This document shows positions 1 through 64,000 of a stretch of 64,000 bases of DNA, piece after piece. The stretch is from the IMG/VR virus record IMGVR_UViG_3300049460_000312, positions 1-64,000 of that record. One strand, given 5' to 3'. Position numbers and translations under genes: made by a program. The notes beneath the pieces are model-generated. The model made no database searches. It was not told the origin of the DNA and was given only the letters and a program-made list of their open reading frames with translations. Every line of letters starts with the position of its first letter. Within the stretch, counting starts at the first letter, position 1.

Positions 1-496
1 ATACCAACGACTCCACGCGAACCAGCAGGCGACGCCATACGTCAGGCTGAGACACCCCCTGAGCGACAGAAATGAAGTACGACATCCCGGTCAGTCGATG
101 CTTGTACTCAAACACGTCGGCATTGACACTGGCGATACGGTAGCCCTTCGGTTTGACCGTCAGTTCGCTATAGCCGAGCTTCGCGAAGTCTTCGCTTTTG
201 GGTTCCGAGATAAAGAACACCGGCAGCCAGTACGACTTGGGCGCGTCCAGTGCAGCTTCCTGCAGCGCCTTGGCGACAGTGGAGCGTCGCGTGCCGTTCT
301 TGCCACCACCAAAGAGGTAGAGGAAGTTGCGCCAGTAGCCGTGGGCGTCAGTCGACTGCTTCTTGGCGAAGCGCCGGTTCTTCGTGTCAATCAGCACCAG
401 CCAGCCATTAAGATGGTTGGTGCGCAGGAATTCGCTTGCTGTCTTACCACCGAAGAAGCGCGCCATACGCCGCTCCAGTTCTGTTTCCAGTTTCAT
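1..496 (-). CDS. Hypothetical protein, partial (runs off the left edge); member of the tandem degenerate GIY-YIG-like family
   Basis: Not in the ORF track. Hand translation from ATG at 496 (upstream GGAAAGAG) gives an open frame MKLETELERRMARFF...GWLVLIDTKNRRF...DVFEYKHRLTGMSYFI to the window edge. Confidence 0.8.
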   Translation of the reverse strand, partial: MKLETELERRMARFFGGKTASEFLRTNHLNGWLVLIDTKNRRFAKKQSTDAHGYWRNFLYLFGGGKNGTRRSTVAKALQEAALDAPKSYWLPVFFISEPKSEDFAKLGYSELTVKPKGYRIASVNADVFEYKHRLTGMSYFISVAQGVSQPDVWRRLLVRVESLV

Positions 497-597
497 GTTA
501 CGGTCTCTTTCCTTTGGTTAATCGAAGGCGCGTGGTGAAACGCCATCATAAAGGACCTCCGAGTAGAAACTCTACCCAGAGGTCCAGTGCTCGTGCT

Positions 598-927
598 TTA
601 ACGCTCTTCTTCGAGGATATCGATGTCGCCGTCGTCATCCTCTTCACTCACGTCGGGGAACTCGTCATCCCCCGGCACGTCCGCGCCAGCCAACGCCGGT
701 GCTTCTTCGAAGGTGCTCACGTCGATCGTGACTTCCGACTGGAAAATAGCCGGATTAAGGGTGCGCATCGCTTCGATGACTTCCTCCTCGCGATCCAGGT
801 GCGTCGGATGCGAGTTGTTGGTCACGTCGTCAAACCCGTGCGTGTTAAAGGTAGCCGCAACCAGCCGCGCAGCGAGGTCGCCATCGGCTTGGTCGTCGGC
901 GGTAATGTCAATAGAAAGTCTGCCCAT
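598..927 (-). CDS. Acidic hypothetical protein
   Basis: 109 aa ORF, very D/E-rich C-terminus, RBS-like GAGG upstream, same strand as neighbours. Confidence 0.7.
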   Translation of the reverse strand: MGRLSIDITADDQADGDLAARLVAATFNTHGFDDVTNNSHPTHLDREEEVIEAMRTLNPAIFQSEVTIDVSTFEEAPALAGADVPGDDEFPDVSEEDDDGDIDILEEER

Positions 928-1010
928 GATGCAGGTCCTCTCGAAAGTGGTTGTAAATCGAAGGGTTAGATTCCCGGCTTATATGCGTCGGGTAGAGAGA
1001 GGTGCTTGGT

Positions 1011-1550
1011 TTAAACCGAGCGAGGAAAAGGGAAGGCGAGGCACCAGACCTGAACTGCTGGACTCTGCTCGTCTCCGTCGAACAACTTCTTGACTGCTAG
1101 CAACTGATGCGGTGGCAGGGAAGGTGCCATCACACATGTGTCGTCAACCGGTGTCTTGCAACCGATTCTTGAGACAAACGCGTAGGTAGCAAAGGGCGCG
1201 GCTTCCTCCAGGAGAGCCTTGCCGCCAATCACGAACGTATGGGCCTTCTGACACTTGGCAAGCGCTTCCCCTAGGCTATTGACGACAGTCGCGCCCGGCG
1301 CCTCGTACCCGAGGTTGCTGGTCACCACGATGTTGTGGCGATCCGGTAAAGGCCGAGCTTTTACCGGGAGTGACTCCCAGGTCTTACGACCCATAATCAC
1401 GTCGCAGAACATCGTGGTGCTTTTGAAGTAGGCGAAATCGTGACTAGAACGCCAGGGAATCCCGCCGTCTTTACCTATCACACCGTTCTGATCAGTCGCG
1501 TAGATCAGATACACCAGCGGCTTCTTGACCAGCTCACTCAGCTTGATCAT
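1011..1550 (-). CDS. folA: Dihydrofolate reductase
   Basis: Motifs IYATDQNGVIG..GGIPW, DFAYFK..T, VIMGRKTWESLP..RPLPDRHNIVVT, FVIGG. Confidence 0.97.
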   Translation of the reverse strand: MIKLSELVKKPLVYLIYATDQNGVIGKDGGIPWRSSHDFAYFKSTTMFCDVIMGRKTWESLPVKARPLPDRHNIVVTSNLGYEAPGATVVNSLGEALAKCQKAHTFVIGGKALLEEAAPFATYAFVSRIGCKTPVDDTCVMAPSLPPHQLLAVKKLFDGDEQSPAVQVWCLAFPFPRSV

Positions 1551-2245
1551 ATTCCACCTGTGGGCTGTTGCGGAGGCTCAGTGCGGGCGGACGCCGACGG
1601 ACACACGGGGAAACTGCCGGCGGCACGGTCGGTCACATGATACCCGACGAGTGGCTGGCCGTTCAGGATCAACCCACTGCGCAGGAGTGTCTTCCGCGGA
1701 AAGGCACTATGAAACGCCTGGATGGTGCTGGAAAGTCGCTCCTCCAGTACTGTTTTCATCGCTGCATTGAAGTAGCCTTCACGCAGAGCTTCTTCCACAT
1801 TGCCTAGCGCCTGGCAAAGCTCGATCGCGCGCTGCCGCATGCCAGGCATCCCACCGTTCATATTCGTGAAGTGGAAATCGGCGGTGTTGGAATGCTTCTG
1901 CCCGTAAGTCGCTTTCGGGTACTGATTGCGCCAGTAGCCCGCGGTGCTTTCTTCATAGGCCACAAAGCCATGAAAGCGGGGCTCGGCATCGACGCCGTCA
2001 TGCTCGCCGTTAACCAGATAGTGTCCTTTAATCTCGACCTGATGAAAGACCACTTCTTTGAGCTGCAGATCGGCGCCGGGCTCCAAACCATAGAAGGCGC
2101 TGTGCGAGCGCAACATCCGTTCGGGTGTGGAGTCGCTCGTGTAGCAGAAAGTCACGAGATAGAGTTGCAGGCCGATATGAAAGCGAGCATTCACTTTCTT
2201 CGAGTCGTCGCCTTCGAATTGAGGCAGGGCGGGTTCGTGTGGCAT
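1547..2245 (-). CDS. Hypothetical phage protein
   Basis: 232 aa ORF, ATGA overlap with the DHFR start, AGGAAAGG upstream. Confidence 0.8.
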   Translation of the reverse strand: MPHEPALPQFEGDDSKKVNARFHIGLQLYLVTFCYTSDSTPERMLRSHSAFYGLEPGADLQLKEVVFHQVEIKGHYLVNGEHDGVDAEPRFHGFVAYEESTAGYWRNQYPKATYGQKHSNTADFHFTNMNGGMPGMRQRAIELCQALGNVEEALREGYFNAAMKTVLEERLSSTIQAFHSAFPRKTLLRSGLILNGQPLVGYHVTDRAAGSFPVCPSASARTEPPQQPTGGI

Positions 2246-2281
2246 GGTCGTACTTTTCCTTTCCTTTAAATGGCGAATTGG

Positions 2282-2995
2282 TTAGATATCGCCGGTGGTG
2301 GTTTTACGAACGAATTCCTTGACTGCTTCCAGGTTAAGAAAGGCCACATGGGCCGAGATATTGCGTGCACACACGCCATCGGGTACGGAGCAACGTGCCA
2401 CCCGGGCGGTGTTCTTGTCGAAGATACGGCTGGGGGTAAGCGTTTTGGACCGTAACGCCACGCGCATGGTTTCCCGGTCGGCCTCGTGTTCGGTGCTTTC
2501 GGTGCGCAGCCAGCGACCAAATTGCAGATTCGCTTTGGAAACCAGCTTTTCTTCCGGCGTACTCAGCGGCGCAGCAACATATCGCTCCACCTTGTTAAAA
2601 GGAGAATAAACCCGGAACACGCCGTGCTCTTCTTCCATGGCTTCGCCACGCCGGGTCGCGACGCGGACCTTACCCTGGCTCGCCAGCCAGTTTTCCACCA
2701 GACCACGGGACTGCATGGGCATGACAAAGAACTGGTACTGCGGATGTATGTTCAGCAAGCGCCGCAAGACCAACGCCAGGGCCTTGTAACGCTGGTAGGG
2801 TTTCTCGCGTACCACCAGTTCGTAGAACTCGATGTCGCCACTGGTCGAGGTGTAGTACTGGTTCGTCGCCGGATGGTAAATCAAGATCCCTTCCCAGGCT
2901 TTCGGAATCTCCCGTTCCGGTACACCGTTCACTATCTCCCGCAAGTAGTGACTGATTTGGGACGGGCGAGTGAGTTTCTCATATTCGACAATCAT
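2282..2995 (-). CDS. Hypothetical protein, tandem degenerate GIY-YIG-like family
   Basis: 237 aa; EGILIYHPATNQYY and GVFRVYSPFNKVERYV beta-hairpin-like motifs. Confidence 0.75.
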   Translation of the reverse strand: MIVEYEKLTRPSQISHYLREIVNGVPEREIPKAWEGILIYHPATNQYYTSTSGDIEFYELVVREKPYQRYKALALVLRRLLNIHPQYQFFVMPMQSRGLVENWLASQGKVRVATRRGEAMEEEHGVFRVYSPFNKVERYVAAPLSTPEEKLVSKANLQFGRWLRTESTEHEADRETMRVALRSKTLTPSRIFDKNTARVARCSVPDGVCARNISAHVAFLNLEAVKEFVRKTTTGDI

Positions 2996-3014
2996 GGCGG
3001 TTACTACTATCGTG

Positions 3015-3045
3015 CGGCATAGCCGGAGGGATTACCCCTCCGACC
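3015..3045 (-). terminator. Hairpin with TATGCCG tail
   Basis: Minus strand GGTCGGAGGG-GTAAT-CCCTCCGGCT then ATGCCG, just after the stop of 3058..4398. Confidence 0.65.
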
Positions 3046-3057
3046 ATTTACCGGGTT

Positions 3058-4398
3058 TTAGAACCGGAAGACTTCGTTGTCACTCAGCAGACGTTTCGTT
3101 GACGCCGTGATGACTTTGGAGATCTCCAGACCGAGCGAGTCGTACAGGCCCACCAGCAGCCGGGCAACTCGCATGCGCTGGTTCAGTTCCTTGGCGAGCA
3201 GGTTCTGGAAAGTATGAAGCGCGGTGAAGAACGCTTCAAACGAACCATGGCCGCGCGACAAAGCGATGAACGCATTACGCAGATACTTCGACGGCTGGAT
3301 CAGCCGGGTGTTGATGGTGGTGAGATGCAGGTCCAGTCCTTCGGCTTCGAGCGCTTGCTCGACGACCTTCAGGGTCTTCGACGGCAGGGAAGCCGCTAGC
3401 GCCCGAATCAGCCAGAGCGACAGGTAGTAGTGTTCCGGCCGGATAGTGCGGGCCACGTGCGCGTACTCCACCCGGGTCGGATACTCTCCTTTACGATGCG
3501 GCACCTCCACCAGTCGAGCCAGTGCCATCGCATCAAACTCGCGCACAACCTTATCGTACGCTTGGTTATGCGTTTGCGACTGCTCGCGCGTCACCGTGTA
3601 GTACAGCGCCAGCTCACGCAGCAGATTCTTCGCTTCGTTGGTCAGCCCCACGATGTCGTCAGTGATAATCATGCTGCGGTAGGTGCCGAACTCCGTACCC
3701 ATAATCAGGTTCACGAAGTTAAAGAGCAACTCCTCGCGCGTAACCTGATCGAGGCCGCGTACCGCTGCATCCACACGTCGGAACTCACTTTCCAGCTTGT
3801 CGACATCGAGTGCCCCGTGATAACCCCGAAACTTCTCGAACAACTCCGCCTCACCCACGAAGTTGTAGTGTCCCTCGCGGACCAGGTCGCGATACGGCTT
3901 GTTGGCATCCAGCGGTTTGCCCGGATGGAACAGGCGCGAGAGCTTGGACGGATGCGCTTCCTGTTTGCCGGAGAGGTCGACGTTCTCCGCATCCTGATAC
4001 CGTCCGAGGGCTTGCTTGACGCTATCAGTGACGTTCGGAGCGAAGTCGTCAGCGTCGAGGAGATCTTCCAGCTCCGCATCTTCACCCCGCATCTCAGCCG
4101 CGATCATTTTGGAAAACGCCCCGGCTAGCTTCTGGATGTCATCTTCGCTGGGCGTGTCATCATCTTCCTCGCGGGACGAAACCAGCGTCACTGCTTTGGG
4201 CTGCATCGCGGAGGGATGTTCCTCCTGCCCGCCGTTAGGTTCATCGCCCGCTTTGGGTGGTTGCTTTGCCATGGTTTCCTCCAAGAACGCGGCCACTTCT
4301 TTCGACGTCATTAAAGGCCGTCGATCAGTTTTGACGCGCTTCGATTTCGGTGGTTTCTTAGCCACAGGACTCTCCCTTTCAAGCGGACTGGTTTTCAT
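3058..4398 (-). CDS. Hypothetical helical protein, probable paralogue of 4420..5541
   Basis: 446 aa ORF; low-complexity N-terminus, helical C-terminus alignable by eye with the neighbour. Confidence 0.85.
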   Translation of the reverse strand: MKTSPLERESPVAKKPPKSKRVKTDRRPLMTSKEVAAFLEETMAKQPPKAGDEPNGGQEEHPSAMQPKAVTLVSSREEDDDTPSEDDIQKLAGAFSKMIAAEMRGEDAELEDLLDADDFAPNVTDSVKQALGRYQDAENVDLSGKQEAHPSKLSRLFHPGKPLDANKPYRDLVREGHYNFVGEAELFEKFRGYHGALDVDKLESEFRRVDAAVRGLDQVTREELLFNFVNLIMGTEFGTYRSMIITDDIVGLTNEAKNLLRELALYYTVTREQSQTHNQAYDKVVREFDAMALARLVEVPHRKGEYPTRVEYAHVARTIRPEHYYLSLWLIRALAASLPSKTLKVVEQALEAEGLDLHLTTINTRLIQPSKYLRNAFIALSRGHGSFEAFFTALHTFQNLLAKELNQRMRVARLLVGLYDSLGLEISKVITASTKRLLSDNEVFRF

Positions 4399-4419
4399 CA
4401 GTCCGTGCTACCTTGCTGC

Positions 4420-5541
4420 TTACCAGGGCGCATCCTGATCGTGGATACGTTCCTTGGATTCTTCGACCAGATGCTCGTACGTCATGCCGATACGGTTCAG
4501 GTACTGGAAGTACGCACCTAGATCGCTGACTTCAGCCATCAGCCAGGCACGCAGATCGTTGGACATCTCGACGATCGCTTCAAGCAGATCCGACAGGCGT
4601 TTGTCTTCGCGGATATAGCCCGCACTGACATCGCGCAGCTTGGCTGAGCTGCCGACCATCTTCGTCATCGCCTGGGTGCTTTGCTGCGGCCAGCGCGTCT
4701 TCGGAATGTAGTCGTACTGCACATTAGTCGGAATAGCGCTATTGAAGAAGTTGCGCAGTTGCTTGATGCGCTTGATGAGCTTCGCATCATCTTCGGGCGA
4801 CTGCCAGGCGAAATGCACCGGCACATCACCGGTCTTTGCCGGCAACAGCGGTGCGAGCAATTCTTCCTTGGTCGCGCCTTGCGTCCAGGGCTTGTAGAAC
4901 TGGAAGCGCTCGCGGATCATCGGCACAAACGAGACGATCGAATCGATGGCTTCGACTTCATCTTCGCTCAGCACTTCTGCCGCGACACTCTTTTGCATCG
5001 GAAAGCGCAGACCCGGACGATGTGTGGTGTAGTCAGTCATCCCGAACTGCTGGGCCGGTATCAACACGGTGTTGATGATGCGCTCGCGCGCGTCTTCGTC
5101 GAGGATCTCGTAGTCATCGTAAATCTTTTCGAGCTTACGGACCTTCTTGATCACGTCCTGCAGGCGCGTGCCCAGTGCCCAGCGTTCGACGATGGGTCCC
5201 AGACGGATCATCGTCATGCGATCGATCGCGGCGTCGAGGGCCATGTGGTTGAAGAACTGGAAATTCTTCAGCGTCACAGCACTGCTCTCGCCGTCCACCC
5301 CGTACGGTGACAGCTTCATCGCGTTGGTGAAGGTGTTGTAGCCTTCCTGGTCCTTGAAGCACTGGCGGGCCAGTTCGTTGGACTTGTCCATCAGCACTTT
5401 GGAATACGGAGCTTCGTACTCCGGATTCGTTTTGTACGGCTCGAACGCCGGAAGCACCGGCGCCTGACCGTCCGTAGCGACGGCGATCACAGTCGTCTTG
5501 GATTCATCTGCGGGCTTATCGTTTTTCGATTGTTTCGTCAT
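4420..5541 (-). CDS. Hypothetical helical protein, probable paralogue of 3058..4398
   Basis: ORF 4420..5577; likely start MTKQSK at 5541. Confidence 0.85.
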   Translation of the reverse strand: MTKQSKNDKPADESKTTVIAVATDGQAPVLPAFEPYKTNPEYEAPYSKVLMDKSNELARQCFKDQEGYNTFTNAMKLSPYGVDGESSAVTLKNFQFFNHMALDAAIDRMTMIRLGPIVERWALGTRLQDVIKKVRKLEKIYDDYEILDEDARERIINTVLIPAQQFGMTDYTTHRPGLRFPMQKSVAAEVLSEDEVEAIDSIVSFVPMIRERFQFYKPWTQGATKEELLAPLLPAKTGDVPVHFAWQSPEDDAKLIKRIKQLRNFFNSAIPTNVQYDYIPKTRWPQQSTQAMTKMVGSSAKLRDVSAGYIREDKRLSDLLEAIVEMSNDLRAWLMAEVSDLGAYFQYLNRIGMTYEHLVEESKERIHDQDAPW

Positions 5542-5613
5542 TTTGCTGCCTTGAGAGAAATTGATCATGATGCTCAATCCGGATATACTAATACAACGCT
5601 GCTCGCAGTAAAA

Positions 5614-6330
5614 TCAGGCTCTAGCAAGCAGGTTCTCTCGGTACTCCATGGAAAAACGGTGGTTGTCCAGTCCCGCGGCAGCCACCACTATTTTGCGTTT
5701 ACCGGCCTCGCCTGCCGTCGTGGATAGAATACAGAACTCAGTGAGCCTGTTATCCATCCACTGACGACTGGCTTCCGCGATCTGATTACAGCCGACGTAG
5801 TACGTCGTCAGATCGATAGAGTGACGGTTTAGCGCTGCATCCAGGGCATTGCGCCACTTATGCAGGAAATCGGCGATCAAGTTCTCGGGGGATTGTGGTC
5901 GAGCACTGGTGATCGTAAAGCCTCGCGCATACTTCGGATACGTCACCTGGTAGCCCCAGGTATCGGCTTCCGGATCGAGCCGGGAGCGGCGCGTGTTCAA
6001 ACTCTTGTAACGCCTGAGTAAGCTTTCCAGCTTTTCAGCCAATCCAGGGTACAAGCCGTCCGGACGAAAGTACACTGTCCAGTCGTCGATCTGGGAAGCT
6101 TCCAGCGCCGCTTTCAGATCCATAGCCCGATCAACGTAATAGCCTAACACCGCCTTACGGGCGGTTTCCAGGCAACGGTGAGCGTTGACGGTATGAAGCT
6201 GATAGCTCAAGCGATTGCGGGTTTGCACCAGCAGCAGATAACCCACCCGACTCCGGTGCAGGAAGTGCGCGGGATCGAGGCTAGGAATCTGCTGGAAACC
6301 CAGATCGATCAGTTGTTTTTTGAGTGACAT
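5614..6330 (-). CDS. Hypothetical protein, tandem degenerate GIY-YIG-like family
   Basis: 238 aa; VGYLLLVQTRNRLSY...LKAALEASQIDDWTVYF and WGYQVTYPKYARGFTI. Confidence 0.75.
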   Translation of the reverse strand: MSLKKQLIDLGFQQIPSLDPAHFLHRSRVGYLLLVQTRNRLSYQLHTVNAHRCLETARKAVLGYYVDRAMDLKAALEASQIDDWTVYFRPDGLYPGLAEKLESLLRRYKSLNTRRSRLDPEADTWGYQVTYPKYARGFTITSARPQSPENLIADFLHKWRNALDAALNRHSIDLTTYYVGCNQIAEASRQWMDNRLTEFCILSTTAGEAGKRKIVVAAAGLDNHRFSMEYRENLLARA

Positions 6331-6342
6331 GGATAAAAGGCA

Positions 6343-6870
6343 TTACGCGGCCTGCGCAATACCGGCCAGTTCAAAGACTTCTGCCGGATTTTGTCCGTCG
6401 CAGTAGATGAGTTGAAAGGCTGCGTCGACATCCCGCAGTTTGATGTCGGTGTCGGGCACCGCTTTCTTCAGCACCAGCATATGCCAGAGCGCTGCCGAGA
6501 ACGGCTTGCGACCTGATGCCATTGCAGTCAGAAATTCTGTTGCGTCTTCGTTGAACTGTCGACTCTTGGACTGAGTGAACAAATGCAACACGGCAGGCGA
6601 GCCGTTCACTGCTTCCTGATAGGCACGAGCGATCGCGACCAGATCAGTCATCTCATCGGCCGGACCGGAGAAGGTCATGTCGTCCACACAGCCGAAGCAG
6701 CTGCTGGTCGTTTTGACTTCCGTATCGCTGATGCTCACGATACGGCTGTTGTAGTGCAGCTCCGCATCGACGAAATACTGGAGCATTTTCTCTTTGGGCA
6801 CCTGCTGGTCCGCACAGACGCTTTTGTCACGACCATCAGAAAACGTTCGAGTGAAGTAATGGTGGATCAT
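6343..6870 (-). CDS. Hypothetical protein
   Basis: 175 aa ORF, AAGGAG RBS, downstream of an early-promoter-like motif. Confidence 0.85.
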   Translation of the reverse strand: MIHHYFTRTFSDGRDKSVCADQQVPKEKMLQYFVDAELHYNSRIVSISDTEVKTTSSCFGCVDDMTFSGPADEMTDLVAIARAYQEAVNGSPAVLHLFTQSKSRQFNEDATEFLTAMASGRKPFSAALWHMLVLKKAVPDTDIKLRDVDAAFQLIYCDGQNPAEVFELAGIAQAA

Positions 6871-6911
6871 TTCTTGTTCTCCTTATAGGTACACTGGATG
6901 TTGTTCAAGTG

Positions 6912-6934
6912 GTAATATGTTGCCAGCCAAAATT
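6912..6934 (-). promoter_or_regulatory. Putative early (virion RNAP) promoter
   Basis: Minus strand AATTTT-N9-CATATTAC, similar to the phiKZ early consensus TATATTAC; motif recurs 5 times in the window. Confidence 0.6.
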
Positions 6935-6942
6935 AGATTGCG

Positions 6943-6977
6943 AGCATAAAGGCCAGGGTTGCCCCCGGCCTTTATTT
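6943..6977. terminator. Intrinsic terminator hairpin with TTTATGC tail
   Basis: ATAAAGGCCAGGG-TTGC-CCCCGGCCTTTAT. Confidence 0.75.
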
Positions 6978-7210
6978 CAGAAGAAGCCGCAATTCTGAGT
7001 TTTGTCGAGCAATGACACAGCATCTTCGACGAGAAGCTCGGGATGCAGCTGATATGCAATCACCAAATGACGAATGTGGCGTTCAGTAGTCTCTTCGTCC
7101 CAGTGAGGTGCTGATGGAAAGCGCGCCATCACTATCCGTTTGGCCAGTTTCTCGAACTCTTCGTACGGAAACTGAACTGGTCTGAACGGCACCGACTTAG
7201 GGGAGCTCAT
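6977..7210 (-). CDS. Small hypothetical protein
   Basis: Within ORF 6977..7312; likely start at 7210, overlapping the TAXI gene stop. Confidence 0.55.
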   Translation of the reverse strand: MSSPKSVPFRPVQFPYEEFEKLAKRIVMARFPSAPHWDEETTERHIRHLVIAYQLHPELLVEDAVSLLDKTQNCGFF

Positions 7211-8126
7211 ACCAAGCCCAGCCGCCGTGGTTCGAAGCGTCGACTTCTTGCCACTTCGGATGCGTGCCCGTCTTGTCCTGGATATTGCCGAGCTTCGCGT
7301 CGAAACATGCACGCATGTTCTTCAGCTTGCCGATCATTTCCTGCGAACGGTAGACACGCGTCACGAGCAACGCTTGCGTCGCTACCGACTGCACCCCCGA
7401 GGCGTTCAGATTCTGATACGAGAGCTTCGCGGGGAAGTACAGCTTCGAGGCCGACAGCTTGGTCACGAGGTCTTGCGGAATCGGCAGAATCTTGAATGCA
7501 GGCGGGAGCGCCTTGACCAGACCATGCGGGGCACCGCCAACGACGAGGATCGCATCGAGGTCACCCGAGAGCAGTTTCGTCTTGAGCGTTTCATTGTCCG
7601 CCACCGGCAGCACTTTGAAACCGAGTCCCGAGTTCGCTGCCACGACATTGGCCGAAGCAATCGAGCCACCCACGGCGCCGACGTTACGACCCTTCAGATC
7701 AGCGAGCGTATTGAACGTTACCGCAGTGCCACCGACATTGAAACCGGCCACCGAGAGGCCGCCTTCCTTCTTGACGTCAGCGCGGGCAATGAAGTGCAGT
7801 TCTTCCGGATGGAGCGCGATCAGCGTCTTGATATTGGCGACCTTCGAGGCGTCGACACGGCGTTCGAATTCGAGCATGTCCGATTGCACGATCGCAGCAT
7901 TCACCTGATTGCCGATCAGCAGCGTCTTGTTGTCGATGCCGCCCTTCGTTTCGCGTTCGACCCAGTCGCCGTTGCCGCACATCTGGTTGAGTTCGCCGAA
8001 CATCACGCTGTACGTCGAGCCGCCTTTCTTGTCACCCGTGGCGACGATGATCTTCTCCTGCGCGACGGCATTCAAGCAGATTGCCACAGCGATCATCGCC
8101 AGGATGGATTTGAACAGATTTTTCAC
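7197..8126 (-). CDS. TAXI-family (TRAP) solute-binding protein with signal peptide
   Basis: Signal peptide MKNLFKSILAMIAVAICLNAVA; IVATG..GGSTY, ETKGGIDN..LL, AAIVQSD, ALHPEELHFIAR, TLADLKGRNVG are typical TAXI motifs. Confidence 0.88.
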   Translation of the reverse strand: MKNLFKSILAMIAVAICLNAVAQEKIIVATGDKKGGSTYSVMFGELNQMCGNGDWVERETKGGIDNKTLLIGNQVNAAIVQSDMLEFERRVDASKVANIKTLIALHPEELHFIARADVKKEGGLSVAGFNVGGTAVTFNTLADLKGRNVGAVGGSIASANVVAANSGLGFKVLPVADNETLKTKLLSGDLDAILVVGGAPHGLVKALPPAFKILPIPQDLVTKLSASKLYFPAKLSYQNLNASGVQSVATQALLVTRVYRSQEMIGKLKNMRACFDAKLGNIQDKTGTHPKWQEVDASNHGGWAWYELP

Positions 8127-8156
8127 TTCTTTTTCCTTCGAGTTATGGTGAGGTAA

Positions 8157-8315
8157 TTACAGCTTGAAATTCGAACTGCTGCCCGACTCGCTCGACGGCT
8201 GAGCTTCGGTTGCTGCAGGTGCAGCGTCCGTCGGCGCTGGTGACTTGTTGGTCACGAAGTACAGGGCGCCGAGGATGACGAACATCGCGACACCACCAAT
8301 GATACTGGCTTTCAT
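8157..8315 (-). CDS. Small single-pass membrane protein (52 aa)
   Basis: Below the ORF-track cutoff; MKASIIGGVAMFVILGALYFVTNKSPAPT...FKL; ATGA overlap with the upstream gene and AAGGAG RBS. Confidence 0.75.
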   Translation of the reverse strand: MKASIIGGVAMFVILGALYFVTNKSPAPTDAAPAATEAQPSSESGSSSNFKL

Positions 8316-9064
8316 GCGAGCTCCTTCACGGGTTCGAGAATACTGCCCAATTGCACACGGCCGTCCGGGGTGTACGTGACCTGGTGTGTCGACGTCGACG
8401 TTTTGATCTGTTCCTTCGCGTACGACTCATCGGTGAGCGCCATGCGCAGATGCGCCAGCGACTGGGCGTGCTCGCGATCGATCTTGTCGAAGGCGATCGA
8501 TTCCTTGAACTTGGCCATCACGTCACTGCCCGAGTTCAGTGCCTTGCCGGTTGCGTTACCCAGCTGCGCCAGCTCGTACTTGGCGATGTACTTGTCGACG
8601 TTGCGGCTGAACGCTGCATGCTTCTCGCGGGAGTCCTTGAACTGGTCGACACGGAATACGAGCAGCGCTTCGTATTCTTTCAGCGTCTGCATCGATTCTT
8701 CGGCTTCTTCCGGATACTGCTTGACGAGTTTCTTCGTCTTCTGACTGAAGAGTTCCACGGCGGCGACCTGTTGTTCCAGCATGCCACGTGCATCTTCCAG
8801 TGCTTGTGCCCGTTCCTGACGCTGGGCGATCAGGGTGGCGCAGGGATCACGCTCCACGACTTCCTTCACAGCCTTGTACTTCAGGTTCGTGAGCCACGTG
8901 GAAAAGGCTGGCTGCAAAGCCAGGGCGACACTGCCAACAACAAAGGCAGCGATCAGGCCAATCAACCCTTGAATGACCAGAAAGATCGTGGGGGCAACCA
9001 CAACCGCAACTCCTCCAGCGATCCCGACCTGTATCAGTCGTTTAAATCTTTGTTTTTTGTCCAT
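8312..9064 (-). CDS. Membrane-anchored coiled-coil protein, PspA/IM30-like
   Basis: Two N-terminal hydrophobic helices, then DP..TL......ALEDAR..L and a long coiled coil resembling PspA. Confidence 0.6.
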   Translation of the reverse strand: MDKKQRFKRLIQVGIAGGVAVVVAPTIFLVIQGLIGLIAAFVVGSVALALQPAFSTWLTNLKYKAVKEVVERDPCATLIAQRQERAQALEDARGMLEQQVAAVELFSQKTKKLVKQYPEEAEESMQTLKEYEALLVFRVDQFKDSREKHAAFSRNVDKYIAKYELAQLGNATGKALNSGSDVMAKFKESIAFDKIDREHAQSLAHLRMALTDESYAKEQIKTSTSTHQVTYTPDGRVQLGSILEPVKELA

Positions 9065-9230
9065 GATAACGGATGATAGGTTAGTGGATTGAGCGTACTC
9101 TACTCAAACCATCCCTGAGGTCTGTTAAAAACTAATACACCGGCAAAAAAAGAGAAGGTGCTGGCCGAAGCCAGCGCGACTCGGCACGGAGGAGTAGTGT
9201 GCCTTATCCCTTCTCAAAGGGAGAACGGTA

Positions 9231-9596
9231 TTACACTTGCGGGTCAATCAGAAACTTCAAGCCCGGCGTACGCATGGCTTCTTCCAGGGTCATGTTCGTA
9301 TTGACACCCATCGAACGCAGCACGCGCCACATCTCGCCACGCTCCACCTCTTCTTCCGTGGCTGCATCATCTACCCACTTTTCTACTACCGTCTCAACCG
9401 TGACTTTGGTGCCAAACACCACACGCCCATTACAGTGCTCACAGTTCACCTGACGCATCGGGTCGATCAGACGTTCGATCACTTCTTCTGGTGCACTGGC
9501 GAGCGAGTAGATGCGGTAGGTGCCAACAGCGCCGACCTGTTCGGTCGTTTCACGATTGCAATGCGGGCAATCAAACTTGACGGTATCGTAAGCCAC
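9231..9596 (-). CDS. Zn-ribbon protein
   Basis: CPHC and CEHC pairs; GTG start with AGGAG RBS. Confidence 0.8.
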   Translation of the reverse strand: MAYDTVKFDCPHCNRETTEQVGAVGTYRIYSLASAPEEVIERLIDPMRQVNCEHCNGRVVFGTKVTVETVVEKWVDDAATEEEVERGEMWRVLRSMGVNTNMTLEEAMRTPGLKFLIDPQV

Positions 9597-9632
9597 ATTT
9601 TCTCCTAAAGGGTGTATAACAGGTACGACGTC

Positions 9633-10106
9633 CTACGAGCACAGCTGGACAATCGCCACGCCGTAACGATTGAGCGCACTGCGCTGCTGGTTCTGCTGTT
9701 CCATCTGACGCTCTAGCGCAACCATACTGTTCATGGCGGACAGCGTATCGGTATCCACCAGCTTCGCATCCAGATCATGCAGATACTTAGTGGCAGCTTC
9801 TTCCGTCACAAACATCCGGCTGTACATAGCGTACTGCTCAAAGTCCGGTCCCACACCGACACTCGCACACGAGATGCAATGGCGCCGACGCGCCGTCGCG
9901 ATGCTGTACTCGGTCACCGTGTGAAACACAAACGTCCAAAGACGACCACCGCGTTGGGTGATCGCTTTATACGGGCGCCCTGCCAGGGTAGCACGCACTG
10001 GCGCGAGCGCGTGGATCTGACCCGCGTACTTCAATGCCGCTACCATCCAAACTACCCGGCCCTGCCGAATATCTTCAAACTTTAACTTACCCGCCTTTGT
10101 CGGCAT
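9633..10106 (-). CDS. Hypothetical protein
   Basis: 157 aa ORF with AAGGA RBS. Confidence 0.75.
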   Translation of the reverse strand: MPTKAGKLKFEDIRQGRVVWMVAALKYAGQIHALAPVRATLAGRPYKAITQRGGRLWTFVFHTVTEYSIATARRRHCISCASVGVGPDFEQYAMYSRMFVTEEAATKYLHDLDAKLVDTDTLSAMNSMVALERQMEQQNQQRSALNRYGVAIVQLCS

Positions 10107-10122
10107 TGTTCTTTTTCCTTTT

Positions 10123-10365
10123 TTAGTGCGCAGAAACAGCCAGACCCCGGAGATATTCCAATGCTTCGTTCAGCACCAGATCGAGGTCCGTATAGGTTTC
10201 GGTGAAGTAGACCGGAAGGCCGAGGGTAACTGCCGCCATCGACATGAACCATCGGTCCTCGCCTTCGCCTTCTTCACAGCTGATATCGTAGCCCAGATCG
10301 TGAGCCCGAGCTATGGCATGGACTTCGTTCAACTTCTCGACGTGTTCGATCCAGTGGAACGTCAT
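10123..10365 (-). CDS. Hypothetical protein
   Basis: 80 aa ORF tightly packed between neighbours, GGAG RBS. Confidence 0.7.
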   Translation of the reverse strand: MTFHWIEHVEKLNEVHAIARAHDLGYDISCEEGEGEDRWFMSMAAVTLGLPVYFTETYTDLDLVLNEALEYLRGLAVSAH

Positions 10366-10367
10366 CG

Positions 10368-10733
10368 CTACTCTCCGCGGTGATACGCAGCGAGCTTGCG
10401 GCGATGCGCTGCACAGAGGTCGTACACTGGACCCGCAGGTCCCTCATCCGGGTCGCGGCAAGGCCACACGCGCGCGGGAATGAGAGCTTTGCAATGGTCG
10501 CACCAGTTCTGCACCATGCCGGCTTGTTCAGCAGCGCGGGCGGCCTGGATTTGAGCGTTATACTTATCCAGACACTCCTGACAGTAATCGTTGAGCTCTG
10601 CACCCATCGAATCTGTTTCGCCTTGAATTCTGGCGACTGCCGGCCGTGCGTGATGGTGATCGCAGGCCATGCTAGGCGGCAGAGGGTGGCGGTGACCAGG
10701 TAGAGTGGAAGTAGGTCCAGTGACAGCGGCCAT
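10368..10733 (-). CDS. Cys/His-rich putative Zn-binding protein
   Basis: CDHH, CQEC, CDHC, CAAH motifs; AAGGAG RBS. Confidence 0.8.
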   Translation of the reverse strand: MAAVTGPTSTLPGHRHPLPPSMACDHHHARPAVARIQGETDSMGAELNDYCQECLDKYNAQIQAARAAEQAGMVQNWCDHCKALIPARVWPCRDPDEGPAGPVYDLCAAHRRKLAAYHRGE

Positions 10734-10777
10734 CTGTTGTTACTCCTTGGGTTAGTTAAGAGAGAGGAATACAAAGA

Positions 10778-11323
10778 CTATGCGGTGACGCGACCAACGA
10801 CTTTGTGCAACGTCGCCAGCAAGTCCTGAAAGAACACTTCCTTCGCTACACGGGTCGTGGTATCGCCGGAAAAGTTCACAGCGTTATACCAGTCAGCAGC
10901 TTCCCTGAGCGGCATCAAACGGTTGACAAAAGCCATGCGATACTTCGACAGTTCGGAGTGCGGAGGATGCGCAGTCTCAGCTACTGTCAGGGTATTGGCC
11001 CAACTGGCTTCATGCGCTAACTGGCGAGAGAGCAGCCGGGCTTGGAGATCCTGGTAAATCCGCACGAGGGTTGGCCAACCGTCTTCGGTTGACACCACCA
11101 TCACGTAAAACGTGTCCCAGCGCTTGGCGCGGATGCGATCGTGATCGTCATGCATTTCATCAGCGGCATGACCTTCACACGACCAGACCGGTGCGATATG
11201 TGGCAGCTGGTTAAAGAGCTTGGTTACTTCCGGCATGCGAGGATCGGCATTCTTAAAGCCGCTCCTTTCCCACACGTCGTGTCGTGCTTTAAAGAATTCT
11301 ACTTGCAGTTCTGTGGCGAACAC
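10778..11323 (-). CDS. Hypothetical protein with SCEGH motif
   Basis: 181 aa; LFNQLPHIAPVWSCEGH. Confidence 0.75.
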   Translation of the reverse strand: MFATELQVEFFKARHDVWERSGFKNADPRMPEVTKLFNQLPHIAPVWSCEGHAADEMHDDHDRIRAKRWDTFYVMVVSTEDGWPTLVRIYQDLQARLLSRQLAHEASWANTLTVAETAHPPHSELSKYRMAFVNRLMPLREAADWYNAVNFSGDTTTRVAKEVFFQDLLATLHKVVGRVTA

Positions 11324-11350
11324 TGCGTCTCCTGGGTTAGTTGAGAGAGA

Positions 11351-11611
11351 TTAAACGAGATGCGCTTTCAGGCCGGCAATCGGCAGCGCCTCAGCATTCA
11401 ACAAGGCGCTGCGCTGTGACATACCTTCCGCATAGTGCACCGAGAAACACACGAGTACCGGGTAGTGATACTCGTGGTACGACGGACCGCCGATAAAATC
11501 TTCCGCAAAGGGCAGGACGATACCCATGTAGTGCTTGCTGGCTTCCTCGAATCCTTCGCAGTCACGGGCGAGATAGAACGCACCGCCCAGATGTTCAAAG
11601 GGCTGTTGCAT
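11351..11611 (-). CDS. Hypothetical protein
   Basis: 86 aa ORF, AGGAGG RBS. Confidence 0.75.
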   Translation of the reverse strand: MQQPFEHLGGAFYLARDCEGFEEASKHYMGIVLPFAEDFIGGPSYHEYHYPVLVCFSVHYAEGMSQRSALLNAEALPIAGLKAHLV

Positions 11612-11620
11612 GATCGCCTC

Positions 11621-12007
11621 CTAACTGTTGACGGCCGGATCGTCGAACTCTTCGGTATTCTGCACTTCAATCGACCAGCGACCCGCTGCGACTTCCACTG
11701 CGCGTTCCTCGACTTCGCCACCGAGTTCCTGCGCCACCCGATACAGCAGGCGCGGATGAAACACGTGGTCGGAGATCTGGGCGTCGTTGTATTCACCGAG
11801 GACAGCGAGCACCACATCACTGTCGACCTTCTCGACATGACCGTCGGGCGTGATCACGTAGATCTCGTACCACTTGGTGTAGTTCTCCAGCGTGAGGATA
11901 GGCACCGACGCGGGCTGACCCACGTAGAGTAGCTGATGGCCGCGAGGCGAGTAGTAGGCACGCGGTGGCGATACCTGAGTGGAGGCAATTCTGACGGGGG
12001 AGTTCAT
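11621..12007 (-). CDS. Hypothetical protein
   Basis: 128 aa ORF, AAGGA RBS. Confidence 0.8.
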   Translation of the reverse strand: MNSPVRIASTQVSPPRAYYSPRGHQLLYVGQPASVPILTLENYTKWYEIYVITPDGHVEKVDSDVVLAVLGEYNDAQISDHVFHPRLLYRVAQELGGEVEERAVEVAAGRWSIEVQNTEEFDDPAVNS

Positions 12008-12069
12008 TTTACCGGTTTCCTTTAAATGAAGACAATTTTATGAATCACTACGATTCATACGGAGTCTTT

Positions 12070-12333
12070 ATGAAATTCGAACTCGAACTTATCGACGGCT
12101 GGAAGAAGTTCTATTCCATGTACTCGATCTGGTTTTTTGCTGCGCTCGGTAGTCTGCCGGACCTTTTCAATCTCGCCATTCAAAACGGCTTGATCACGAG
12201 CGCTAGCGCTCCCGAACTGCTCACCCGCGCAATCAATCTCGTTGCGTTCGTGGGCGCGGCTTCCCGCCTGGTGAAACAGAAGGCGCTGGCTGCTGAACAA
12301 ACGGCTGAACCGCCAGCCGGTTCCGCAAACTAA
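12070..12333 (+). CDS. Putative holin (two TM helices)
   Basis: LIDGWKKFYSMYSIW...RLVKQ pattern typical of a small phage holin family; GGAG RBS. Confidence 0.65.
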   Translation: MKFELELIDGWKKFYSMYSIWFFAALGSLPDLFNLAIQNGLITSASAPELLTRAINLVAFVGAASRLVKQKALAAEQTAEPPAGSAN

Positions 12334-12339
12334 AGCGGT

Positions 12340-12375
12340 GGAAGAGGGGCTTTGGCTCCTCTTCCTTTTATGCCG
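12340..12375 (+). terminator. Terminator with TTTTATGCCG tail
   Basis: GGAAGAGGGGC-TTTG-GCTCCTCTTCC-TTTTATGCCG between convergent genes. Confidence 0.85.
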
Positions 12376-12376
12376 C

Positions 12377-12757
12377 TCAGGCTTGTTTGTTAATGCGTTC
12401 CTGCATCTCTGTCAGCTGATCAAGCAGAAATGGACTTGCCTTGCGCAGTTCGAGCAACGGCAGCGTGGCAAAGTACACAGTGAAATCGTTACGGTAATGC
12501 GGGTCTTTGTAGGCCGTCGGAAACGTGTCGCGCGGGAAAGCCCTTTCCTGGACATCGCGCGGTAATAGTCGAGACATATCCCGCATTGTCCGGGTGACAA
12601 TCGCGGCTACTCGGCTCGGGCTGAGATCAAACCGCTCGGCCACCACTTTGTACGACAGGCCTTCCATCACTTGCTTGGTGACAGCGATCCGACGTTCCAT
12701 ATTCGGTCCTTTACGCAGATGCTGCCAAGCTCTTTCATCAAACAAACATTCTGGCAC
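12377..12757 (-). CDS. HTH protein (sigma-region-4-like), paralogue 1 of 3
   Basis: RIAVTKQVMEGLSYKVVAERFDLSPSRVAAIV; GTG start with GGAGG RBS. Confidence 0.8.
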   Translation of the reverse strand: MPECLFDERAWQHLRKGPNMERRIAVTKQVMEGLSYKVVAERFDLSPSRVAAIVTRTMRDMSRLLPRDVQERAFPRDTFPTAYKDPHYRNDFTVYFATLPLLELRKASPFLLDQLTEMQERINKQA

Positions 12758-12765
12758 ACTACCTC

Positions 12766-12951
12766 CTAACGAGCTGTACGAGAATCAAATACGTGCGAGA
12801 CTCGTGACTCTGGTGTCTGCACAAAACCTGTAGGGCTGTCGGAAAGTTCTAAGAGGTCAGCAATCACGTAAACGAACAAACAAAAGAAGCCTACGCGAAG
12901 GACCATTTTAAGTCTGCGGCGCGTGCGGCGACGAACCCGATACGGCTTCAT
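12766..12951 (-). CDS. Small Arg-rich single-pass membrane protein
   Basis: MKPYRVRRRTRRRLK followed by a hydrophobic segment; AAGGA RBS. Confidence 0.6.
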   Translation of the reverse strand: MKPYRVRRRTRRRLKMVLRVGFFCLFVYVIADLLELSDSPTGFVQTPESRVSHVFDSRTAR

Positions 12952-12961
12952 CGAGAATTCC

Positions 12962-13399
12962 TTACAACGACAACGACACTGGCTCACACCTAAAGAACGA
13001 CATCGGTACAGGACCCTTCATGGGCTGGACGGTGAGCTCATCCACTTTCATAAGCGTAGGAACAATGCGGCGCAACACTACTTCTTCCTCGTCCCGCAAC
13101 TTCTTGAACGGACCCTCGAAGTACACAAACTCCGACTGTTCCAATTCCCGAGGGATCTCCAGCTCATCCAGGATCTTGGCCATCGGTTTGTGCAACAACG
13201 CCACATAGCGCACGATATCCAGCGGCGTCTCAACCGAGTACGACTCGGCGTTGAGTTTCAGTGCTCGCCTGAATTCTTCGGGGCGAAACCGATGCGCCAT
13301 GTCGATCCGCTCTTTAAGCGTGTAGGCCTTAATAAGCTGTCGTCGATAGCCCGGGTACTCGCGGGTGGGACGGCCCGGAATCCATGTCATGCTAGTCAT
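12962..13399 (-). CDS. Hypothetical protein
   Basis: 145 aa ORF overlapping the upstream stop. Confidence 0.75.
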   Translation of the reverse strand: MTSMTWIPGRPTREYPGYRRQLIKAYTLKERIDMAHRFRPEEFRRALKLNAESYSVETPLDIVRYVALLHKPMAKILDELEIPRELEQSEFVYFEGPFKKLRDEEEVVLRRIVPTLMKVDELTVQPMKGPVPMSFFRCEPVSLSL

Positions 13400-13799
13400 T
13401 CTTCAATACTCCTGTGGTAGAGTTGGCGCACTCGCTGGCCTGACGAACAATCTCGTCCAGGTGCAGAGTCACGAATTCTTTTTCGGCAATCAGATCCGGT
13501 AACTTAAGCCAGCGCGGCTGCAGCTTGTCGGTTGTCCTATCATAGGCGTGTGGGTACTTTTCCAGAGTGAAGGGATGCTCACCCTTGCTCTCCCACAAGA
13601 CCTCGTTAAGTGCTGCTTCTAACGAGTGTCGTACCGCAGTCACTGACAACGACATCGAGCGCGCTACCACGCCGATGGGGACACCCTCCAGAAGCTGTCT
13701 CATCACTTCCATATTACGGGCCAGACGGGGATTTCGACCGTTTATTGAGCGGCCGTGCATCTGTTCACCTGTCAATGTCCGACGCCTAAGAGTACGCAT
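13392..13799 (-). CDS. HTH protein, paralogue 2 of 3
   Basis: RNMEVMRQLLEGVPIGVVARSMSLSVTAVRHSL. Confidence 0.8.
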   Translation of the reverse strand: MRTLRRRTLTGEQMHGRSINGRNPRLARNMEVMRQLLEGVPIGVVARSMSLSVTAVRHSLEAALNEVLWESKGEHPFTLEKYPHAYDRTTDKLQPRWLKLPDLIAEKEFVTLHLDEIVRQASECANSTTGVLKND

Positions 13800-13895
13800 T
13801 TTTAGCCTTCCTTACAGTCTGTAAGCGATTTTGGAGAGTTCACCCATCGTATGGAGCCCTCGCTCCACTAACTTTTTTCTTAAGTGAGTAAAGCA

Positions 13896-15380
13896 ATGTC
13901 GGACGCAACGACCAACACCGTAAATCAAGAAGTTGACCCTGCCGCTGAAGTAGCAATTGCAGCTGAAACGGTCGACACGAGCGTCCCCGCAACTCCGGAA
14001 GCAGCTCCTGCTGAGCAAGCCGCCGTCGTCGTGGATGAAGAACAACCTGGCCAACCTACCGATGCTACCGTCGCTGAATCGACGGACGCACAGGTCGTCG
14101 AAGCCCAACCCGCTGCGGATACGCCTGCTGTCGAAGCAGAAGCCCCTGCTGTGGAAGCACAACCCGAAGAAGCTGCACCGGTCGCTGTCGAAGCTGACCC
14201 GGTCGCCGAACAGCCTGCGGCCGATCCGGCGCAAGCCGAAGCACCTGTGGTGGCTGACGAAGCTCCGGCAGAACAAGCTGAGCAACCGGCTGCTACGAAT
14301 GAAGCTGCTCCGGCAGTCATCGAGCAACCCGCTGTGGAAACCCCGGCCGAAGTTCCGGCTGAGCAACCGGCAGAAGTGGCACCGGTTGAAGTGGAAGCAC
14401 CGGCAGTCGAAACCCCGGTTGACGCAGCGCCTGCTGAAGAGCAAGCTGCTGTCGAAGCCCCGGTCGAGACCGCAGTGGCGGAAACTCCCGCAGAACAGCC
14501 GGCCGAACAGGCTCCGGTTGCCGAGGCACCTGCTGTGGACGCGCCGGGCGCTGACACGCCCGTCGACGCTCCGGCAGCTGAAGCTCCTGCGCAGGAAGCT
14601 GCTGCTGATGCGCCTGCAGTCGACGCTCCGGTGGAAGCACCGGCAGCAGACCCGGTCGCTGAAGTTTCGGTCGAAGCACCTGCGGAGACTGCTGATGAAC
14701 CCGTTGCTGAACAACCTGCCGCTCAAGACCCTGTGGTCGACGAGCAACCTGCTGCTGCTGAAGTTCCGGCGGCATCCGACACTGCTGAAGCTGCTCCTGC
14801 AGCTGAAGAAGCTCCCGCTGTGGCGGATGATGCAGGCAGCCAAGATTCGGCGCCCGTAGTAGAAACCCCGGTGGAAAGCGCACCGGCCCAAGAAGAGGCA
14901 CAACAAGATGCAGCCCCTGTCTCGGGAGACGCTCCTGCAGCTTCGGATAACGGCGCTGATGCACCGGTCGTGGCGGAAGAACCCGCGCCCGTTGCAGCTG
15001 ACCCGGCTCCCGCAGCTGACGTACCTGCAGCGACGGATACCCCGGCAGATGCTGGCGAAACGCAACCCGCACCGGGAAGCGACGCTGGCGATGCAGAGGC
15101 TCCGGCTCCGGTAGTGGATCAACCCGCTGCTGACGCTCCCACAGAAACGCCTGTGGAAACGCCGGTCGACACGCCCGTGGACACTCCGGTGGAAGTGGCT
15201 CCGGTGGAACCCGTCGTGGTTGTGGTGAAGGAAGAAATTTCCCACCGCTTCCTCGAAGAGATCCGCCACGAGCTGACGGCATTCGAACACGAGATGATGG
15301 CTCGCGTCTTCGGCATCCTCTCGCGTATCAAGCCGCATCATCGTGAGAAGCTGTTCGAGCACTTCAAGAAGCATCGCTAA
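13896..15380 (+). CDS. Acidic Ala/Pro/Glu-rich low-complexity protein with a short His-rich helical C-terminus
   Basis: About 450 aa of degenerate AEQPA/VEAPA/ETPV repeats; followed by a terminator. Confidence 0.85.
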   Translation: MSDATTNTVNQEVDPAAEVAIAAETVDTSVPATPEAAPAEQAAVVVDEEQPGQPTDATVAESTDAQVVEAQPAADTPAVEAEAPAVEAQPEEAAPVAVEADPVAEQPAADPAQAEAPVVADEAPAEQAEQPAATNEAAPAVIEQPAVETPAEVPAEQPAEVAPVEVEAPAVETPVDAAPAEEQAAVEAPVETAVAETPAEQPAEQAPVAEAPAVDAPGADTPVDAPAAEAPAQEAAADAPAVDAPVEAPAADPVAEVSVEAPAETADEPVAEQPAAQDPVVDEQPAAAEVPAASDTAEAAPAAEEAPAVADDAGSQDSAPVVETPVESAPAQEEAQQDAAPVSGDAPAASDNGADAPVVAEEPAPVAADPAPAADVPAATDTPADAGETQPAPGSDAGDAEAPAPVVDQPAADAPTETPVETPVDTPVDTPVEVAPVEPVVVVVKEEISHRFLEEIRHELTAFEHEMMARVFGILSRIKPHHREKLFEHFKKHR

Positions 15381-15408
15381 GCTGCGAAAAAAGAAGTAAG
15401 CGGTAAGT

Positions 15409-15446
15409 AAGCCTCCTGGGCGCGAGCCCGGGAGGCTTTTATGCCG
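15409..15446 (+). terminator. Terminator with TTTTATGCCG tail
   Basis: AAGCCTCCTGGGC-GCGA-GCCCGGGAGGCTTTTATGCCG. Confidence 0.9.
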
Positions 15447-15547
15447 CTTTACAACAGCACGTACATCACAAAGCCGAATAACGGTACGATCCACCAGACA
15501 TACCAGTACACTGATCGTTTACCTTTCTCAGCACTCATGATAGCTCC

Positions 15548-15943
15548 TTAGCCCGTCTTGAATAAGGCATGGTATTCTTCCATCGCCCCTTGCAGCTTGG
15601 TGAGCAGATCCATCAAGTACTCTTTCTCCGCTCGTAACTGCTGAACCGTCAGGGCACGCGGCACAAAGTACACACGTTCCACGATCACGTTCCGGTAATA
15701 CGCATTCGGGCACTTGTCGCGCGTCCAGGGGCTGGACTGACCCAGCCACTCAGCGTAGCGAGCTGCATCCTTAACCAGGTACTCGACGATGTGTTTGACA
15801 TGGTTCTTGGAGAAGTGGTATTCAGCCCCCGCTTCCTGATAATCCATGCCTTCTAGCACCCGGCGGACAATCTCGATATTGCGCTTATAAAGCTTGGACC
15901 GAATCGCGTAATACTTCAGATGTCGACGAGTGGCGTCATCCAT
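15548..15943 (-). CDS. HTH protein, paralogue 3 of 3
   Basis: RNIEIVRRVLEGMDYQEAGAEYHFSKNHVKHIV. Confidence 0.8.
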   Translation of the reverse strand: MDDATRRHLKYYAIRSKLYKRNIEIVRRVLEGMDYQEAGAEYHFSKNHVKHIVEYLVKDAARYAEWLGQSSPWTRDKCPNAYYRNVIVERVYFVPRALTVQQLRAEKEYLMDLLTKLQGAMEEYHALFKTG

Positions 15944-16319
15944 CGGAACGGTCCTTTGCCAGGTCTAAATCAACTTCGTGCAGGCGAATGTTACCCGAGG
16001 GCAGAAACTCCGGCTGCAGTGCGTCGGTGCGGGGCTCCAGCACCCCGTCCCGGGTCTGCAGCACCGGACGTCCAAAGATCACCACGTTTTCATCTTTGTC
16101 CATCGTGGGGGCTTCGTCGCAAAGCTTCTTCCAACCATCGGCCTGCAACACACGTAACGACAGCTCAACCAGTTCCGGATCATTGGCTGGCACCAGGCGG
16201 TGCTGATCCATCAGCGCGTCGAGACACAGGTTGTGCGTCAGAGAAGACTCGGTCGGAGTCCCGGAAAGGTTGGATGAAGTATTGACTTTCGCTTCTTCGA
16301 GTGGCATTTCAGGCTTCAT
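15936..16319 (-). CDS. Hypothetical protein
   Basis: 127 aa ORF overlapping both neighbours, AAGGAG RBS. Confidence 0.7.
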   Translation of the reverse strand: MKPEMPLEEAKVNTSSNLSGTPTESSLTHNLCLDALMDQHRLVPANDPELVELSLRVLQADGWKKLCDEAPTMDKDENVVIFGRPVLQTRDGVLEPRTDALQPEFLPSGNIRLHEVDLDLAKDRSDG

Positions 16320-17100
16320 GCGTTTCTCCTTTCATCCGAGCGAATAGCAGACCCTTATCGCGCTCGGGACGGCTTGCATCCAGAATCTTCATCGCGACTC
16401 GCCAGAAGTGATCGAATCCGGCGTTGTCATTCGTCTCGCCCCACTTACTGCGAGGACGGTGGATCACGCCTTCGTGTGTACCCGGCTTGCGCATCGGGTC
16501 ATTGCGTGCCCGAAACGTTTCCAGCGCCAGATGAAACACGTTGGTCAGCGCGATGTCATGCTTCGACAACTCGTAGAGGGCGTGCATATGCCGCTCAGCC
16601 ATACGGTTGATATGGTTCAGACTGCCATGCGTGAGGTCCGCGTGGCCCGCCATCTCCATATCCGTGAAATGATGTCCGTAGAGGCCGTACATGTCTTCCA
16701 GCAGTCTGCCGCTATGGACGACAGGAAAGGCTGCCGGCCACGTCGCTACCGTGTGGCAGGCTTTCAGGTAATCCAGGACGCTGTGATGGAATGCGAACTG
16801 GTCGTCGCTGTAGATCAGCAGCATTGCGGCGGCCATATAGCGCAGATCCGCAATCACTTCCTGTTCAGGTTGGGTTGCGTAGACCTGCGACTTTACAAAG
16901 CCGTAGCCTCGCTGTTGCAAACCCGGCAAAAGGATCTCGTCAGGGATCTGGTACTTCTGCTGGACTTCTCGATATTCGGTCACGTCAGCAAAGCCGTCTT
17001 CCTTCACGATCGCCTTGATGTCGTCAAGTGCTTGCTCAACGATCGGGTTCGTGCGCTTGATCGGCGTCACGGTGACGGTCGGTTGCGGTGCATATTGCAT
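16309..17100 (-). CDS. Hypothetical protein
   Basis: ORF 16309..17157; likely start MQYAPQ at 17100. Confidence 0.8.
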   Translation of the reverse strand: MQYAPQPTVTVTPIKRTNPIVEQALDDIKAIVKEDGFADVTEYREVQQKYQIPDEILLPGLQQRGYGFVKSQVYATQPEQEVIADLRYMAAAMLLIYSDDQFAFHHSVLDYLKACHTVATWPAAFPVVHSGRLLEDMYGLYGHHFTDMEMAGHADLTHGSLNHINRMAERHMHALYELSKHDIALTNVFHLALETFRARNDPMRKPGTHEGVIHRPRSKWGETNDNAGFDHFWRVAMKILDASRPERDKGLLFARMKGETHEA

Positions 17101-17196
17101 CTTAAAAACCTTTGGATAGAAGAGAGAAAAGACGAGTGCCGACTTGCACTCGCACAATAGTGGGTCGTGGTTAATTACGTCTCTATGCTCAGATTA

Positions 17197-17217
17197 GTAA
17201 TATGTTGTTATCGAATC
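17197..17217 (-). promoter_or_regulatory. Putative early promoter
   Basis: Minus strand ...ACAACATATTAC, directly downstream of a terminator. Confidence 0.55.
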
Positions 17218-17225
17218 TTTCATTG

Positions 17226-17265
17226 CGGCATAAAGACCCGGGTCACCCCGGGCCTCTATGTTGCC
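17226..17265. terminator. Terminator with TTTATGCCG tail (minus strand) and TATGTTG (plus strand)
   Basis: CGGCATAAAGACCCGGG-TCAC-CCCGGGCCTCTATG. Confidence 0.8.
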
Positions 17266-17270
17266 ACCTG

Positions 17271-17570
17271 TCAGACCGGGGTGAATTCCGCTTCAAACAG
17301 TTCCGTGCGCACGCCTTGAACATTACCGCGCCAATCGATAGTCACGACATGACGAGGCGTAATGCCAAACGTGAAGCCGTGAATGTTGATGCGATACTGC
17401 TCATCGCTATCCTTAGCCACCGCGTAGTTGCGGAATTCATCTGCCCACATCTGACGCACAGCCGCACTTTCTTTCGGCCATTTACTGAAATCGCGCGGTT
17501 TAAGCGCCTTAGTGAACTCCCTGAAGGTCAGTGCTTCGTAGAGGTTCCCTTGTTTGTCACGGTACTGCAT
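17271..17570 (-). CDS. Small beta-rich phage protein, related to the N-domain of 18040..19122
   Basis: MQYRDK..YEALTF...ELFEAEFTPV; AAGGAG RBS. Confidence 0.8.
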   Translation of the reverse strand: MQYRDKQGNLYEALTFREFTKALKPRDFSKWPKESAAVRQMWADEFRNYAVAKDSDEQYRINIHGFTFGITPRHVVTIDWRGNVQGVRTELFEAEFTPV

Positions 17571-17578
17571 TGCGCTCC

Positions 17579-18043
17579 TTAATGACGGGTAAAGATGCCG
17601 GTAACGCGAACTGTTTCCGGCTGGGGTTCGGTTTGCCGCCAGCGATAGCGTTGACCGCCCTCGATGATGATGCCCTGGTCGTACTGGTCTTCTGCCTGCA
17701 TGATTTCAAGATCCGTCAGGGGCCGCATTGCCTGCCACTGATTTTCGCCAACTCGCGCGAAGAGCCAGTGAAAGTGCAATCCCTCACCGAAACCTACCGC
17801 CATGTCCGGGTTGTCCTGCACCCGAATCAGCTTCATCTTGGGATCAAGACCACGTACTTCCTGACGACCCCACTGACCTCGCTCCTGTGCGTCCAGGCGC
17901 ATCGAACAGGTAGCGAAGTCACACAGCGGGCCGTCGACATGCACACAACTGCCGCCAGCTTTGTCCTTGTAGACGCCACAGAGCTTGACCGGATCGGGTG
18001 GAAATGCAACAAGCTGCTTAAGCCAACCCACTAGCCGCTTCAT
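17579..18043 (-). CDS. Hypothetical protein with a Cys cluster
   Basis: 154 aa; C..C.HVDGPLCDF..C. Confidence 0.75.
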   Translation of the reverse strand: MKRLVGWLKQLVAFPPDPVKLCGVYKDKAGGSCVHVDGPLCDFATCSMRLDAQERGQWGRQEVRGLDPKMKLIRVQDNPDMAVGFGEGLHFHWLFARVGENQWQAMRPLTDLEIMQAEDQYDQGIIIEGGQRYRWRQTEPQPETVRVTGIFTRH

Positions 18044-19122
18044 TGGAACTTCCCCGCTTCTTTTTGCTGCAACTGATGCGGAGTGAGCGGCTCCTGGGTA
18101 TTGATCCCCGGAATCGGCACAGGCCGGGCGGCAATGCTCTTGGCGAGGTCGCTGTGAATCGGATTGCCCTTGAGGTCGTGATCGACGGGCGCCATGACAT
18201 CAGGGACGCTCGTATTTTGTTGCTGCGCTGCGCGCTGCACGATCGACAGCAAGCTTTCGTGACCATGACAGATCTCGTTAGCAAACTGCTTGAACGCCTG
18301 GTACAGGCTATGACTGTCCGGCTGGCCGAGGTTCGTCATCAAGCGCTTGATGATTTCGTCCTGCTCTGTATTGCTGACCCGGTTGATCACCGATGGCTCA
18401 TGGAACTTCGAGGCAGCCATGCCGAGGCGTGCTACCCACGCCTGCGAGCCTTCCTCAGATTGACCGTTCAGGAACAGGCGGGCCTTGAGAGCGTCGGTAT
18501 CCAGCTTACTGAGCTTGGTGCGCGCGTCCTCCGACAGATCAGTCAGATAGGCCCCGTACGTCAGCTGGAAGTCGTGATCGATGTTATCGACCAGGGTGCG
18601 CAGATGTTCCAGTGCCGCAGCACGCTCCGCCACCGGGGCTTCAGCCACTGGCACGAGGTACTTGACCCAGTCTGCTTCGAAAGTGACGTCTTCGCCATGC
18701 GCACGCAGCTTGACATCGCAATCACCGCCCCACTTGGCACGATGGATCAGTTCGTTCAGCTTGTCCTGCACACCATCAGTCACGGCCCGCTTCGGCAGGA
18801 ACCAGCCGCCGTCTTCCGGCACCTGACCCTGTGGCAGCACCACCAGGGTCCCGTCGGGCATCGTCACCAGCAGGTCGCCGAAACCAAAGCGCAACGTCCG
18901 GCCGCCCTGGGTGATGAGGTACAGCTCGTAGTGCTCGTGCGTGACCGGACAGCCGTTGTAGGTGAACGACCAGGGTACACCGTCGACGACGCTTGCGCCC
19001 GACTGATTACGACCGATCATCAGGAAACGATCCCAATTCACGAATCCGGAGCGATGGCTGGGAGCAACCGTGACCTCAAAGTCCGGCAGATCGATAGCAT
19101 TAGACATTCTGCTCTCCTGCAA
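18040..19122 (-). CDS. Multi-domain hypothetical phage protein
   Basis: 360 aa ORF; DGVPWSFTYNGCPVTHE N-domain; start probably at MSNAID. Confidence 0.8.
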   Translation of the reverse strand: MQESRMSNAIDLPDFEVTVAPSHRSGFVNWDRFLMIGRNQSGASVVDGVPWSFTYNGCPVTHEHYELYLITQGGRTLRFGFGDLLVTMPDGTLVVLPQGQVPEDGGWFLPKRAVTDGVQDKLNELIHRAKWGGDCDVKLRAHGEDVTFEADWVKYLVPVAEAPVAERAAALEHLRTLVDNIDHDFQLTYGAYLTDLSEDARTKLSKLDTDALKARLFLNGQSEEGSQAWVARLGMAASKFHEPSVINRVSNTEQDEIIKRLMTNLGQPDSHSLYQAFKQFANEICHGHESLLSIVQRAAQQQNTSVPDVMAPVDHDLKGNPIHSDLAKSIAARPVPIPGINTQEPLTPHQLQQKEAGKFQ

Positions 19123-19333
19123 GCGGCTGCGAGTCCTCGCCGGCAGCCTGCGCTTCGTTGATGATAGCCAGGAAGCGCTCGCGCACTACCGGACGAGCAT
19201 CACGGAAACGATCGACGAGATGGCGCAGCATGGTCGCGTCTTCTTCAGTCCGATTGACTTCGCTCAGCCGAGCCTGCAACACGCTGTCGAAGGCTTCTTC
19301 ACGGAGAAGGGATGTCGCAACTTTGGTATTCAT
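19100..19333 (-). CDS. Hypothetical protein
   Basis: 77 aa ORF in operon-like packing. Confidence 0.65.
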   Translation of the reverse strand: MNTKVATSLLREEAFDSVLQARLSEVNRTEEDATMLRHLVDRFRDARPVVRERFLAIINEAQAAGEDSQPLAGEQNV

Positions 19334-19343
19334 AGCTTTCCCC

Positions 19344-19814
19344 TTAGAGGATGTTGACGACGGAGAATTCTGGGTGGAACCATTCCGGGTGTTGTTCGTA
19401 CACGCGCTCGATCAGGTAGTACGGGCTGCTCGACGTGTAAGCGTTCCGCCCTTCGTTGTCGATCACCAACGTCACGACATCCTTAAGCTTGCTCTGCACG
19501 AGCTGGTGCGGTTCGAGACGACGGGTTTCGACGCGCTCGTCAAGCTTCAGATGCGCCACACCGTGGCCACCGACACCTGTGTTGATCATCAGACGTGCAT
19601 TATCGCGCTGGCGCACCGTTTGCTGGGCCAGAGTCGACTTGCCGGTTTGACGCGGACCGCCGATCGTCAGAACACGGAATTCACGCAACTGCATCAGCGG
19701 ATTGGTGATCAGCTGTTCTTCGATCTGCTTCACGCGAGTCTTGGCTTCGCGCAGGAACACCCAGACGAGATCGTCCCAGGGCATTTCCTTCGGGGGACGG
19801 GAATTCGAATACAT
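19344..19814 (-). CDS. Small P-loop protein
   Basis: Walker A GPRQTGKS; LVIDN Walker-B-like strand; only 156 aa. Confidence 0.75.
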   Translation of the reverse strand: MYSNSRPPKEMPWDDLVWVFLREAKTRVKQIEEQLITNPLMQLREFRVLTIGGPRQTGKSTLAQQTVRQRDNARLMINTGVGGHGVAHLKLDERVETRRLEPHQLVQSKLKDVVTLVIDNEGRNAYTSSSPYYLIERVYEQHPEWFHPEFSVVNIL

Positions 19815-19867
19815 GGTTGGTCTCCAGCTTGTAGGAGTAGGAGGAACTGCAGTTCCTCCCTGTGTTG

Positions 19868-21685
19868 TTAAGCCGCCTGCTTCAGGCGTTCGCAGACTTC
19901 GGCGTACGTGGTCGGGCGCGGAAATGCGCCATTCACGTACATCGCGCGCAGCTCACCCGAGGACGTGATAATGTCCTGGATCGCCATTTGCTGTTCTTCC
20001 AGCTTGACGAAGTCGCCGCGCTCGTTCTTCACGACCTTCAGGAAACCCTTGGCGGACTTCTTGTTAGTGACGCCTTCGGTCTTCGGTGCCTTGAAGAGTT
20101 CGATCACTTCGTCTTCCACCCGCACGGCGGTGGCCTTCACGGCAAAGCCGAAGGTGTCGCGCGTGTTGTGCTGGTACGTGTAGGAGCCGATACCGAACAC
20201 CGTGTTGCAGGAGGCGAAACCCTTGACGTAGAGACGTCGGAGGATTTCATCCGCACGCTCGACCGTGATCGAGTCACCGTAAATCAGACCGACCCGTTCG
20301 TGCAGGACCTTGTAGCCGAGCGACGTCTTGGTGCCGCCGAAGATATCCCACAGCACTTGCACCGCACCTTGTTCTTGCGGCGTGAGCGGCCACTCGGGCA
20401 GCGGGACGATGCAGTAGCCATTGTAGTTCGCCGTGTACCACTTGCCTTGCAGACGCTCGTCGTCTTTGAGAATGGCGCGAACGATTTCGCCACCACCGAA
20501 GTTGACGAGGAAGTCCTTCGGCGCATCGCGCATTTCGTCGGTACTCGACGTGATGCGCAGGAAGTCGTCCTTGCTGTGGACGTAACGACCCGCGAGCACT
20601 TCAACAGGGTCGCCCGAGTCCGGACGGAACACCACCTTGGCCAAGCCCATCTCGTCCGGCTGGCGGGCGAGGATTTCGTTCTTCAGGCTGGCTGCGATCT
20701 CGGTGATCACCTTCCAGAAGTCGAAAGAGTCCGACACCAGCGAGACCACACCGGTCGGATGCTTCTTGGTCAGTACGTCGAAGATGAACTTACGCTCGCC
20801 TTGGGCGCGCAGCTCGTCCATATCGAGGCCGATCTTGTCGTTCGGATAGTGCGCGTGGATCTGCTTGAGCAGCTTGCTGACGTTGAACAGAATGTTCGAC
20901 GTCGCCACGGCGTGTTCGGTAGCGACCACCGAGCAGGCGACGAATTCCTTTTCGACGTTGGCCCCGTACATGTCTTCGACGTAGTCGATGGCCGGCAGCG
21001 TATCGGTGCCCTTGAAGACGATCTGATGACTCGAACCCACCCGTGCCGCATCTTCCGGACCGGAGAGTCCACGGAAGGAGAAGTCATGGCCCTGGATGTC
21101 GACAAACGAGCGATCCACGCCGGTTTTATCGGCCCAGTATTCGAACGTACGGCGATACTCGTAGGCGATGGTCGCGTTGGTGGTCATCTTCCACAGCAGC
21201 GCCGACATCATCGTTTCGAGGTAGTTCACCAGCCAGTAGAACGCCGGATGCGTGTTGTACGTGACGTAGGTCGGCACGTTGATATTCACCCGCTCACCTT
21301 CGGGAAGCCCCAGCACCACGAGCGGCAGGTAGCCGAGGTCGTGCAGTTCCTCGAAGCACTTCACATCCACCCGGTTATCGCCGAGGTAGTATTTCATACG
21401 GCGCGCATAGCGCTTACAGACGGCTTCCTTGGGCTTGCTGAAGAACGAGTTGTGCCAGAGGCCGTTGATCTCGCGCATCACGCCCTGCAGGCCGTAGTTG
21501 ACGATCTTGCCGTCCCAGAAGCGCGACTTTGACTTGTTGTCGACGAACAGACGGTCCGAGCGGTACGTGCCGTTGCTGTAGGTGAAGTTCGTGCCGTCCG
21601 GGTAGAGCGGGCGATGGCCGACTTTGTAGCCGTCGGTAGTGGTGGGGGCGAACAGATGAAACGAAGTATCGTGAGTTTGGTGCAT
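19868..21685 (-). CDS. nadV: Nicotinamide phosphoribosyltransferase-like protein (probable NARP1 Namat)
   Basis: TDGYKVGH..LYP, HDFSFRG, ATEHAV, SLVSDSFD, VFRPDSGDP, GLIYGDSIT, FGIGS, TRDTFGFAVKAT, KKSAKG. Confidence 0.95.
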   Translation of the reverse strand: MHQTHDTSFHLFAPTTTDGYKVGHRPLYPDGTNFTYSNGTYRSDRLFVDNKSKSRFWDGKIVNYGLQGVMREINGLWHNSFFSKPKEAVCKRYARRMKYYLGDNRVDVKCFEELHDLGYLPLVVLGLPEGERVNINVPTYVTYNTHPAFYWLVNYLETMMSALLWKMTTNATIAYEYRRTFEYWADKTGVDRSFVDIQGHDFSFRGLSGPEDAARVGSSHQIVFKGTDTLPAIDYVEDMYGANVEKEFVACSVVATEHAVATSNILFNVSKLLKQIHAHYPNDKIGLDMDELRAQGERKFIFDVLTKKHPTGVVSLVSDSFDFWKVITEIAASLKNEILARQPDEMGLAKVVFRPDSGDPVEVLAGRYVHSKDDFLRITSSTDEMRDAPKDFLVNFGGGEIVRAILKDDERLQGKWYTANYNGYCIVPLPEWPLTPQEQGAVQVLWDIFGGTKTSLGYKVLHERVGLIYGDSITVERADEILRRLYVKGFASCNTVFGIGSYTYQHNTRDTFGFAVKATAVRVEDEVIELFKAPKTEGVTNKKSAKGFLKVVKNERGDFVKLEEQQMAIQDIITSSGELRAMYVNGAFPRPTTYAEVCERLKQAA

Positions 21686-21714
21686 GATGGTGTTTGTGTT
21701 CTTGCTGTTATAGG

Positions 21715-22614
21715 TTAAAGCGGAAACCAGTGGACGCGCCGGAGTTGTTCGTGGTTACGAAACTTCTCGCTATGCAGACGCAATTCACTCGTGCAATCCG
21801 GATGGAACGAATCGGTGGTGTAGATACGATCGAATACGTCGAGTACCGGCTCAAGACCGTAGGAGAAAATCCCGTGCGAGACGAACAGGCTCAGTTCCTT
21901 GCAACCTTCATCACGTAGGATCTTGCCAAGCTGAATGAATGTACGACCACCGTCGCAGATGTCGTCGACGACGATCAGGTTCTTGCCCGTGACATCCCCG
22001 TCCAGACGCGCAGCCGAGACTTCCATCGTCTTCGGGTCCCGTGCCTTGGTGGCTGTGACGTATGGAATGTCGAGTGCTTCCGACAGCGCCTTGATCTTCT
22101 TGACTGCACCAGCGTCCGGTGCGACCAGCATCAGATCACGCGTGTCGAGGCTCAGGATCTGATGTTCGACTACCTGACCGAGCATCTGCTTTTGCGTCGT
22201 GACGAACGATTTGTTGATCACGGCGGCAGCCACGTCGCTATGCGGATCGAACAGCGACACCGATTCCAGCTGCATGGCGTTGAGCATTTGCGCGAACATG
22301 CTCAGCGACAAAGCTTCGCCGACATTGCAAACGCGGTCCTGACGGGCGTACGGCAGATACGGAATGAACACGTGGATCTTCGCGACCGGTGCGATACGGC
22401 GCAGCGCGTCGATGGTCAGGAAAAACGCCATCACCAGATCCGAATTCGTCAGGTGTCCCGTGATCTCAACGCGCTCGCCACGAAACGTCAACGAGAACAG
22501 ATTCTTCACCACGGCTTCCGGCAGACGGACATTCACTTCACCGCCCTTGAAGGTACTGACTTCCACCGGCAGGTTCTGCATGAACACGCCGTTACCAACA
22601 CTAACCTTAATCAT
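21715..22614 (-). CDS. prs: Ribose-phosphate pyrophosphokinase-like protein (probable NARP1 Adps)
   Basis: FKGGEVNV, PYLPYARQDR, DPHS, VAPDAGA, VVDDICDGGRTF, SHGIFS. Confidence 0.95.
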   Translation of the reverse strand: MIKVSVGNGVFMQNLPVEVSTFKGGEVNVRLPEAVVKNLFSLTFRGERVEITGHLTNSDLVMAFFLTIDALRRIAPVAKIHVFIPYLPYARQDRVCNVGEALSLSMFAQMLNAMQLESVSLFDPHSDVAAAVINKSFVTTQKQMLGQVVEHQILSLDTRDLMLVAPDAGAVKKIKALSEALDIPYVTATKARDPKTMEVSAARLDGDVTGKNLIVVDDICDGGRTFIQLGKILRDEGCKELSLFVSHGIFSYGLEPVLDVFDRIYTTDSFHPDCTSELRLHSEKFRNHEQLRRVHWFPL

Positions 22615-22696
22615 GTTTTTACCCGAATGAAAATCAGGCCTGCTATATGTAAAAAGGAAGGAGGGCTGCGGGGAACAGACACCTCCTCCACGAAAC

Positions 22697-23560
22697 TTAG
22701 GCGTCGCCGGGTGACGACTGGTCGAACGCGATCCACGGCTGGTCGTGGCTCTCGCGCGGCTGCCACGTAATCAGCGCAAGATCATCAGCACCTTCCGGCT
22801 TCGGGAGGGACTGATTGCCGTAGAAGATACCGTGCGAGACGATCGGTTGCTCACGACGCGGGGTATCGACGTAATGATGCACGTATTTTTTCGTCGAGAG
22901 ATGCGACTGCGGATCGGGATGAACGTGCTTGGTGAGGTGGAGATTATCTTCACCCGGCTCGGTCACATACACGTCGACATTCAGCAACGGCGAAATGTTC
23001 AGACATGTGAACGACTGCAGCGCCTGAAACAGCTTGAAGCGATTGACACGATAGGTGTAACTCGGCGTCGAAAGAATCACCCGTACGTGTTCAGGGTCAT
23101 TGGTGCTACCCCGTACGTAGAACTCTTTGACAAGCAGATTCGGACTGTCGTTCTCGCTGGGCTTGATCTTCACTGCCGTGACCAGCTCGCCCATGAAGTA
23201 CACCACGTTATCTTCTCGGTCGGCCCAGTTAAAGCCCGACAGGAACAACATGAGACAGTAGGCGTGCTTGCTGTCGATCACGAGATCCTGGCCTTCGCAT
23301 TGCAGCACGAAGTTAGCCTGGGTCTTGCTCGTGAAGCCATCCTTGTCGACCGGTAACCACTTCGGCACGTCGTAGCGGTCGTACTCGGCGTGCGCCTCGG
23401 CGTCGCTTTCCAGCTTCACGATCCGGAAATGCTCATCCGGTGTCAGGACGTTACCGTCCTTGTCCTTGTATTCCGAGAGACCCATGCTGATGGTCACCGA
23501 ACTATTGCGATCCATGCGCCGACGGGATTCTTCCTTTGCCAAACGTTCTGCTTTAGACAC
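22697..23560 (-). CDS. Hypothetical protein
   Basis: ORF 22697..23803; likely GTG start at 23560 with GGAG RBS. Confidence 0.8.
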   Translation of the reverse strand: MSKAERLAKEESRRRMDRNSSVTISMGLSEYKDKDGNVLTPDEHFRIVKLESDAEAHAEYDRYDVPKWLPVDKDGFTSKTQANFVLQCEGQDLVIDSKHAYCLMLFLSGFNWADREDNVVYFMGELVTAVKIKPSENDSPNLLVKEFYVRGSTNDPEHVRVILSTPSYTYRVNRFKLFQALQSFTCLNISPLLNVDVYVTEPGEDNLHLTKHVHPDPQSHLSTKKYVHHYVDTPRREQPIVSHGIFYGNQSLPKPEGADDLALITWQPRESHDQPWIAFDQSSPGDA

Positions 23561-23879
23561 AACCTGCTCCTTCAAGAGTTTCCCCGCTGAAGCGCCACTC
23601 CACGTGTTTCGCATCCATACGGTTTTTGAAATAGAACACCGGCGAGAGCACGTCGTCGAACTTGCGCGGCATGCCATGCAGATACGACCACGAGAACGTG
23701 GTGATACCTTTTGCACGCAGATGCTGGAGTAGCTCATCGATCCACAGATCCAGTGGACGGGTCTCGCTGGTGATGGGCGGGAAAACGACGGTGTACCAGC
23801 CATACGGGGTCGGCCGATCGAAGACGGGCTCTTCTTTCTTGCTGGTATTTACCGGCGTAAGTTTTTTCTGTTTCTCCAC
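23553..23879 (-). CDS. Hypothetical protein
   Basis: 108 aa ORF between thyA and the next gene. Confidence 0.7.
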   Translation of the reverse strand: MEKQKKLTPVNTSKKEEPVFDRPTPYGWYTVVFPPITSETRPLDLWIDELLQHLRAKGITTFSWSYLHGMPRKFDDVLSPVFYFKNRMDAKHVEWRFSGETLEGAGCV

Positions 23880-23886
23880 GACGACC

Positions 23887-24771
23887 TCAGACGGCGAAGG
23901 GATACTGGATGGGCGGGTGAAACGCCGTGTACTTCACTTCGAAGTCATTCACCGTGACCCACGACTCGACATCGGCCAGCGTCTTGATATCCGGGTTGAT
24001 ATCGATGGTCGGTTCAGCCAGGATCGGGCGATCCAGCTGTTCCTGGACCAGGTCCAGCTGGTTGCCGTAAATATGGCAGTTGACATTGCGGTGATGAGCG
24101 TACTTCGGGTTCTTGCCCGTGATCTGCGCCATCAGACGCAGCAGCAGCCACACCTGCACCATGTTCGCAACGGTCCCGAGCGGCCAGTCCGACGAACGCT
24201 GGGTCGAGTTCAGGTACAGGTCGTTACCCAGCAACGAGAACTGGTGTTCGTACATGCACGGACGCAGACATCCCAAGTAGAACATACCTGGGTTCCAGAA
24301 CGTGATAATTTCACCCCGATCGTCTTTGCCGGCCTTCAGGTTGTTGTAGACCTTGTGGAAGAGATCGATGGAATTGTCCGGATTCACATCGTCACGCACC
24401 GGCCAGTTCTTGGCGACTGCGCCGTAGATCAGACCGAGGTCATCCTCACCCTTGCGGTACGGACTGTTCAGCCACGCTTGGTTCTCGTTGGCATTGGCAT
24501 CCCACGACTTGGTGCCGAGGGCGCGCATCTGGGCGGCCGACGTCACGCCCTTGAGATACCCCAGCATCTCGGCGATCGGCAGCTTCACCGGTGCCTTGCG
24601 CGTGGTCACGATCGGGGCCTTGTTCGTCGTGGCATCATAGGTCATGTCGATATTGATCACCGTCCGACAGGCGATACCGGTACGCTCATTCGGGAGATCC
24701 ACCCCGTTGTCGTAAATGTGCTGCAAACCTGCGAGGTACTGCATTTCGGCGCGATCGATAGCGTGGGACAT
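23887..24771 (-). CDS. thyA: Thymidylate synthase
   Basis: ERTG, PIVTTRK, DLGLIYG, LRPCM (catalytic Cys), QRSSD..LG..AN, HIYGNQ. Confidence 0.97.
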   Translation of the reverse strand: MSHAIDRAEMQYLAGLQHIYDNGVDLPNERTGIACRTVINIDMTYDATTNKAPIVTTRKAPVKLPIAEMLGYLKGVTSAAQMRALGTKSWDANANENQAWLNSPYRKGEDDLGLIYGAVAKNWPVRDDVNPDNSIDLFHKVYNNLKAGKDDRGEIITFWNPGMFYLGCLRPCMYEHQFSLLGNDLYLNSTQRSSDWPLGTVANMVQVWLLLRLMAQITGKNPKYAHHRNVNCHIYGNQLDLVQEQLDRPILAEPTIDINPDIKTLADVESWVTVNDFEVKYTAFHPPIQYPFAV

Positions 24772-24862
24772 GGCTGTGATGACAAAAAAATAAAAGGTTG
24801 GAATTCGGGAGAAGCAGCGCGAAGCTGCTCCTCTCCACATACAACCTTCAGGCCGGTATTTT

Positions 24863-25288
24863 TTAGTGAGCCAAAATCCAGATCACCAGCGGTGCGATCA
24901 CCAGCACCACAAACAGGGCCGCCATCCCGCCTCTGATAAAGAGTTTGTCGTGCTGTTCTTCCCGACGTTTTCTTTCTTGCGCGATGTCTTGCTTGATCTG
25001 CAGCTCGATCTCTTCGCGCGAGGCGCGCGGATTGATGCGGCTCTTCGGGTCGTTGAGCTGGTTGTAAAGCTTTTGTCCCAACGCTTGCACTTCAGGACAT
25101 GGCTGTGTCGGCGCCTTGCCGAAGTCGGGCTGGCCTTCTTTCTTGCTGAAGATGCCATCCAGCGCGTGGCACAATTCTTCCTGCTTTTCCGGTGACATAG
25201 TCTTGGGCACGCCATCCGGAGTGAAACAGTAATACCCACCTTCACATCCAAGAGAGGAACACCCGCCAGGCTTGCATGTTGCTTTCAC
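24863..25288 (-). CDS. Membrane-anchored hypothetical protein
   Basis: N-terminal Cys cluster, C-terminal TM helix. Confidence 0.7.
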   Translation of the reverse strand: MKATCKPGGCSSLGCEGGYYCFTPDGVPKTMSPEKQEELCHALDGIFSKKEGQPDFGKAPTQPCPEVQALGQKLYNQLNDPKSRINPRASREEIELQIKQDIAQERKRREEQHDKLFIRGGMAALFVVLVIAPLVIWILAH

Positions 25289-25291
25289 TTC

Positions 25292-25771
25292 TTAGTTCTC
25301 CAAGTTATCCATCATGAACCGCACTTTGGGCAGCTTGTTGTCGTGGTCAAGGAACGCCAACCAGACCTGCCCGTCTTTGTAGCCAACCCAGATGTCGGCG
25401 ATATGCTGCATGACTGATGCACCGGCATCCTGGAATTCAGGTCGATCGCCGACGTAGCAGTGCATCTCGTGCTTGGCCTTGAACTCTTCATGATTCGGTG
25501 TCGGCGAATGACAGATAGCCTGCGCGATCAGCTGGAAGAGAGCACGTACACCCGAGTAGTCGAGTTCGAAGTCAGCGTTAGATAACTCGAAACCTGAAAG
25601 CTCTTCGGTAGTGGTGACGTTAAACGTCAGGATGCCGGTGTTGTGAACCGGCTTGGTAGTCAGCTTCGAGACCTTGCCGTCGACGATCACTTTCAACGGT
25701 GTCTTGAACATGTCGTTCTGTTTGAACAGTTCGAGCACACCTGCATCAGCCATGACTTGTGGAATACGCAT
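25292..25771 (-). CDS. Hypothetical protein
   Basis: 159 aa ORF, AAGGAG RBS. Confidence 0.8.
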   Translation of the reverse strand: MRIPQVMADAGVLELFKQNDMFKTPLKVIVDGKVSKLTTKPVHNTGILTFNVTTTEELSGFELSNADFELDYSGVRALFQLIAQAICHSPTPNHEEFKAKHEMHCYVGDRPEFQDAGASVMQHIADIWVGYKDGQVWLAFLDHDNKLPKVRFMMDNLEN

Positions 25772-25783
25772 GTCTCTCTCTCC

Positions 25784-26149
25784 TTAACGAGTCCGTTCCC
25801 AACGACTTTGTTCCCACCAACGACGGTCTCGCTTGTAACGCGAGCCACCACCTGTATCCGGTTCTTCCGTGGCATCCTGCGCCGGCATCGCTTCGTACGA
25901 GAACTCGATTTCGTTATCGACCAGCTTGGTGCCTTCCGGGAACTTTGCAAACACGCTCCCGTCTTCGTTCTGGAACACCCGGCCGATCACGAAACCTCGC
26001 ACGCCATCACGCTCGATCTTGCCAAACGCTTCCATGTCATAGCGCTCACGCGGCCAACCCTGTCCGATCGGGGCTGCAGTTTCCGGAGGCGGATTCTCAG
26101 CGGCGGCCTGTCGGGCGAGTTTCTCGCGGTGGCTTTTCTTACTGCTCAT
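25784..26149 (-). CDS. Hypothetical protein
   Basis: 121 aa ORF, GGAG RBS. Confidence 0.75.
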   Translation of the reverse strand: MSSKKSHREKLARQAAAENPPPETAAPIGQGWPRERYDMEAFGKIERDGVRGFVIGRVFQNEDGSVFAKFPEGTKLVDNEIEFSYEAMPAQDATEEPDTGGGSRYKRDRRWWEQSRWERTR

Positions 26150-26161
26150 TATTGTTCTCCG

Positions 26162-26482
26162 TTACTGGATATTGAGGAGGGTGCAAACTTTGTGGATGAG
26201 TTCGAAGAAGACGTTCTGGAAACCATGCCACGACGTAGTGGGGCGCGTGTACACATCGAGGTGGCCGACCAGGATGGCCTGACCCAACACAAAACCGACC
26301 ACGGCCATGGCGATGATGGTCAGTATCCAGTCAATCACTTTGTTCCAACGCTTCATCTTGCGATGCCGCAGGATCGTTCTGGCTTGCGCACGACGCAGCG
26401 AGTCGCGGCGCACGATGGTGCTCAGCGGGTAATCGAGGAGATTGAATTCGGTAATCGATTGCTTTTGCGAAGTGCGGAGCAT
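26162..26482 (-). CDS. Single-pass membrane protein
   Basis: Basic stretch then VIDWILTIIAMAVVGFVLGQAILV. Confidence 0.75.
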   Translation of the reverse strand: MLRTSQKQSITEFNLLDYPLSTIVRRDSLRRAQARTILRHRKMKRWNKVIDWILTIIAMAVVGFVLGQAILVGHLDVYTRPTTSWHGFQNVFFELIHKVCTLLNIQ

Positions 26483-26504
26483 GGTGACCTCATTGAAGTG
26501 ATGA

Positions 26505-26546
26505 CGGCATAAAAGACAGGCTACGGGTAAATCCGTAACCTGTCTC
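26505..26546 (-). terminator. Terminator with TTTTATGCCG tail
   Basis: Minus strand GAGACAGGTTACGGATTTACCCGTAGCCTGTCTTTTATGCCG. Confidence 0.85.
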
Positions 26547-26554
26547 GGGTTTGT

Positions 26555-27316
26555 TTACTGGGCGATACCCAGGTACTCCTCCATACTCGCGTGCGGCAAG
26601 CGAAGCATCGAGTTGCGGTAGTAGAGTGCATCAACTGACGAGATGCGGCTCAACACCACTTCGCCTGCTTCGAGATGCTGCTTCGAGAGACGCGTAATGT
26701 ACAACATGGCCTTGTGCTCGGATTCAAACTCTTGGGCCAAATCCGTGATATCCCAATGGCTGATGTCCGTCAACCCATGGTGCTTCACGAAATAATACAT
26801 TGCCCGGTTTGCATTCGGGATGGTTTTGAGCACGTAGTTGTTGAACGTCAGCATACGCTGACTGATGCGGGCCAGGATTGCCAATTCGGGAACCGTAGAG
26901 ATTTCCTCGAAGTAGAAGACAGCGCCGGTTTCCCGATGACACAGCTTCCACACGGTAAAGCGAATCTTCTCTTCACCGGGCAATACGCGATACGCCCCAC
27001 CGCGATTAGGACTCGGACGCTTATAAAGGACACCGCGTTCCGAGAGATGGCTGAGCACGGCACGTGAGGACAGGTACAGCGCATCCTTCGTGTCTTTGGT
27101 GATCTCGGCCATAAAGAGGAGCACTTCAGAAGGATTCGTTTTGAGCAATTCCTTCAGAAGGTTCGGGTAGTTGTTCTTACTCCGTTGTGCTCGACAATTG
27201 CGCATCGCACGCACAAAGCTTTTCCCCGTCGCTTGGTGCGTGTAAATGTAGATGCCTGGGCCACTATAGAGCACTTGGCCCGTAACCGCACGAAACTTGA
27301 AACCCGCGATTTGCAT
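26555..27316 (-). CDS. Tandem degenerate GIY-YIG-like protein
   Basis: PGIYIYTHQATGKSFV and TVWKLCHRETGAVFYF. Confidence 0.75.
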   Translation of the reverse strand: MQIAGFKFRAVTGQVLYSGPGIYIYTHQATGKSFVRAMRNCRAQRSKNNYPNLLKELLKTNPSEVLLFMAEITKDTKDALYLSSRAVLSHLSERGVLYKRPSPNRGGAYRVLPGEEKIRFTVWKLCHRETGAVFYFEEISTVPELAILARISQRMLTFNNYVLKTIPNANRAMYYFVKHHGLTDISHWDITDLAQEFESEHKAMLYITRLSKQHLEAGEVVLSRISSVDALYYRNSMLRLPHASMEEYLGIAQ

Positions 27317-27483
27317 GATAAGACGTCACAGACAGAAAGTGTTTTAAATTAATTAGCTGACTAGCCGACATAATGGTCCGTTCACGTCGACCCTACCCTG
27401 AACCATTGACGATTTAGCAACGGAGTGCGCAAACGCACGAAGATGCTCCCTAGGCCGCCAATGTTTTCATAGCAATAGATGAC

Positions 27484-28170
27484 TTAGCGCAGATGCGGAA
27501 ATACTTGTGACAATGCACCCGCTGCGCGGACTTCTTTCGAGCCGCGTTCAAAGAACGAGTCAAGCCGCGTGATGTTCAGGAGGTTGTCGCCGACGCCCTG
27601 ACTGGCCAGTCGGCGCTTCGCATCTTCGAGCTCTGCTTCCACCACATTTGACCAGACAAAGTTCTTGCCAGTCTTGTCAGCGCGCCAGCCGTCCGAGGAT
27701 TCCGTATCGGTCGCCCAACTCGTCGGATACGGGAGCATGACGATCGTAATCCGCTTCACTTGTCGCCACAGCAGGGCTAACAAGGCTTGATCACATTGCT
27801 CGCGCTTTTCCTTGATCGTCTGCAGCGTGAGTGCGTTGCTGAAAACGGTGAAGTAATAACCTGCGTAATCGTACGGCGAACGATCAGCGAGAATCAGATT
27901 CGGCTGATGGCGGCTGGCGGCATCGTGACTCACACCCCGGTAGAGGCGTTCGATGTTATCGGACATCACCTGATGCTGAAAATTCCGGTTGAATTCCGGG
28001 TCCTTCAATGCATCGCTTTCGTTGGTAAGGCCGTGCCTGGCATAGGTCTCGCGAGTAGACGAGTAATACGCCATTGTAGTCAGACCACGACCGGAGGCCA
28101 TCTTGGCACACGTATCCATCAGCGTGGTCTTGCCGACCGACCCTGCCCCTGCAAACATTAAGAGTTCCAT
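27484..28170 (-). CDS. P-loop nucleotide kinase (AAA_28/dNMP kinase-like)
   Basis: FAGAGSVGKTT and LADRSPYDY. Confidence 0.85.
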   Translation of the reverse strand: MELLMFAGAGSVGKTTLMDTCAKMASGRGLTTMAYYSSTRETYARHGLTNESDALKDPEFNRNFQHQVMSDNIERLYRGVSHDAASRHQPNLILADRSPYDYAGYYFTVFSNALTLQTIKEKREQCDQALLALLWRQVKRITIVMLPYPTSWATDTESSDGWRADKTGKNFVWSNVVEAELEDAKRRLASQGVGDNLLNITRLDSFFERGSKEVRAAGALSQVFPHLR

Positions 28171-28338
28171 TTCGAGTACGCTCAGTATGGTGACAAAAAT
28201 AAAGAAAGGAGAATTGACCAGCTGAAAGCTTAGTGTCATATAAGCTTTTTGCCGGTAAAAACTTCTTTCTCCCTGTCACTGAAGCGCATTGGAAATGTCA
28301 CGCCAAATAAATAAGAGGGCCCGTAGGCCCTCCCTCTC

Positions 28339-28851
28339 TTAGGTAGTAACTTTGTCGGAGGCTCCTACTTCCGGCGTAATCGACTTCAGGGTATTGGTCA
28401 GTGCCATCCGCATAGCTTGAATCCGCGAGTCGTTCAGTGGATCGCGCGGACCTGCTTCGATAATGCGCAGGGCGCTTCTCGGTAACTCCCAGGTGTAGTG
28501 CATCGCATCGCTCACTGCGTTTCGCAGTGTATTGTCGTAGCGGTCCCACTCCGCCCGAAAGTAATGGATCACCGTGCCGCAATAAAGTTTATCTTGCAGC
28601 GGTGCGTTGTCTGCGGTAACCGTTTCAGTCACTAGCGGTAACTTTTCGATGTTGCGCAAACGCATTCCTACCTTTTCGAGACTTTCTTGCTGTAGCGTCT
28701 GTATCATGGTGGCGCCACGCTCTACCACTCCACCTGGGAAGCAGTAGTGCGCAATGCGGCCATGTTCATTCCATACCCGTCCCAGACAGATCCGGCCATT
28801 CTTAACGATCACTACGCGTGCTGTGGCTCGCAGAGGAAGTTCTTTGGACAT
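28339..28851 (-). CDS. Nudix-fold protein with a degenerate Nudix box
   Basis: RATARVVIVKNGRICL, FPGGVVERGATMIQTLQQESLEKVG. Confidence 0.8.
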   Translation of the reverse strand: MSKELPLRATARVVIVKNGRICLGRVWNEHGRIAHYCFPGGVVERGATMIQTLQQESLEKVGMRLRNIEKLPLVTETVTADNAPLQDKLYCGTVIHYFRAEWDRYDNTLRNAVSDAMHYTWELPRSALRIIEAGPRDPLNDSRIQAMRMALTNTLKSITPEVGASDKVTT

Positions 28852-28914
28852 GACTTTCCTTCTAGGTTTATTAAGAGAAGCAATTCAGCTCAGGTTAAAC
28901 TACAACCCAAAGAT

Positions 28915-28933
28915 GTGATATGTAGTTAAATTT
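28915..28933 (-). promoter_or_regulatory. Putative early promoter
   Basis: Minus strand AAATTTAACTACATATCAC. Confidence 0.5.
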
Positions 28934-28955
28934 ATCTCTAAAAAAGAAAAGAACG

Positions 28956-28996
28956 GACATAAAACGCGGTGGGTTTCCCCACCGCGTTTATGCTGC
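28956..28996. terminator. Terminator with TTATG tails on both strands
   Basis: GACATAAAACGCGGTGGG-TTTC-CCCACCGCGTTTATGCTG. Confidence 0.85.
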
Positions 28997-29251
28997 CTAA
29001 CTACGATAACGATCGGGTCCGATGCGGCTGGAACGCGTGGATTCACGCTTAGGCAGATTGCTTTCTGCATCAAGCACGCCCACCAACTCCCGCAGCGTTG
29101 CTGCAGCTTGTTCTGCCTGGATGGCGGCGGCGCGTACCGTCTGGATTTCCAGTGTCGCGATCTCCCCGGCATTCGCATCAGTCAGAATGTTTGTTGCTTG
29201 CGCCAGATGACTACAGGCGTCTTTCAGATAAAGTTCTTTTCTGCGAGCCAT
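28997..29251 (-). CDS. Small helical hypothetical protein
   Basis: 84 aa ORF. Confidence 0.65.
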   Translation of the reverse strand: MARRKELYLKDACSHLAQATNILTDANAGEIATLEIQTVRAAAIQAEQAAATLRELVGVLDAESNLPKRESTRSSRIGPDRYRS

Positions 29252-29256
29252 GGTTG

Positions 29257-29526
29257 TTATTGAAAGAAGGGGGCTTTTTCTTTGATGAGTGTGTCGAGTG
29301 CACCGGTGTAGGCCAGCACGTCTTCTTCATACGTCGTGTCCGGATCGTAATAGTTCAGTTCCAGATTCAGGCGCTGAAGCAACACGGCGACTTTCTGACT
29401 GAGCGACTCGTTAAAGATGAGGGTGTAGGCGGTCTTCCAATCGTTCTCCGTGCGGGCAACGTCGGCGAGCGTCTTGGCTCGCCAGGAGAGTTTAACCAGC
29501 TCTTTGAAAATATCCTGACTGTCCAT
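29257..29526 (-). CDS. Hypothetical protein
   Basis: 89 aa; LNYYDPDTTYEEDV. Confidence 0.75.
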   Translation of the reverse strand: MDSQDIFKELVKLSWRAKTLADVARTENDWKTAYTLIFNESLSQKVAVLLQRLNLELNYYDPDTTYEEDVLAYTGALDTLIKEKAPFFQ

Positions 29527-29613
29527 GATGGGTACTCAGCTCTTTTGACAAAAAATAAGGCTAGGGGTTAAAAGAGTCCTGGGATCGCTCCCAGGACTTT
29601 ACTCAGCGCTTAC

Positions 29614-29949
29614 TTACGCCGTGGCTGCACGCCAGAGCGGGGTGCCCTTACCACGCGCATACAGCTCTTTGTATTCGTCGAGCTGGTAGCAGTAGTGGTT
29701 GCCTTCGATCTTCAGTTCGAGGTGAGTGGCGTTGATGCCCATCTTCTCGATCTGGCGCTTCAGACGCCGCCAGGTGGCGTAGTTCATGCCGCGCGCGAGC
29801 AGCTTCGGCTTGTCGATGATGACTGGCACACGCAGATTCACGCGTTCGTTGCTGGTCTTCTGGTCGACCCAGAGCACGCCGTGGCGCACGCTTTCGTCAG
29901 CGTTCGGGTTCACGCCCAGGTTGACACGTTGTTCGGTGAGAAAGTTCAT
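29614..29949 (-). CDS. Hypothetical (early) protein
   Basis: 111 aa, strong codon bias, AAGGAG RBS. Confidence 0.85.
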   Translation of the reverse strand: MNFLTEQRVNLGVNPNADESVRHGVLWVDQKTSNERVNLRVPVIIDKPKLLARGMNYATWRRLKRQIEKMGINATHLELKIEGNHYCYQLDEYKELYARGKGTPLWRAATA

Positions 29950-29960
29950 GCGGTGTCTCC

Positions 29961-30362
29961 TTAGTGCGTCGGGGCGAGTGCTGCGATGTTGTCGACCTTC
30001 GTGAGCACGTCGCCGCGTTCGGCGACGCGACGCTCTTCGCTGATCAGCTGAGCCGGCTTGATATTCGTGGCGGTCGCGAGCACCTTGCCGTAGCCGGTGA
30101 GCGCGGTGGGGATGAAGCCTTGGGCGCGGGCTTCTTCCCAGATGTATTCGAAGATGCGCGGCGTGAGTGCCGGCGGCTCAGTCGTGCCGATAAACACGAA
30201 GCGCACGTCCTGGTCTTTCAGACCTTGGGTCACGTGGCTCGCGCGCAGCGTGCCGTGTTCGCCGTAGATGTTGGCGTCCTTGTGGAAAGCGATCTTCAGA
30301 TCGACGACTTCGATGGACTTGCCGAGCAGGTTGCGGGCGATTTGGCGAGCGATGTTCTTCAT
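29961..30362 (-). CDS. Hypothetical (early) protein
   Basis: 133 aa, strong codon bias, follows an early-promoter-like motif. Confidence 0.85.
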   Translation of the reverse strand: MKNIARQIARNLLGKSIEVVDLKIAFHKDANIYGEHGTLRASHVTQGLKDQDVRFVFIGTTEPPALTPRIFEYIWEEARAQGFIPTALTGYGKVLATATNIKPAQLISEERRVAERGDVLTKVDNIAALAPTH

Positions 30363-30433
30363 GACAGATTCCTTAATTTAGATTTGGAAGGGTACAGCGA
30401 AGGGACAAATTGTTCACTCTTAATACTAAGAGC

Positions 30434-30453
30434 GTAATATGCCCGTGAAAATT
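30434..30453 (-). promoter_or_regulatory. Putative early promoter
   Basis: Minus strand AATTTTCACGGGCATATTAC. Confidence 0.65.
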
Positions 30454-30518
30454 GTTTGGTTTCAATTTCATCGGCATACTACGCCACCCACCTCGTAAGA
30501 GATGAGTGGCAGCTAAGC

Positions 30519-30665
30519 TTAGGTGGTCACGCCATACAGCGGACGCACCACACGCGGATGGTTATCGCCCTGGTCGTCCCAATGCGTGGTCAGACCATTC
30601 AACGCCACGTAAGCGATGAGCAAGCCGACGATCACGCCCGCAGGACTTTTGAGAAATTTCTTCAT
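30519..30665 (-). CDS. Small membrane protein (48 aa)
   Basis: Below the track cutoff; MKKFLKSPAGVIVGLLIAYVALNGLTTHWDDQG... Confidence 0.65.
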   Translation of the reverse strand: MKKFLKSPAGVIVGLLIAYVALNGLTTHWDDQGDNHPRVVRPLYGVTT

Positions 30666-30668
30666 GAC

Positions 30669-30875
30669 TTAGAAGCGGAACGAAAACGAAGAGGGGCGAG
30701 CGCGATACTGATACTCGTAGTCGTACGTCGAGTAGTACGTGGTCGTGCGGGAGGTCGGGATGAAGCAGAGGATCAGCACGATCACGAAGAAGGTGCCGAA
30801 GAACACCGGGTCCAGCAGGATCAGGCCGATGATGACCACGAGGATCAGCAGACCGATAACGGTATCTTTCTTCAT
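30669..30875 (-). CDS. Small two-TM membrane protein
   Basis: 68 aa, very hydrophobic, Tyr/Thr-rich tail. Confidence 0.75.
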   Translation of the reverse strand: MKKDTVIGLLILVVIIGLILLDPVFFGTFFVIVLILCFIPTSRTTTYYSTYDYEYQYRARPSSFSFRF

Positions 30876-30921
30876 TTATTATTTTTCCTGAAAAGGTTAC
30901 AGAAAGGGTACAGCGGCGGGC

Positions 30922-31146
30922 TTAGAAGGCCCAGGTCTTTTCCTCCGGAGCGCACAGGGTCGTGCCAAACACTACGTCGATCAGGGTGCAGAGCAAGCCG
31001 AACACCAGCAAGCCGCCAATGAAGATCACCACCGCCTGGAAAATCCAGCCGAGCAGTGTGCCGATACCCGCCGCGATGCTGGGGATAGCGATCAACACCA
31101 GTGCGCAAATGGCGATGACGAAGATGAAGCTTACGAAGCTGCTCAC
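30922..31146 (-). CDS. Small two-TM membrane protein
   Basis: 74 aa; GTG start with AAGGAG RBS. Confidence 0.8.
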   Translation of the reverse strand: MSSFVSFIFVIAICALVLIAIPSIAAGIGTLLGWIFQAVVIFIGGLLVFGLLCTLIDVVFGTTLCAPEEKTWAF

Positions 31147-31175
31147 GTTGAAACTCCTTCCGTTGTGTTACCAAA

Positions 31176-31488
31176 GCCCGTAATGCTTAGGACCCTGCAG
31201 GATATCCTAAGCAATACGGGCGACCCGTATTGTCATCGCTCGATAGGCTTGTCCTATAACGAGAGGTTTGCACATGTTACGTCCGCCGTCGTGTGCTACG
31301 GCCATAGCGTTTTGGTCAGTCTGGTGACTGTGTGATAGTTCTCTCAAACGCCGGAGCGTCAGTGGATCTTAAGTCCCGGGTGTCGTCTAGTGACACCTAA
31401 CTAGGGGATATTCGTAAAGCAGGTTCTCCTTTGCTTCTAGCGTTCGTTGCAAGGGAAGTGACTTATCGCCCCACTTCGTAGGCGTGCC
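31176..31488 (-). ncRNA. Candidate structured RNA / regulatory leader
   Basis: About 310 nt non-coding gap with at least 8 hairpins and two mutually exclusive stems. Confidence 0.55.
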
Positions 31489-31489
31489 G

Positions 31490-31921
31490 TTAGGCTGCGG
31501 CTGCAGCGGCGCCGAAGTCGGTCGCTTCAGCAGTCTTGGAGAAGCCTTCGATGAACTTCGCCTTCATACGACGCACCGTCAGGTTGCCAACGATGTCACC
31601 GATGTTCCAACCCACCGCCATCGCACCGATGTGACCGACGATGATCACGATGTAGTGCAGGGCCAGCGCCAGGCCCTCACCCAGACCGAGAGCGGCCAGA
31701 TAGGCGATGCCGAAGTGCATGCCGAGAGCGATTGCCGTGATCGCTGCGATGAACACCAGCGTCCAGAAAGCGATGCGCAGCCAGTAGGCCCAGAACGTGA
31801 GCGGCTCATTCTTCTTCGCGGCGCGCGCTGCCTTCTTCGCGGCCTTTTCTGCTGCCTTCGCTGCGGCCTTGTCGTTGTTAGCCGATGCGTTTGCGTTGTT
31901 TGCGTTTGCGTTTGCGTTCAT
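31490..31921 (-). CDS. Two-TM membrane protein with an Asn-Ala repeat N-terminus
   Basis: MNANANANNANASANN; AGGAG RBS. Confidence 0.85.
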   Translation of the reverse strand: MNANANANNANASANNDKAAAKAAEKAAKKAARAAKKNEPLTFWAYWLRIAFWTLVFIAAITAIALGMHFGIAYLAALGLGEGLALALHYIVIIVGHIGAMAVGWNIGDIVGNLTVRRMKAKFIEGFSKTAEATDFGAAAAAA

Positions 31922-32007
31922 GGTAAAACTCCTGATTTAGTGTTTGACTACAAAGGTTTGGAAAAGCCGAGATGGCGCCAGCTCATTGGCCGACGTCCTT
32001 ATTGCAC

Positions 32008-32116
32008 GCTGCGACAAAAACTAATTGCTTAGCTTCGGTCGCAGCTATGCTCTTATGCACACTCCCTACTTCGGAATGCACATAAGAGCAGCCTCTACAC
32101 CCGAAGGCGCAGAGGC
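32008..32116 (-). other. Three abutting RNA hairpins in an intergenic leader
   Basis: Stems 32008-32045, 32048-32090 and 32091-32116; G-U pairs and UUCG/GCAA loops work on the minus strand. Confidence 0.7.
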
Positions 32117-32128
32117 AGTCGTGGTAGC

Positions 32129-32479
32129 TTAGCTACCGAGGCCCAGCATTGCCTTCGACTGGCGGATGCTTTCACGAATCATGCGCTTGGCTTGCCAGGT
32201 CTGGACGATCATGATCACGACGCTCGAGGCGATGCCTGCAACCACTGACCACACCAGGAACGAGCACAGGCCTTTCGGGCTGAGGAAGCCATCCAGCACC
32301 AACACTGCGACCCAGGCCAGATTGACCTTGAGGCGATGCTTGAAGATGAACTCTGCAAACTGATCGAACTTGTCGCGCTTCTTCGCAATCGTGCCAGCGA
32401 TCAGTCCGACGGTGACGCTCACAACCGTCAGCGTTACGAGGAAGAAGAACACTGCGTTGAATGTGGTGAGGTATGCCAT
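32129..32479 (-). CDS. Three-TM membrane protein
   Basis: 116 aa hydrophobic ORF; AGGAG RBS. Confidence 0.85.
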   Translation of the reverse strand: MAYLTTFNAVFFFLVTLTVVSVTVGLIAGTIAKKRDKFDQFAEFIFKHRLKVNLAWVAVLVLDGFLSPKGLCSFLVWSVVAGIASSVVIMIVQTWQAKRMIRESIRQSKAMLGLGS

Positions 32480-32539
32480 GGTAAAACTCCTGATTTAAAG
32501 TTAGATTGTTGAGCCACTTGGTAGGTATAGCTCAGGTTG

Positions 32540-32560
32540 GTCATATGTGGTTGAAAATAA
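32540..32560 (-). promoter_or_regulatory. Putative early promoter
   Basis: Minus strand TATTTTCAACCACATATGAC, downstream of the structural-operon terminator. Confidence 0.55.
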
Positions 32561-32595
32561 ATAGATTTGAATTCTTTTGCTTAAAGGGATAATAG

Positions 32596-32635
32596 CGGCA
32601 TAAAGGGGTGCCTAAAGGCACCCCTCGTATGACCG
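32596..32635 (-). terminator. Terminator of the structural operon with TTTATGCCG tail
   Basis: CGGCATAAAGGGGTGCC-TAAA-GGCACCCCT. Confidence 0.85.
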
Positions 32636-32636
32636 T

Positions 32637-34004
32637 TTAAGCATCGGCTGCTTGATTGGCTTCATTGGCTGCAAAGAGTCGGATTGCCATATTCCGGTTA
32701 TACCGACCGGTAACAACCCCCGTCCCTTCCCAGCCCGTACCAATCTGGGTCGCTACCACCACAGCACTCACCTGACTCACCACCCCGTCGGAAAAGTAAG
32801 TGATGCGGGTTTGCATCCCCGGCCGGATTAACGACGGATCGCAGTTCTCCCACACCAGGTTGATATACACTCCTTCCTTGGCGGCCAAGCGGGACGCCTG
32901 GTACATGGTGTTGGCTGAGATCCGCTCCGGTGCGACTTGGACGTTGTTCAGTCCGCTTTTCAAGGGTGAAGAGATAAACTCGTTATTGAGTTTACCGCGC
33001 GACACCAGTGCCTTGTTGCCCGCCACCTGCACGCCCTGCTCAAAGAGCTTGCTCGCGTCCGCCACGCGAATACCGTTACCGGTAGTGCGTTTGTTCAGAT
33101 CGCTCTTATCATCGAAATGCAGTCCACCCGTGCAGACAATCGTCACCACCGAGCCTTCGACGATAAAGGTGTTATCCACCTGTGGCATCTTGTTCTCGGG
33201 CACAATCAGAATCATCAGCTGACGGGTCGCTTCCGCAAAACGCTGGTAGTTAAACGGCGGGAACACGTACCAGTAGTCGTCCTGGTAGTAGTAAGCAAAG
33301 CCCGCTGAATACACACCACCGCAGTGCTTGTGGATATAGCCCGGTGCATCAGCGGCCGTCACGCCATGCGGGATCACGATATGGTCGCGGATCACTGCAT
33401 CCACGGGGTCGACCATATCCACGCCGAGCGGCATGTAGGCGTCATCGATGTTCTGCGCGGCCTGCGAGGTCTGCAGCAGCAGGCTGCGAATCAGATCTCC
33501 TACGGCGGTCTTGCGATAGATACCACCGACACTGCGCATGGAAAACTGCTCCATGGGCTTGGAGAACAGCTGGAACTCCAGCACTTCGAAGTCCTGCACA
33601 TCCATCGTGAATTCGTCGAGGTAGTCGCGGGTGTTGGCTTCCATCGACGGATTATTAGCCTGCTTGAGCACCGCCCGAAAGCGCTGCTGTCCGTAGCTGT
33701 CGGAACTGACTTCTTCCGCACCATGTAGGTCGGTCGGTGAATCCGAGAGCGTGATCTCCAGCTCGTTGCGTGACGGGGCGATCTTGTAGGCAAACTGGCC
33801 CGAGGGCACCAGCACGATCAGCGAAACCTCATCCGTGTACTGCAGCATGTACTCACGCATGATGTCATGGTTAAGCACCCGCAGTACCTGGACGTCACCG
33901 AACGTGGTGTGAATGGTCGCGTCGATATAGTAGTTGGGCTGCCCCGTGCGGGCATCGATCACCCGGCGGACTTCATCGCCCAGGGGAGTCTCCATGAAGT
34001 CCAT
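32637..34004 (-). CDS. Putative virion structural protein (phiKZ gp101-like by position)
   Basis: 455 aa; beta-rich, GGVYSAGFAYY, WENCDPSLIRPGM; position in the jumbo-phage structural block. Confidence 0.7.
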   Translation of the reverse strand: MDFMETPLGDEVRRVIDARTGQPNYYIDATIHTTFGDVQVLRVLNHDIMREYMLQYTDEVSLIVLVPSGQFAYKIAPSRNELEITLSDSPTDLHGAEEVSSDSYGQQRFRAVLKQANNPSMEANTRDYLDEFTMDVQDFEVLEFQLFSKPMEQFSMRSVGGIYRKTAVGDLIRSLLLQTSQAAQNIDDAYMPLGVDMVDPVDAVIRDHIVIPHGVTAADAPGYIHKHCGGVYSAGFAYYYQDDYWYVFPPFNYQRFAEATRQLMILIVPENKMPQVDNTFIVEGSVVTIVCTGGLHFDDKSDLNKRTTGNGIRVADASKLFEQGVQVAGNKALVSRGKLNNEFISSPLKSGLNNVQVAPERISANTMYQASRLAAKEGVYINLVWENCDPSLIRPGMQTRITYFSDGVVSQVSAVVVATQIGTGWEGTGVVTGRYNRNMAIRLFAANEANQAADA

Positions 34005-34685
34005 TTACTTCTTCCCCTTCTTGAAGAACGTGGCCATCGACGGACGCGGCGCGGCATCGTACTCGACGTTCTTGCCCGAGTAGTCGATAAAGTGCGCTTC
34101 CGCATCCGGATCGTACTTGGGCTGCACGATCTTGAGATCGATATTGCGCACCGCCAGCATGCCCTTGTCAGCCATCTCACGGCGACGGTCATCGACCTTC
34201 GACATGGCAGCCAGCATTGCCCGGCGACCAATCGCGGTCGAGTTCGAGAGCTTGAAGTGCTTGGTAATGAAGTTGCTGTCGTACGCGAACTTGGCGTGTT
34301 CGTAGACGATGTTGGCAAACTGATCGAGCATCAGCAGATCGTCATACGGGGGATTGCGCGGGTGATACGCGTTCTGGATATGATCCTTCCACGCATACAG
34401 GTGCGCCATGATCGCTTCGTAGATCTTGGGTGCGTCATCGCGCTTGAGGAGCGAGATATTGGCGCCCGCACTCCACAGCTCCGCCATCCGGTGGATCGGC
34501 AACGATAACAGACGCGGCTCCCACTGCATCGCGTGATCGTGGTGGATGTCGCCCGAAGTTGGCAGGCCGTCTTCCATCAGCTGGTCAATTGAGAGCGTCT
34601 GGATATACGGAATGCGACAGGGGTAGCGCACATACCACAGAGCGTAGCGGGTATCGCGATTTTCGGGCCTGATATACTGCGCCAT
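34005..34685 (-). CDS. Conserved jumbo-phage protein (gp100-like by position)
   Basis: GLPTSGD, PPYDDLLMLDQFA; synteny. Confidence 0.65.
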   Translation of the reverse strand: MAQYIRPENRDTRYALWYVRYPCRIPYIQTLSIDQLMEDGLPTSGDIHHDHAMQWEPRLLSLPIHRMAELWSAGANISLLKRDDAPKIYEAIMAHLYAWKDHIQNAYHPRNPPYDDLLMLDQFANIVYEHAKFAYDSNFITKHFKLSNSTAIGRRAMLAAMSKVDDRRREMADKGMLAVRNIDLKIVQPKYDPDAEAHFIDYSGKNVEYDAAPRPSMATFFKKGKK

Positions 34686-34748
34686 GAAAGTATTCTCCAA
34701 TTCAAAAAAAGTGCGAGGAGTGGGTAGCGACCCCGCACCCCTCTGACA

Positions 34749-36122
34749 TCAGATAGCGCGAATTACTGACTTGATGAGAATCAGCAATACGGGGATAAAG
34801 TAAAACGAGTTGACGTTATCCCAGCGTACCGAGGCTTCCACCAGGGCACGCATCCGGTCGTAGGCAATCTCCTTGCTGTCCAGATAATCCTGCACGGCGA
34901 GTTCCAGATCACTCTGCGCACTCTCGGTGGTGCGGTCGTTATCGTAGAAGGCCTTCGAGAAGACGTAGTAACCGTCCGTGAAGGTATCCTTGATGCCGAC
35001 CTTGGTGGGATCGCCGTCTTCGGCCTGCTGGGCAGTGCTCATCAGGGAGGCCAGCGTCTTGCGAGGCGGCACCGTAGAGCGCACCGGCACGAATTCACCC
35101 GCAGCCTTGACGTTCTGCTCGAACTGGTTATCCACCCGCACCATCGGATCGTTCGGATAGATCACGTGCTCCACGCCCGAGTACCGAATCCCTTCCATCA
35201 TCGGCTCGTAGGTGAACGTACGGGCGCCGACGTAACCCACTGTCTGGAACGCATCGGCCAGCAAGGCCCGGTTACGCTCCATCAGCACCGTCCAGATGCT
35301 GTCGGACGCCATCACCTGATCGTCGTCACAGTTCAGCTGCCGCAGATTGGTGAGTTCCCGGGCATCCCACGTGGTGAGGTGCTGGAACACCGCACGCACC
35401 AGGAAGGCATCGTACGTGACGTTAGGCTGGTCGGGCAGAATCAGCGTGGCGTATTCGCGGCTGTAGTACCGCTTGAAATACTGGGTGACGAGTGTGCCAT
35501 ACTGACGGCGCAGGAACTGCAGGTTCTCATAGTCATCGGACACGAGTACCGGGTTCTGGCCGTGCGCAATGAAGTCCTTCTCGAAGTACGTGGTCTGGAC
35601 CGTCTTGCGCTTCAGGTTGTCGAGCCACGCCGGCTCGCCAAAGTTCACCAGCGAGTAATCGATCGAGTGCACGGCTTCGCGGAATACCGAGAGCCGCTTC
35701 ACATCGGTGATCTGGAAGATCGCACGGCGACCATCCAGCAGGTCAGCCACGAACATGTCCCCCTTGTTGGGGATCACGAACGGATAGACCGTGGCGGTGC
35801 CCTGCTCAGCCATTTCGTTGGTTTCGTTGTCCTGGCTCGCCTGCAGAGCGGAAGTGACTTTCACCTCCATCGCATTGATCAGCTTGTACTGCTGATAGGC
35901 GGGGTCCAGACCCAGCTCCAGGCCCTTGGGTTGCGTATCGCGTCCCAGCACCTGACTATAGTAGTCAATGGTCCAGGACATGCCCTCGACGTGCGAGAGC
36001 AGGGTTTCCTTCGGATTGTACTTCAGGTCCACCGCGATATTCTTCGCGTCGGGCTTGGCAATCGTCAGGACCGGTTTGGGCGGCAGTTGCGGGACGTCCT
36101 TCCGCGGTTGAATAATAGGCAT
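34749..36122 (-). CDS. Putative virion structural protein (gp99-like by position)
   Basis: 457 aa; VEGMSWTIDYYSQVLG, IPNKGDMFVAD, FYFIPVLLILIK. Confidence 0.75.
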   Translation of the reverse strand: MPIIQPRKDVPQLPPKPVLTIAKPDAKNIAVDLKYNPKETLLSHVEGMSWTIDYYSQVLGRDTQPKGLELGLDPAYQQYKLINAMEVKVTSALQASQDNETNEMAEQGTATVYPFVIPNKGDMFVADLLDGRRAIFQITDVKRLSVFREAVHSIDYSLVNFGEPAWLDNLKRKTVQTTYFEKDFIAHGQNPVLVSDDYENLQFLRRQYGTLVTQYFKRYYSREYATLILPDQPNVTYDAFLVRAVFQHLTTWDARELTNLRQLNCDDDQVMASDSIWTVLMERNRALLADAFQTVGYVGARTFTYEPMMEGIRYSGVEHVIYPNDPMVRVDNQFEQNVKAAGEFVPVRSTVPPRKTLASLMSTAQQAEDGDPTKVGIKDTFTDGYYVFSKAFYDNDRTTESAQSDLELAVQDYLDSKEIAYDRMRALVEASVRWDNVNSFYFIPVLLILIKSVIRAI

Positions 36123-36124
36123 AG

Positions 36125-37714
36125 TTAGACCTCGGCTACATTGACCCGATTGCGGTCATACGTTTCGATAAAGAAGATCATGACCGTATTCCACTGAATG
36201 GATGTGTGGTCCGACAGGTGACCGGTGTTGGTGGTCTGGGTGCACTGGCGGATGCGCGTGAAGAACTTCTCGCCTTCCGCGCGAGTGATATAGTTCGTGT
36301 TGCCCAGCGTCTGCGGCAGCTTCTTGTACTTGACCAGGTCCGGACAGAGCGCCGCACCAATCAGCGTGAGGCCATTGGCGTCATCGCGCGAGGAGTCCCG
36401 CGCCCGGGGCGTCAGATACGACGGGTCCATCACAATCGACAAACGCACGTAGTAGGTCCGACGCAGATCCGGCTCGAAGTCCAGAATCACGTTGAGGTCC
36501 GCATCGACGTGGAACAACGAGTGGTGCAACGGCATATGGTTGTCATACACCGTGACGTTCACGAATGACTCACAATACTTGTTGAGCCACTGATACTCGT
36601 GCTTCAGGAAGGCGATGAATTCGGGACGGAACTCCCACTTCTCATCGATCTCATTGAAGTTCATGATCGTGCGGTTATTGGTGCCGTCCGGATTGACTGC
36701 GACCCCCACCAGCGCCGAGAGCACCTGCAACGTCGCCTTGGGCACTGAGCGCGGATAGAACTCATGAAACTCCGGCAGGCGGATACCGCTACGGATGGTG
36801 GGCTTGGCAAGCCGATCCACTTCAAACGCACCCAGTGCTGTCAACGACCGGGGACTGCGGGACTCGAAGGTCTGGAAGTCGTCCTTCGGCTGGTACATCA
36901 GGTACTTCTCGTCGATCAGCTGATTGTGAATCAGTACCGGATAGTCACCGGCGGTGGCAATCGGGCAGTCGAAGAAGATCTTGTACGAGAAGGCCTGTCG
37001 GAAGGCTTCACCATCGTTACCCTGCTTGCTGGGCTCGTCAGGCAGGTCCTGGAACTCCCACTGACCCGTCACCCGGCCCTGCTGCTCAGCGACCGCCCAG
37101 CGCTCCTCTGTGCCGATCTGGGTGGCAATCTTGGTGACGTTTTGCGTAAAGTGATCGGCCAGGTACTTGTCAAACGTATCCCCGTAACCCGCCTGGGTTT
37201 CACGCAGCGTCCAAATATGCTCCAGCAGCGGGAAAAACTCCTGCGGAATCGGGAAGTGGTAATTGATGATGTGGGTGCGAATGTCGCGGTTGGTCGACAC
37301 GCGGCTGCGGATCTCGTCGCGCCAGCGGCGCGCGTTGTTCGCATCGGTTGATCGGTATTCGAACTCCATGGTGAGCACCACCGGCGAATACACGGGCCGC
37401 AGATACACCATCAGGGATTCGTCGTAGAAGTATTCCGGGAATTCCATCTGGTGCACGGCCGTCGCGAGCAGCTTGTCGGTGAGGTGTTCCTCGCGCAGGT
37501 TGACTCGCCACATTGGTCGAGTGTTGACCTGGTTAAAGCCCTGCGACTCATCCATCGTGGAAGCCGGCTGGGCCACGACTTCGCTGTCGCCCGGAAACAG
37601 GATCGGCAATGCACCCAGTCCCGTCCATTCCTGCAGCTGGCGTGTGATGTCCAGCACCACCGGCCGGATGACGGAGTCCCGGATTCCGTCGTTGGTAAAG
37701 AGTACCTTAGGCAT
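36125..37714 (-). CDS. Putative virion structural protein (gp98-like by position)
   Basis: 529 aa; IRPVV.DI, LRPVY, YPVLIHNQLI. Confidence 0.75.
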   Translation of the reverse strand: MPKVLFTNDGIRDSVIRPVVLDITRQLQEWTGLGALPILFPGDSEVVAQPASTMDESQGFNQVNTRPMWRVNLREEHLTDKLLATAVHQMEFPEYFYDESLMVYLRPVYSPVVLTMEFEYRSTDANNARRWRDEIRSRVSTNRDIRTHIINYHFPIPQEFFPLLEHIWTLRETQAGYGDTFDKYLADHFTQNVTKIATQIGTEERWAVAEQQGRVTGQWEFQDLPDEPSKQGNDGEAFRQAFSYKIFFDCPIATAGDYPVLIHNQLIDEKYLMYQPKDDFQTFESRSPRSLTALGAFEVDRLAKPTIRSGIRLPEFHEFYPRSVPKATLQVLSALVGVAVNPDGTNNRTIMNFNEIDEKWEFRPEFIAFLKHEYQWLNKYCESFVNVTVYDNHMPLHHSLFHVDADLNVILDFEPDLRRTYYVRLSIVMDPSYLTPRARDSSRDDANGLTLIGAALCPDLVKYKKLPQTLGNTNYITRAEGEKFFTRIRQCTQTTNTGHLSDHTSIQWNTVMIFFIETYDRNRVNVAEV

Positions 37715-37773
37715 GGTTGACTCGTGAAATAAGAGAAATCGGTGTCCTTTTTGGACTCACAACAATTTGGCGA

Positions 37774-37843
37774 CATAAGTACCCCTCCCAGAACGCTCAA
37801 ACGGCTCTCTAAACCGTTTGTAGCGCTCGGGAGAGGGATTATG
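37774..37843 (-). terminator. Long imperfect hairpin (terminator or processing site) bounded by CATAA/TTATG
   Basis: About 30 bp interrupted stem between head-protein and downstream structural genes. Confidence 0.6.
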
Positions 37844-37849
37844 CCTGCA

Positions 37850-39529
37850 TCAGGACGAAGCGCGCTGAGCGGCTCTGAGAGCCTTCAGCGTGAGGCCGTA
37901 GCTTTCCATCGCGGGATTGCTAAACTCGGTGTTCTGCTTGGCCAGGAACTTGACCGAGACAATCCGGTCCTTCGGGTCTTCCAGGGCCGAGAGTTCAGCG
38001 AGCGAAGCCACCACCATCGCACAACGGATATACATCCAGGCCATGGCCAGATACGGTTGCTGGATCGTACCGGCGATCGACGAGGCCACCTTGAAGTACG
38101 CGCCAATAAAGCCCCAGAAGGCGGGATCAGCTTTTTCCTGGGCTTTCTTGTTCAGAATCTCCAGGGCCTTGCCGATGTCTTTACCGAACTTCTCGTTCTT
38201 CTTGGCGAGCGCACCCAAGATCTGCATGTCGTTGAGCAACTCCACCGTCTCGTCCAGCATTTTCAGCAGGTCGCGACAGTTAGGCACCGGCATCGACGTT
38301 TCCGTCGCTTTGGGCGCGCTCTTGTCAAACACCAGCGAGGCGCCATAGTGCTTGAGCGCTTCAATGATGCTGTCGGCTTTGTCTCCGCCGTTCTTCTTCG
38401 GGCTGTGGGCCACCAGATAACGGTTATCCAGCAACGGGGCGAGCGTGAGGAACTTGCGATCCGGATAGGCGTTCAGTGCATGCTGCGGCGTCTGACCAGG
38501 TTTGGGCACCAGAGCGGCGTCTTTCCAGGTGAACGCCCAACGCGACTCAATGCCATCGCGCATCTTCTCCAGATAACCCACGTCCGGCTCACCTGAGCTG
38601 TGCAACGACTGCAGCGCTTCGAGCAGATTCTCGGTCACAGGCACGCAGTAACCTTCCGAGGCGCCATACACCAGCCGCATCGCAGCATTCTGCACCGCCA
38701 TGGCTTCCTCGAACTCGCCGATCGAGTTGATCGACTTGCCACCCACCTGAAAGAAGCGCGCATACTCACCGTACTCAAACAGCTCCACGAGTGGGAAGTC
38801 ACGCTTTTCCAGCAGCGGACGAATCTTCAGCAAGCGCTCACGCAGCATCTGGGCCAGCCCCACGTAATGCTTGAGCGCCTTGGAGGTGGTCGTGAACGCT
38901 TCCGGCACCTGCTTGGACATGCCGAAGACAGCCTTACGGAACAAGCCGGCCGCCATCTCACCAAAGCCTTCCGTTGCGGCCTGCACCGCAAACATTTCCG
39001 GTTCGGTGGTGGGTAACGGCTGCACTTCAGCAAATCCACTGGATTCCCGATAGGTTTCCTGAGCGACCTTCTTCGGCACTACGATCCCGTGCACTTCCAC
39101 TGAACCAAACACGTTGGGACCCAGACGAGCCAGTGCTACCGGATCTTCACCCGGGGTCGCTGCTGCAACCGAAGCAGACAACGGCTTCACGGCCACAAAC
39201 TCCGCATCGCCATCCAGACGCAGATTGCCCTTGTTATCCACGTAGGCTTCTAGCGCCCGCTTATCAGCCACGGCATAGACCGCACCCTTGTGTTCGTGTT
39301 GCAAGGTCTTGAAGTCATCGACCATTTTCTGCTGGTGATCGGTCAGCTGGACTTTCTCGTCCGACACGACCGCGCCCGTGCTAGGGGCGCCGCCGGTGAG
39401 GGCTTCGAGTGAGCCCTGGATCTCGTGCAGGTGGTGGTAACGTTCCTCGACTTCGGTATCGAGGATTTCACCACGCATGACTTCCTGCATCAGATCGGGA
39501 TTACCACTTGCATCGGAGGTAGCGTACAT
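37850..39529 (-). CDS. Internal head protein
   Basis: 559 aa; SLE/ATE protease-type sites; in the internal-protein cluster. Confidence 0.75.
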   Translation of the reverse strand: MYATSDASGNPDLMQEVMRGEILDTEVEERYHHLHEIQGSLEALTGGAPSTGAVVSDEKVQLTDHQQKMVDDFKTLQHEHKGAVYAVADKRALEAYVDNKGNLRLDGDAEFVAVKPLSASVAAATPGEDPVALARLGPNVFGSVEVHGIVVPKKVAQETYRESSGFAEVQPLPTTEPEMFAVQAATEGFGEMAAGLFRKAVFGMSKQVPEAFTTTSKALKHYVGLAQMLRERLLKIRPLLEKRDFPLVELFEYGEYARFFQVGGKSINSIGEFEEAMAVQNAAMRLVYGASEGYCVPVTENLLEALQSLHSSGEPDVGYLEKMRDGIESRWAFTWKDAALVPKPGQTPQHALNAYPDRKFLTLAPLLDNRYLVAHSPKKNGGDKADSIIEALKHYGASLVFDKSAPKATETSMPVPNCRDLLKMLDETVELLNDMQILGALAKKNEKFGKDIGKALEILNKKAQEKADPAFWGFIGAYFKVASSIAGTIQQPYLAMAWMYIRCAMVVASLAELSALEDPKDRIVSVKFLAKQNTEFSNPAMESYGLTLKALRAAQRASS

Positions 39530-40716
39530 TACTTCTTCACCTCTTCATACTTGGCGATGGACTGGGCACACCAACGCAGCAACGACTGCATGATGCGAAC
39601 GGTGTAGCGCAGATGCACGATATAGCTGTTCTGGCCGAGGGCGGTGATATTGCGCAGGGCGACCACCGAACTCTGATCGGGTTCTTTGGTCCGGGCAAAC
39701 GAGGCATCACGCAACACGCTCTTGAGGAGCTCTTCGTCGCGGGCAAAGCGGATCACGTCTTCACACACGGTGAGTGAGGTCCGGCAGATCGCGCGAATCT
39801 CGTCCGGTGACAGCAACGGGAAGAAGTTCACCCGCAGCGCAACTTCCGAGTCACGCCGGATACCGCAGTGAAACGTGAAAGTACCGTTATCGCGCACTTC
39901 GTCACTGATGACACCGACCAGATGGTTCTGGCCAAACATCGCCTCCGTAGCGTAGTACGAGTTACCGGGGGCTTTCTTCTCACTGAAGATGGCCGACTGG
40001 GTGCCGGGGTCGACCGGCTCCATGTCTTCCTCGATCCCAGCCTTAAGCTGCTCGTGCAGTGCGCGGGCTTCCTGCATCACCCGACCGTAGTTCTTCTCTT
40101 TGGCTGCTGACACCAGCTTGGCAGTTTCCGAGACGGCGGAGAACTTCTGCTGAACCTGGAAGTTGTGCGCAATGGTGCGGTAGAGTTCGTGCGGCTTGCT
40201 GGGGGCGGCGCCATCGAGATGCAGCGCGTTCATCAGCGAGCGATCCTTGATCACCAGCTGTGAGGCCACTGAGGCGGAGATGGAATCCGCATGACCGATG
40301 TAGGACTTGATCACCGGAATCAGTTTGCGGGCAGTCGCCTTGTGCATGCCGAAGAAGTCAAACAGCGTCTTGAACACCCGCTCGACAATCGCGTACAGGT
40401 ACAGGATCACTTTCTTCAGACGGCCTGCCTTGGGCTTGTCGTCGTCATCCTCGCTCTCCAGCGCAAAGCTCGGAATCTCAAAGCGCTCGATGTAGCACTC
40501 CACCGCCACATCCAGAAACTTGCTCGACGTCGCATCGGCTTCGGCGTAGTCCAGGCCTTCGAGCTTTTCGGCGGCAGCCAGGGCTTCCGCTGCATAGGCG
40601 ATCGCTTCCTCGACGTGGTCCGGATCATCGATAGGGTGTTGTTCCTCAGCGCGAGGATAACTCAGCGCATCAGCCGACCCACCCATGGTCGAAAATCCTG
40701 CTTGAAACGTATCCAT
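39529..40716 (-). CDS. Internal head protein (phiKZ internal protein family)
   Basis: Acidic propeptide ending ALES, followed by an amphipathic helix. Confidence 0.8.
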   Translation of the reverse strand: MDTFQAGFSTMGGSADALSYPRAEEQHPIDDPDHVEEAIAYAAEALAAAEKLEGLDYAEADATSSKFLDVAVECYIERFEIPSFALESEDDDDKPKAGRLKKVILYLYAIVERVFKTLFDFFGMHKATARKLIPVIKSYIGHADSISASVASQLVIKDRSLMNALHLDGAAPSKPHELYRTIAHNFQVQQKFSAVSETAKLVSAAKEKNYGRVMQEARALHEQLKAGIEEDMEPVDPGTQSAIFSEKKAPGNSYYATEAMFGQNHLVGVISDEVRDNGTFTFHCGIRRDSEVALRVNFFPLLSPDEIRAICRTSLTVCEDVIRFARDEELLKSVLRDASFARTKEPDQSSVVALRNITALGQNSYIVHLRYTVRIMQSLLRWCAQSIAKYEEVKK

Positions 40717-40793
40717 GATGGTATCTCTTTAATAGACAAAAAGGAGTAAGGGAGCGCAAGCCCCCTTACTCCTCCAGGTTGTCGACTGAGTGC

Positions 40794-42182
40794 TTATTTC
40801 TGAGCCGGCTTGGCCTTCGACACTTCGACCGATTTCTCGACGTAGCGGATGAAGGATGCCGCGTTCTGGATGTTCACACGCAGCAGTTGCGGGACAACCA
40901 CCGTCGCGATGGCCGTGAGCGTCTTCAGATACAGCTCGACCATCTTCACCGATGAGCCGCTCTCACCGACCTTGGCAAAGCCTTCGATCTTGGCGAGGCG
41001 ATCTGCCAGATGATTCTGGTCAGCGTTCCACTTCTTGACGAGTTCGAGCATGTCGGTGGCGAGCTTCTTCTCGACCACAGGAATGCTACCACCTTCGACG
41101 AGCGGCACTTCAGCAGGCGCGACACCCGCTTTCACCACGCCGCCTTGATCCATCGGCTTGGAGAACGCCAGGTACAGCTGCAGACCGCCGATCTGCGGCT
41201 CGGTCATGCCGCCTTCGAGTTGCGCGTTGCCCGTGAGCTTGCCCTTCAGTTCGTTGGCGATAGCGTCGGGGATCTTGGTGTATTCGAACACGTGCTGACG
41301 CAGGCCCGAGAGGATCTTCGAGAGTTCGACGTACACTTCCAGCGAATCGTCTTCGCCTTTGCGAGCGGTCGCCGACAGCGCGTTCAGGAACGAATCGTTG
41401 AAGAAGCCGTAGAGCGTCTTGGTGGCGAATTCACCGTAGCGGCGGAACTGGGCGTTCGCATCACCGGCGTTCTTCACCATGCGTAGCGACTTGATAAACG
41501 CTTCGTCGTCGATCACGGCATTGCCATCGATCTGGTTGATCATGCCGATGGCCTTCTCGGCCTTGGCCGTCAGGCCATTGAACTTCTGGGCGATGCTGCG
41601 CACCACGCCAACGATCCAGGCGATGATCTTCTTGATGCCAGCCATCAGGCGTTCGAGGATGGTCTTCGACTTCGCTTTCGCGGCGTCACCGATCGCACCC
41701 ACTTGACCGTCCGGACCCTTCTCGGCGAGCTCGCCGTCTTCCAGGGCCGCGAGGCTACCGGAGAGGCCGGCACGCAACGAGATCTGTTCGAGGGCCATCG
41801 CATAGCCAGCAGCCGCTGCGTGGTTGGCCTGACCCGACTTCACCGCCAGATCACAGATGTAGGCGAGCTCTTCGAGCGCAGCGCCTGCCGAGACGGCTTC
41901 TTCCAGATCCGTGTTGACCGTGTCCGAGGTGGATTCGATCTGTTGCACGTCGTTGTCGAAACACTCGCCCGACAGTTCGTCGTTTTCAGCGGCCAGCGTC
42001 GAATTCTTTTCCATCAGCTCCGCCACCGCGTCCGTATCGGACTCGATCTTGGTTTCGGTGACAGGGGGTGCATTGGGGCCGGCTTCCAGTTCAGCCACGG
42101 CGTCAACTGCGGAGACGTCCTGACCCGCCTCTTGCTGCAGCTCTTCGAGCGCGGCAGTAATGAAAGGACTACGATTTTTCAT
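40794..42182 (-). CDS. Internal head protein (phiKZ gp93-97-like family)
   Basis: AALEE/ALE sites, acidic propeptide, ILERLMAGIKKIIAWI helix. Confidence 0.85.
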   Translation of the reverse strand: MKNRSPFITAALEELQQEAGQDVSAVDAVAELEAGPNAPPVTETKIESDTDAVAELMEKNSTLAAENDELSGECFDNDVQQIESTSDTVNTDLEEAVSAGAALEELAYICDLAVKSGQANHAAAAGYAMALEQISLRAGLSGSLAALEDGELAEKGPDGQVGAIGDAAKAKSKTILERLMAGIKKIIAWIVGVVRSIAQKFNGLTAKAEKAIGMINQIDGNAVIDDEAFIKSLRMVKNAGDANAQFRRYGEFATKTLYGFFNDSFLNALSATARKGEDDSLEVYVELSKILSGLRQHVFEYTKIPDAIANELKGKLTGNAQLEGGMTEPQIGGLQLYLAFSKPMDQGGVVKAGVAPAEVPLVEGGSIPVVEKKLATDMLELVKKWNADQNHLADRLAKIEGFAKVGESGSSVKMVELYLKTLTAIATVVVPQLLRVNIQNAASFIRYVEKSVEVSKAKPAQK

Positions 42183-42268
42183 GGTGTCTTATCCGACTAC
42201 AGGTTATCAAAAGAGGCTCCGCGTAGATACGTACCTCACGGGAATTTGAGCTCCGATCACAATATAGC

Positions 42269-42304
42269 CAGCATAAAAGCGGCAGGCGCGTGCCCGCCGC
42301 TTCT
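42269..42304 (-). terminator. Terminator with TTTTATGCTG tail
   Basis: CAGCATAAAAGCGGCAGGC-GCGT-GCCCGCCGCTT. Confidence 0.8.
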
Positions 42305-42331
42305 ACACTTACTACTTAAGCCGGAGGCTTA

Positions 42332-43744
42332 TTACTTCGCACCACGTGCTGCCGCTTTCGCTTCCGAGATCGAGAAACGAATCCAACGCGACGCGCCGAA
42401 GTGGTTGAAGTACAGGCCATGAGCCGAACCGAAGGTCGTGCCCGCCACCAGATCCGACAGCAAACGCATCAGATGCGAATACTTCGAGAGCAGACGACGT
42501 GCGCTTTCGGCGTCGTCGCCGCCACCGCTGCGATGCGGGCGCGTCTTCGAATCGTCGCCGATTTCAAACAGGGCGTTGATTGCCATGTCGATCGCGCGAT
42601 CAGCCTTGCCAGCCGTTTCCTTCAGCTTCGTGACGTCTGCAGCCGAGGCACACTTGATGCCAGCCGAGAATTCGTGCTTGCCTTCTTCGAACGTGACTTG
42701 CTGGCCTTCCATGCCGCCCGATCCTTCGACCGTGAGGCGTTCCGGCAGATTCACTTCGACGACAACCGACGAGTGCTGGAACTTCGAACGACCGACTTCT
42801 GCCAGCGGCTTGGCCGAGGTGATCGCCGCGTTCATGCGGTTGACGACATCCTTCGGCTCGCTCAGCACCCATGCCTGGCTCAGCGAGTGCATGTCGCTCG
42901 ACACGCGATTCACGATCTTCAGCAGTTCGTTGAATTCAGCGATCGAGTTTTCGACAGCAGCGATCGGGGACTTGGTCGAGGAAGGTGCGTAGAAACGCTC
43001 CTGCACCGCCTTTTCCCACTTCGCGTTCTGGAACGGCTTGCCGGCGACGCTCGCCAGGATGCCTGCTTCTTTTTCCAGCTTCGCGTAGATGGCCGTGGTG
43101 CCGCGGAAGTAGTCGGCGAAGCGCTTGAGCTTTTCCGCCGTCAGTTCGAAGGCCTTCTTCATGAACTTCGCTGCTGCCGCATAGACTTTCTCGGCGCGCT
43201 CGCGCAGATTGTCGATGAAGCTTTCCGTGGCGACGCGTTGGTCGAAACCAAACGCTTCGAGGGCAACCGATTCCGACAGCGGCTCACCCACACCTGCGGC
43301 GTCGATCGCCGTGGTCAGCAGGCTCACCGTTTCCGGCGTCAGGCCATCACCGCTAGCAGCCGGCACGGGCTCGCCCGCGTCTTCGCCTTGCGTGACTTCT
43401 TCAGCCGATTGCTCGGCCGGTGCCAGGCTGGCTTCAGCCTGTTCTGCGATTTCTTCGAGCGCAGCAGCCATACGGCAGTAGCGCATCGACATCGTCTGCA
43501 GGTGTTCCAGGGCCAGGGTATGTTCCTGGCTTTCCGCGACCGTGTCGATCTCGTCGTGCTCGGCGATATCGGCATCTTCGCCAAAGGCCTTGTCGACCTT
43601 GACGTCGTCGACGTTCACTTCCGTCAGGCTCTTGTCTTCCGTGAAGCCCGGCTTCGGTTGCAGCGTCGACAGCTCGGTGACTTGAGCAATGTCCACAGTA
43701 CCGGCTTCAGCTTCCAGTGCTGCAGTGAAAAGGTTTCGTTTCAT
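42332..43744 (-). CDS. Internal head protein (gp93-97-like family)
   Basis: AALE, ALE, ATES sites; amphipathic helix after ATES. Confidence 0.85.
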   Translation of the reverse strand: MKRNLFTAALEAEAGTVDIAQVTELSTLQPKPGFTEDKSLTEVNVDDVKVDKAFGEDADIAEHDEIDTVAESQEHTLALEHLQTMSMRYCRMAAALEEIAEQAEASLAPAEQSAEEVTQGEDAGEPVPAASGDGLTPETVSLLTTAIDAAGVGEPLSESVALEAFGFDQRVATESFIDNLRERAEKVYAAAAKFMKKAFELTAEKLKRFADYFRGTTAIYAKLEKEAGILASVAGKPFQNAKWEKAVQERFYAPSSTKSPIAAVENSIAEFNELLKIVNRVSSDMHSLSQAWVLSEPKDVVNRMNAAITSAKPLAEVGRSKFQHSSVVVEVNLPERLTVEGSGGMEGQQVTFEEGKHEFSAGIKCASAADVTKLKETAGKADRAIDMAINALFEIGDDSKTRPHRSGGGDDAESARRLLSKYSHLMRLLSDLVAGTTFGSAHGLYFNHFGASRWIRFSISEAKAAARGAK

Positions 43745-43825
43745 GTTGATCTCAGTTCTTGAAGTCGATGGAGGCTTCAGAGTGAAGCCTGTCGTAAGAT
43801 AGGCCTCACTCCTCACTCAGGCCGA

Positions 43826-45127
43826 TTACTCAGCGCCCTTGTCCTTAGCGGCCGGAGCTGCTTCGGCTGCCTTCTCGCCCCGGTGGGCTGCGATCGCGGC
43901 CATGCAGTACTGCAGAGCGATCGTCGAGGCCGACGTTGCGTACGCGTAGGCGGCGACTTGCGGGCCCTTGATAATGCGCGGCACCACGGCTTGCATAGCC
44001 TTGAGCTGGGCGCTGTCCGATTTGCCGGCCTTCGCCTTGCTGGCTGCCGAGTCGAGCTGACGGTTCAGGTCGTCGAGGGTCTTCAGGTTCGACTGATAGA
44101 TCTTCACGAGCTGGCCGAGGCCGACCACGTATTCTGCGATCGCCTTGATCTCGTTGCCGTCCGGCGCCGCGATTTCTGCTTGCGCCTTGACTTCGTCGAG
44201 CTTCTTGACACCGTGATTCCAGTGGTTCAGGGCTTCGACGTTTTCCGGCACCGTGAAGAACGCGCGGTAGCCACCGAAGAACGGCTTGGTGACGAGCGTC
44301 TTCGTGCCAGCAGCGGCGCCCGCAGCCTGGGCTTGTTCCGCCGTCGCGTCTTCGTCGTACTCACCGCCAGCCTTCGCCAGCGCTTCGAGGAAACGGTCCA
44401 TCACGCCATCAGCCGACGACGAACCATTAGCCACGACGTCGATACAGGTGCGTGCTTCCTTCGTGAGTTCGACCGACGCCTTGCCGCCCTGGTCGTTCGC
44501 GAATTCCGACACTGCGAGCATGACTTCGCCGACTTCGACGTTCTTGTACGTCGCGATCTTTTCGAGCAGGCCCTTGTCGGTGATCTTCGCTTCGCCCTTC
44601 GTCGCGAGCGTCTTCGTCGCTTCGATGACCTTCTGCGCTTGGTTGGCGTTCTTCACGATACGATCGGTGAACTTCGCCCACGTCTCACGCACCCAGGCAG
44701 CGATACGCTTGCCGAAGTTGCGCAGCATTTCCCAGACCTTGGCGGCGAACGCCTTGATCTTTTCCAGGACCTTGCCCTTGTCGGGGTTGCTGCCCTGGTC
44801 GCCCGTCAGGGCCACGGCGCCGCCGCTGGCTTCGACGAGGTCGTTCGATTCGAGCGCGACGTTCACAGCCTTCTGAACAAACGGCTCCATCGGTGCTTCC
44901 ATTTCGCCCGGTGCATCTTCCACCAGGCTGATGATGTCTTCCAGGCCTTGTGCTGCATCGGTGATCTGCTCGACGTCGCCGTCGATGTCGCCAGCTTCTT
45001 GCGGGAAGTCGACGCCAGCGGTTTCTTCGCTGAAGTCGCCATCCACGGGTTGCTCAGGCGCGATGGAGGCGTTCACTTCTTCAGCGAACTCTTCCAGGCC
45101 GAGCATGGTTTTTGCAAAGGATGTCAT
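43826..45127 (-). CDS. Internal head protein (gp93-97-like family)
   Basis: GLEE, GLED, ALES; VLEKIKAFAAKVWEML helix. Confidence 0.85.
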   Translation of the reverse strand: MTSFAKTMLGLEEFAEEVNASIAPEQPVDGDFSEETAGVDFPQEAGDIDGDVEQITDAAQGLEDIISLVEDAPGEMEAPMEPFVQKAVNVALESNDLVEASGGAVALTGDQGSNPDKGKVLEKIKAFAAKVWEMLRNFGKRIAAWVRETWAKFTDRIVKNANQAQKVIEATKTLATKGEAKITDKGLLEKIATYKNVEVGEVMLAVSEFANDQGGKASVELTKEARTCIDVVANGSSSADGVMDRFLEALAKAGGEYDEDATAEQAQAAGAAAGTKTLVTKPFFGGYRAFFTVPENVEALNHWNHGVKKLDEVKAQAEIAAPDGNEIKAIAEYVVGLGQLVKIYQSNLKTLDDLNRQLDSAASKAKAGKSDSAQLKAMQAVVPRIIKGPQVAAYAYATSASTIALQYCMAAIAAHRGEKAAEAAPAAKDKGAE

Positions 45128-45205
45128 TTTCCAGTATCCGATTTTGGTGTGCAAGGTTCAGACAGGGGAGGCCGCAGCCTCCCCTGCCCTACTCACGTAT
45201 TACGT

Positions 45206-47416
45206 TCAGGCCTTAGCGACGGCCGTGCTCTTTTCTTCCGCTGCGCCACCGAGGCTGGCAGCGACGTAGTCGAGCGCGTAACCGAGGCTGCGCGGCAGAG
45301 CGCGATTGACCGCGTGGATCGGCAGCTTCGGTGCGGTCATCAGCAGCGAGTTGCAGAACACGGCAGCCTTGCGGAACTTCTCGCTCTTGATGCCGGCTTC
45401 GTCCATGATCTGGCCGAGCGCGCTGTTGGCCATCGCGGAGATGGTGTCGTTGCGCTTCTTCAGCTCAGCGTTCAGTTCCTTGATGCCACCACGACCGCCG
45501 TCGACTGCTTCCTTTGCAGCCTTGGCCAGTTCTGCCACTTGCGCGCAGATCTTGCCCGCTGCTGCCTGGTCGAGTGCCGGCACGCTGGCCGAACCTGCAT
45601 CAGCCGATGCGTTCGAGACGCTGCTCGTCATGCCGCGGATGCCTTCGGCCGTCGACGGGATGGTCGAGACCAGCACCTGATTGTCGAGCAAGGCGAAGGC
45701 GAGGATCTTGAGAACGTTCTCGTTGCTGCCGATTGCCACGTCGGCCGGCTTGAACGAAGCACGGTGACCGATTGCTTCCATCTGCGTCGCCCACTTGCCG
45801 AGCGCTTCGGAGATCTTGCCACGCAGTTCTTCTTCCTTCTCCGGCGTCTTGAGCATCTCTTCGGCGAAATCGATCGCTTCGAGGTACGGTGCATACGTCT
45901 TCGGATCGTTCATGGCTTTCGCGAACGCTGCGAGGTCGTTCAGGTACTTCGACAGGTCGTCGACGGCCACGCCACCCGCGGTGAGCTTCTTCGCGAGCGC
46001 CTTGCTGTCGATCTGGCCTTCGACCATCTTCGATGCCTTGACACGTTCGGCGAGCTTGTTCGCACGCGCTTCGACTGCCGAGAAGGCATTCGTGAGACGC
46101 TTGTACGTTTCGACGATCCACTGACCGAGACGCGCGAACGCTTCCTGCATGGCCTTGATCACGCGCTTGATGAACGCAACGATCTGGTCCTTCGCGCCAT
46201 TTGCGCCATCGATCTTGGCCGACGGCGTTTCCAGGTCTTCCAGAGCCGGGATCAGCAACGGCTTGACCTTCAGCGACTTCGTGACGGTGTTCAGGTTGTT
46301 GCGGAGCAGCGACGCGCCGTACAGGTCCAGACCACCACGCTGAGCAGCCGCGTCGAGAATGGCCACGCAGCCTTCGAGCGATTCCGTAGCATCCGTGAGC
46401 TTCGAGACGTCGTCCTGCACGTCTTCTTCCTGGTCTTCGATTTCGTCGACCGCGTCCATTTCGCCTTCGACTTCTTCGGCTTCAGCATCGCCGAGGTCAG
46501 CGTCTTCACCGACTGCATCGGTCGGCTCACCGGTCGAAGCAGCGTCTGCAGCGGCAGCGTCCGAGGCCGAAGCCGCAGCGTTGTCATCAGCAGCTTGCGC
46601 CGCATCAGCAGCAGCAGCCGGATCGGTTGCTGCGGCGTCGTCGGCCGGCGGGGTCGAACCATCATCAGCCGGCGGCGTGCTGCCGTCGTCTGCCGGAGGC
46701 GTCGCATCGTCACCGGTTGCAGCGGCGCCAGCGGCGTCGCCTGCAGCGGCGTCAGCGTCCGGTGCAGCGGCACCATCAGCGGGCGGCGTTGCATCGTCAG
46801 CTGCCGGGGGCGTCGCGCCATCGGCCGGCGGCGTAGCATTCGCATCGTCACCCGCTGCAGCAACGGCGGCGGCATCCGCGTCTTCCGTCGATTCTTTCGC
46901 GACCTTCAGGTTCTTGCCGCCCTTGCCCTTGGCGGTTTGCACCGCGGCTTGTTGCAGCAGGCGATCGAGCTGTTCGCACTTCGCCTTCAGTTCCTTTTGC
47001 AGGTCTTCGATCTGGCTGCCCTTGATGGCACCGTAGATGCCGCCGAAGAGCGTACCGAGCAGCGCGCCCTGGAAGATCGTGCCAAAGCTGGCTGCTTCGA
47101 TCTTTTCCTTGAAGTCTGCCGACGAGAGCTTGCCTTCCTTGACGGCTTTCTTGCCGTTGTCGACCGCGGCGTCCTTGATGGCTTCCGTGATCTGCTTGAT
47201 TTCCCGCTTGAGCTTGTCGGCTTCGTTGGCACCCACACCGCCTGCCACCGTACCTGCACCGGGGATCACCCAGCCAGCGCCACCGATCACAAAGCCGAGC
47301 AGACCGCCGACGAGACCTTCATTGGCCGGGTTGAACGTGGAGACCTGAGCCACCTGGGGCAGGTCATCCGAGAGTTCTTCCAAGGCGGCGACGCCCAGTT
47401 TTGACTTAAACTTCAT
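45206..47416 (-). CDS. Internal head protein with an extra glycine-zipper module and a repeat linker
   Basis: AALEE, ANEG, STED, SLEG, ALED sites; GxxxG helices; AD(D/G)xTPP repeats. Confidence 0.85.
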   Translation of the reverse strand: MKFKSKLGVAALEELSDDLPQVAQVSTFNPANEGLVGGLLGFVIGGAGWVIPGAGTVAGGVGANEADKLKREIKQITEAIKDAAVDNGKKAVKEGKLSSADFKEKIEAASFGTIFQGALLGTLFGGIYGAIKGSQIEDLQKELKAKCEQLDRLLQQAAVQTAKGKGGKNLKVAKESTEDADAAAVAAAGDDANATPPADGATPPAADDATPPADGAAAPDADAAAGDAAGAAATGDDATPPADDGSTPPADDGSTPPADDAAATDPAAAADAAQAADDNAAASASDAAAADAASTGEPTDAVGEDADLGDAEAEEVEGEMDAVDEIEDQEEDVQDDVSKLTDATESLEGCVAILDAAAQRGGLDLYGASLLRNNLNTVTKSLKVKPLLIPALEDLETPSAKIDGANGAKDQIVAFIKRVIKAMQEAFARLGQWIVETYKRLTNAFSAVEARANKLAERVKASKMVEGQIDSKALAKKLTAGGVAVDDLSKYLNDLAAFAKAMNDPKTYAPYLEAIDFAEEMLKTPEKEEELRGKISEALGKWATQMEAIGHRASFKPADVAIGSNENVLKILAFALLDNQVLVSTIPSTAEGIRGMTSSVSNASADAGSASVPALDQAAAGKICAQVAELAKAAKEAVDGGRGGIKELNAELKKRNDTISAMANSALGQIMDEAGIKSEKFRKAAVFCNSLLMTAPKLPIHAVNRALPRSLGYALDYVAASLGGAAEEKSTAVAKA

Positions 47417-47558
47417 GGTTTTCTCCATTCGAATGGAATTGATCTTGAGGATTCGCGCGAATCTTGAATAGGACAAACTTGCCGCCAGCATAAGGCGGCG
47501 GTGTCGTTCTATACAATGGGTTTTGCCTGGGCGACGTATTTACATCGCCCAGTGATGC

Positions 47559-48158
47559 TCAGCGCGTGTTATGTTCGCCAAAGAGCGTGTAGAGCGTGGT
47601 CACCATATCGGTGAAACCGCCCTGCTGCGAGAGCCAGCGGCAGATCACATTCGACAGGTTGTTGTTCGTTTGCACCTGGCTGCGGAAGCTGTAGCCATCC
47701 GGCAGTTGCGGAAAGAGCGCGTCTTCGAAAGTCGGTGGCGCGTTCGGGTCGTTAGAGCCCGGACCGATCAGGTGTTCCCACATGCTCACCGGCATCTGGC
47801 GCTTACCGTTCACGATAAAGCGCACGGTATCGCTGATGAAGTCAGCGTGGGTTTGCGTGAAGGTCGGGGATTCCTTTTGCACTGCGGCCCACAGACCGAA
47901 GTTGCTGACGCCGAAGGCTTGCCCGGCGATGCGGATCACACGTTCGCGGAAATCGAAGTCGGTGTGAATCACCTGGCGACGCACGAGTTGGTTGTACACT
48001 TCCACAACCGACTCGTTGGCCACCACGTGGTCGACGGCTTGCGGATCGAGATCGAAGACCGACAGGATCGGGCGGGACTTCCACGTCTGGAAGGTTTCGC
48101 TCGAATTGGCCTTCGACCCGAAGAAGCCTCGCACGTACAGTTTGAGGTCATCGCGCAT
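47559..48158 (-). CDS. Conserved jumbo-phage protein
   Basis: 199 aa ORF in the head operon. Confidence 0.75.
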   Translation of the reverse strand: MRDDLKLYVRGFFGSKANSSETFQTWKSRPILSVFDLDPQAVDHVVANESVVEVYNQLVRRQVIHTDFDFRERVIRIAGQAFGVSNFGLWAAVQKESPTFTQTHADFISDTVRFIVNGKRQMPVSMWEHLIGPGSNDPNAPPTFEDALFPQLPDGYSFRSQVQTNNNLSNVICRWLSQQGGFTDMVTTLYTLFGEHNTR

Positions 48159-48161
48159 GGA

Positions 48162-49061
48162 TCAGTCCTCGTTGAGTTCGGCGATCTCGCGAGCGAGGTC
48201 TTCCGTGAGGGACTGCAGGTAGCTGATCTCGCGCTCCAGCGCCGGATCTTCCTTACCCTGACGGGCCCGTTCCATTTGCATCAGGCGCAGCTTGGCCATC
48301 TGCAGTTCGGTTTCGGCTTCCTTGGCACGGGCCACCTTCGCTTCCACCGCATGCATGCGCAGGCGGCGGATCGGGTTCCAGGCAAAGTTGCTGATGGAGA
48401 ACATGAACGGATCGATCTTCGCTTCGCCGACCGTGTTCTTCAGGTTCGAGTAGTTCGTGTCGTCCGCGAGGATGTCGGGGATCTGGTCGAGACGGTCAAC
48501 CATTTCGCCAGCCGGCTTGGTGAGCACGGCGATGGCCGAGCAGAACGGCAGCAGGCCCTTGGTGAACCACTCGATTTCCGCCGGGATCATGTCCGTGGTC
48601 GGAATCGGTTCCATCTTCTTCTCATCGCGTGCGGCTGCGATTTCACTCTTGAGCGCATACGTGAAGAGTTTGATGGTAAAGCGCGAGGCGAAGGTGATCG
48701 CGTCGACGAGTTGCACCAGGTTGGCCTTACGGTAGTTCAGGCCCTTGGCGGCGATCTTGTCTTCGAACTCACCCTGCACGATGGCTTCGAGCGCGTCGAT
48801 GGTGGCAGTGATGTTGCCGATGTTGGTGGCCAGATAGCCAAACACACCCTTGCCGCCGGCGCCTTTGACGACGCCTGCGAAGGTCGACTGGACCTTGCGC
48901 ATTTCGTCGCTCTTGAATTTCGAGCCGAACATTTTGTCGGTGCGAACCAGGACGTCCTGCATCTGGGTGAACTGGGTGCGGGCAAACCGCAAATCTTCCA
49001 GGAGGCCGGACTTGCCGAACATCGAGGAGATCTGTTGTTGGATATAGGTCGTGATCTTCAT
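48162..49061 (-). CDS. Virion head/inner-body protein (gp90-like by position)
   Basis: About 300 aa; WNPI and a C-terminal coiled coil DPALEREI.YL. Confidence 0.75.
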   Translation of the reverse strand: MKITTYIQQQISSMFGKSGLLEDLRFARTQFTQMQDVLVRTDKMFGSKFKSDEMRKVQSTFAGVVKGAGGKGVFGYLATNIGNITATIDALEAIVQGEFEDKIAAKGLNYRKANLVQLVDAITFASRFTIKLFTYALKSEIAAARDEKKMEPIPTTDMIPAEIEWFTKGLLPFCSAIAVLTKPAGEMVDRLDQIPDILADDTNYSNLKNTVGEAKIDPFMFSISNFAWNPIRRLRMHAVEAKVARAKEAETELQMAKLRLMQMERARQGKEDPALEREISYLQSLTEDLAREIAELNED

Positions 49062-49146
49062 GTTTTTACTGAGTCGCTTTCGGCGAGACAAAGATGAACG
49101 GTACAAACAATAGCAGGGGACGCGCCCCCGCTATCGTTCTTCTCTT

Positions 49147-50460
49147 TTACGCGCGGAACGAGGAACCTGCACGGAACATGTTGAGCACGTCGCCGATGTC
49201 CACGCCACCGTTCTTGTTCGAAGCCTTCAGATCGCGCTCCGAGAGTTCGGTGTATTCCGGGATGTCGCGGGTGTAGACCCGCACACGGCCCCATTGCTTG
49301 TCGATGATGAACATCAGCATGCCGTAGCCTTGCTGGAAGAGCTTCTGACGCGTGTTGAAGTCCTTCAGCTTGCCGTAGATCTTCAACTCCAGCGCTTCGG
49401 CGGTGGCCGAGGACATCACCACGATGTTCGAAGCGTTGTTGGCCGAGACCGAGGCGGAGAGCGCGGCCGACAGACTGTTCTGGCGGCGTTTCTGCATCAT
49501 CTGCAGGTAGACGCCGGTCTTGTCGTTCTTCAGGTTCTTTTTGTGCGCATCGATCAAGTCCTGGCAGAACACGAGGTCACGCCAGAAGTCGATGCCACCC
49601 AGACGCCACTTCTTAAAGCGTGCGCCGAAGCTGATGTCTTCCGAGCCCGAGGCGAGAATCGCCACGAGCGGGGCCGTGCCCATGTACATCGCGTTCAGAC
49701 GGATCACGACCGGCACGGTGACTTCGCGGTCGTTGTCCTTGATCGTGACGTTGATCATGCGACCGACGCCCATGTTCACCGGATCACTGATGTCGACGGC
49801 TTTGCCGAAGGTGACTTCGCTGCGATCATCGAGGGCGGCTTGCGCGCCAGCCTTGGCACCGGCCTTCGCTCCCGATGCAGCGTCGTCCAGATGGGTCGAG
49901 AACGGCGTGGGCGTACCCTTACCGACGGGCTGTTGACCCTTGATCGACCACGGCGCCAATGATTCCAGTGCCGGCGTCTTTTCGACGTCAGCAGCGCGCG
50001 CGGCGGCGGCTTCGACATCCTTCTTGATCGCGGCTTCGAGGTCTTTCAGCTCAGCCGGCAGTTCGCGCACTTCGCCGTCAATGACGAGGCGATCATCGAA
50101 CTCTTCGAGTGCTGCGGAGGCGATTCCGCCGATGGCACCGATGGCCGAACCCGCGGGGCTGCGACGGGTCGCGAACTTGTCCAGACGCTGTTGGACCGAG
50201 GCATTGCCAATGCTAATGTTGTGCATTGAAAACGCCCGCAGGTAGTACCCGGCGAAGATCGATTGTGCCAGTTGAAGCGTTTCCGGCAACAGGTCGGCGT
50301 TGCGCAGATCTTCGTCCACCAGGCACATCGGCTCGATCGTGCCTGCCTGGGCGTAACCCACCAACGAGTCACCCTTGGGCAGGTCTGCCAGCATTTTAAA
50401 GCCATGCTCGATGGCAGCACCAGCTACCTTCAGCCCGGCATTTGCTGCAAGTGTGTTCAT
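49147..50460 (-). CDS. Virion head/inner-body protein (gp89-like by position)
   Basis: IEPMCLVD, SIFAGYYL, IDFWRDLVFCQDLI; ALE sites. Confidence 0.75.
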   Translation of the reverse strand: MNTLAANAGLKVAGAAIEHGFKMLADLPKGDSLVGYAQAGTIEPMCLVDEDLRNADLLPETLQLAQSIFAGYYLRAFSMHNISIGNASVQQRLDKFATRRSPAGSAIGAIGGIASAALEEFDDRLVIDGEVRELPAELKDLEAAIKKDVEAAAARAADVEKTPALESLAPWSIKGQQPVGKGTPTPFSTHLDDAASGAKAGAKAGAQAALDDRSEVTFGKAVDISDPVNMGVGRMINVTIKDNDREVTVPVVIRLNAMYMGTAPLVAILASGSEDISFGARFKKWRLGGIDFWRDLVFCQDLIDAHKKNLKNDKTGVYLQMMQKRRQNSLSAALSASVSANNASNIVVMSSATAEALELKIYGKLKDFNTRQKLFQQGYGMLMFIIDKQWGRVRVYTRDIPEYTELSERDLKASNKNGGVDIGDVLNMFRAGSSFRA

Positions 50461-50490
50461 TTTTTGTTTCCCAAAAAGAAGGATTTGACG

Positions 50491-51672
50491 ATGTCTAATA
50501 TGTTTACTGATGTCTGGGGGAGGACATTCACCCAGGGCGGAACGGTAAACGGGGTAGAGGACGTGTGGGCGCGCAGCGCAGTGGGTAACCCGAGCACAGC
50601 GGTTACGGAAACGTTGTACGGTATCAACCACCGCAGTCTGAACAACAGTATTCCCATTAACAAGGACTACTACGGTCTGGCCTTTTTCACAAAGCCCGAT
50701 CTGCGCTTCACCACGGACAACCTCCTGAAGCTCCGGAAGTTCACACCCATGCTGACCTCGCGCGAAACTTCGCTACCGCGCGCAATCCGCGCGATGCTGG
50801 ACTTTCGCCACAACACTCATAATGAAGATAGCTACAATTGTAGCCTGATCGACCCGAAGCAGATCTTCATTCCGCTCCTGACCAACCAGTGTGTGAGCAT
50901 GTCGGGATGGCCCGACATCGAGGCACCCACCTTCAAGAGCGATGCGGGCGTGTACGGCGAGGAATGGTCGTTCGTTGACGGGATCACCGAACTGTACCGC
51001 ACCTGGGATACGACGATCAATTTCCGCAACATTCCCGGCGACCCGATCACCGCGTTGTTCTGGTACTGGGTCTCGTACGCCTCAGCGGTGTTTGAAGGCA
51101 CCCTGACGCCGTACGCGGATAACATTGCGGAGAACGTCATCGACTACCAGACGCGGATCTACCGGGTAGTCCTGGATTCGAGCAAACGCTTTGTTCAAAA
51201 GATTGCGTGTACGGGCGCGGCGTTTCCGATTGGCGTGCCGCTCGGCATGTCCTTCAACTTCGAGACCGATACGCCGATTAACCGTCTGGACCAGATCCCG
51301 ATCAGTTTCCGCTGCATTGGCGCGGAGTATCTGGATGACATGATCATCCACGATTTCAACGCCGCGGTGGTGATCGGTAACCAGGATATGGCCGATGACC
51401 AGCGCCAGAACGCCGGACTCGTCAAGGTGCCGTACGAGTTCATCTACCTCTTTAACCACCTGGGCTATCCGCGCATCAATATCCAGACCTTTGAGCTGGA
51501 ATGGTGGGTGTATAACAACACCTATCTGGAGATGACGGGTAACAACAGTGATGGGGCGACGATGCCTGAGGTGGATCTCGCGGATGTGGATGCGGGTGAT
51601 CTGAACACCTACACGGGCATCCCGATGAACAACACGGGGCCAGGCGCACCGTCGGGTGTTCCGACCAAATAA
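50491..51672 (+). CDS. Virion structural protein (gp88-like by position)
   Basis: GINHR, GLAFFTKPDL, FIPLLTN...SGWPD, FRNIPGDPI, IDYQTRIYR. Confidence 0.8.
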   Translation: MSNMFTDVWGRTFTQGGTVNGVEDVWARSAVGNPSTAVTETLYGINHRSLNNSIPINKDYYGLAFFTKPDLRFTTDNLLKLRKFTPMLTSRETSLPRAIRAMLDFRHNTHNEDSYNCSLIDPKQIFIPLLTNQCVSMSGWPDIEAPTFKSDAGVYGEEWSFVDGITELYRTWDTTINFRNIPGDPITALFWYWVSYASAVFEGTLTPYADNIAENVIDYQTRIYRVVLDSSKRFVQKIACTGAAFPIGVPLGMSFNFETDTPINRLDQIPISFRCIGAEYLDDMIIHDFNAAVVIGNQDMADDQRQNAGLVKVPYEFIYLFNHLGYPRINIQTFELEWWVYNNTYLEMTGNNSDGATMPEVDLADVDAGDLNTYTGIPMNNTGPGAPSGVPTK

Positions 51673-51685
51673 TCAGGTAACCAAT

Positions 51686-54622
51686 ATGACTGCAATTTTC
51701 TCTGACATCCAGAGCTCACTCACCCAGGTCCGCTACAACCCGACACGTATGCAAGGGGTGATTCTGCGGGCGGTGCGCGACGTGTACGACGGCAAGTACG
51801 ATATCGTCGACCCGAGCAATCCGTTTGTGCATCTGGTGGAAGCGGCAGCCACCGTGGGCTCGTCGGTCATGACTGAGTCGGCCGCCAATAACCGCAAGCA
51901 GTACGCCAAGGTCGCGCAGAACATGCTGGACCTGTATCGCCACATGCACTACGGCGACTTCACCGACATCTTTGCGCTGCCGTCCTCGGCCGGTTTCGTG
52001 ATTGGCTTTGACAAGGACGAGCTGATCGCGCGCATGGTCCAGGTGCCGGGCACCGAGATCCGCAAGATCGTGATTCCGCGCAATACGACGATCTCGATCT
52101 CGGGCACGCTCTTCTCGCTGCAGTATCCGATCGAGCTGCGCCAGCTCGCCCACGGTGGTTTGCAGGTGGTGTACGACGTCTCCAAGAAGACGCCGCTGAA
52201 GAACATCGACACCAACGTGATCGACTGGAAATCGATGCGGGGCTCGTCCGGGCAGGAACAGATTCTTTTCCCGGTGATGCTGGATCAGTTTAACATCATC
52301 ACGCTGAGCGACGTGGTGAACAGCACCCAGAAGTTTTCGCTCTCCACGACCATCAGCGACCAGTTCTACTTCTGTCGCGTCTGGCAGGAGACGACCGATG
52401 GTGGCTGGATCGAGATGGCGACGACGTATAGCCAGGACATCTACAGCAACAACGGACCAGTGGCAATTGTCAAGGTGGTCGACAAGCAGGTGACTGTCGA
52501 GATCCCGATCGTGTTTGTGAAGACCGGCCAGATCACTGGCAAGGTGCGCATGGACGTCTACCAGACCAAGGGTCCGCTCACGATGGATCTGGGGGGCTTT
52601 GACTACAAGCAGTTCGTGGTCAACTGGCTGGCACTGGATGTCAACGAGCGGGACCAGTTTGTCTCGCCGCTGAAAGCCATGACCTCGACGCAGGTATATT
52701 CGAGCGCCATGACGACCGGTGGTCAGGACGCCATGACCTTCGAGGCCCTGAAAGATCGGGTGATTGCCAATGCCTTCGGTGACACCGTCATTCCGATTAC
52801 GCCGGCCCAGGCTCAGAAGAAGCTGGAACGCGATGGCTACAACATCGTGAAGAATCTGGATCACGTGACCGACCGGGTGTTTGCTGCGGCGCGCGCGATG
52901 CCAGACCCGACCGACACCGATCTGATCACGCCGGCTTCGGCCGGTATCCATACGCTCTCGGATACCATCGAGCATCTGAGTGCACTCTCGACCACCTACA
53001 GCAACAACAACGGGGTGAGCCTGACGGTCACGCCTAATACGCTCTACAAGGTGAATGGCGGCGTGCTGGAAGTGTGTTCGGATTCGGAAGTGCAGCTGCT
53101 CAACTCCTTGCCGGGCGATAAGAAGGCGACCGCGATCACGCAGGGTGGGTATTTCTACTCGCCGTTCCACTACGTGTTCGATACCGATAACAACACCTTC
53201 GATTCGCGGGCTTACTACCTCGACTCACCGGTGGTGAATGCGCGCAGCTACGTGGATGAGAATGACCTCACGTTGCTGACGGTGGCCTCGGGCTCGGCCG
53301 TGCTGCAACGCACGCCGTCGGGCTGGTCGCTGACGGTCGCGACCAACTCCAGTACCGAGTTCCAGCAGCTGGATGATGAGAACGTGCACGTCACGCTCGC
53401 CTACCAGCCGGATCGCTCGGGTGACTACGCCTACACGTTGGGTCGGTTGCTGGGGACGACCACCGCAGGGGAGCGGGTGTTCCAGTTTGACATCAAGACG
53501 TCCTACGACATCGATGCGAGCAACGCGATGGAGTTGACCAACTTCATGATGTACGAGAACACCCAGCAGTTCCTGCGCACGCAGCTGGAGCAGAGCTTCG
53601 ATCTCTTCTGGTCGGTCTCGGCACCGATGCCCTCGGGCTGGAAAGCCGCCTCGTTCGATCCACTGATCGGGACTTTCCTGTTGCCGGAAGGCACGGTCGG
53701 CGTGGCACGGGAACGGGTCGACCTGATTCTGGGTTACTCGCTCGCTAACCTGTGGACACGGGCACGCACGGTGGTCGGTGAAAACGACTACGCAGTCTGG
53801 GACGTGGACGTGCAGGCGAGCTACGAGAAGGATGTGTACCAGACTGATCCGGTCACGGGCGCAGCCTTCACGATTGTCAATGGTGAGCTGGTCTACACCA
53901 AGCTGCACTCGGCGGGTGAGCTGCAGTTCGAAGCGGATGGTGTCACCCCCATCTACAAGTATCGCAAGGGTGACATCAAGAAGGACGTGTACAACAACCC
54001 GGTGATCGTGGGAGGGCGGAAGCTGGTGCGCCAGATCGATCTCTTCTTGCTGGAAGCGCAGTATTTCTTCGCGACCAACAAGGTGACGACCGATTACCGC
54101 AAGCAGCTGGTGGATACCATCGTGGGCTGGATTGCCAATGAGCTGAAGAGCTTGTCGACAATGTTGCTGGACAAGACCTCGATCTACTTCTATCCGGTGC
54201 AGAATGTCGGCTCGGTGGATGTGATCTACGGCGCGGGTCTGAAGTCGACGATCGATGCGGGTCAGTACTTCAACCTGAAGCTCTACGTGAAGGATTCGGT
54301 CTACAAGAACGATAAGCTGCGTGAAGCGCTGACACGGGCGACCGTGGTGGCTTACAGCAACTGTCTGAAGTCCAAGACGGTGTCGAACTCGCAGATCGTG
54401 GATGCGCTGAAGACTACGTATGGCGATGACGTACTGGCCTTTGAGCAGGAAGGTCTGGGCGGGGATGCAGCGTTGTCCATCTGCACCATGGTGGATGACT
54501 CGGCACGCCTGACTCTGCGCAAGAAGCTGGAGTATCGTCCGGACCAGACGTTTGCGTTGCGCGAAGACGTGAACATTGAGTTCGTGGCGGCGGAACGTGC
54601 TGGTGTGGTATTTGACCAGTAA
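51686..54622 (+). CDS. Large virion structural protein, putative baseplate wedge (gp87-like by position)
   Basis: About 980 aa; DPSNPFVHLVE, LYRHM, TGGQDAMTFEALK.RVI. Confidence 0.8.
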   Translation: MTAIFSDIQSSLTQVRYNPTRMQGVILRAVRDVYDGKYDIVDPSNPFVHLVEAAATVGSSVMTESAANNRKQYAKVAQNMLDLYRHMHYGDFTDIFALPSSAGFVIGFDKDELIARMVQVPGTEIRKIVIPRNTTISISGTLFSLQYPIELRQLAHGGLQVVYDVSKKTPLKNIDTNVIDWKSMRGSSGQEQILFPVMLDQFNIITLSDVVNSTQKFSLSTTISDQFYFCRVWQETTDGGWIEMATTYSQDIYSNNGPVAIVKVVDKQVTVEIPIVFVKTGQITGKVRMDVYQTKGPLTMDLGGFDYKQFVVNWLALDVNERDQFVSPLKAMTSTQVYSSAMTTGGQDAMTFEALKDRVIANAFGDTVIPITPAQAQKKLERDGYNIVKNLDHVTDRVFAAARAMPDPTDTDLITPASAGIHTLSDTIEHLSALSTTYSNNNGVSLTVTPNTLYKVNGGVLEVCSDSEVQLLNSLPGDKKATAITQGGYFYSPFHYVFDTDNNTFDSRAYYLDSPVVNARSYVDENDLTLLTVASGSAVLQRTPSGWSLTVATNSSTEFQQLDDENVHVTLAYQPDRSGDYAYTLGRLLGTTTAGERVFQFDIKTSYDIDASNAMELTNFMMYENTQQFLRTQLEQSFDLFWSVSAPMPSGWKAASFDPLIGTFLLPEGTVGVARERVDLILGYSLANLWTRARTVVGENDYAVWDVDVQASYEKDVYQTDPVTGAAFTIVNGELVYTKLHSAGELQFEADGVTPIYKYRKGDIKKDVYNNPVIVGGRKLVRQIDLFLLEAQYFFATNKVTTDYRKQLVDTIVGWIANELKSLSTMLLDKTSIYFYPVQNVGSVDVIYGAGLKSTIDAGQYFNLKLYVKDSVYKNDKLREALTRATVVAYSNCLKSKTVSNSQIVDALKTTYGDDVLAFEQEGLGGDAALSICTMVDDSARLTLRKKLEYRPDQTFALREDVNIEFVAAERAGVVFDQ

Positions 54623-54623
54623 G

Positions 54624-54663
54624 CGGCATAGAGGCCGGGGTGTAACCCCGGCCTTTTATGCTG
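54624..54663. terminator. Bidirectional terminator with TATGC tails on both strands
   Basis: CGGCATAGAGGCCGGGG-TGTAA-CCCCGGCCTTTTATGCTG between convergent genes. Confidence 0.9.
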
Positions 54664-54677
54664 TCGTGCCGTAGAAC

Positions 54678-56108
54678 TTAGGCGAAGAGGGCTTCCGCAT
54701 CCGCCGGCTGCATACCGAGCGTCTTCGCTTCAGCGAGAACCTTCTCGCGCAGCTTGGCTGTGACGGTCTGTTGCAGATTGACCTTCAGGCTCACCACATT
54801 GCGCAAGAAGCTCAACAGCTGGCCAATCACCGAGTACGAGAACGCGATCCGTTGCGTGGTCGGGATGATCACTTGCTTGTTGAAGTTCTTCAACGCTTCG
54901 AGCGAGGCCTTGGCAGTCTTCTCCAGTTCCTTGTCCGGCGTGTAGAGCTCCATGCGGTAGAGCGACTCGGTGAGTGTATCCATGCCAGCCAGCAGCTTCT
55001 CCTGGTCGTGCATGTCCGACTCCAGCATCTCACGGCCATAGACAAACGCAGCCATCATCTTGGGCGAATTCGCCAGACGCTGGAAGTCACCCCACTTCTC
55101 GACACGGTAGTCCGGGTTCAGCGCCTTGAACGCAATCACGGCCTTGGCGTGTGCATCGGCTGCGGCCACGATCTTGCTGAAGTGATCGCCCGTCACCGCA
55201 GCTTCGACGCCGTCGTAGTCCTTACGTGAGACCGCGCGCTGCAGGTCACCCAGCAGGATGTTCACGTTGACGATACTGTCTTCGTGCGTCGCCATCAGCG
55301 GACTGATAATATCCGGATCGCCCAGGAACTTCGTCACCACCGGCAGGCGCGCGAGCATGGCGTTCAGCTCCACCAGCAACGCTTCGTTGAAGATCTCGGG
55401 GGCTTTCATCCCGTCGATCGACTGCAACAGCTTGGCGGTCTGAGCGGCTTTGGCTTGCGCTGCGGCCTGGACGTCCTGGTCGTGCTCGGCCTGCTTGGCG
55501 GCTTCGTCGGCCTGACGTTGTAGCACCGTCGCGCGTTCCTTGGCCTGGTTGATGATTTCCTGGGTTTCCTTCTCATAGCCCAAGAGCGCGGCACCCACCT
55601 GCTCCACTTCGGTCTTGGCAGTGCCCAGCAGCTTCACGTTGTCCGGCGTCGTGATCTGCTTTTCCATCACGCGCTTGACCACGCCTTTGAACCAGCCGAC
55701 GATCTTGCGATACATGTCGACGATGAAGTCTTTGATCTTCTGCAGAATCCCGCCCTTCTTCTCCTCAACTTCTTCCAGGGCTGCACTGTACATCGTACGG
55801 CTCGGATGCTTGGTGAAGAATTCGATCGGCCGGTCGTCATGCAGGAAACCCGGCATCAGGCTTTCGCATTCCAGGGCGATGGTCTGGTCCATCCCTTTGT
55901 TGCCCTTGATCGTGTCGCCGAGCAACTCCAGGTCGCGCAGCTGGACTTCCAGGTCTTCGACCGCAACCGCGATCAGGTCGATGTCGTCACGCAGCTCAGG
56001 CACGTCACCGTCATCGCCTTCCTTGAAGGCCTTGACCGTGGCAGCCGGGGCGGCTTTCGGTTCCATGCTGTCATCGGGCAGCAGGAATTCGTCATTCAAT
56101 CCGGACAT
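54678..56108 (-). CDS. Internal head protein
   Basis: FTKHPS...AALEE then an amphipathic helix; paralogue of 56197..57525. Confidence 0.8.
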   Translation of the reverse strand: MSGLNDEFLLPDDSMEPKAAPAATVKAFKEGDDGDVPELRDDIDLIAVAVEDLEVQLRDLELLGDTIKGNKGMDQTIALECESLMPGFLHDDRPIEFFTKHPSRTMYSAALEEVEEKKGGILQKIKDFIVDMYRKIVGWFKGVVKRVMEKQITTPDNVKLLGTAKTEVEQVGAALLGYEKETQEIINQAKERATVLQRQADEAAKQAEHDQDVQAAAQAKAAQTAKLLQSIDGMKAPEIFNEALLVELNAMLARLPVVTKFLGDPDIISPLMATHEDSIVNVNILLGDLQRAVSRKDYDGVEAAVTGDHFSKIVAAADAHAKAVIAFKALNPDYRVEKWGDFQRLANSPKMMAAFVYGREMLESDMHDQEKLLAGMDTLTESLYRMELYTPDKELEKTAKASLEALKNFNKQVIIPTTQRIAFSYSVIGQLLSFLRNVVSLKVNLQQTVTAKLREKVLAEAKTLGMQPADAEALFA

Positions 56109-56196
56109 GGTGGATGTTCTCTCAATGAATCAATGGAATAAAGCTCCAGCGGACCGATCAGTCCACTGGAGCCGTGTGTTACGGGTAGCGTCGTAC

Positions 56197-57525
56197 TTAG
56201 AACGCGATCTGGAAGCCTTTGCCGCCGAGCGCCTTCACGAGCTGGGCCTTCTGCTCTTGCGAGAGACCGGACCCTGCATCGGTGACCGCCTTCTCGAACG
56301 CATCGACCAGCCCCATCAGGGCCTTGCCGACTTCGTTGATCGAACCCACCGCATCCGAACGGACTTTCCACAGGCGCAGGATGTCTGCGCCGAGCTTGGC
56401 GAGACGGCGATAGAGTGCGGCGATCTTCTGGGCGTAGGTGCCCTGCTTGTCCGCCGGGACATCTTCCGGGATCATTTCCAGGATGTCTTCGATCTTGGTC
56501 TCAGCACTCATCTGGATCACGTGCTTGACACCCGAGGCCATTTCCTGCACCAGTTGTTGCACATCGACGCGCTTGAAGTCGTTCGCAGCCTGCGCCACGT
56601 TGTCGTACAGCTGACTGAATGGTACGGCCTTGTCGTCGCCCATCTCGGACGATTCGTGGTCGTTGATCGTCATGTTCTTTTCGAACGCATCCAGCTCGTG
56701 GGCAATGCCATCGATGCCTTCGATCGCCTGATAGAACTCTTCCGAACGGCGCGTCTTCATCGCCACATCCGCAGCCTTGTGGGCCTTGAAGAGGATCTGG
56801 GCAATCGCCGAGTCACTGTCTTGCTTGAAGAGTTCCTTCACTGAGACGATGCCCTTGGCGAGCCGGAAGTGCACCGGGTTCTGGTGCATCTGGTCTTCCA
56901 GACGTTCCACCGAGGCATGCAGGCCACCGAACTGGTCCGCGAGGGCCGACGCATAAGCTTTGGAGTCGCCATCGATCCAGCGTGCCACTTCATCCGCGGC
57001 TTCAGCCGGATCATCCGGCAGACTGGTGATATAGGCAATCGCGTCCTTGTTGCGACGCTCAGCGACGAACTGTTGCAGGTTCTCGTCCAGGTCAGTGGCA
57101 CCCGGTTTGGAGAACCTGGCGGTGAGCCAGCTGAGGAAACGCTTGTACAACTCCGCCACGAAGGTCCGCACCTTGATCACAATGGCCTTCAGCGTGTCTA
57201 CAACGGCCTTCACGCCATCGTTCAGCCCTTCCAGGGACGGACGGTGCGTAAACACCGCGTGGCCGCCTGCGCGCTTCAGGAAGCCCGGGTGGAGCTTGTC
57301 GAGTTCGCGGGCCATATCGAGGCTGATGCCCTCGCAGGCCATCTTCACACCCATCTGCTCCAGCGCACAGGCTGCGTCGTCGAGCACGTCGAGGTCGTCC
57401 TGCACCAGGAACTCACCCGGCAACTCCATGTCGGCATCGTCCGCATGGTTATCCGTACCAGAGAGCGGCACGTGCGAGACTTCGAGTTCCGGCTCATCTT
57501 CCAGGATGAGAATTTTCAAAGACAT
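56197..57525 (-). CDS. Internal head protein
   Basis: PGFL...FTHRPSLEG then an amphipathic helix. Confidence 0.8.
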   Translation of the reverse strand: MSLKILILEDEPELEVSHVPLSGTDNHADDADMELPGEFLVQDDLDVLDDAACALEQMGVKMACEGISLDMARELDKLHPGFLKRAGGHAVFTHRPSLEGLNDGVKAVVDTLKAIVIKVRTFVAELYKRFLSWLTARFSKPGATDLDENLQQFVAERRNKDAIAYITSLPDDPAEAADEVARWIDGDSKAYASALADQFGGLHASVERLEDQMHQNPVHFRLAKGIVSVKELFKQDSDSAIAQILFKAHKAADVAMKTRRSEEFYQAIEGIDGIAHELDAFEKNMTINDHESSEMGDDKAVPFSQLYDNVAQAANDFKRVDVQQLVQEMASGVKHVIQMSAETKIEDILEMIPEDVPADKQGTYAQKIAALYRRLAKLGADILRLWKVRSDAVGSINEVGKALMGLVDAFEKAVTDAGSGLSQEQKAQLVKALGGKGFQIAF

Positions 57526-57536
57526 GAGTCGCCCCT

Positions 57537-57989
57537 TTATGCCGTCGCGAAGTTGTCTTCGATGACGTTGCAGATGTGCAGGTAGACGCGGCCAATCGCG
57601 GTGTTGTTCGCGTTGCAGAAGGCGATCGTTTCCGGCGAGAAGAACTTCGGCACACCAAACACCGAGCAGAAGAAGTCACCCGGCACCTGATCCATGCGCG
57701 GGCATTTGTGAATGGCTTCGTAGCGCAGCAGCCAGAAGTTGCGGGCGAAGTCGAGCGCGAGCGCCGTATCGAGCACCGACACTTCATTGAGTGCCGACAC
57801 GACGCGCTTGGTGAACGATTCCACCGTCATGCGGTAATGGGCTTCGGCGTCGTCGACTTCCGAGGAGGGCAGCACCGCGTTGCAGGCGCAGGCATAGCCG
57901 ATGGCGACCGCGGCGATGCGGTGACGCTCTTGCACGGGGCCAGTCAGCGACTGCATCACGTTCACGAAGGGAAACAGTTTTGCGTTCAT
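57537..57989 (-). CDS. Conserved jumbo-phage protein
   Basis: 150 aa ORF in the structural block. Confidence 0.75.
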   Translation of the reverse strand: MNAKLFPFVNVMQSLTGPVQERHRIAAVAIGYACACNAVLPSSEVDDAEAHYRMTVESFTKRVVSALNEVSVLDTALALDFARNFWLLRYEAIHKCPRMDQVPGDFFCSVFGVPKFFSPETIAFCNANNTAIGRVYLHICNVIEDNFATA

Positions 57990-58054
57990 GGTGAACCTTG
58001 TAATTCTGAATGGGGTAGTAAAAGCCAGGGATAATCCTATCCCTGGCCTAAGCT

Positions 58055-59326
58055 TTAGCGGGTGCCGAGTTGGGCGGCGCGCACGAACAGATCGTTCGCA
58101 GCCAACGACTCCAGACGGTCCGTGTACTCACGGGAAGCACGAGCATCCATCTTGCCGCGCCGGAACATGTCGATGAACTTAACAATCGTGGGCGTATCGA
58201 AGTCGCCCGCGTAGTTCTGGATGATCTTGTCCGTGAGTTCGATGCTGGCGATTTCCTCGACCAGTTCTTCCTTGGGCAGATCCATCAGCTTGATCTTCTC
58301 GACAAACTGGTTGCGCATCTTCGTCGCGTTCTGCTTGAAGGTGGTCGCATCCGGTTCACGCGCAGCTTCTGCCGCGCCCTGGTACGTCAACCAGCCACCA
58401 CCGAGCATCAGACCGACACCGACCGGTCCGAGCAGCGGCGTTGCCAGCAGGCCCGCGAAGGCCCAGGCGAGACCCACGAGGATGCCGTAGCTCTTGCCAT
58501 TGACCGACACGAACTTCGAGCGCATCGTGACAATCGCCCGACCTGCACCATGGCGTGCCGCGAAGATATCCGCGAGCTCTTCGGCGGTATCCATCGAGAA
58601 GTAACGCTTGTTGTCCATCCGGCGCGGTTCGATTTGCACGGCGCTGGCGAGGATCTTGATCGCTACGTCGGCGCTCGTGGTGTCTTCCACCGGCTGGAGC
58701 CATTCGACGCCCTCCATGCCCATGTCCTTGGCGGCCTTGGTGAGGATCAGCTTGACCTTCTTGTCCGGCTGGCCGTTGGTGAGTTCGGCCCAGGTCCGCT
58801 GCATCACCACGTTCACGACGATCGAGTCGGCGAGGAACTGCAGGAACGTGTAGGCGTGCCCGACTTCGTGCAGAATCACCGCAGCCGTTTCTTCCGGGGT
58901 GAAGGTGCGCGCGAACAGGAACAGGCTGCCGATGTAGAGCTTGTGCATGATCTCGGAGAACGCACCACCGACGCGGGCGTTACTCGGGTCGATCCAGCCC
59001 TTCTGCTCCAGGTTGTAGAGCGAGAGCTTGTCCGCATCGAAGTGCTTTTCGAGGAATTTGTTGAACTGCGCGCGATTCAACACATTGCCACGGGTAAGCG
59101 ACGGCACGGCGACTGCCGCGTTGTCGTAACCGTTGAGCACCAGCGCATTGGTAAGGATGCCGGTGTGCTCGTAGATACACTTGTCGACGCGAACGCAGAA
59201 CTTGTTCACCGCGTCTTGGGACTTCTCGCCGGAGTCGCGCAAATCCTTGACGATCAGCGTAAGGGCCTTGAAAAAGGCGTCGGACTGGAAAGCAATGCTT
59301 TCATTCCCGAGGAAGAGGAGGTTCAT
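58055..59326 (-). CDS. Virion protein with a zincin metallopeptidase motif and a TM hairpin
   Basis: ILHEVGH, EELADIFAARHG, hydrophobic GILVGLAW...GGGW. Confidence 0.8.
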   Translation of the reverse strand: MNLLFLGNESIAFQSDAFFKALTLIVKDLRDSGEKSQDAVNKFCVRVDKCIYEHTGILTNALVLNGYDNAAVAVPSLTRGNVLNRAQFNKFLEKHFDADKLSLYNLEQKGWIDPSNARVGGAFSEIMHKLYIGSLFLFARTFTPEETAAVILHEVGHAYTFLQFLADSIVVNVVMQRTWAELTNGQPDKKVKLILTKAAKDMGMEGVEWLQPVEDTTSADVAIKILASAVQIEPRRMDNKRYFSMDTAEELADIFAARHGAGRAIVTMRSKFVSVNGKSYGILVGLAWAFAGLLATPLLGPVGVGLMLGGGWLTYQGAAEAAREPDATTFKQNATKMRNQFVEKIKLMDLPKEELVEEIASIELTDKIIQNYAGDFDTPTIVKFIDMFRRGKMDARASREYTDRLESLAANDLFVRAAQLGTR

Positions 59327-59510
59327 AAACTGTCAGCCATGAATTGTTGAAATTGACGCCGGCACCCGCGGTTCCCGTTAAAGAAAAACCACTGGGTCTA
59401 TTCCTTTGACTAGCGGGCATATGGCCTGCGCTAACCATCACAAGAATACCCTTACAAACGCAGCGATAGAGTCATACTAAAAGGCACATCCTGCGGTGCG
59501 AGCACAAGTT

Positions 59511-61388
59511 ATGTCCACGAAAAAACCTGAGATTAGCAAGGATGACATTGCCGGAATTGAATGCCGGCATGTTGTGTTTATCCCGCCGTCCAAAGACTCC
59601 CCGGACGACTACCACCTGATCAAGGAAGTCATCCACACCAAGGACAACAAGCGGATTCCGAATGTTCGGATCGTGAAGAACTACCAGCGCCCTTTCTGGA
59701 TTGCCAAGGAAGGGTTCCGGCGCTACAAGCAGAAGAAGGAATGGGAAGACGTCTCGAAGCTCAAAGAGTTCCGTTGCCCGCAGTCGCAACTGGTCGATCG
59801 CGCTGCCAAGGCGTTAGGGATTTTCAAGCCGCCGCGTAGTCTCAAGCAGCTTTCGCGCAGTCCGTACTTGTATGGGTCGGACATTCTCTCCACCTCGGTG
59901 ATCAAGCAGGAAGTCTACCGGGATCGTTGGCCGGATCTGAACACCCCGTCGAGCATTGCAGCATCGGATACGGAAACCGACATGATCAAGGGGCATGGCC
60001 GGGTGATCATGCAGACCGTGTCGTTTGGTAGCAAGGTCTACACCGCGGTGGTGCGGGACTTCCTGGAACAGATCGGTGGTGACGACAAGTACAAGATCGA
60101 GAAGTGCAAGGAAGGGCTCCTCAAGTACCTGGACGTGGATGAGCCCGTCTTTAAGAAGGATGGCAAGACACCGGAGCTCGATAAGAGCGGCAAGCCGAAG
60201 GTCACCAACGTCTACCGCGACCGCAAGCTTGACTGGGAAATCGAACTGGTGTCGGACGACGGTCAGGCGGTGTGGAAAACCTTGCAGAAGTGTCATGAGT
60301 GGCAGCCGGATTTCTTGACCTTCTGGAACATGGACTTCGACATCGGCAAGATGAAAGAGTCGCTGGATTTCCACAAGATCCCATTGGCCGATGCCTGGTC
60401 TGATCCGTCGGTCGCGCCTCAGTACCGTTTCTACGAATACCGCCAGGGTTCGAGCCAGAAGGTGACGGCCTCCGGTAAGGTGACGCCGATTGCCCCGCAT
60501 GCACGCTGGCATACGCTGTACACGCCGGCCTCGTTCTATGTGATGGACGCGATGTGTGCGTACAAGCAGGTGCGGACCGGGAAACAGGAAGAGCGCTCGT
60601 ATTCGCTGGAGTTTATCCTGAACAAGCACCTGAAGCGGGGCAAGCTCAAGTTTGACCAGGCCGATGGACTGGCCAAGGCCGACTGGCATATTCACATGCA
60701 GCGTCACCATCCGATCGAATACATCGTTTATAACGTGTTCGACTGTATCGGTATTGAGATGCTGGATGAGAAGACCAAGGACTTGTGCGTATCGGTGCCC
60801 TCGGGTGCGGCGATGTCGGACTACTCCAAGTTCAACTCTCAGCCGCGGCGCGTGGTGGATAAGCTTCACTACTTTGTGCAGGCGCGGGGGAAGATCATCG
60901 GGACCACGTCGGACGAGATGGCTACCGAGTTCGATGCCCGTACGATCAATCTGCGTAACTGGATCGTGATGCTACCTGCGCATCTGGTCGCGGATAACGG
61001 CCTACGGATCATCAAGGAGTATCCAGAGATTGCGAGTAACCTCCGACTCCACATTGGCGACCTGGACGTCTCGGCGTCTTATCCGAATGGGGAATCGGTT
61101 TTCAACATTTCCAAGGAAACGACGAAGAAGGAGTTGCTCACGATCGACGGGGTCTCGGAGTCGGTGCGCCGCATGCAGGGGATTAACCTCTCCGGAGGTG
61201 CGACCAACGCCGTGGAGTTCTGTACCGGGATGTTCCACATGCCGCAGATGACTCAGTGGCTCGAAGCCTACAAACGTCAGGACGATCTCGCCTCGGTGGC
61301 GCGTGATCTGGCCGAGTGGGTGGACGACAGCGCGGCGGCCGCTGAGGCGGTGTTGCTGGTGGCCGAAGAAGAGTACGAAGGCGACTGA
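59511..61388 (+). CDS. Split family B DNA polymerase, exonuclease + motif A subunit (phiKZ gp82-like)
   Basis: ExoI SDTETD, ExoII WNMDFD, ExoIII YNVFD, PolB motif A DLDVSASYPN; no motif C (DTD) downstream. Confidence 0.85.
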   Translation: MSTKKPEISKDDIAGIECRHVVFIPPSKDSPDDYHLIKEVIHTKDNKRIPNVRIVKNYQRPFWIAKEGFRRYKQKKEWEDVSKLKEFRCPQSQLVDRAAKALGIFKPPRSLKQLSRSPYLYGSDILSTSVIKQEVYRDRWPDLNTPSSIAASDTETDMIKGHGRVIMQTVSFGSKVYTAVVRDFLEQIGGDDKYKIEKCKEGLLKYLDVDEPVFKKDGKTPELDKSGKPKVTNVYRDRKLDWEIELVSDDGQAVWKTLQKCHEWQPDFLTFWNMDFDIGKMKESLDFHKIPLADAWSDPSVAPQYRFYEYRQGSSQKVTASGKVTPIAPHARWHTLYTPASFYVMDAMCAYKQVRTGKQEERSYSLEFILNKHLKRGKLKFDQADGLAKADWHIHMQRHHPIEYIVYNVFDCIGIEMLDEKTKDLCVSVPSGAAMSDYSKFNSQPRRVVDKLHYFVQARGKIIGTTSDEMATEFDARTINLRNWIVMLPAHLVADNGLRIIKEYPEIASNLRLHIGDLDVSASYPNGESVFNISKETTKKELLTIDGVSESVRRMQGINLSGGATNAVEFCTGMFHMPQMTQWLEAYKRQDDLASVARDLAEWVDDSAAAAEAVLLVAEEEYEGD

Positions 61389-61395
61389 GTCGCAA

Positions 61396-61440
61396 CGTCA
61401 TAAAGGAGAGCGGGGGTGACCCCGCTCTCCTCTTATGCTG
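61396..61440. terminator. Bidirectional terminator with TTATG tails
   Basis: CATAAAGGAGAGCGGGG-GTGA-CCCCGCTCTCCTCTTATGCTG. Confidence 0.9.
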
Positions 61441-61449
61441 TCGTGCCAT

Positions 61450-62292
61450 TTACACATCCAGAACGTTGGTCGACGGATAGGCTCGACCCGCACCCCAGAT
61501 CAAACGCAAACCACCATTCAGACCCGGTGTATTGGTGGCCGCCCGTGAGGAAGAGGAACCGCCGCCGAATTCACCCGAACCGGTTATCTGCGAACCCGGA
61601 TTACCATTGGTAGAGCGTGTTGGGGTCGCGACCGCGGTCGTACCCAGCCCCAGCAGGCCAGTGCCACCGCCACGACCCGCATTGACGTTATCGTTATACC
61701 CGCTGCCGCCCGTGCCGCCTGAGCCGGCGCCCGTGCCCGCGGCAGGTGCTGTAGCAGTGCCGATGTCCGTACCATTACCACCCTTGCCGTTATAGCCACC
61801 GGCCGCACCGCCGCCCGCTGCTGCATAGTCAAAGGCGACACCGTCGCCACCATTACCCCCACCATCGCCCTGATAGGTGCCGCCTTTGCCGCGTGACGAA
61901 TCGTTGGCAGTGTCCCCACCCGCATCGCCACCATTGCCTGCAAACAAGCGGGTAGCCCCGCGCGCCAGGTAGGTGTCGCCGCCTTTTGTACCGATCGCGG
62001 CACCCGTGGCCGTGACACCGACTTGACCCACCACGACGGTTAGATGTTCGCCCGGGGTCACGGGGATTTGGTTCTTCCAGCCTAGGCCACCACCACCCCC
62101 TGAGGACCCCCAATGGCCTGTATCCTTGAAAGTGTTAATCCAGCCACCCCCGCCTGCACCGATACCCACCCCGCAGAGGAAGTAGACACCGCCCGGCACC
62201 ACGAAGTCATACGTACCCGGCGTGGTAAAGGCCATCTGACCCGGCCCAGCCGCGACAGTCTTAGGCTTAATTGTTAAGAGCATTTCCAACAT
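61450..62292 (-). CDS. Glycine-rich virion/tail-fibre-like protein
   Basis: FTTPGTY.FVVP.GV, GAGGGG, IPVTPGE.LT..VG; start MLEMLL. Confidence 0.8.
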   Translation of the reverse strand: MLEMLLTIKPKTVAAGPGQMAFTTPGTYDFVVPGGVYFLCGVGIGAGGGGWINTFKDTGHWGSSGGGGGLGWKNQIPVTPGEHLTVVVGQVGVTATGAAIGTKGGDTYLARGATRLFAGNGGDAGGDTANDSSRGKGGTYQGDGGGNGGDGVAFDYAAAGGGAAGGYNGKGGNGTDIGTATAPAAGTGAGSGGTGGSGYNDNVNAGRGGGTGLLGLGTTAVATPTRSTNGNPGSQITGSGEFGGGSSSSRAATNTPGLNGGLRLIWGAGRAYPSTNVLDV

Positions 62293-62303
62293 AGCTATCC
62301 TTT

Positions 62304-63155
62304 TTACACATCCGGCACGTAATTGGGATAAGTGCGGCCCGTACCCCAAACAATCCGGCAAGCACCGGTCTGGGCAGGATCATTGGCGAAACCCGGTCCG
62401 CCTTCGCTGGCACCACCACCGTATTCACCTGAGCCGGGATACTGAGAACCAGCCCCGCCCTTAGTATTAGCGGCCGTACCTGCCCCAGCGCCATTTGAGC
62501 CAGCACCCAGAATACCTACACCACCGCCGCGGCCACCGGCCCCAGAACCACCCCGTAGCACGCCAAAGCCGCCACCGCCACCGCCACCGGTGCCGTTGGC
62601 ACCCGGTGTGCCTGCGACGTTAGCGCCACCGGCCCCACCATTGCCTGAATAACCACCCGCACCACAACCGCCGCCGGCATATTCCCAGTAATAGACAGCC
62701 GGTGTACCTGAGTCACCGCCGCCATCGCCGATACCGCCCGCATTGGTATTCAGAATCGTGGCACTTTCTGTTTGACCGCCCCCCGTGCCGCCATTAGCTT
62801 GCAGCAGCACGGTACTGCCGCGCAGAATTTTCGTAACACCGCCATTACTAGCACGACCTGATTTCACGCTGGTGCCGCGATCACCTACGATAATGGTGAG
62901 CGTTTCTCCGGGCGTCACTGGAATTGAGGTTTTCCAACGCAGTGAACCGCCGTAGCCTGCCGAACCCCACCCACCGGTGGAGCCTGGGCTACGATCCCAG
63001 CTGCCGCCACCGCCACCCACCCCGACTGCTGAAATAGAAAACACACCTGCTGGCACTACCCAGGAGTACGTACCGGGTGTCGTAAAAGCCACCTGATTAT
63101 TACCAACCGTCTGGCTAGTGCCTGTACCCTTTATCTGCAATAAGGCTTCTAACAT
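62304..63155 (-). CDS. Glycine-rich virion/tail-fibre-like protein (tandem paralogue)
   Basis: Same motifs; start MLEALL; ends RIVWG.GR.YP. Confidence 0.8.
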   Translation of the reverse strand: MLEALLQIKGTGTSQTVGNNQVAFTTPGTYSWVVPAGVFSISAVGVGGGGGSWDRSPGSTGGWGSAGYGGSLRWKTSIPVTPGETLTIIVGDRGTSVKSGRASNGGVTKILRGSTVLLQANGGTGGGQTESATILNTNAGGIGDGGGDSGTPAVYYWEYAGGGCGAGGYSGNGGAGGANVAGTPGANGTGGGGGGGFGVLRGGSGAGGRGGGVGILGAGSNGAGAGTAANTKGGAGSQYPGSGEYGGGASEGGPGFANDPAQTGACRIVWGTGRTYPNYVPDV

Positions 63156-63196
63156 TGCCGTACCCCGTTTGACTAATTCTTCGACATAGGATTTTG

Positions 63197-63284
63197 CGGC
63201 ATAAAGGAAAGAGAGGTGATCCCCTCCTTCCTTGTCTCCAAAAATTGACGGCATAAAAAGATCGAGCGGTTGCCCGCTCGATCT
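63197..63284 (-). terminator. Two tandem terminators, each with a TTTATGCCG tail
   Basis: Hairpins at 63197-63233 and 63249-63284. Confidence 0.8.
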
Positions 63285-63700
63285 AGTAATTGCATGATGG
63301 TGAAGCTGCACCCTGCCGCCGTAATCTCCTCGTACGTCGGGACCCTACTCGCCTATCCTGCAATCGGGGCACTCGGGAGAATGTCCTTAGGGTAGTGATC
63401 TTTTTCGCGTGGTAGCTTATCCGCCCAGGGGACGGGGTAATGCAAGGGGGTTAGGTGGCTTCGTCCTATCGCAGGATACTGCGCACCTGAACCGTACAGA
63501 TTGTCAAAGAAAGCGCTGCGTCATCCCGACGTGGGCGCTACTTGGTGGATTCTTCAGGACGTGATTGGGCTCCGGAATGATTACTTCTAAATGGCATGCC
63601 CTGCCTGCGTGTCAGTCTCGGTGTCATTGCTTTTGCTGTGTTCCCCGATGGGATTTAATCAGCCTGTGTCGACGTTTGAGACCTTACTGCGTTTCCACAT
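63285..63700. ncRNA. Candidate structured non-coding RNA
   Basis: About 400 nt with no credible ORF and several nested long-range inverted repeats. Confidence 0.5.
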
Positions 63701-63719
63701 AACATACAGCGATAGGCTG

Positions 63720-64000
63720 TTATTTTTTACCCTGCTCTTTCTTCATGTCCTGCAGCAGGTCATGGAGTTCCTGGGCCTGCTCCGGTGCACGCTTCTCCAT
63801 GATCTCTAGCATCAGGTCGCACATGTACGGGGGCTGGTTGATAAACTCGGTAAAGGACATGTGAAAGGCGGTGCCAATCTTCAGATCGGCAAACGCTTCC
63901 AGACGCTCGCGCAAGCGAGAGGCCACGATCGCATCTTCACACCAGTGATGTCTCACCAGCGCAAAGTGGTCGTCGGTTGCGGCCCGATGGTCGTAGATAC
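63720..64000 (-). CDS. Hypothetical jumbo-phage protein, partial (starts beyond the right edge)
   Basis: Frame is open to the edge: IYDHRAATDDHFALVRHHW...SFTEFINQP. Confidence 0.75.
   Translation of the reverse strand, partial: IYDHRAATDDHFALVRHHWCEDAIVASRLRERLEAFADLKIGTAFHMSFTEFINQPPYMCDLMLEIMEKRAPEQAQELHDLLQDMKKEQGKK

What the first reader, a model, noticed from the sequence alone, without database searches (positions are those of the whole stretch)
1..27316. Four dispersed paralogues built of two degenerate GIY-YIG-like domains
Seen: 1..496 (partial), 2282..2995, 5614..6330 and 26555..27316 (complete ones 237-253 aa) share one layout. The N-domain has G-hydrophobic strand-turn-strand motifs (GIYIYTHQATGKSFV, GILIYHPATNQYY, GWLVLIDTKNRRF, GYLLLVQTRNRLSY), then an L..LL/AL helix and an aromatic strand. 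A second hairpin (VWKLCHRETGAVFYF, VFEYKHRLTGMSYFI, VFRVYSPFNKVERYV, GYQVTYPKYARGFTI) is followed by a (S/P)xE helix. The YIG glycine is absent. Inference: domesticated, probably nuclease-dead homing-endonuclease derivatives expanded as nucleic-acid-binding or anti-defence factors.
Basis: partly seen in the sequence, partly recalled or inferred. Interest (0 to 1): 0.6.

Follow-up and report, generated by a model that had tools for sequence, protein, structure and literature searches.

The report
Tandem degenerate GIY-YIG-fold jumbo-phage proteins
Four neighbouring genes of a 283-kb jumbo phage encode basic proteins of about 240 residues, each apparently built from two nuclease-like (GIY-YIG-fold) domains that have lost the family's sequence hallmarks; this architecture has not been described and its function is untested.

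Summary
All four ORFs exist on the minus strand at the stated coordinates. The window is the start of a circularly assembled 283-kb jumbo phage related to Ralstonia phages FLC1-1B and RP12.

AlphaFold models of two of them are confident: 26555-27316 (pLDDT 91.6) and 5614-6330 (pLDDT 88.3). Each shows two beta-beta-alpha-alpha-beta-alpha domains.

Searched against 48,161 PDB chains, the top matches are all GIY-YIG nucleases:
- They cover both domains of 26555-27316 and the N domain of 5614-6330.

The third protein (2282-2995) is linked through its RP12 orthologue, whose public model matches both of my models over the full length (Foldseek E 1e-4 and 2.5e-5). The fourth (1-496, completed across the record junction to 243 aa) is linked only by profile comparisons (26-45% probability).

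Pairwise sequence similarity among the four is essentially nil, and no GIY-YIG Pfam model matches. The canonical catalytic residues are not conserved as a set, but loss of nuclease activity is inferred, not shown. All four are basic and under purifying selection. Nothing bears on an anti-defence role.

Verdict: a real, undescribed variant of a known fold; moderate interest.

The parts
1..496 (-). Member 1 (P0001). First 165 codons of a 243-aa protein; the gene continues across the circular junction of the record to genome position 283011. N hairpin GWLVLIDTKNRRF, second hairpin VFEYKHRLTGMSYFI.
   Evidence: Orthologues only in FLC1-1B, FLC4-3B and one 181-kb metagenomic contig. Membership rests on profile comparison only: A6 vs A5 33% probability, E 4.5e-4, 123 colinear columns; C domain vs member 4 C domain 44.5%; N domain vs member 3 N domain 26%. 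Not folded.
2282..2995 (-). Member 2 (P0002), 237 aa, phrog_30389 (unknown function). N hairpin GILIYHPATNQYY, second hairpin VFRVYSPFNKVERYV.
   Evidence: Its RP12 orthologue ORF187 (BAW19161 = UniProt A0A1L7N102) has a public BFVD model. That model matches my models of member 4 (E 1.4e-4, 236 columns) and member 3 (E 2.5e-5, 242 columns) over the full length. N domain vs member 4 N domain 39% by hhalign.
5614..6330 (-). Member 3 (P0003), 238 aa, no PHROG or Pfam match.
   Evidence: AlphaFold model with pLDDT 88.3 shows two domains.
5989..6330 (-). Member 3 N domain (residues 1-114), GIY-YIG fold. Strands 30-36, 41-47 and 84-89; helices 50-61, 70-77 and 97-104.
5617..5970 (-). Member 3 C domain (residues 121-238). 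Same beta-beta-alpha-alpha-beta-alpha order but with long helices. The GIY-YIG assignment here is weak.
26555..27316 (-). Member 4 (P0004), 253 aa, phrog_34626 (unknown function). The most conserved and most widespread of the four.
   Evidence: 55 homologues at 40-89% identity, several on contigs of 127-283 kb. AlphaFold model with pLDDT 91.6.
27017..27316 (-). Member 4 N domain (residues 1-100), GIY-YIG fold. Hairpin GIYIYTHQATGKSFV, helix 52-60, strand 65-71, helix 77-94.
26558..26962 (-). Member 4 C domain (residues 119-253), GIY-YIG fold. Hairpin VWKLCHRETGAVFYF, helices 144-163 and 171-180, strand 188-197, helix 200-216.

Best explanation
The four genes encode very divergent members of one family of about 240-residue basic proteins. 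Each protein is a tandem of two GIY-YIG-fold modules, a single-chain 'pseudo-dimer'. The family belongs to a clade of phiKZ-related jumbo phages (RP12, FLC1-1B and metagenomic relatives) and has remote structural relatives in PhiPA3. The modules keep the scaffold of the nuclease: a hairpin with the I-TevI spacing between its two aromatic positions, then helix, helix, strand, helix. They have lost the family's sequence signature.

I infer that they most likely act as nucleic-acid-binding proteins rather than as canonical one-metal GIY-YIG nucleases. The two modules would play the part that two subunits play in dimeric GIY-YIG enzymes such as R.Eco29kI.

Shown: the genes are real and under purifying selection; the fold holds for two members; a third member has the same full-length shape.

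Inferred: membership of the first ORF; common descent of all four from a two-domain ancestor; loss of catalysis; nucleic-acid binding.
For: Fold:
- AlphaFold models have pLDDT 91.6 and 88.3, each with two beta-beta-alpha-alpha-beta-alpha domains.
- BFVD and the ESM Atlas return dozens of GIY-YIG endonucleases.

One family:
- Both models share their three best non-orthologous BFVD matches: A0A4D6BGS7, RP12 ORF187 and PhiPA3 gp350. All are near-full-length (180-242 columns) at E 6e-8 to 1.4e-4.
- RP12 ORF187 is the orthologue of member 2.
- Among 47 gene families of the neighbourhood, each of the four has another of the four as its best hhalign partner.
- With the domains split, the best pairs are like with like (C-C 44.5%; N-N 39%, 26%, 16%) and connect all four.
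- Whole-protein comparisons are colinear: A5 vs A4 over 171 columns, A6 vs A5 over 123 columns.

Degeneracy:
- No Pfam GIY-YIG hit in the four proteins, in 42 family members, or in a six-frame scan of the genome.
- Profiles do not match an alignment of T4, PhiPA3 and RP12 canonical domains (1.5% or less).
- In the family alignments the GIY tyrosine position is Y/F/L or W. The YIG glycine is R, F or L. The position ten residues after the YIG aromatic, where I-TevI has R27 (from my knowledge of I-TevI), is Q44, E144 or C53.

Functional genes: dN/dS against FLC1-1B is 0.09-0.28, and pI is 9.4-9.8.
Against: - Pairwise and HMM searches do not link the four. All profile-profile probabilities are below 50%, and the E-values (2e-4 to 5e-3) are marginal after correction for the number of comparisons.
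- Members 1 and 2 were not folded here.
- The C domain of member 3 has no convincing GIY-YIG match.
- Catalytic positions were mapped by spacing and secondary structure, not by superposition. Conserved residues that might substitute lie nearby: R/K45, acidic 78, Y25 and H27 in the member 4 N domain; H127, R154, N170, R171 and E200 in its C domain; R63, R97 and E101 in member 2.
- A basic pI is common in this neighbourhood (28% of genes at 9.3 or above), so it is weak evidence for nucleic-acid binding.
- There are no experimental data on any member.
Confidence: 0.6

Rival explanations
1. They are active nucleases with a remodelled active site. Examples would be host-DNA-degrading enzymes in the manner of T4 EndoII, or free-standing homing endonucleases in which one or both GIY-YIG-fold modules still cut.
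For: - Member 4 and member 2 families keep several invariant polar or charged residues near the expected active-site elements.
- Members 1 and 3 are missing from RP12 and RP31, a patchy distribution typical of homing endonuclease genes.
- The genes sit among nucleotide-metabolism genes, as T4 seg genes do (my knowledge of T4; context).
Against: - No Pfam GIY-YIG signal in any of about 70 family members, and no profile similarity to canonical domains.
- The GIY tyrosine is not conserved even within the tightly conserved member 4 family.
- The invariant residues of the member 3 family across 16 diverse sequences are mostly hydrophobic or aromatic, with no invariant Glu.
- Members 2 and 4 are syntenic, single-copy and conserved in every relative examined, unlike mobile endonuclease genes.
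- No NUMOD, IENR1 or other DNA-binding tail.
Confidence: 0.25
2. The four are not paralogues from duplications of a two-domain ancestor. They would be independent acquisitions or fusions of GIY-YIG-fold modules that converged on a similar length and layout.
For: Sequence identity between members is at noise level. hhalign sometimes pairs an N domain with a C domain, for example member 2 N with member 3 C. The members have different phyletic distributions.
Against: The best cross-family matches are N with N and C with C, and colinear over both domains. Near-full-length Foldseek matches occur between families. Three of the four are clustered within 6.3 kb, and all four have the same length class of 237-253 aa.
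Confidence: 0.1
3. The resemblance is an artefact: a low-information hydrophobic hairpin motif picked by eye, plus over-confident predicted models of a very common alpha/beta arrangement.
Against: In two independent models the top 4-6 of 48,161 chains are all from one superfamily and cover whole domains. Three further libraries agree. Foldseek probabilities for I-TevI are 0.96-0.97. The hairpin spacing equals that of I-TevI in both domains.
Confidence: 0.05

Closest known systems
I-TevI catalytic domain and other free-standing GIY-YIG homing endonucleases (T4 Seg proteins)
   Different: No Pfam GIY-YIG match. The GIY tyrosine is not conserved, the YIG glycine is absent, and there is no Arg at the R27-equivalent spacing. 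The C-terminal half is a second GIY-YIG-like module rather than a linker plus a NUMOD/helix-turn-helix DNA-binding domain. Members 2 and 4 are syntenic core-like genes, not sporadic.
T4 endonuclease II (DenA; PDB 2wsh)
   Different: EndoII is a single-domain catalytic protein that works as a tetramer (PMC2764454, abstract seen). The proteins here are tandem two-module chains without the canonical residues.
PhiPA3 gp350 (F8SJI4; record note: 'similar to gp421 in Pseudomonas phage 201phi2-1') and A0A4D6BGS7, both uncharacterised
   Same: Closest non-orthologous whole-protein relatives. Foldseek E 6e-8 and 3e-7 to member 4, and 8e-5 and 1.4e-5 to member 3, over 180-230 columns. hhalign of the member 4 family against gp350 gives 33%, E 4.5e-4, with shared NxP..L..L and CRHRRTG motifs.
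   Different: gp350 is 315 aa, with an extra acidic N-terminal stretch of about 120 residues. No function is known, and no paper in the held library mentions it.
PhiPA3 'putative endonuclease' (F8SJV7, 397 aa)
   Same: Foldseek E 4e-5 to member 4 over 254 columns. Its first 200 residues carry two hairpins of the same H-x-A-T-G type (GVLTISHVATGSFYMV, GVFKLEHSATGKLIIG).
   Different: It also carries a canonical Pfam GIY-YIG domain at 205-283 and a weak I-TevI-type DNA-binding tail. It is therefore a probable active enzyme with two degenerate modules in front. I did not verify the repeat assignment by structure (hhalign 3% or less).
Dimeric GIY-YIG restriction enzymes (R.Eco29kI, Hpy188I)
   Different: Those are homodimers of catalytic subunits. 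Here the two modules are fused in one chain, differ from each other, and lack the catalytic signature.

Membership tests
GIY-YIG nuclease superfamily (fold level) | Three-stranded antiparallel sheet with the order beta1-beta2-helix-helix-beta3-helix | tested here: met
GIY-YIG nuclease superfamily (sequence level, Pfam PF01541 and relatives) | Match to the family profile | tested here: not met
   No hit at E up to 1 for the four proteins. None for 42 members of the 26555-27316 family at E up to 10. None in a six-frame scan of the whole genome, while the controls were positive. hhalign against a T4/PhiPA3/RP12 canonical alignment gave 1.5% or less.
GIY-YIG nuclease superfamily (catalytic) | Conserved Tyr in the 'GIY' strand | tested here: not met
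   The position is Y/F/L in the member 4 N domain, W in its C domain, and L/F/Y in the member 3 N domain (alignments). Mapping is by hairpin register.
GIY-YIG nuclease superfamily (catalytic) | 'YIG' Tyr followed by Gly in strand 2 | tested here: not met
   An aromatic residue stands at the I-TevI spacing: F34, F/Y134, and an invariant Y43 in member 3. The glycine is replaced in all eight hairpins.
GIY-YIG nuclease superfamily (catalytic) | Catalytic Arg in helix 1, metal-binding Glu in helix 3, and Asn after helix 3 | tested here: inconclusive
   At the spacing-equivalent positions stand Q44, E144 and C53, with no conserved mid-helix Glu. Basic or acidic conserved residues lie one to a few residues away: R/K45 and D/E78; R154 and E200; R63, R97 and E101 in member 2. 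The tools gave no residue-level superposition.
Free-standing GIY-YIG homing endonuclease | N-terminal catalytic domain plus a C-terminal DNA-binding module (NUMOD, IENR1, helix-turn-helix) | tested here: not met
   No such Pfam domains. The C-terminal half is a second GIY-YIG-like module.
Free-standing GIY-YIG homing endonuclease | Sporadic, mobile distribution among close relatives | tested here: inconclusive
   Members 2 and 4 are single-copy and syntenic in FLC1-1B, FLC4-3B, RP12, RP31 and metagenomic contigs. Members 1 and 3 are absent from RP12 and RP31.
Any nuclease | Metal-dependent cleavage of nucleic acid | not testable with these tools
   Needs purified protein.

The most novel reading that the evidence does not exclude
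A previously unrecognised family of single-chain tandem GIY-YIG-fold pseudo-nucleases, conserved in phiKZ-related jumbo phages from RP12-like viruses to PhiPA3 and 201phi2-1. In this reading a homing-endonuclease scaffold has been converted into a non-cutting binder of DNA or RNA, acting as a regulator, a protector of phage DNA, or a decoy against host nucleases. The PhiPA3 endonuclease, with two degenerate modules plus one canonical module, would be a surviving intermediate.
Probability: 0.35. Interest if true: 0.6.

Novelty: new variant of a known kind. Interest (0 to 1): 0.48.

Why it matters
Most genes of phiKZ-related jumbo phages are 'hypothetical'. This work gives a fold and an architecture to four of them here, to two PHROG families of unknown function (30389, 34626), and to PhiPA3 gp350 and 201phi2-1 gp421.

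If the modules are inactive, this would be a clear case of a mobile-element nuclease scaffold recruited as a binding module. If they cut, it would be a GIY-YIG active site unlike the canonical one. Either outcome can be tested with simple assays.

It also shows that this family cannot be found with sequence profiles and needs structure-based annotation.

Tried and rejected
- Plain MAFFT alignment of the four, BLASTP, and Smith-Waterman with shuffles found no usable similarity.
- hmmsearch of each family HMM against all 1,674 ORFs of the genome found only the family's own gene.
- hhalign self-comparison for internal repeats found nothing.
- Profile searches against PDB sequences gave only noise.
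- ESM Atlas look-ups for members 2 and 3 were uninformative: the Atlas model of member 3 has pLDDT 0.40, and there is no model for member 2.
- Scans of IMG/VR and JGI metagenomes for more relatives of members 1, 2 and 3 returned only RP12 or nothing. Member 1's profile therefore stays at four sequences.
- Mapping catalytic residues by hhalign to a canonical alignment built from tool-fetched T4, PhiPA3 and RP12 sequences gave no alignment.
- An all-against-all hhalign of 47 neighbourhood families timed out. It was replaced by the four families against all others.
Among RP12 proteins in BFVD only ORF187 and ORF220 surfaced, which suggests few hidden members.
- Considered and not pursued: expression evidence from sequencing runs (the record is a metagenome-derived virus, so the reads tools were not used), and complex prediction (no binding claim is made).
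Full report
**Where the window lies.** The window is the first 64 kb of a 283,373-bp virus record whose last 127 bases repeat its first 127. I read this as a circular assembly. Its nearest named relatives are the Ralstonia jumbo phages FLC1-1B and FLC4-3B (78% nucleotide identity over 57% of the first 8 kb), followed by RP12 and RP31 (genus Ripduovirus). The published descriptions call RP12 a phiKZ-related phage (PMC5468394, PMC11530567). G+C content is 54-61%. Nearly all genes in the first 30 kb run on the minus strand.

**The observation.** Read across the circular junction, the 'partial' ORF is a complete protein of 243 residues ending at genome position 283011.

These are real genes. Each has syntenic orthologues in related phages or in long metagenomic contigs. 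dN/dS against FLC1-1B is 0.28, 0.085, 0.126 and 0.125.

**Sequence comparison alone does not link them.** Pfam finds nothing. PHROGs places two of them in two different families of unknown function, 30389 and 34626, and the other two in none. BLASTP and shuffled Smith-Waterman scores are at noise level, except for a 22-residue match between the N hairpins of 2-496 and 5614-6330 (z 3.4). Family HMMs find only their own gene among all ORFs of the genome. By ordinary standards the four are unrelated.

**Structure.**
- I collected 55 homologues of 26555-27316. Forty-two of them were aligned as A2 and folded: mean pLDDT 91.6, with two domains joined by a low-confidence linker at about residues 100-118.
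- For 5614-6330 the word search gave only six relatives. I therefore spent the exhaustive profile search on it, which added nine more divergent representatives. The 16-sequence alignment A5 gave a model with pLDDT 88.3, again with two domains.
- In both models each domain runs strand, strand, helix, helix, strand, helix. The 'L..LL helix and aromatic strand' are the second helix and third strand of the N domain. The (S/P)xE motif caps the first helix of the C domain.

**What the fold is.**
- Foldseek against the PDB gave weak E-values but probabilities of 0.96-0.97 for I-TevI and the Grx domain.
- BFVD returned dozens of viral GIY-YIG endonucleases. Eight of the ten nearest ESM Atlas cluster rows carry the GIY-YIG Pfam family or are named GIY-YIG, and a ninth is the plant Grx S16 cluster.

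**Are the four one family?**
- Both models share the same three best non-orthologous BFVD matches, all near-full-length: A0A4D6BGS7, A0A1L7N102 and PhiPA3 gp350.
- A0A1L7N102 is RP12 ORF187, which is the orthologue of 2282-2995 (38% identity over 98% of its length). The third protein therefore has the same two-domain shape as the two I folded.
- Profile comparisons point the same way, though weakly. Among 47 gene families of the neighbourhood, the best partner of each of the four is another of the four.
- With the domains separated, the best pairs are C with C (member 1 with 4, 44.5%) and N with N (2 with 4, 39%; 1 with 3, 26%; 2 with 3, 16%). Together they connect all four.
- Whole-length alignments are colinear over 171 columns (A5 vs A4) and 123 columns (A6 vs A5, E 4.5e-4).
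- The first ORF rests on this profile evidence alone. I rate its membership at about 70%.

**Degeneracy and catalysis.** The numbering of I-TevI used here (Y6, Y17, R27, E75, N90) comes from my own knowledge of that enzyme.
- In all hairpins I could register, the two aromatic positions are 11 residues apart, as in I-TevI.
- The first position is Y/F/L, W or L/F/Y in the family alignments. The second is F, F/Y, or an invariant Y. The glycine that follows is never present.
- Ten residues after the second aromatic, where I-TevI has its catalytic arginine, stand Q44, E144 and C53.
- No conserved glutamate sits in the middle of the third helix of any module I examined.
- No Pfam GIY-YIG model matches any of about 70 family members or any frame of the genome. 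The same scan finds eight domains in T4 and one in PhiPA3.
- This argues against a canonical active site, but it does not prove inactivity. I had no residue-level superposition. Conserved polar residues lie close to the expected places, notably in the 26555-27316 family (Y25, H27, N40, Q44, R/K45, acidic 78; H127, R154, N170, R171, E200, R234, N235) and in the 2282-2995 family (H41, R63, R97, E101).
- The invariant set of the 5614-6330 family is mostly hydrophobic. That pattern looks like a scaffold rather than an enzyme.

**Relatives and a possible origin.**
- The 26555-27316 family reaches PhiPA3 gp350 at the sequence-profile level (33%, E 4.5e-4, 140 columns). The PhiPA3 record's own annotation note calls gp350 similar to gp421 of phage 201phi2-1.
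- PhiPA3 also has a 397-residue 'putative endonuclease' that matches the 26555-27316 model over 254 columns (E 4e-5).
- Pfam sees a canonical GIY-YIG domain at residues 205-283 of that protein and a weak I-TevI-type DNA-binding tail.
- Its first 200 residues carry two further hairpins of the same H-x-A-T-G type as the proteins here.
- The canonical hairpin of that enzyme (GVYRITFPATGHFYIG) and the first hairpin of 26555-27316 (GIYIYTHQATGKSFVR) share register and six of sixteen residues, with arginine in place of the YIG glycine.
- This suggests, but does not show, that tandem degenerate modules arose in front of an active domain in endonucleases of phiKZ-related phages and persist here without it.

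**Function.** Nothing experimental exists. The papers on RP12 and FLC1-1B list these genes as hypothetical, and searches of the library for degenerate or tandem GIY-YIG proteins in jumbo phages found nothing.
- The proteins are basic (pI 9.4-9.8, net charge +7 to +14). The neighbourhood median pI is already 8.6, so this is weak evidence.
- The genes lie among nucleotide and NAD-salvage genes: dihydrofolate reductase, nicotinate phosphoribosyltransferase, ribose-phosphate pyrophosphokinase and thymidylate synthase, plus an RNA ligase in the relatives.
- My best reading, at moderate confidence, is a nucleic-acid-binding pseudo-dimer built on a nuclease scaffold. The main rival is a nuclease with a non-canonical site.

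**Limits.**
- Two of the four proteins were not folded here.
- The family count for the genome is a lower bound, because sequence methods cannot see the family.
- All profile-profile values are individually marginal.

Noticed in passing
window 1-127 and genome 283247-283373: The record's 'direct terminal repeat' is an exact 127-bp overlap, which looks like the closure of a circular assembly rather than a physical end. The gene at 2-496 continues across it to 283011.
   Followed up: yes
window 27206-27316 (residues 1-37 of 26555-27316); L006 34633-35412: RP12 and RP31 annotate the orthologue (ORF220) as 222 aa, and phrog_34626 starts at residue 38. The first 37 residues are nevertheless conserved in 42 homologues, covered by tblastn in RP12, and form the first strand of the N-domain hairpin. 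The RP12 start is probably called too far downstream.
   Followed up: partly
L011 889-2079 (PhiPA3 record 66549-67739): The PhiPA3 'putative endonuclease' (397 aa) appears to carry two degenerate GIY-YIG-like hairpin modules (about residues 10-35 and 100-128) in front of a canonical Pfam GIY-YIG domain (205-283) and a weak I-TevI-type DNA-binding tail.
   Followed up: partly
window 13812-15494 (-) and 13884-15380 (+): Two long ORFs (560 and 498 aa) overlap almost fully on opposite strands, and neither has a Pfam match. FLC1-1B and RP12 annotate the plus-strand one (gp215, ORF203), the only plus-strand gene in a long minus-strand block. Which strand codes was not resolved.
   Followed up: no
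window 1011-1550, 19868-21685, 21715-22614, 23887-24840, 27484-28239: A nucleotide and NAD-salvage module: dihydrofolate reductase, nicotinate phosphoribosyltransferase, ribose-phosphate pyrophosphokinase, thymidylate synthase and an AAA_28 kinase-like protein. RP12 calls its gene at the corresponding position thymidylate kinase. Relatives add an RNA ligase and, in RP12, an RtcB-like protein.
   Followed up: partly
window 7197-8126 (-); L006 12902-14427: A phage-encoded NMT1-like, periplasmic-binding-protein-type product (PF16868, E 2.6e-7). Next to its orthologue, RP12 carries two extra genes whose translations look like a membrane permease and a secreted solute-binding protein (judged by eye only). 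This gene content is unusual for a phage.
   Followed up: no
window 496-600 region versus L006 6314-7204, L008 5042-5998: The slot occupied by the first family member in this phage holds unrelated proteins of 296 and 318 aa in RP12 and in one metagenomic relative. The slot of 5614-6330 is empty in RP12. Both are hot spots of gene replacement.
   Followed up: partly

Follow-up and report, generated by a model that had tools for sequence, protein, structure and literature searches.

Three genes co-inherited across large phages may encode an envelope complex built around a TAXI-fold binding protein and an inner-membrane hub

Our results show that three adjacent minus-strand genes of a Ralstonia jumbo phage form a module rather than a transporter operon, as had originally been predicted: the triad is inherited as a unit in large phages, and the phage genome (283,373 bp) contains no TRAP or ABC permease. 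The genes, here called A, B and C, lie in the 64,000-nucleotide stretch of that genome that we analysed (the window). Our best explanation, which we hold tentatively and would not put quite as high as an even chance, is that their products make up a self-contained envelope complex that is not a transporter but a modular split receptor or tether organised around A as the hub.

Gene A (8312..9064, minus strand, ATG start) encodes the 250-aa inner-membrane protein that would act as the hub (phrog_27316), gene B (8157..8315, minus strand, ATG start) a 52-aa single-pass protein, the presumed adaptor (phrog_37009), and gene C (7197..8126, minus strand, GTG start) a 309-aa exported solute-binding protein of the TAXI fold (phrog_6856, Pfam NMT1_3). 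The tight packing of the genes and the ATGA overlap described in the original prediction are borne out by the ORF list and the sequence: the stop codon of A (TGA, 8314-8312) overlaps the ATG of B (8315-8313). Judging from this overlap, B is translationally coupled to A. A Shine-Dalgarno sequence, GAAGGAG, lies ahead of B at 8327-8321, and AAGGA stands about 8 nt ahead of the GTG of C. The 52-aa gene had been described as unannotated, which does not hold, since relatives are annotated (FLC1-1B gp206 and RP12 ORF194) and B matches phrog_37009 with an E-value of 8e-18. Between A and the gene upstream, which ends at 9231, a consensus scan picks out a weak terminator-like hairpin with a T-poor tail (9160..9175, minus strand); with low confidence, we take it as a possible 5' boundary of A-B-C. 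A scan of the locus found no sigma-70 promoters, a result of little weight since such phages use their own RNA polymerases.

The strongest evidence for a module is synteny. In all 28 nonredundant loci with a C homologue, A lies upstream, B in between and C last, in the same order and on the same strand, and this order holds down to 26% identity in C and 17% in A. Because the order is the same in every one of these loci, the arrangement is far beyond chance. Co-occurrence of the homologues in other phages had been chosen beforehand as a test that could refute the prediction; A and B are present at every C locus (28/28). The triad occurs in Ripduovirus, Mieseafarmvirus (phiRSL1), Moturavirus and metagenomic phage contigs of up to 524 kb. 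Cultured carriers are the Ralstonia and Achromobacter phages phiRSL1, RP12/RP31, FLC1-1B/FLC4-3B and Motura. Among 92 proteins flanking the module there is no recurrent Pfam family and no permease. From phiRSL1, Motura and one further locus (L004) we had suspected that the module is regularly tied to genes of NAD salvage or polyamine metabolism, but no family recurs among these 92 proteins, and the idea was discarded.

C is indeed a binding protein of the TAXI fold, though a divergent one, and in this respect the original assignment to an exported TAXI family was right. Its score against Pfam NMT1_3 (PF16868) is 31 bits, above the gathering score of 27. The AF2 model has a pLDDT of 93.9, and its seven best Foldseek matches in the PDB are TAXI proteins only (among them 4ddd, 9ibo, 9ibp, 8s4j, 1us4 and 8u79), with E-values of 9e-16 to 2e-14 and TM-scores of 0.59-0.68. 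The next class of binding proteins follows at 2e-9, so that solved TAXIs outrank other binding proteins by six orders of magnitude. The family profile of C likewise finds TAXI chains in the PDB (1us4, E-value 2.5e-10). Sequence divergence is nevertheless large: identity to solved TAXIs is 16-19%, and C scores 51.7 bits against TIGR02122 (cut-off 84.35), where host TAXIs score 200-390 bits. Like the TAXI binding proteins of TRAP systems (TtGluBP 1US4/8U79, VcGluP 8S4J/9IBO, Ehrlichia 4DDD), C has a two-lobe type II fold and is exported. The translation pattern of its first 22 residues (MKNLFKSILAMIAVAICLNAVA, followed by QE; 8061..8126, minus strand) points to a Sec-type cleavable signal peptide cut between NAVA and QE, and all relatives inspected have comparable cleavable N-termini. 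Unlike those proteins, C carries a family-specific insertion of about 14 residues (at about 121-136) and a pair of invariant cysteines (C50 and C274), and it is never found beside a fused DctQM permease and always beside A and B.

The ligand site of C appears to be intact. In the glutamate-binding VcGluP, the ligand is contacted by Y45, Q93, H123/E125 and G156/D157 (PMC11574862). In profile alignments with 8s4j and 1us4, these residues correspond to Y39, Q81, H106/E108 and G154/S155 of C, so that the Tyr, Gln, His-x-Glu and Gly-Ser positions of TAXIs are kept. Y39, E108 and G154/S155 are invariant in the C family; position 75 is Gly in the Ralstonia phage and Ser in most other members. From these residues we infer that a small ligand resembling an amino acid is probably still bound by C. 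Columns of the C alignment are 47% identical on average, and 17 positions are invariant. This high conservation, together with the intact site, led us to reject the idea that C is a degenerate, non-binding relic. C seems to be confined almost only to large phages: a scan of bacterial and archaeal species genomes, run with a single pattern, gave only 3 distant relatives (27% identity).

Protein A matches phrog_27316 in a PHROG search (E-value 9e-70), and an exhaustive HMMER search places it in a family of at least 349 clusters at 50% identity, nearly all of them about 250 aa and full length. A Gly/Ala/Val-rich hairpin of two TM helices at residues ~10-54 (8903..9037, minus strand) is predicted from hydropathy and the family alignment. 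TM1 spans about residues 10-31 and TM2 about 33-54, the prolines P25 and P52 are near-invariant, and the periplasmic loop has only about 2 residues. The five K/R at the N-terminus predict an N-in/C-in topology; as for B and for the signal peptide of C, such calls are based on hydropathy, charge and natural fusions. The AF2 model is all helical (pLDDT 89.8). Residues 73-222 (8399..8848, minus strand; AF2 helices 74-116, 118-175 and 192-222) form an elongated three-helix bundle, predicted to be cytoplasmic. The helical region includes DPCATLIAQRQERAQALEDAR (residues 73-93), and the bundle starts at the invariant P74 of the family motif E-A-x-x-N-P-I-E-T-L, which reads DPCATL in the Ralstonia phage.

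No recognisable signalling or enzymatic domain was found in A, 190 residues of which are predicted to be cytoplasmic. Pfam and profile-profile comparisons had no significant outcome, nor had three fold searches. In the ESM Atlas, matches by shape stayed below a TM-score of 0.3, the A profile found only coiled-coil noise among PDB sequences, and the names of cluster members for ten A representatives are empty or junk (for example, 'chromosome segregation ATPase'). A homologue search with the A profile returned 3 proteins only; the search for related loci was run with a tighter sub-alignment, the full alignment having no sufficiently conserved stretch. Chlamydia IncA, the top Swiss-Prot fold match (E-value 0.067), also combines a bilobed hydrophobic hairpin with a cytosolic helical bundle. 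The best VIA-align matches are three-helix bundles, the SipB/IpaB coiled-coil region (Z 10.7) and BAR domains (Z 8-9); for helical bundles, none of these scores is high enough to be meaningful. These likenesses come at chance-level scores and without a sequence relation, and we treat them as analogy only.

Protein B consists of an N-terminal TM helix (residues 3-22), a low-complexity linker rich in Ser, Pro, Ala and Glu that is predicted to be periplasmic, and a short C-terminal motif. A homologous micro-gene sits between A and C in each of the 28 nonredundant loci, and a 4-nt overlap between A and B occurs in 16 of 36 loci. Comparison of the loci shows that the B protein ends in a hydrophobic-basic-hydrophobic motif (residues 48-52, SNFKL; 8160..8174, minus strand). 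The pattern [LFMIY][KRGSN][LIMVFK] is present at or near the C-terminus of B in 28/28 loci with C and in 0/6 loci where A and B are paired with another exported protein, the beta-rich protein D. We propose that SNFKL is a docking site for C. One could also argue that this association reflects co-inheritance rather than binding.

A further result concerns the exported partner of A, which has been swapped several times on the A tree. The partner may be the TAXI protein, a membrane-anchored SBP_bac_3-LysM protein, or D together with E, a small outer-membrane barrel. About six partner changes are needed on this tree, at least two of them forced by supported branches. In two natural fusions (P0204 and P0248), A, a third TM helix and domain D form one chain; residues 255-574 of P0204 are 43% identical to stand-alone secreted D (E-value 8e-85). 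These fusions assign the bundle of A to the cytoplasmic side and its partner to the periplasmic side, and they imply that the fused pair acts together. The gene that follows A in one bacterial genome and one viral contig encodes a B-like TM helix joined by a low-complexity linker to SBP_bac_3 and LysM, so that anchor and binding protein are a single chain. The A homologue in the bacterial genome is surrounded by ordinary cellular genes.

If these proteins form a split receptor or tether, A would sit in the inner membrane via its two-helix hairpin with the elongated bundle in the cytoplasm. B, made together with A, would be a single-pass adaptor whose flexible periplasmic tail holds C at the membrane through the terminal motif, and C would be a periplasmic Venus-flytrap for a small amino-acid-like ligand. 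Closure of C on its ligand would then be passed through B and the membrane helices to the bundle of A, changing its assembly state or its partners. Since the loop of A has only about 2 residues, any coupling must go via B or the membrane helices. A would be the constant hub, served in other phages by SBP_bac_3-LysM or by periplasmic D with the barrel E. The contacts between A and B and between B and C, like the transfer of a signal, are what we infer from these features. Candidates for the physiological output are lysis timing, membrane stabilisation and the exclusion of a second phage; superinfection exclusion, lysis timing and the countering of defences, which the original prediction had put forward, are guesses. 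A complex prediction for A, mature C and B scored 0.00 and gives no answer either way; B was folded without an alignment, which probably weakened it.

Such an arrangement would resemble LuxP-LuxQ, TorT-TorS and MBP-Tar, binding-protein-dependent sensors in which a periplasmic Venus-flytrap reports to a membrane protein with a cytoplasmic helical domain. No homology between the triad and these sensors was detected. Unlike the sensors of the LuxQ, TorS and Tar type, A has no periplasmic docking, HAMP, kinase or MCP domain, and a micro-protein is interposed.

The question of transport was approached by searching for a permease. DctM/TRAP (PF06808) is absent from the window and from the whole genome. 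The original observation that the window has no TRAP DctQM subunit thus extends to all 283,373 bp, and a DctQM partner elsewhere in the genome, which would have made C part of an ordinary transporter, was not found. A binding-protein-dependent ABC importer has its permease and ATPase beside the binding protein, whereas the genome that carries C has no match to the ABC permease family BPD_transp_1 (PF00528). In 36 related loci no multi-TM carrier lies beside C except for an unrelated ModB-like ABC permease in RP12. It belongs to a ModA/ModB-like pair that is downstream of the triad and has its own binding protein.

One could nevertheless argue that C serves auxiliary uptake. Cyanophage PstS, which boosts phosphate uptake, offers a precedent. 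C would pass on a nutrient of the amino-acid kind (e.g., glutamate or glutamine), and the recipient would be a host carrier, either a TAXI-type QM permease or some other secondary carrier; A and B would be accessory or unrelated. Uptake would be boosted over the long cycle of a jumbo phage. The TAXI fold and the kept glutamate-site residues fit nutrient uptake equally well, and canonical TAXI binding proteins were found in 20 of 61 sampled Burkholderiales genomes, which makes a host partner possible. The importer next to the RP12 triad also indicates that transport genes are not foreign to the region.

TAXI proteins pair with more than one kind of carrier: they can use non-TRAP membrane partners and can be membrane-tethered, as in TAXI-GltS of Bordetella pertussis (BP0403; PMC12344293). 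Like C, this TAXI protein has no TRAP membrane component, is held at the membrane and has another membrane partner, and that pairing too was revealed by synteny and natural fusions. The difference is that its partner is a multi-TM Na+/glutamate symporter, whereas A and B have three TM helices in total and no carrier fold. C itself is also far from canonical TAXIs, both by its 51.7 bits on TIGR02122 (cut-off 84) and by its 16-19% identity to solved structures. Its 47% column identity extends over phages isolated on two host genera and many metagenomic phages; if the latter have diverse hosts, this would argue for a phage-encoded partner. Finally, C is never seen without A and B (28/28 loci have both), and the A hub also pairs with proteins other than transport receptors, namely SBP_bac_3-LysM and D with the outer-membrane barrel. 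Hence, we consider auxiliary uptake unlikely, although it keeps a real chance.

The original prediction had labelled A as PspA-like. Under this explanation A would resemble PspA/ESCRT-III, be anchored in the membrane and guard the inner membrane against depolarisation during infection by polymerising on it, with B and C as regulators. There are several reasons why one might think so. PspA/IM30/Vipp1 proteins share with A an all-helical build, an association with membranes and an E/D-P-x-x-L motif where the first long helix begins, and the motif of A aligns in register with the EDPxKL of PspA, which makes a distant kinship possible. Some A-family members carry an automatic PspA label; the top match among AFDB clusters, likely an A-family member itself, is auto-named 'PspA/IM30 family protein'. 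A viral Atlas cluster in which 36% of members match PF04012 lies at a feature score of 0.73. Lastly, a 2026 preprint describes PspA-labelled genes in huge phages, with binding proteins near 10-25 of them (bioRxiv 10.64898/2026.10.24.761521). The preprint contains neither the A-B-C triad nor partner swapping.

The label is without significant support from Pfam, hhalign or fold comparison by Foldseek and VIA-align. PF04012 does not match A at an E-value of 0.1 or better, nor anything in the phage genome at 0.01 or better, and it matches only 1 of 60 A-family members (E-value 1.2e-3). Aligned by hhalign to 18 bona fide PspA proteins, the A family reaches a probability of 2.2% (P 0.022, against 0.13-0.32 for reversed-sequence decoys), with a score of 22.7 that is only slightly higher than the 13.8-17.5 of the decoys. 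PspA and Vipp1 are absent from the top 50 PDB and top 30 Swiss-Prot matches of the A model in Foldseek. The ESCRT-III proteins Vps24 and CdvB3 do appear among its weak matches, at noise level (E-values 0.2-0.4) with a tool that separates helical folds poorly. In VIA-align, which also discriminates poorly between helical folds, neither PspA nor Vipp1 ranks near the top; closed CdvB reaches Z 7.4, and at rank 41 it is outscored by BAR and SipB-type bundles. A also has a TM hairpin where PspA has the N-terminal amphipathic helix on which its peripheral binding to membranes depends, and the long helices of A are shorter than those of PspA. A is therefore not demonstrably a PspA by sequence, profile or fold searches, and we regard a PspA-like function as decidedly unlikely. 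Where such phage proteins have been labelled PspA through automatic or fold-based transfer, the label fails under testing and calls for caution.

Could the module time lysis instead? A would then be a holin or pinholin with a cytoplasmic regulatory domain, and B and C a periplasmic sensor that times hole formation, comparable to T4 lysis inhibition. The two-TM, N-in/C-in hairpin of A is shared with class II holins and pinholins and is Gly/Ala-rich like pinholin helices. Moreover, the candidate endolysin starts with a signal or SAR (signal-anchor-release)-like segment and no holin gene adjoins it, which leaves the depolarising trigger unaccounted for. We think this hardly probable, for the following reasons. 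A has 250 aa, whereas known holins stay under about 150 aa, and about 21 kb separate the triad from the candidate endolysin (SLT, 213 aa). Cell-wall hydrolases near the module are sporadic (2 of 92 neighbours), a holin Pfam family matches only 1 of 60 A-family members (E-value 0.005), and A also has a homologue among ordinary cellular genes.

It is very improbable that the triad serves superinfection exclusion, with tethered C intercepting the ejection machinery of an incoming phage or the cell-wall fragments set free by it, and A blocking DNA entry. The LysM variant does point to peptidoglycan, and the architecture, in which a Ser-rich tether links a periplasmic protein to one of the inner membrane, is reminiscent of T4 Imm/Sp and the Ltp lipoprotein. 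Against this, there is no sequence or fold link to known exclusion proteins, PADLOC and PHROG searches with A, B, C, D and E came back empty, and a kept small-molecule site in C would not be expected of a protein-blocking role. A spanin was rejected, as the helical domain of A is cytoplasmic and B has no lipobox.

We return to the split receptor or tether. In a jumbo phage, hundreds of genes have no known function, and little is understood of how these phages handle the host envelope during long infections. The triad is among the few unknown gene sets that are kept as a unit over unrelated large phages, which makes it a tractable entry point, and its presence in cultured phages, from phiRSL1 to Motura, makes knock-outs and biochemistry feasible. 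C would be the first TAXI binding protein used without any carrier, in a system where one membrane hub has repeatedly exchanged its periplasmic partner. It is possible, if doubtful, that the A family serves as the shared hub, in the inner membrane, of phage envelope systems that make up a class not yet described and have interchangeable exported modules. The TAXI protein, the peptidoglycan-bound SBP_bac_3-LysM protein and the periplasm-spanning D with its barrel would plug into this hub through a micro-protein or a fusion. Known transporters, two-component systems, Psp systems and lysis cassettes would offer no counterpart to such a class. If it exists, then large phages would read the host envelope, be it amino acids, cell-wall fragments or contact with the outer membrane, and answer by reshaping or gating the inner membrane.

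Our results place the three minus-strand genes of the original prediction exactly where it had put them, as both the ORF list and the sequence confirm. The virus record is 283,373 bp long with direct terminal repeats, and the window is its first 64 kb. Between 7000 and 9300 the DNA shares 86% identity with two Ralstonia jumbo phages, FLC1-1B and FLC4-3B, and 69% with the Ripduovirus phages RP12 and RP31; DNA runs containing this stretch are metagenomes from rhizosphere and soil. Protein A, the predicted inner-membrane hub, has 250 aa (8312-9064, minus; phrog_27316, E 9e-70). B, a putative single-TM adaptor of 52 aa (8157-8315, minus; phrog_37009, E 8e-18), is followed by the binding protein C, 309 aa with a GTG start (7197-8126, minus; phrog_6856, E 1e-67). 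None of these PHROG families has an assigned function. The A stop and the B start share the ATGA overlap that had been predicted, and good Shine-Dalgarno sites lie upstream of B and of C. B had been called unannotated; the ORF is there, but in FLC1-1B and RP12 the counterparts of A, B and C, the small gene included, are all annotated as "hypothetical protein". A and C each occur once in the genome.

Several nearby genes deserve mention. A 111-aa ORF with a GTG start (6977-7312, minus) shares 116 nt with the 3' end of C. At the matching place FLC1-1B has a 75-aa gene, gp204, which overlaps its C gene by 14 nt, and the true start of our ORF is probably further downstream than the GTG called. Two genes upstream of A, a 157-aa protein (9633-10106, minus) passes Phage_g100 (PF23772, 30.8 vs 27 bits), and the gene in between (9231-9596) encodes two CxxC pairs and is zinc-ribbon-like.

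The triad is a module, as had been proposed, since its homologues co-occur in other phages. On metagenomic contigs reaching 524 kb, every C homologue of 44-54% identity lies behind one gene of about 250 aa and one of about 55 aa. The same A-B-C arrangement is found in phiRSL1 (Mieseafarmvirus), in Achromobacter phage Motura and in 18 IMG/VR contigs. HMMs of A and C place A upstream of C and co-directional with it in 26 of 27 loci; RsoM2USA, with a C-like protein of just 24% identity, is the one that departs from this. Searching from A yielded 23 viral loci and two more, and about half of the non-redundant ones carry B and C. In the final set of 36 loci with A, near-duplicates removed, C is present in 28, and B is encoded between A and C in every one of these (directly upstream of C in 26, beside A in two). 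Of the 36 loci, 16 have a B start that overlaps the A stop by 4 nt. The correlation between the pairwise identities of A and those of C is only moderate (r 0.48). B also ends in a hydrophobic-basic-hydrophobic motif (NFKL, GYKL, LKIN, FKMN, LGK and similar) in 28/28 loci with C and in 0/6 loci of the D type described below, where B-like tails terminate in Q/N-rich sequence. We found no published description of the triad, the B motif, the partner swapping or the fusions in a literature search.

The spacing between A and B-C varies. In phiRSL1 three genes (ORF097-ORF099, L007:2576-3701) part A (ORF096) from B-C (ORF100-101); two of them encode short TM proteins, of 51 and 99 aa, and the other a 225-aa protein with weak similarity to phrog_599, the Lar-like restriction alleviation proteins (E 3e-4). 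One phage clade has small genes inserted between A and B-C (L013:3198-3809, L017:2937-3778, L025:3229-3779); among their products are a four-Cys zinc-ribbon protein of 64-70 aa and a mini-protein of 41-42 aa with the C-terminus ALLSHLNRG, the latter encoded in one to three tandem copies.

Partners other than C also follow A. Six A loci carry a B-like micro-protein and a secreted protein D (about 350 aa), joined in most of them by a protein E (about 185 aa). D modules lie downstream of A homologues in loci L064, L067, L069, L079, L086, L041 and L068, the last with the gene order A-D-E-B-C. D is beta-rich with the motif FIKGTMDIKFNT; it has no Pfam match, no PHROG match and no assigned fold. E is a small 8-stranded outer-membrane beta-barrel (Atlas feature score 0.96, TM 0.65-0.76). 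In locus L073, A is followed by one protein that combines a TM anchor, a low-complexity linker, SBP_bac_3 and LysM, so that anchor, linker and binding protein form a single chain. Mapped on the A tree, the presence of C implies about six changes, and well-supported branches force two or more of these: L068 and L067, for example, are sisters, and so are L073 and the L074/L077/L081 group. Hence, A is a constant hub that has repeatedly exchanged its partners.

In two A-family proteins, P0248 (567 aa) and P0204 (574 aa), the A bundle runs on into another hydrophobic helix, the third of the chain, and from there into a D domain; residues 255-574 of P0204 share 43% identity with the separately encoded, secreted D (E 8e-85). 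From these fusions, and from the signal peptide of stand-alone D, the A bundle is predicted to be cytoplasmic and the partner periplasmic. That A and D are joined in one chain also argues that hub and partner would act together. In locus L039 a 61-aa lipoprotein (lipobox LFTGC) follows the A-D fusion. Cellular A is rare, with one strong match in 401 sampled Pseudomonadota genomes; it lies among ordinary cellular genes and is followed by an anchored SBP_bac_3-LysM protein 54% identical to the viral one. A scan of 185,579 species genomes by a single pattern found only three relatives of C, all distant (27%).

C is a divergent TAXI-fold protein and probably exported, as predicted. It and its relatives have a predicted Sec-type signal peptide, and it passes Pfam NMT1_3 (31 bits, threshold 27); its NCBIfam TIGR02122 (TAXI) score of 51.7 bits is below the cut-off of 84.35. 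The best seven PDB matches of its confident AF2 model (44 homologues, pLDDT 93.9) are all TAXI proteins (E about 1e-15, TM 0.59-0.68, identity 16-19%), and non-TAXI classes of binding protein score six orders of magnitude worse. The family profile also finds TtGluBP (E 2.5e-10) and VcGluP (E 7.9e-9) among PDB sequences. C departs from solved TAXIs in about 14 inserted residues (roughly 121-136) and in a pair of invariant cysteines. We transferred the VcGluP ligand residues Y45, Q93, H123/E125 and G156/D157 (PMC11574862) through the family profile alignment to Y39, Q81, H106/E108 and G154/S155 of C; most of these positions are invariant in the phage family. Because these residues are kept, C appears to be a functional receptor whose ligand resembles an amino acid, as far as sequence can predict.

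Could C supply uptake through a host carrier? A TAXI protein with a non-TRAP partner is already known from the TAXI-GltS system (PMC12344293), and canonical TAXIs score above the cut-off, at 200-390 bits, in 20 of 61 Burkholderiales genomes; the partner of C may thus be a host carrier. The phage itself is no source of one: the absence of a TRAP membrane subunit beside C extends to the whole 283,373 bp, which has neither DctM nor an ABC permease, and among 92 flanking proteins a Pfam survey found no carrier. The triad is thus not a transporter operon, as had been suggested, and we regard host-dependent uptake as unlikely. The same survey found no recurring neighbour; the module therefore moves independently of surrounding genes.

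Directly 3' of the C gene, RP12 carries a ModA-like and ModB-like pair (L010:4993-6518, equal to L002 ORF192/ORF191). In RP12 and RP31 these are SBP_bac_11 (E 3e-19) and a BPD_transp_1 ABC permease, with no adjoining ATPase gene seen; the pair may serve molybdate or sulfate uptake, tied to RP12's reported MoaA-like gene. The window's phage has no counterpart of this permease anywhere in its genome. In other loci, metabolic genes are frequently found a few kb or less from the triad: arginase and TerF/TerC-like genes (L004:8504-9370 and ~12167-12924), homospermidine and glutathionylspermidine synthases in Motura (L008:4959-7784), NMN adenylyltransferase/Nudix and PncB in phiRSL1 (L007:5398-8453). 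Since no family in the survey of 92 flanking proteins recurs in more than two loci, we treat them as the usual accessory-gene surroundings.

That A gives PspA-like membrane protection seems very unlikely to us. The A family comprises 349 representative clusters (exhaustive HMMER search), nearly all of about 250 aa with end-to-end matches. An AF2 model from 60 sequences (pLDDT 89.8) contains only helices: a TM hairpin (3-30 and 34-72), then helices at 74-116, 118-175, 192-211 and 213-222; residues 73-222 are predicted to be an elongated three-helix bundle. The PspA-like motif of the original prediction does fall in register, N-P-I-E-T-L on E-D-P-x-K-L of PspA in the hhalign alignment, but membership in the PspA family was not borne out in six tests. 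PF04012 matches neither A nor anything else in the phage genome, and only 1/60 A family members (E 1e-3). Against 18 genuine proteobacterial PspA sequences hhalign gives a probability of 2.2% (P 0.022; reversed-sequence decoys P 0.13-0.32). Foldseek against PDB ranks BAR-type bundles first (best E 0.085), with PspA/Vipp1 absent from the top 50; against Swiss-Prot models IncA is first (E 0.067), Vps24 and CdvB3 reach E 0.2-0.4, and PspA is absent from the top 30. VIA-align (48,161 chains) scores the SipB coiled coil at Z 10.7 and BAR domains at Z 8-9, with closed CdvB at Z 7.4, every Z being below the tool's own meaningful level for helical bundles. The best AFDB cluster match (27% identity, TM 0.67) bears the automatic name 'PspA/IM30 family protein' but seems itself to belong to the A family, and a language-model search hits, weakly (score 0.73), a viral cluster in which 36% of the proteins have PF04012. 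A may be distantly akin to PspA/IM30. For huge phages, a preprint (bioRxiv 10.64898/2026.10.24.761521, October 2026) reports PspA genes annotated by fold, with binding proteins encoded nearby (10 and 15 cases); by way of the auto-named AFDB entry, members of the A family may be part of its PspA set.

A role in timing lysis has only a slim chance in our estimation. The likely endolysin, a 213-aa SLT protein with a hydrophobic, signal- or SAR (signal-anchor-release)-like N-terminus (…LLSAFAYA/DPSP), is encoded outside the window at about 269,157-269,798 (L095:1288-1929, minus), some 21 kb from the triad, with no adjoining holin gene and no obvious spanin. This arrangement speaks neither for nor against a part in lysis timing. 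A further SLT domain, in an open frame of 2515 aa near 157.8 kb, probably belongs to a virion protein. Superinfection exclusion is, of all these readings, the one we consider least probable.

We tentatively favour A-B-C as a split receptor or tether, since this is the simplest model to account for synteny, motif association, fusions and the kept ligand site. C would capture a small amino-acid-like molecule in the periplasm, the C-terminal motif of B would keep C at the membrane, B would pack on the hairpin of A, and the cytoplasmic bundle of A would provide the output. Given the LysM variant and the amino-acid-type site, a reasonable guess is that the ligand could be derived from the cell wall, such as free meso-DAP or D-iGlu ends.

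What the first reader, a model, noticed from the sequence alone, without database searches (positions are those of the whole stretch)
19868..22614. NARP1-type NAD+ reconstitution pathway (PRS-like + NAMPT-like pair)
Seen: adjacent co-oriented PRS-like and NAMPT-like genes 29 bp apart, with no NMNAT gene in the window. The NAMPT-like protein carries an insertion of roughly 60 aa after RPDSGDP. Known: in phages this pair constitutes NARP1. Adps makes ADPR-PP from ADP-ribose and Namat joins nicotinamide to it, restoring NAD+ depleted by Thoeris/SIR2/DSR/SEFIR defences. Inference: this phage counters NAD-depleting abortive infection, which a phage nucleus would not protect against.
Basis: partly seen in the sequence, partly recalled or inferred. 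Interest (0 to 1): 0.6.

Follow-up and report, generated by a model that had tools for sequence, protein, structure and literature searches.

The report
NARP1 NAD+ rebuilding pair, jumbo phage

Summary
Two intact genes lie on the minus strand 29 bp apart: a PRS-like gene (21715-22614, 299 aa) and a NAMPT-like gene (19868-21685, 605 aa). The window is the start of a complete 283,373-bp Ralstonia jumbo phage. It is collinear with FLC1-1B and related to RP12 (Ripduovirus, Chimalliviridae).

Both proteins group with experimentally validated NARP1 enzymes (SPbetaL1, FADO, Bas63, ICP1). They do not group with cellular Prs or with the NMNAT-linked Nampt of NARP2. The NAMPT-like protein has the published Namat adenine-clamp motif (GSYTYQHNTRD, with His where Tyr/Phe is usual) and the clamp-loop Arg. 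The PRS-like protein has a PP loop identical to that of Bas63 Adps. No NMNAT, RyR or Macro gene was found in the whole genome.

The ~60-aa insertion is real, but it lies at a site whose length varies widely across Namats. Two further insertions exist.

The homologous pair in RP12 is already listed as Adps/Namat in the supplement of the original NARP1 paper. Verdict: a new member of a known kind. Enzyme activity is inferred, not shown.

The parts
21715..22614 (-). adps: PRS-like ADP-ribose diphosphokinase candidate, 299 aa (P0001)
   Evidence: ORF and translation. PRPS domains. Inside the clade of Namat-adjacent PRS-like proteins that holds four validated Adps. 37.5% identical to Bas63 Adps and 37% to ICP1 Adps.
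19868..21685 (-). namat: NAMPT-like nicotinamide ADP-ribose transferase candidate, 605 aa (P0002)
   Evidence: ORF and translation. NAPRTase / NF006629 / phrog_448. Best solved relative is SPbetaL1 Namat 9w5x, E 7e-112, against about 1e-36 for mammalian Nampt. AF2 model pLDDT 92.9; best fold match Namat 9w5x with target TM 0.94. Namat clade.
21686..21714 (-). 29-bp spacer between adps stop and namat start
   Evidence: Sequence read. No terminator-like site on this strand. Co-transcription is inferred.
20156..20188 (-). Namat clamp-helix (SCH) motif GSYTYQHNTRD, residues 500-510
   Evidence: Translation. Fits the published Namat consensus GSX-Phi-X-Phi-X-Phi-TRD (PMC12774641). Validated Namats read GSF/YTYQY.TRD; KVP40 and RSP15 Nampt read GGGLLQQLDRD and GGALLQDLQRD. 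Position 7 is His, not Tyr/Phe.
21509..21559 (-). Clamp loop (SCL), residues 43-59. Arg45 aligns with the adenine-stacking Arg40 of SPbetaL1 Namat. The loop is 9 aa longer than in SPbetaL1.
   Evidence: Alignment, translation, rule for the SCL stacking residue (PMC12774641).
20375..20554 (-). ~60-aa insertion after RPDSGDP (residues 378-437), predicted as a small alpha/beta subdomain
   Evidence: No counterpart in 9w5x. Model pLDDT 65-86 with strands and helices. Site of variable length. Sequence similarity only to FLC1-1B.
20789..20893 (-). ~29-aa insertion after the catalytic-His motif ATEH (residues 265-299), predicted to extend a helical hairpin
   Evidence: Similar length in RP12, Phabio and IMG/VR loci L118, L060, L126. 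Sequence similarity only to FLC1-1B and RP12.
21937..21966 (-). Adps PP loop DDICDGGRTF (residues 217-226)
   Evidence: Identical to validated Bas63 Adps. ICP1 Adps has DDICDGAASF and E. coli Prs has DDMIDTGGTL. Role of the PP loop in ATP donor binding from PMC13586617.
22045..22047 (-). Codon of Adps Lys190, aligned with the catalytic Lys185 of ICP1 Adps
   Evidence: K185A abolishes ADPR-PP formation (PMC13586617). This Lys is also conserved in Prs, so it shows an intact enzyme and says nothing about specificity.
22651..22691 (-). Hairpin followed by a U-rich run, between the upstream gene's stop and the adps start (terminator-like)
   Evidence: Sequence. Fold -24.6 kcal/mol, z -1.96. Weak evidence; function inferred.
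19839..19860 (-). Strong hairpin 7 nt after the namat stop codon, with no U run
   Evidence: Sequence. Fold -20.1 kcal/mol, z -4.2, 0 of 200 shuffles as stable. Function inferred.

Best explanation
The pair is a NARP1 module in a nucleus-forming-type Ralstonia jumbo phage. When a host NADase defence cleaves NAD+ into ADP-ribose and nicotinamide, the PRS-like enzyme (Adps) transfers the beta-gamma pyrophosphate of ATP onto the terminal ribose of ADP-ribose, giving ADPR-PP. The NAMPT-like enzyme (Namat) then joins nicotinamide to ADPR-PP, releasing pyrophosphate and giving NAD+ directly, so no NMN adenylyltransferase is needed. Shown here: gene integrity, adjacency, family and clade membership, presence of the published specificity motifs, and absence of any NMNAT in the complete genome. 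Inferred: the two enzyme activities, co-transcription, and the anti-defence role.
For: - **Namat side, solved structures.** The closest solved relative is SPbetaL1 Namat, by sequence (E 7e-112, against about 1e-36 for mammalian Nampt) and by fold.
- **Namat side, tree.** A 97-row tree splits 89 Namat-type proteins from 8 Nampt-type proteins with SH-aLRT 100. The 89 include validated SPbetaL1, FADO, Bas63 and the partner of ICP1 Adps. The 8 include validated KVP40 Nampt and the host-genus NadV. The window protein sits deep in the Namat side. A site-heterogeneous mixture-model (LG+C20+F+G4, PMSF) tree gave the same result.
- **Namat side, residues.** All catalytic-core residues are present, along with the clamp motif GSYTYQHNTRD and the clamp-loop Arg45 (rules from PMC12774641).
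- **Adps side.** All 74 Namat-adjacent PRS-like proteins form one clade (SH-aLRT 99) that excludes 18 cellular Prs. That clade holds four validated Adps and the window protein. The PP loop is identical to Bas63 Adps, and the catalytic Lys and acceptor residues are present.
- **Linkage.** 66 of 80 IMG/VR Namat loci carry a PRS-like gene within 5 kb, and none carries an NMNAT.
- **Genome.** It is complete and has no NMNAT. KVP40 (NARP2) has no PRS homologue.
- **Literature.** The RP12 homologues are listed as 'Adps homologs' and 'Adps-associated' Namat by Osterman et al..
Against: - No enzyme assay or infection experiment exists for this phage or any Chimalliviridae NARP1.
- Clamp position 7 is His, not the usual Tyr/Phe.
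- Three lineage-specific insertions could alter behaviour.
- H. ducreyi NadV is deposited as a nicotinamide phosphoribosyltransferase and was crystallised with NAM and NMN. It nests inside the Namat clade, 57% identical to SPbetaL1 Namat. Clade membership alone therefore does not prove a preference for ADPR-PP. That enzyme is solitary and has lost the aromatic clamp residues (GAQTYQRNTRD).
- Namat also retains PRPP activity in vitro (PMC12774641).
- The cellular Prs sample in my tree is narrow: E. coli plus small-genome MAG relatives.
Confidence: 0.85

Rival explanations
1. Plain nicotinamide salvage. The PRS-like enzyme makes PRPP, the NAMPT-like enzyme makes NMN, and a host NMN adenylyltransferase (NadD, or the NadM-Nudix-like gene next to the host's nadV) finishes NAD+.
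For: - Both proteins pass generic Prs and NadV family models.
- Namat enzymes keep PRPP-to-NMN activity in vitro (PMC12774641).
- H. ducreyi NadV sits inside the Namat clade.
- The host genus carries an NMNAT-like gene next to its own nadV.
Against: - The PRS-like protein is in the Adps clade, not among cellular Prs, and has the Adps-type PP loop.
- The NAMPT-like protein keeps the aromatic clamp residue at position 3 and the clamp-loop Arg. The solitary H. ducreyi enzyme has lost both aromatic clamp positions.
- Phage Nampts that work through NMN carry their own NMNAT nearby, and this genome has none.
Confidence: 0.07
2. Same chemistry, different purpose. The pair mainly maintains NAD+ for the metabolism of a large phage, recycling ADP-ribose from any source, rather than countering a defence system.
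For: - The pair lies in a nucleotide-metabolism neighbourhood: thymidylate synthase at 23887-24840, a P-loop kinase-like ORF and a NUDIX ORF.
- A paper reports that jumbo phages carry NAD+ synthesis genes (PMC11662467, title and abstract only).
Against: - In every case tested experimentally, NARP1 acted as a counter-defence (Osterman et al.; PMC12774641; PMC13586617).
- Its input, free ADP-ribose plus nicotinamide, is exactly what NADase defences produce.
- A SIR2 NADase defence specific for Chimalliviridae is known (PMC12931631).
Confidence: 0.06
3. A diverged enzyme pair. Because of the three insertions and the His at clamp position 7, it has changed substrate, regulation or location, for example another ADP-ribose derivative or a link to the phage nucleus.
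For: - The insertions total about 100 aa and evolve fast. The 60-aa insert matches only FLC1-1B.
- His at clamp position 7 is shared by the jumbo-phage subclade: window, FLC1-1B, RP12, Phabio and L118.
Against: - All catalytic and clamp-contact positions other than position 7 are kept.
- The insertion site varies in length across the whole Namat clade, including validated Bas63 Namat.
- The core of the model superposes on Namat with target TM 0.94.
- Positions with Phe, Cys or Met at clamp position 7 also occur among Adps-linked homologues.
Confidence: 0.02

Closest known systems
NARP1 (Adps + Namat) of phages SPbetaL1, Bas63, FADO and ICP1 (Osterman et al. 2024; PMC12774641; PMC13586617)
   Same: - Two adjacent co-oriented genes, with the PRS-like gene first.
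- Same clades for both proteins.
- Same catalytic cores.
- Namat clamp motif and clamp-loop Arg are present, and the Adps PP loop is identical to Bas63.
- No NMNAT in the genome.
   Different: - The Namat is 605 aa against 492-498 aa in SPbetaL1, FADO and ICP1, because of insertions of about 60, 29 and 9 aa.
- Clamp position 7 is His instead of Tyr.
- The host phage is a 283-kb Chimalliviridae-type jumbo phage.
- Identity to validated enzymes is only 28-38% for Adps and 34-38% for Namat.
The homologous pairs of Ralstonia phages FLC1-1B/FLC4-3B and RP12/RP31, and of Pseudomonas phage Phabio
   Same: - Direct orthologues. FLC1-1B is 76% identical for both proteins. RP12 is 59% (Adps) and 69% (Namat) identical.
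- Same gene order and the same His at clamp position 7.
- The RP12 and RP31 pairs are already listed as Adps/Namat homologues in Osterman et al.'s supplementary tables.
   Different: - In GenBank they are annotated only as ribose-phosphate pyrophosphokinase and nicotinate phosphoribosyltransferase.
- RP12 has a shorter, unrelated insert sequence.
- In Phabio three small genes separate the pair.
NARP2 (Nampt + Nmnat, Vibrio phage KVP40) and cellular NadV-NadM salvage
   Same: Same NAPRTase-family fold and catalytic core. The end product is NAD+ made from nicotinamide.
   Different: - The window protein is only 27-37% identical to KVP40 Nampt over fragments and lies across a long, fully supported branch.
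- Those Nampts have GGxLLQ..(D/Q/T)RD in place of the aromatic clamp.
- Five of the eight outgroup Nampts have an NMNAT gene in their fetched locus. For KVP40 the label comes from the literature. The CPR and RB43 loci showed none. None of their loci carries a PRS-like gene, and a whole-record search of KVP40 found none.
Haemophilus ducreyi NadV (pNAD1; PDB 9ke8/9keo)
   Same: It falls on the Namat side of the family, 57% identical to SPbetaL1 Namat and E 1.6e-85 to the window protein.
   Different: - It is solitary on a 5.6-kb plasmid with no Adps.
- Its clamp motif reads GAQTYQRNTRD, so both aromatic positions are lost.
- It is deposited as a nicotinamide phosphoribosyltransferase and was crystallised with NAM and NMN.

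Membership tests
Adps (NARP1 step 1) | PRPS-like two-domain architecture | tested here: met
   Pribosyltran_N, Pribosyltran and Pribosyl_synth; TIGR01251 152 bits against a cut-off of 113; phrog_619 E 1.6e-83.
Adps (NARP1 step 1) | Belongs to the clade separate from cellular Prs (Osterman et al.) | tested here: met
   It lies in a 74-row clade (SH-aLRT 99) with validated SPbetaL1, FADO, Bas63 and ICP1 Adps. 18 cellular Prs fall outside. Caveats: quick tree; Prs sample limited to E. coli and small-genome MAGs.
Adps (NARP1 step 1) | A Namat homologue within ten genes | tested here: met
   The next gene downstream, 29 bp away on the same strand.
Adps (NARP1 step 1) | Remodelled PP loop for ATP donor binding, conserved among Adps (PMC13586617) | tested here: met
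   DDICDGGRTF is identical to Bas63 Adps. ICP1 has DDICDGAASF and E. coli Prs has DDMIDTGGTL. SPbetaL1 and FADO Adps differ (DDLSS.GGTF), so the motif is typical of a subgroup and is not universal.
Adps (NARP1 step 1) | Catalytic Lys and acceptor-site residues (ICP1 F18, R87, H121, D161, K185, D212, D213) | tested here: met
   F22, R91, H125, D167, K190, D217 and D218 are present. These are shared with Prs, so they show an intact enzyme and say nothing about specificity. ICP1 F92 is Cys96 here.
Adps (NARP1 step 1) | Loss of the C-terminal alpha11-alpha12 regulatory/filament module of PRPS | tested here: inconclusive
   The protein has 299 aa, against 315 for E. coli Prs. It ends in a tail that aligns poorly with the Prs C-terminus. 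No structure was predicted for it.
Adps (NARP1 step 1) | Converts ADP-ribose + ATP to ADPR-PP + AMP | not testable with these tools
   Needs an enzyme assay with LC-MS.
Namat (NARP1 step 2) | Nampt-like catalytic core, including the catalytic His | tested here: met
   D18, Y20, F202, R205, D228, H258, R354, D356 and G470-D471-S472 align with SPbetaL1 D13, Y15, F189, R192, D215, the catalytic His, R306, D308 and G360-D361-A362.
Namat (NARP1 step 2) | [quoted passage not shown] | tested here: inconclusive
   The motif is GSYTYQHNTRD. The frame and the Phi positions (T, Q, N) fit, and position 3 is Tyr. Position 7 is His rather than Tyr/Phe. His can stack on adenine, but this was not tested. In SPbetaL1, single clamp mutants lost only 1.3-1.7-fold activity.
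Namat (NARP1 step 2) | Clamp-loop stacking residue (Arg/Lys/Tyr at the third position) | tested here: met
   Arg45 aligns with SPbetaL1 Arg40. The loop is 9 aa longer.
Namat (NARP1 step 2) | Clade of Adps-associated homologues, distinct from Nmnat-associated Nampt | tested here: met
   with SH-aLRT 100 on the split. Caveat: H. ducreyi NadV nests in this clade, so the clade is necessary but not sufficient.
Namat (NARP1 step 2) | Prefers ADPR-PP over PRPP and makes NAD+ directly | not testable with these tools
   Needs a competition assay.
NARP2 (Nampt + Nmnat) | An NMN adenylyltransferase encoded by the same phage | tested here: not met
   PF01467 finds nothing in the complete genome, while it is found in all 14 control genomes. 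tblastn with five NMNAT-Nudix proteins gives no hit below E 0.3. Their HMM hits only the NUDIX ORF, at E 0.005.
NARP3 (PnuC + NadR-like) | A NadR-like bifunctional NMNAT/NR-kinase enzyme | tested here: not met
   There is no PF01467 domain in the genome. An ORF with a marginal AAA_28 match (27484-28239) has no NadR or NMNAT match in NCBIfam or among solved structures. PnuC was not searched.
NARP1-AP and RyDEP-extended NARP1 | A Macro-domain ADPR-1''-phosphatase (Adpp) or a RyR-domain glycosidase in or near the operon | tested here: not met
   PF01661 and PF02026 find nothing in the genome. For PF14519 no control genome matched either, so that result is uninformative. The flanking ORFs have no such domains.

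The most novel reading that the evidence does not exclude
The Chimalliviridae-lineage Namat has His at clamp position 7, a longer clamp loop and two extra surface elements totalling about 90 aa. It may be a functional variant tuned to the nucleus-forming life style, for example in timing, location or regulation, or in use of another ADP-ribose derivative. Phage NARP1 of this kind could also explain the unexplained rebound of NAD+ and fall of ADP-ribose seen minutes after Avs5 fires against jumbo phages (PMC12931631).
Probability: 0.1. Interest if true: 0.55.

Novelty: new member of a known kind. Interest (0 to 1): 0.25.

Why it matters
This adds one more NARP1 carrier. It shows that the Ralstonia jumbo phages of the FLC1-1B/RP12 group, whose GenBank annotation reads only 'ribose-phosphate pyrophosphokinase' and 'nicotinate phosphoribosyltransferase', carry a full two-gene NAD+ rebuilding module and no NMNAT.

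For nucleus-forming phages, NAD+ depletion is a defence that a DNA-shielding compartment cannot stop, and a dedicated SIR2 NADase system against them is known. A NARP1 module in this family is therefore a sensible counter-measure and worth testing. The result also matters to those choosing Ralstonia phages for biocontrol, since host NADase defences may not restrict these phages. It does not open a new question.

Tried and rejected
- **Expression and co-transcription.** I did not try another route.
- **Bacterial relatives.** The search for related loci in genome contigs returned only two short MAG contigs. I therefore drew cellular Prs from relatives of that MAG plus E. coli. This is a narrow sample.
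- **Cellular NadV.** A search of 301 genomes of that MAG's phylum gave a single full-length NadV, in G082. Other Nampt references came from plasmid and phage records.
- **Careful tree.** The careful IQ-TREE search did not finish in the time allowed. The quick tree under the site-heterogeneous mixture model (LG+C20+F+G4, PMSF) was used instead.
- **AAA_28 ORF as an NR kinase.** The ORF at 27484-28239 scores 27.6 bits against a cut-off of 27. It has no NadR, NMNAT or RNK match in NCBIfam or PDB, and only a weak thymidylate-kinase PHROG match. The idea is rejected for lack of support.
- **NUDIX ORF as a NatV-like NMNAT-Nudix.** It is a stand-alone 170-181-aa protein with weak MutT-like matches. 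Rejected.
- **Origin of the 60-aa insert.** No separate Pfam domain was found. Its sequence is similar only to FLC1-1B. Its origin is unresolved.
- **Promoters.** The sigma-70 scan found nothing. It is not informative for a phage of this type, which I expect from general knowledge to use its own RNA polymerases.
- **Large protein searches.** They were not run, because the family scans, solved structures and trees left nothing open.
Full report
**What is there.** The finding's coordinates hold two intact ORFs on the minus strand. One is a PRS-like gene at 21715-22614 (299 aa). The other is a NAMPT-like gene at 19868-21685 (605 aa). A 29-bp spacer separates them, and the PRS-like gene lies upstream. 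The first protein matches the two PRPP-synthetase domains, TIGR01251 and phrog_619. The second matches NAPRTase, NF006629 and phrog_448.

**The genome.** The window is the first 64 kb of a 283,373-bp virus record with direct terminal repeats, rated 100% complete. The pair is 77.6% identical in DNA to Ralstonia phage FLC1-1B and 74% to RP12/RP31. A second 8-kb stretch matches FLC1-1B at 81.7% with nearly the same offset, so the genomes are collinear. RP12's genus Ripduovirus and the next relative's genus Phabiovirus are both placed in Chimalliviridae, the nucleus-forming jumbo phages.

**NAMPT-like protein: closest relatives.** Its closest solved relative is the SPbetaL1 Namat crystal structure, at E 7e-112. 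Mammalian Nampt scores about 1e-36. An AlphaFold2 model built on 77 sequences (pLDDT 92.9) superposes best on the same Namat entries, with target TM 0.94.

**NAMPT-like protein: trees.** I built a 97-row tree. It included the validated Namats of SPbetaL1, FADO and Bas63, the partner of the validated ICP1 Adps, 80 IMG/VR loci, the validated KVP40 Nampt, other phage Nampts, and cellular NadV from Ralstonia, Cupriavidus, Shinella and a small-genome MAG. The tree splits into 89 Namat-type and 8 Nampt-type rows with SH-aLRT 100 on both sides. The window protein sits deep in the Namat side, next to FLC1-1B, RP12, Phabio and a 310-kb IMG/VR contig. A 48-row tree under a site-heterogeneous mixture model (LG+C20+F+G4, PMSF) gave the same picture.

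- The window protein reads GSYTYQHNTRD.
- The validated Namats read GSF/YTYQY.TRD.
- KVP40 and RSP15 Nampt read GGGLLQQLDRD and GGALLQDLQRD.
- Arg45 aligns with the stacking Arg40 of SPbetaL1, and all catalytic-core residues are kept.

The one departure is His at position 7. It is shared with FLC1-1B, RP12, Phabio and a few IMG/VR homologues.

**PRS-like protein.** It is 37.5% identical to Bas63 Adps, 37% to ICP1 Adps, 30% to SPbetaL1 Adps and 28% to FADO Adps. In a 92-row tree, all 74 PRS-like proteins that lie next to a Namat homologue form one clade (SH-aLRT 99). That clade contains the four validated Adps and the window protein, and 18 cellular Prs fall outside it.

I aligned it to the ICP1 Adps structure paper's residue list (PMC13586617). 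The window protein has the catalytic Lys (K190) and the acceptor residues. Its PP loop, DDICDGGRTF, is identical to Bas63 Adps and unlike E. coli Prs, which has DDMIDTGGTL. Most of these residues are shared with Prs, so only the PP loop and the clade placement discriminate between the two.

**Is there an NMNAT?** No.
- PF01467 finds nothing in the complete genome, while it is found in all 14 control genomes.
- tblastn and an HMM built from five NMNAT-Nudix proteins find only a weak match to a stand-alone NUDIX ORF.
- Phage Nampts RSP15 and BUDD, and the cellular NadV of Ralstonia, Cupriavidus and Shinella, each have an NMNAT-like gene beside them.
- KVP40 has no PRS homologue.
- Among the 80 IMG/VR Namat loci, 66 have a PRS-like gene within 5 kb and none has an NMNAT. 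Seven of the 14 exceptions have under 500 bp of upstream DNA on their contig.

The host genus's own NadV is only about 30% identical to the phage protein, so the phage gene is not a recent capture from the host.

**The insertions.** The ~60-aa insertion after RPDSGDP is real. It spans residues 378-437 and has no counterpart in SPbetaL1 Namat. The model gives it as a small alpha/beta subdomain with pLDDT 65-86.

It is not a special mark of this protein. The distance from RPDSG to the next conserved motif is 41-42 aa in the Nampts where both motifs were found and 54-56 aa in the shortest Namats. It takes many values up to 174 aa in other Adps-linked homologues. The window has 116 aa and validated Bas63 Namat has 131 aa. 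The insert sequence is recognisably similar only to that of FLC1-1B. The site is therefore a fast-evolving hot spot.

- About 29 aa after the catalytic-His motif (residues 265-299). A similar length is seen in RP12, Phabio and three IMG/VR homologues.
- A clamp loop that is 9 aa longer.

**A caveat worth recording.** Haemophilus ducreyi NadV is deposited as a nicotinamide phosphoribosyltransferase and was crystallised with NAM and NMN. It falls inside the Namat clade and is 57% identical to SPbetaL1 Namat. It is solitary on the 5.6-kb plasmid pNAD1, with no Adps. Its clamp motif reads GAQTYQRNTRD, so both aromatic positions are lost. Clade membership alone therefore does not prove a preference for ADPR-PP. 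Linkage to Adps and an intact clamp carry more weight, and the window protein has the first and most of the second.

**Context.**
- Upstream of adps there is a hairpin followed by a U-rich run. Seven nucleotides after the namat stop there is a strong hairpin (-20.1 kcal/mol, z -4.2). This suggests a two-gene unit, but it is inference only.
- No RyR-domain or Macro-domain accessory gene of the extended NARP1 variants was found.
- A SIR2 NADase defence, Avs5, acts specifically on Chimalliviridae and blocks nucleus formation. NAD+ rebounds within minutes for unknown reasons (PMC12931631).

**Novelty.** NARP1 was described in 2024. The RP12 and RP31 homologues of this very pair appear in that paper's supplementary tables 'Adps homologs' and 'Namat homologs', the latter labelled 'Adps-associated'. 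This is a new member of a known kind.

**Limits.**
- No activity, expression or infection data exist for this phage.
- The cellular Prs sample was narrow.
- The trees are quick searches.

Noticed in passing
window 18040-19122 (-) and 19344-19814 (-): The gene just downstream of namat looks split. RP12 ORF210 (376 aa, Walker-A GGPRQSGKT, phrog_31185, function unknown) matches the window in two pieces in different reading frames: residues 6-148 at 19347-19787 and residues 202-345 at 18634-19077. In FLC1-1B the homologue matches in a single reading frame but is annotated as two genes (gp227, gp226), which implies an in-frame stop. This could be a decaying gene or a real two-gene arrangement.
   Followed up: partly
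window 27484-28239 (-) and 28339-28851 (-): A P-loop kinase-like ORF (AAA_28, 27.6 bits against a cut-off of 27; weak thymidylate-kinase PHROG match) lies next to a stand-alone NUDIX ORF (weak MutT-like matches). Both are about 6 kb from the NARP1 pair on the same strand. There is no evidence that either acts on NAD+ metabolites.
   Followed up: partly
window 23887-24840 (-): A thymidylate synthase gene (PF00303, E 3.9e-57) lies two genes upstream of adps. The same neighbourhood is seen in FLC1-1B and Phabio.
   Followed up: no
window 22697-23803 (-): The 368-aa ORF directly upstream of adps matches no Pfam, PHROG or NCBIfam family. RP12 has an RtcB-like gene at this position, and FLC1-1B has a 275-aa hypothetical gene.
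   Followed up: no
L144 (H. ducreyi plasmid pNAD1) 3828-5315: H. ducreyi NadV nests inside the phage Namat clade, 57% identical to SPbetaL1 Namat. It sits on a small replicon that carries filamentous-phage-like genes. It is solitary and has lost both aromatic clamp residues. It looks like a Namat-lineage enzyme that reverted to, or kept, Nampt function.
   Followed up: partly
L021 (Burkholderia sp. M701 plasmid pM7012) 5067-7647: A 582-kb conjugative plasmid carries a prs-like plus Namat-like pair. The Namat-like protein is 45% identical to the window's. A NUDIX gene is divergently placed beside the pair. This is a plasmid-borne NARP1 candidate.
   Followed up: partly
L022 (R. solanacearum megaplasmid) 1847-4398: The host species has its own nadV next to a 345-aa NMNAT-Nudix-like gene annotated as ADP-ribose pyrophosphatase. 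This is the cellular counterpart of NARP2. Its NadV is only about 30% identical to the phage protein.
   Followed up: partly
L023, L024, L032, L033 (contigs of MAG G001): The only genome contigs matches were two 1.7-kb contigs of a small-genome MAG. Each carries fragments of an Adps-like and a Namat-like gene. They are probably phage contigs binned with the MAG.
   Followed up: no
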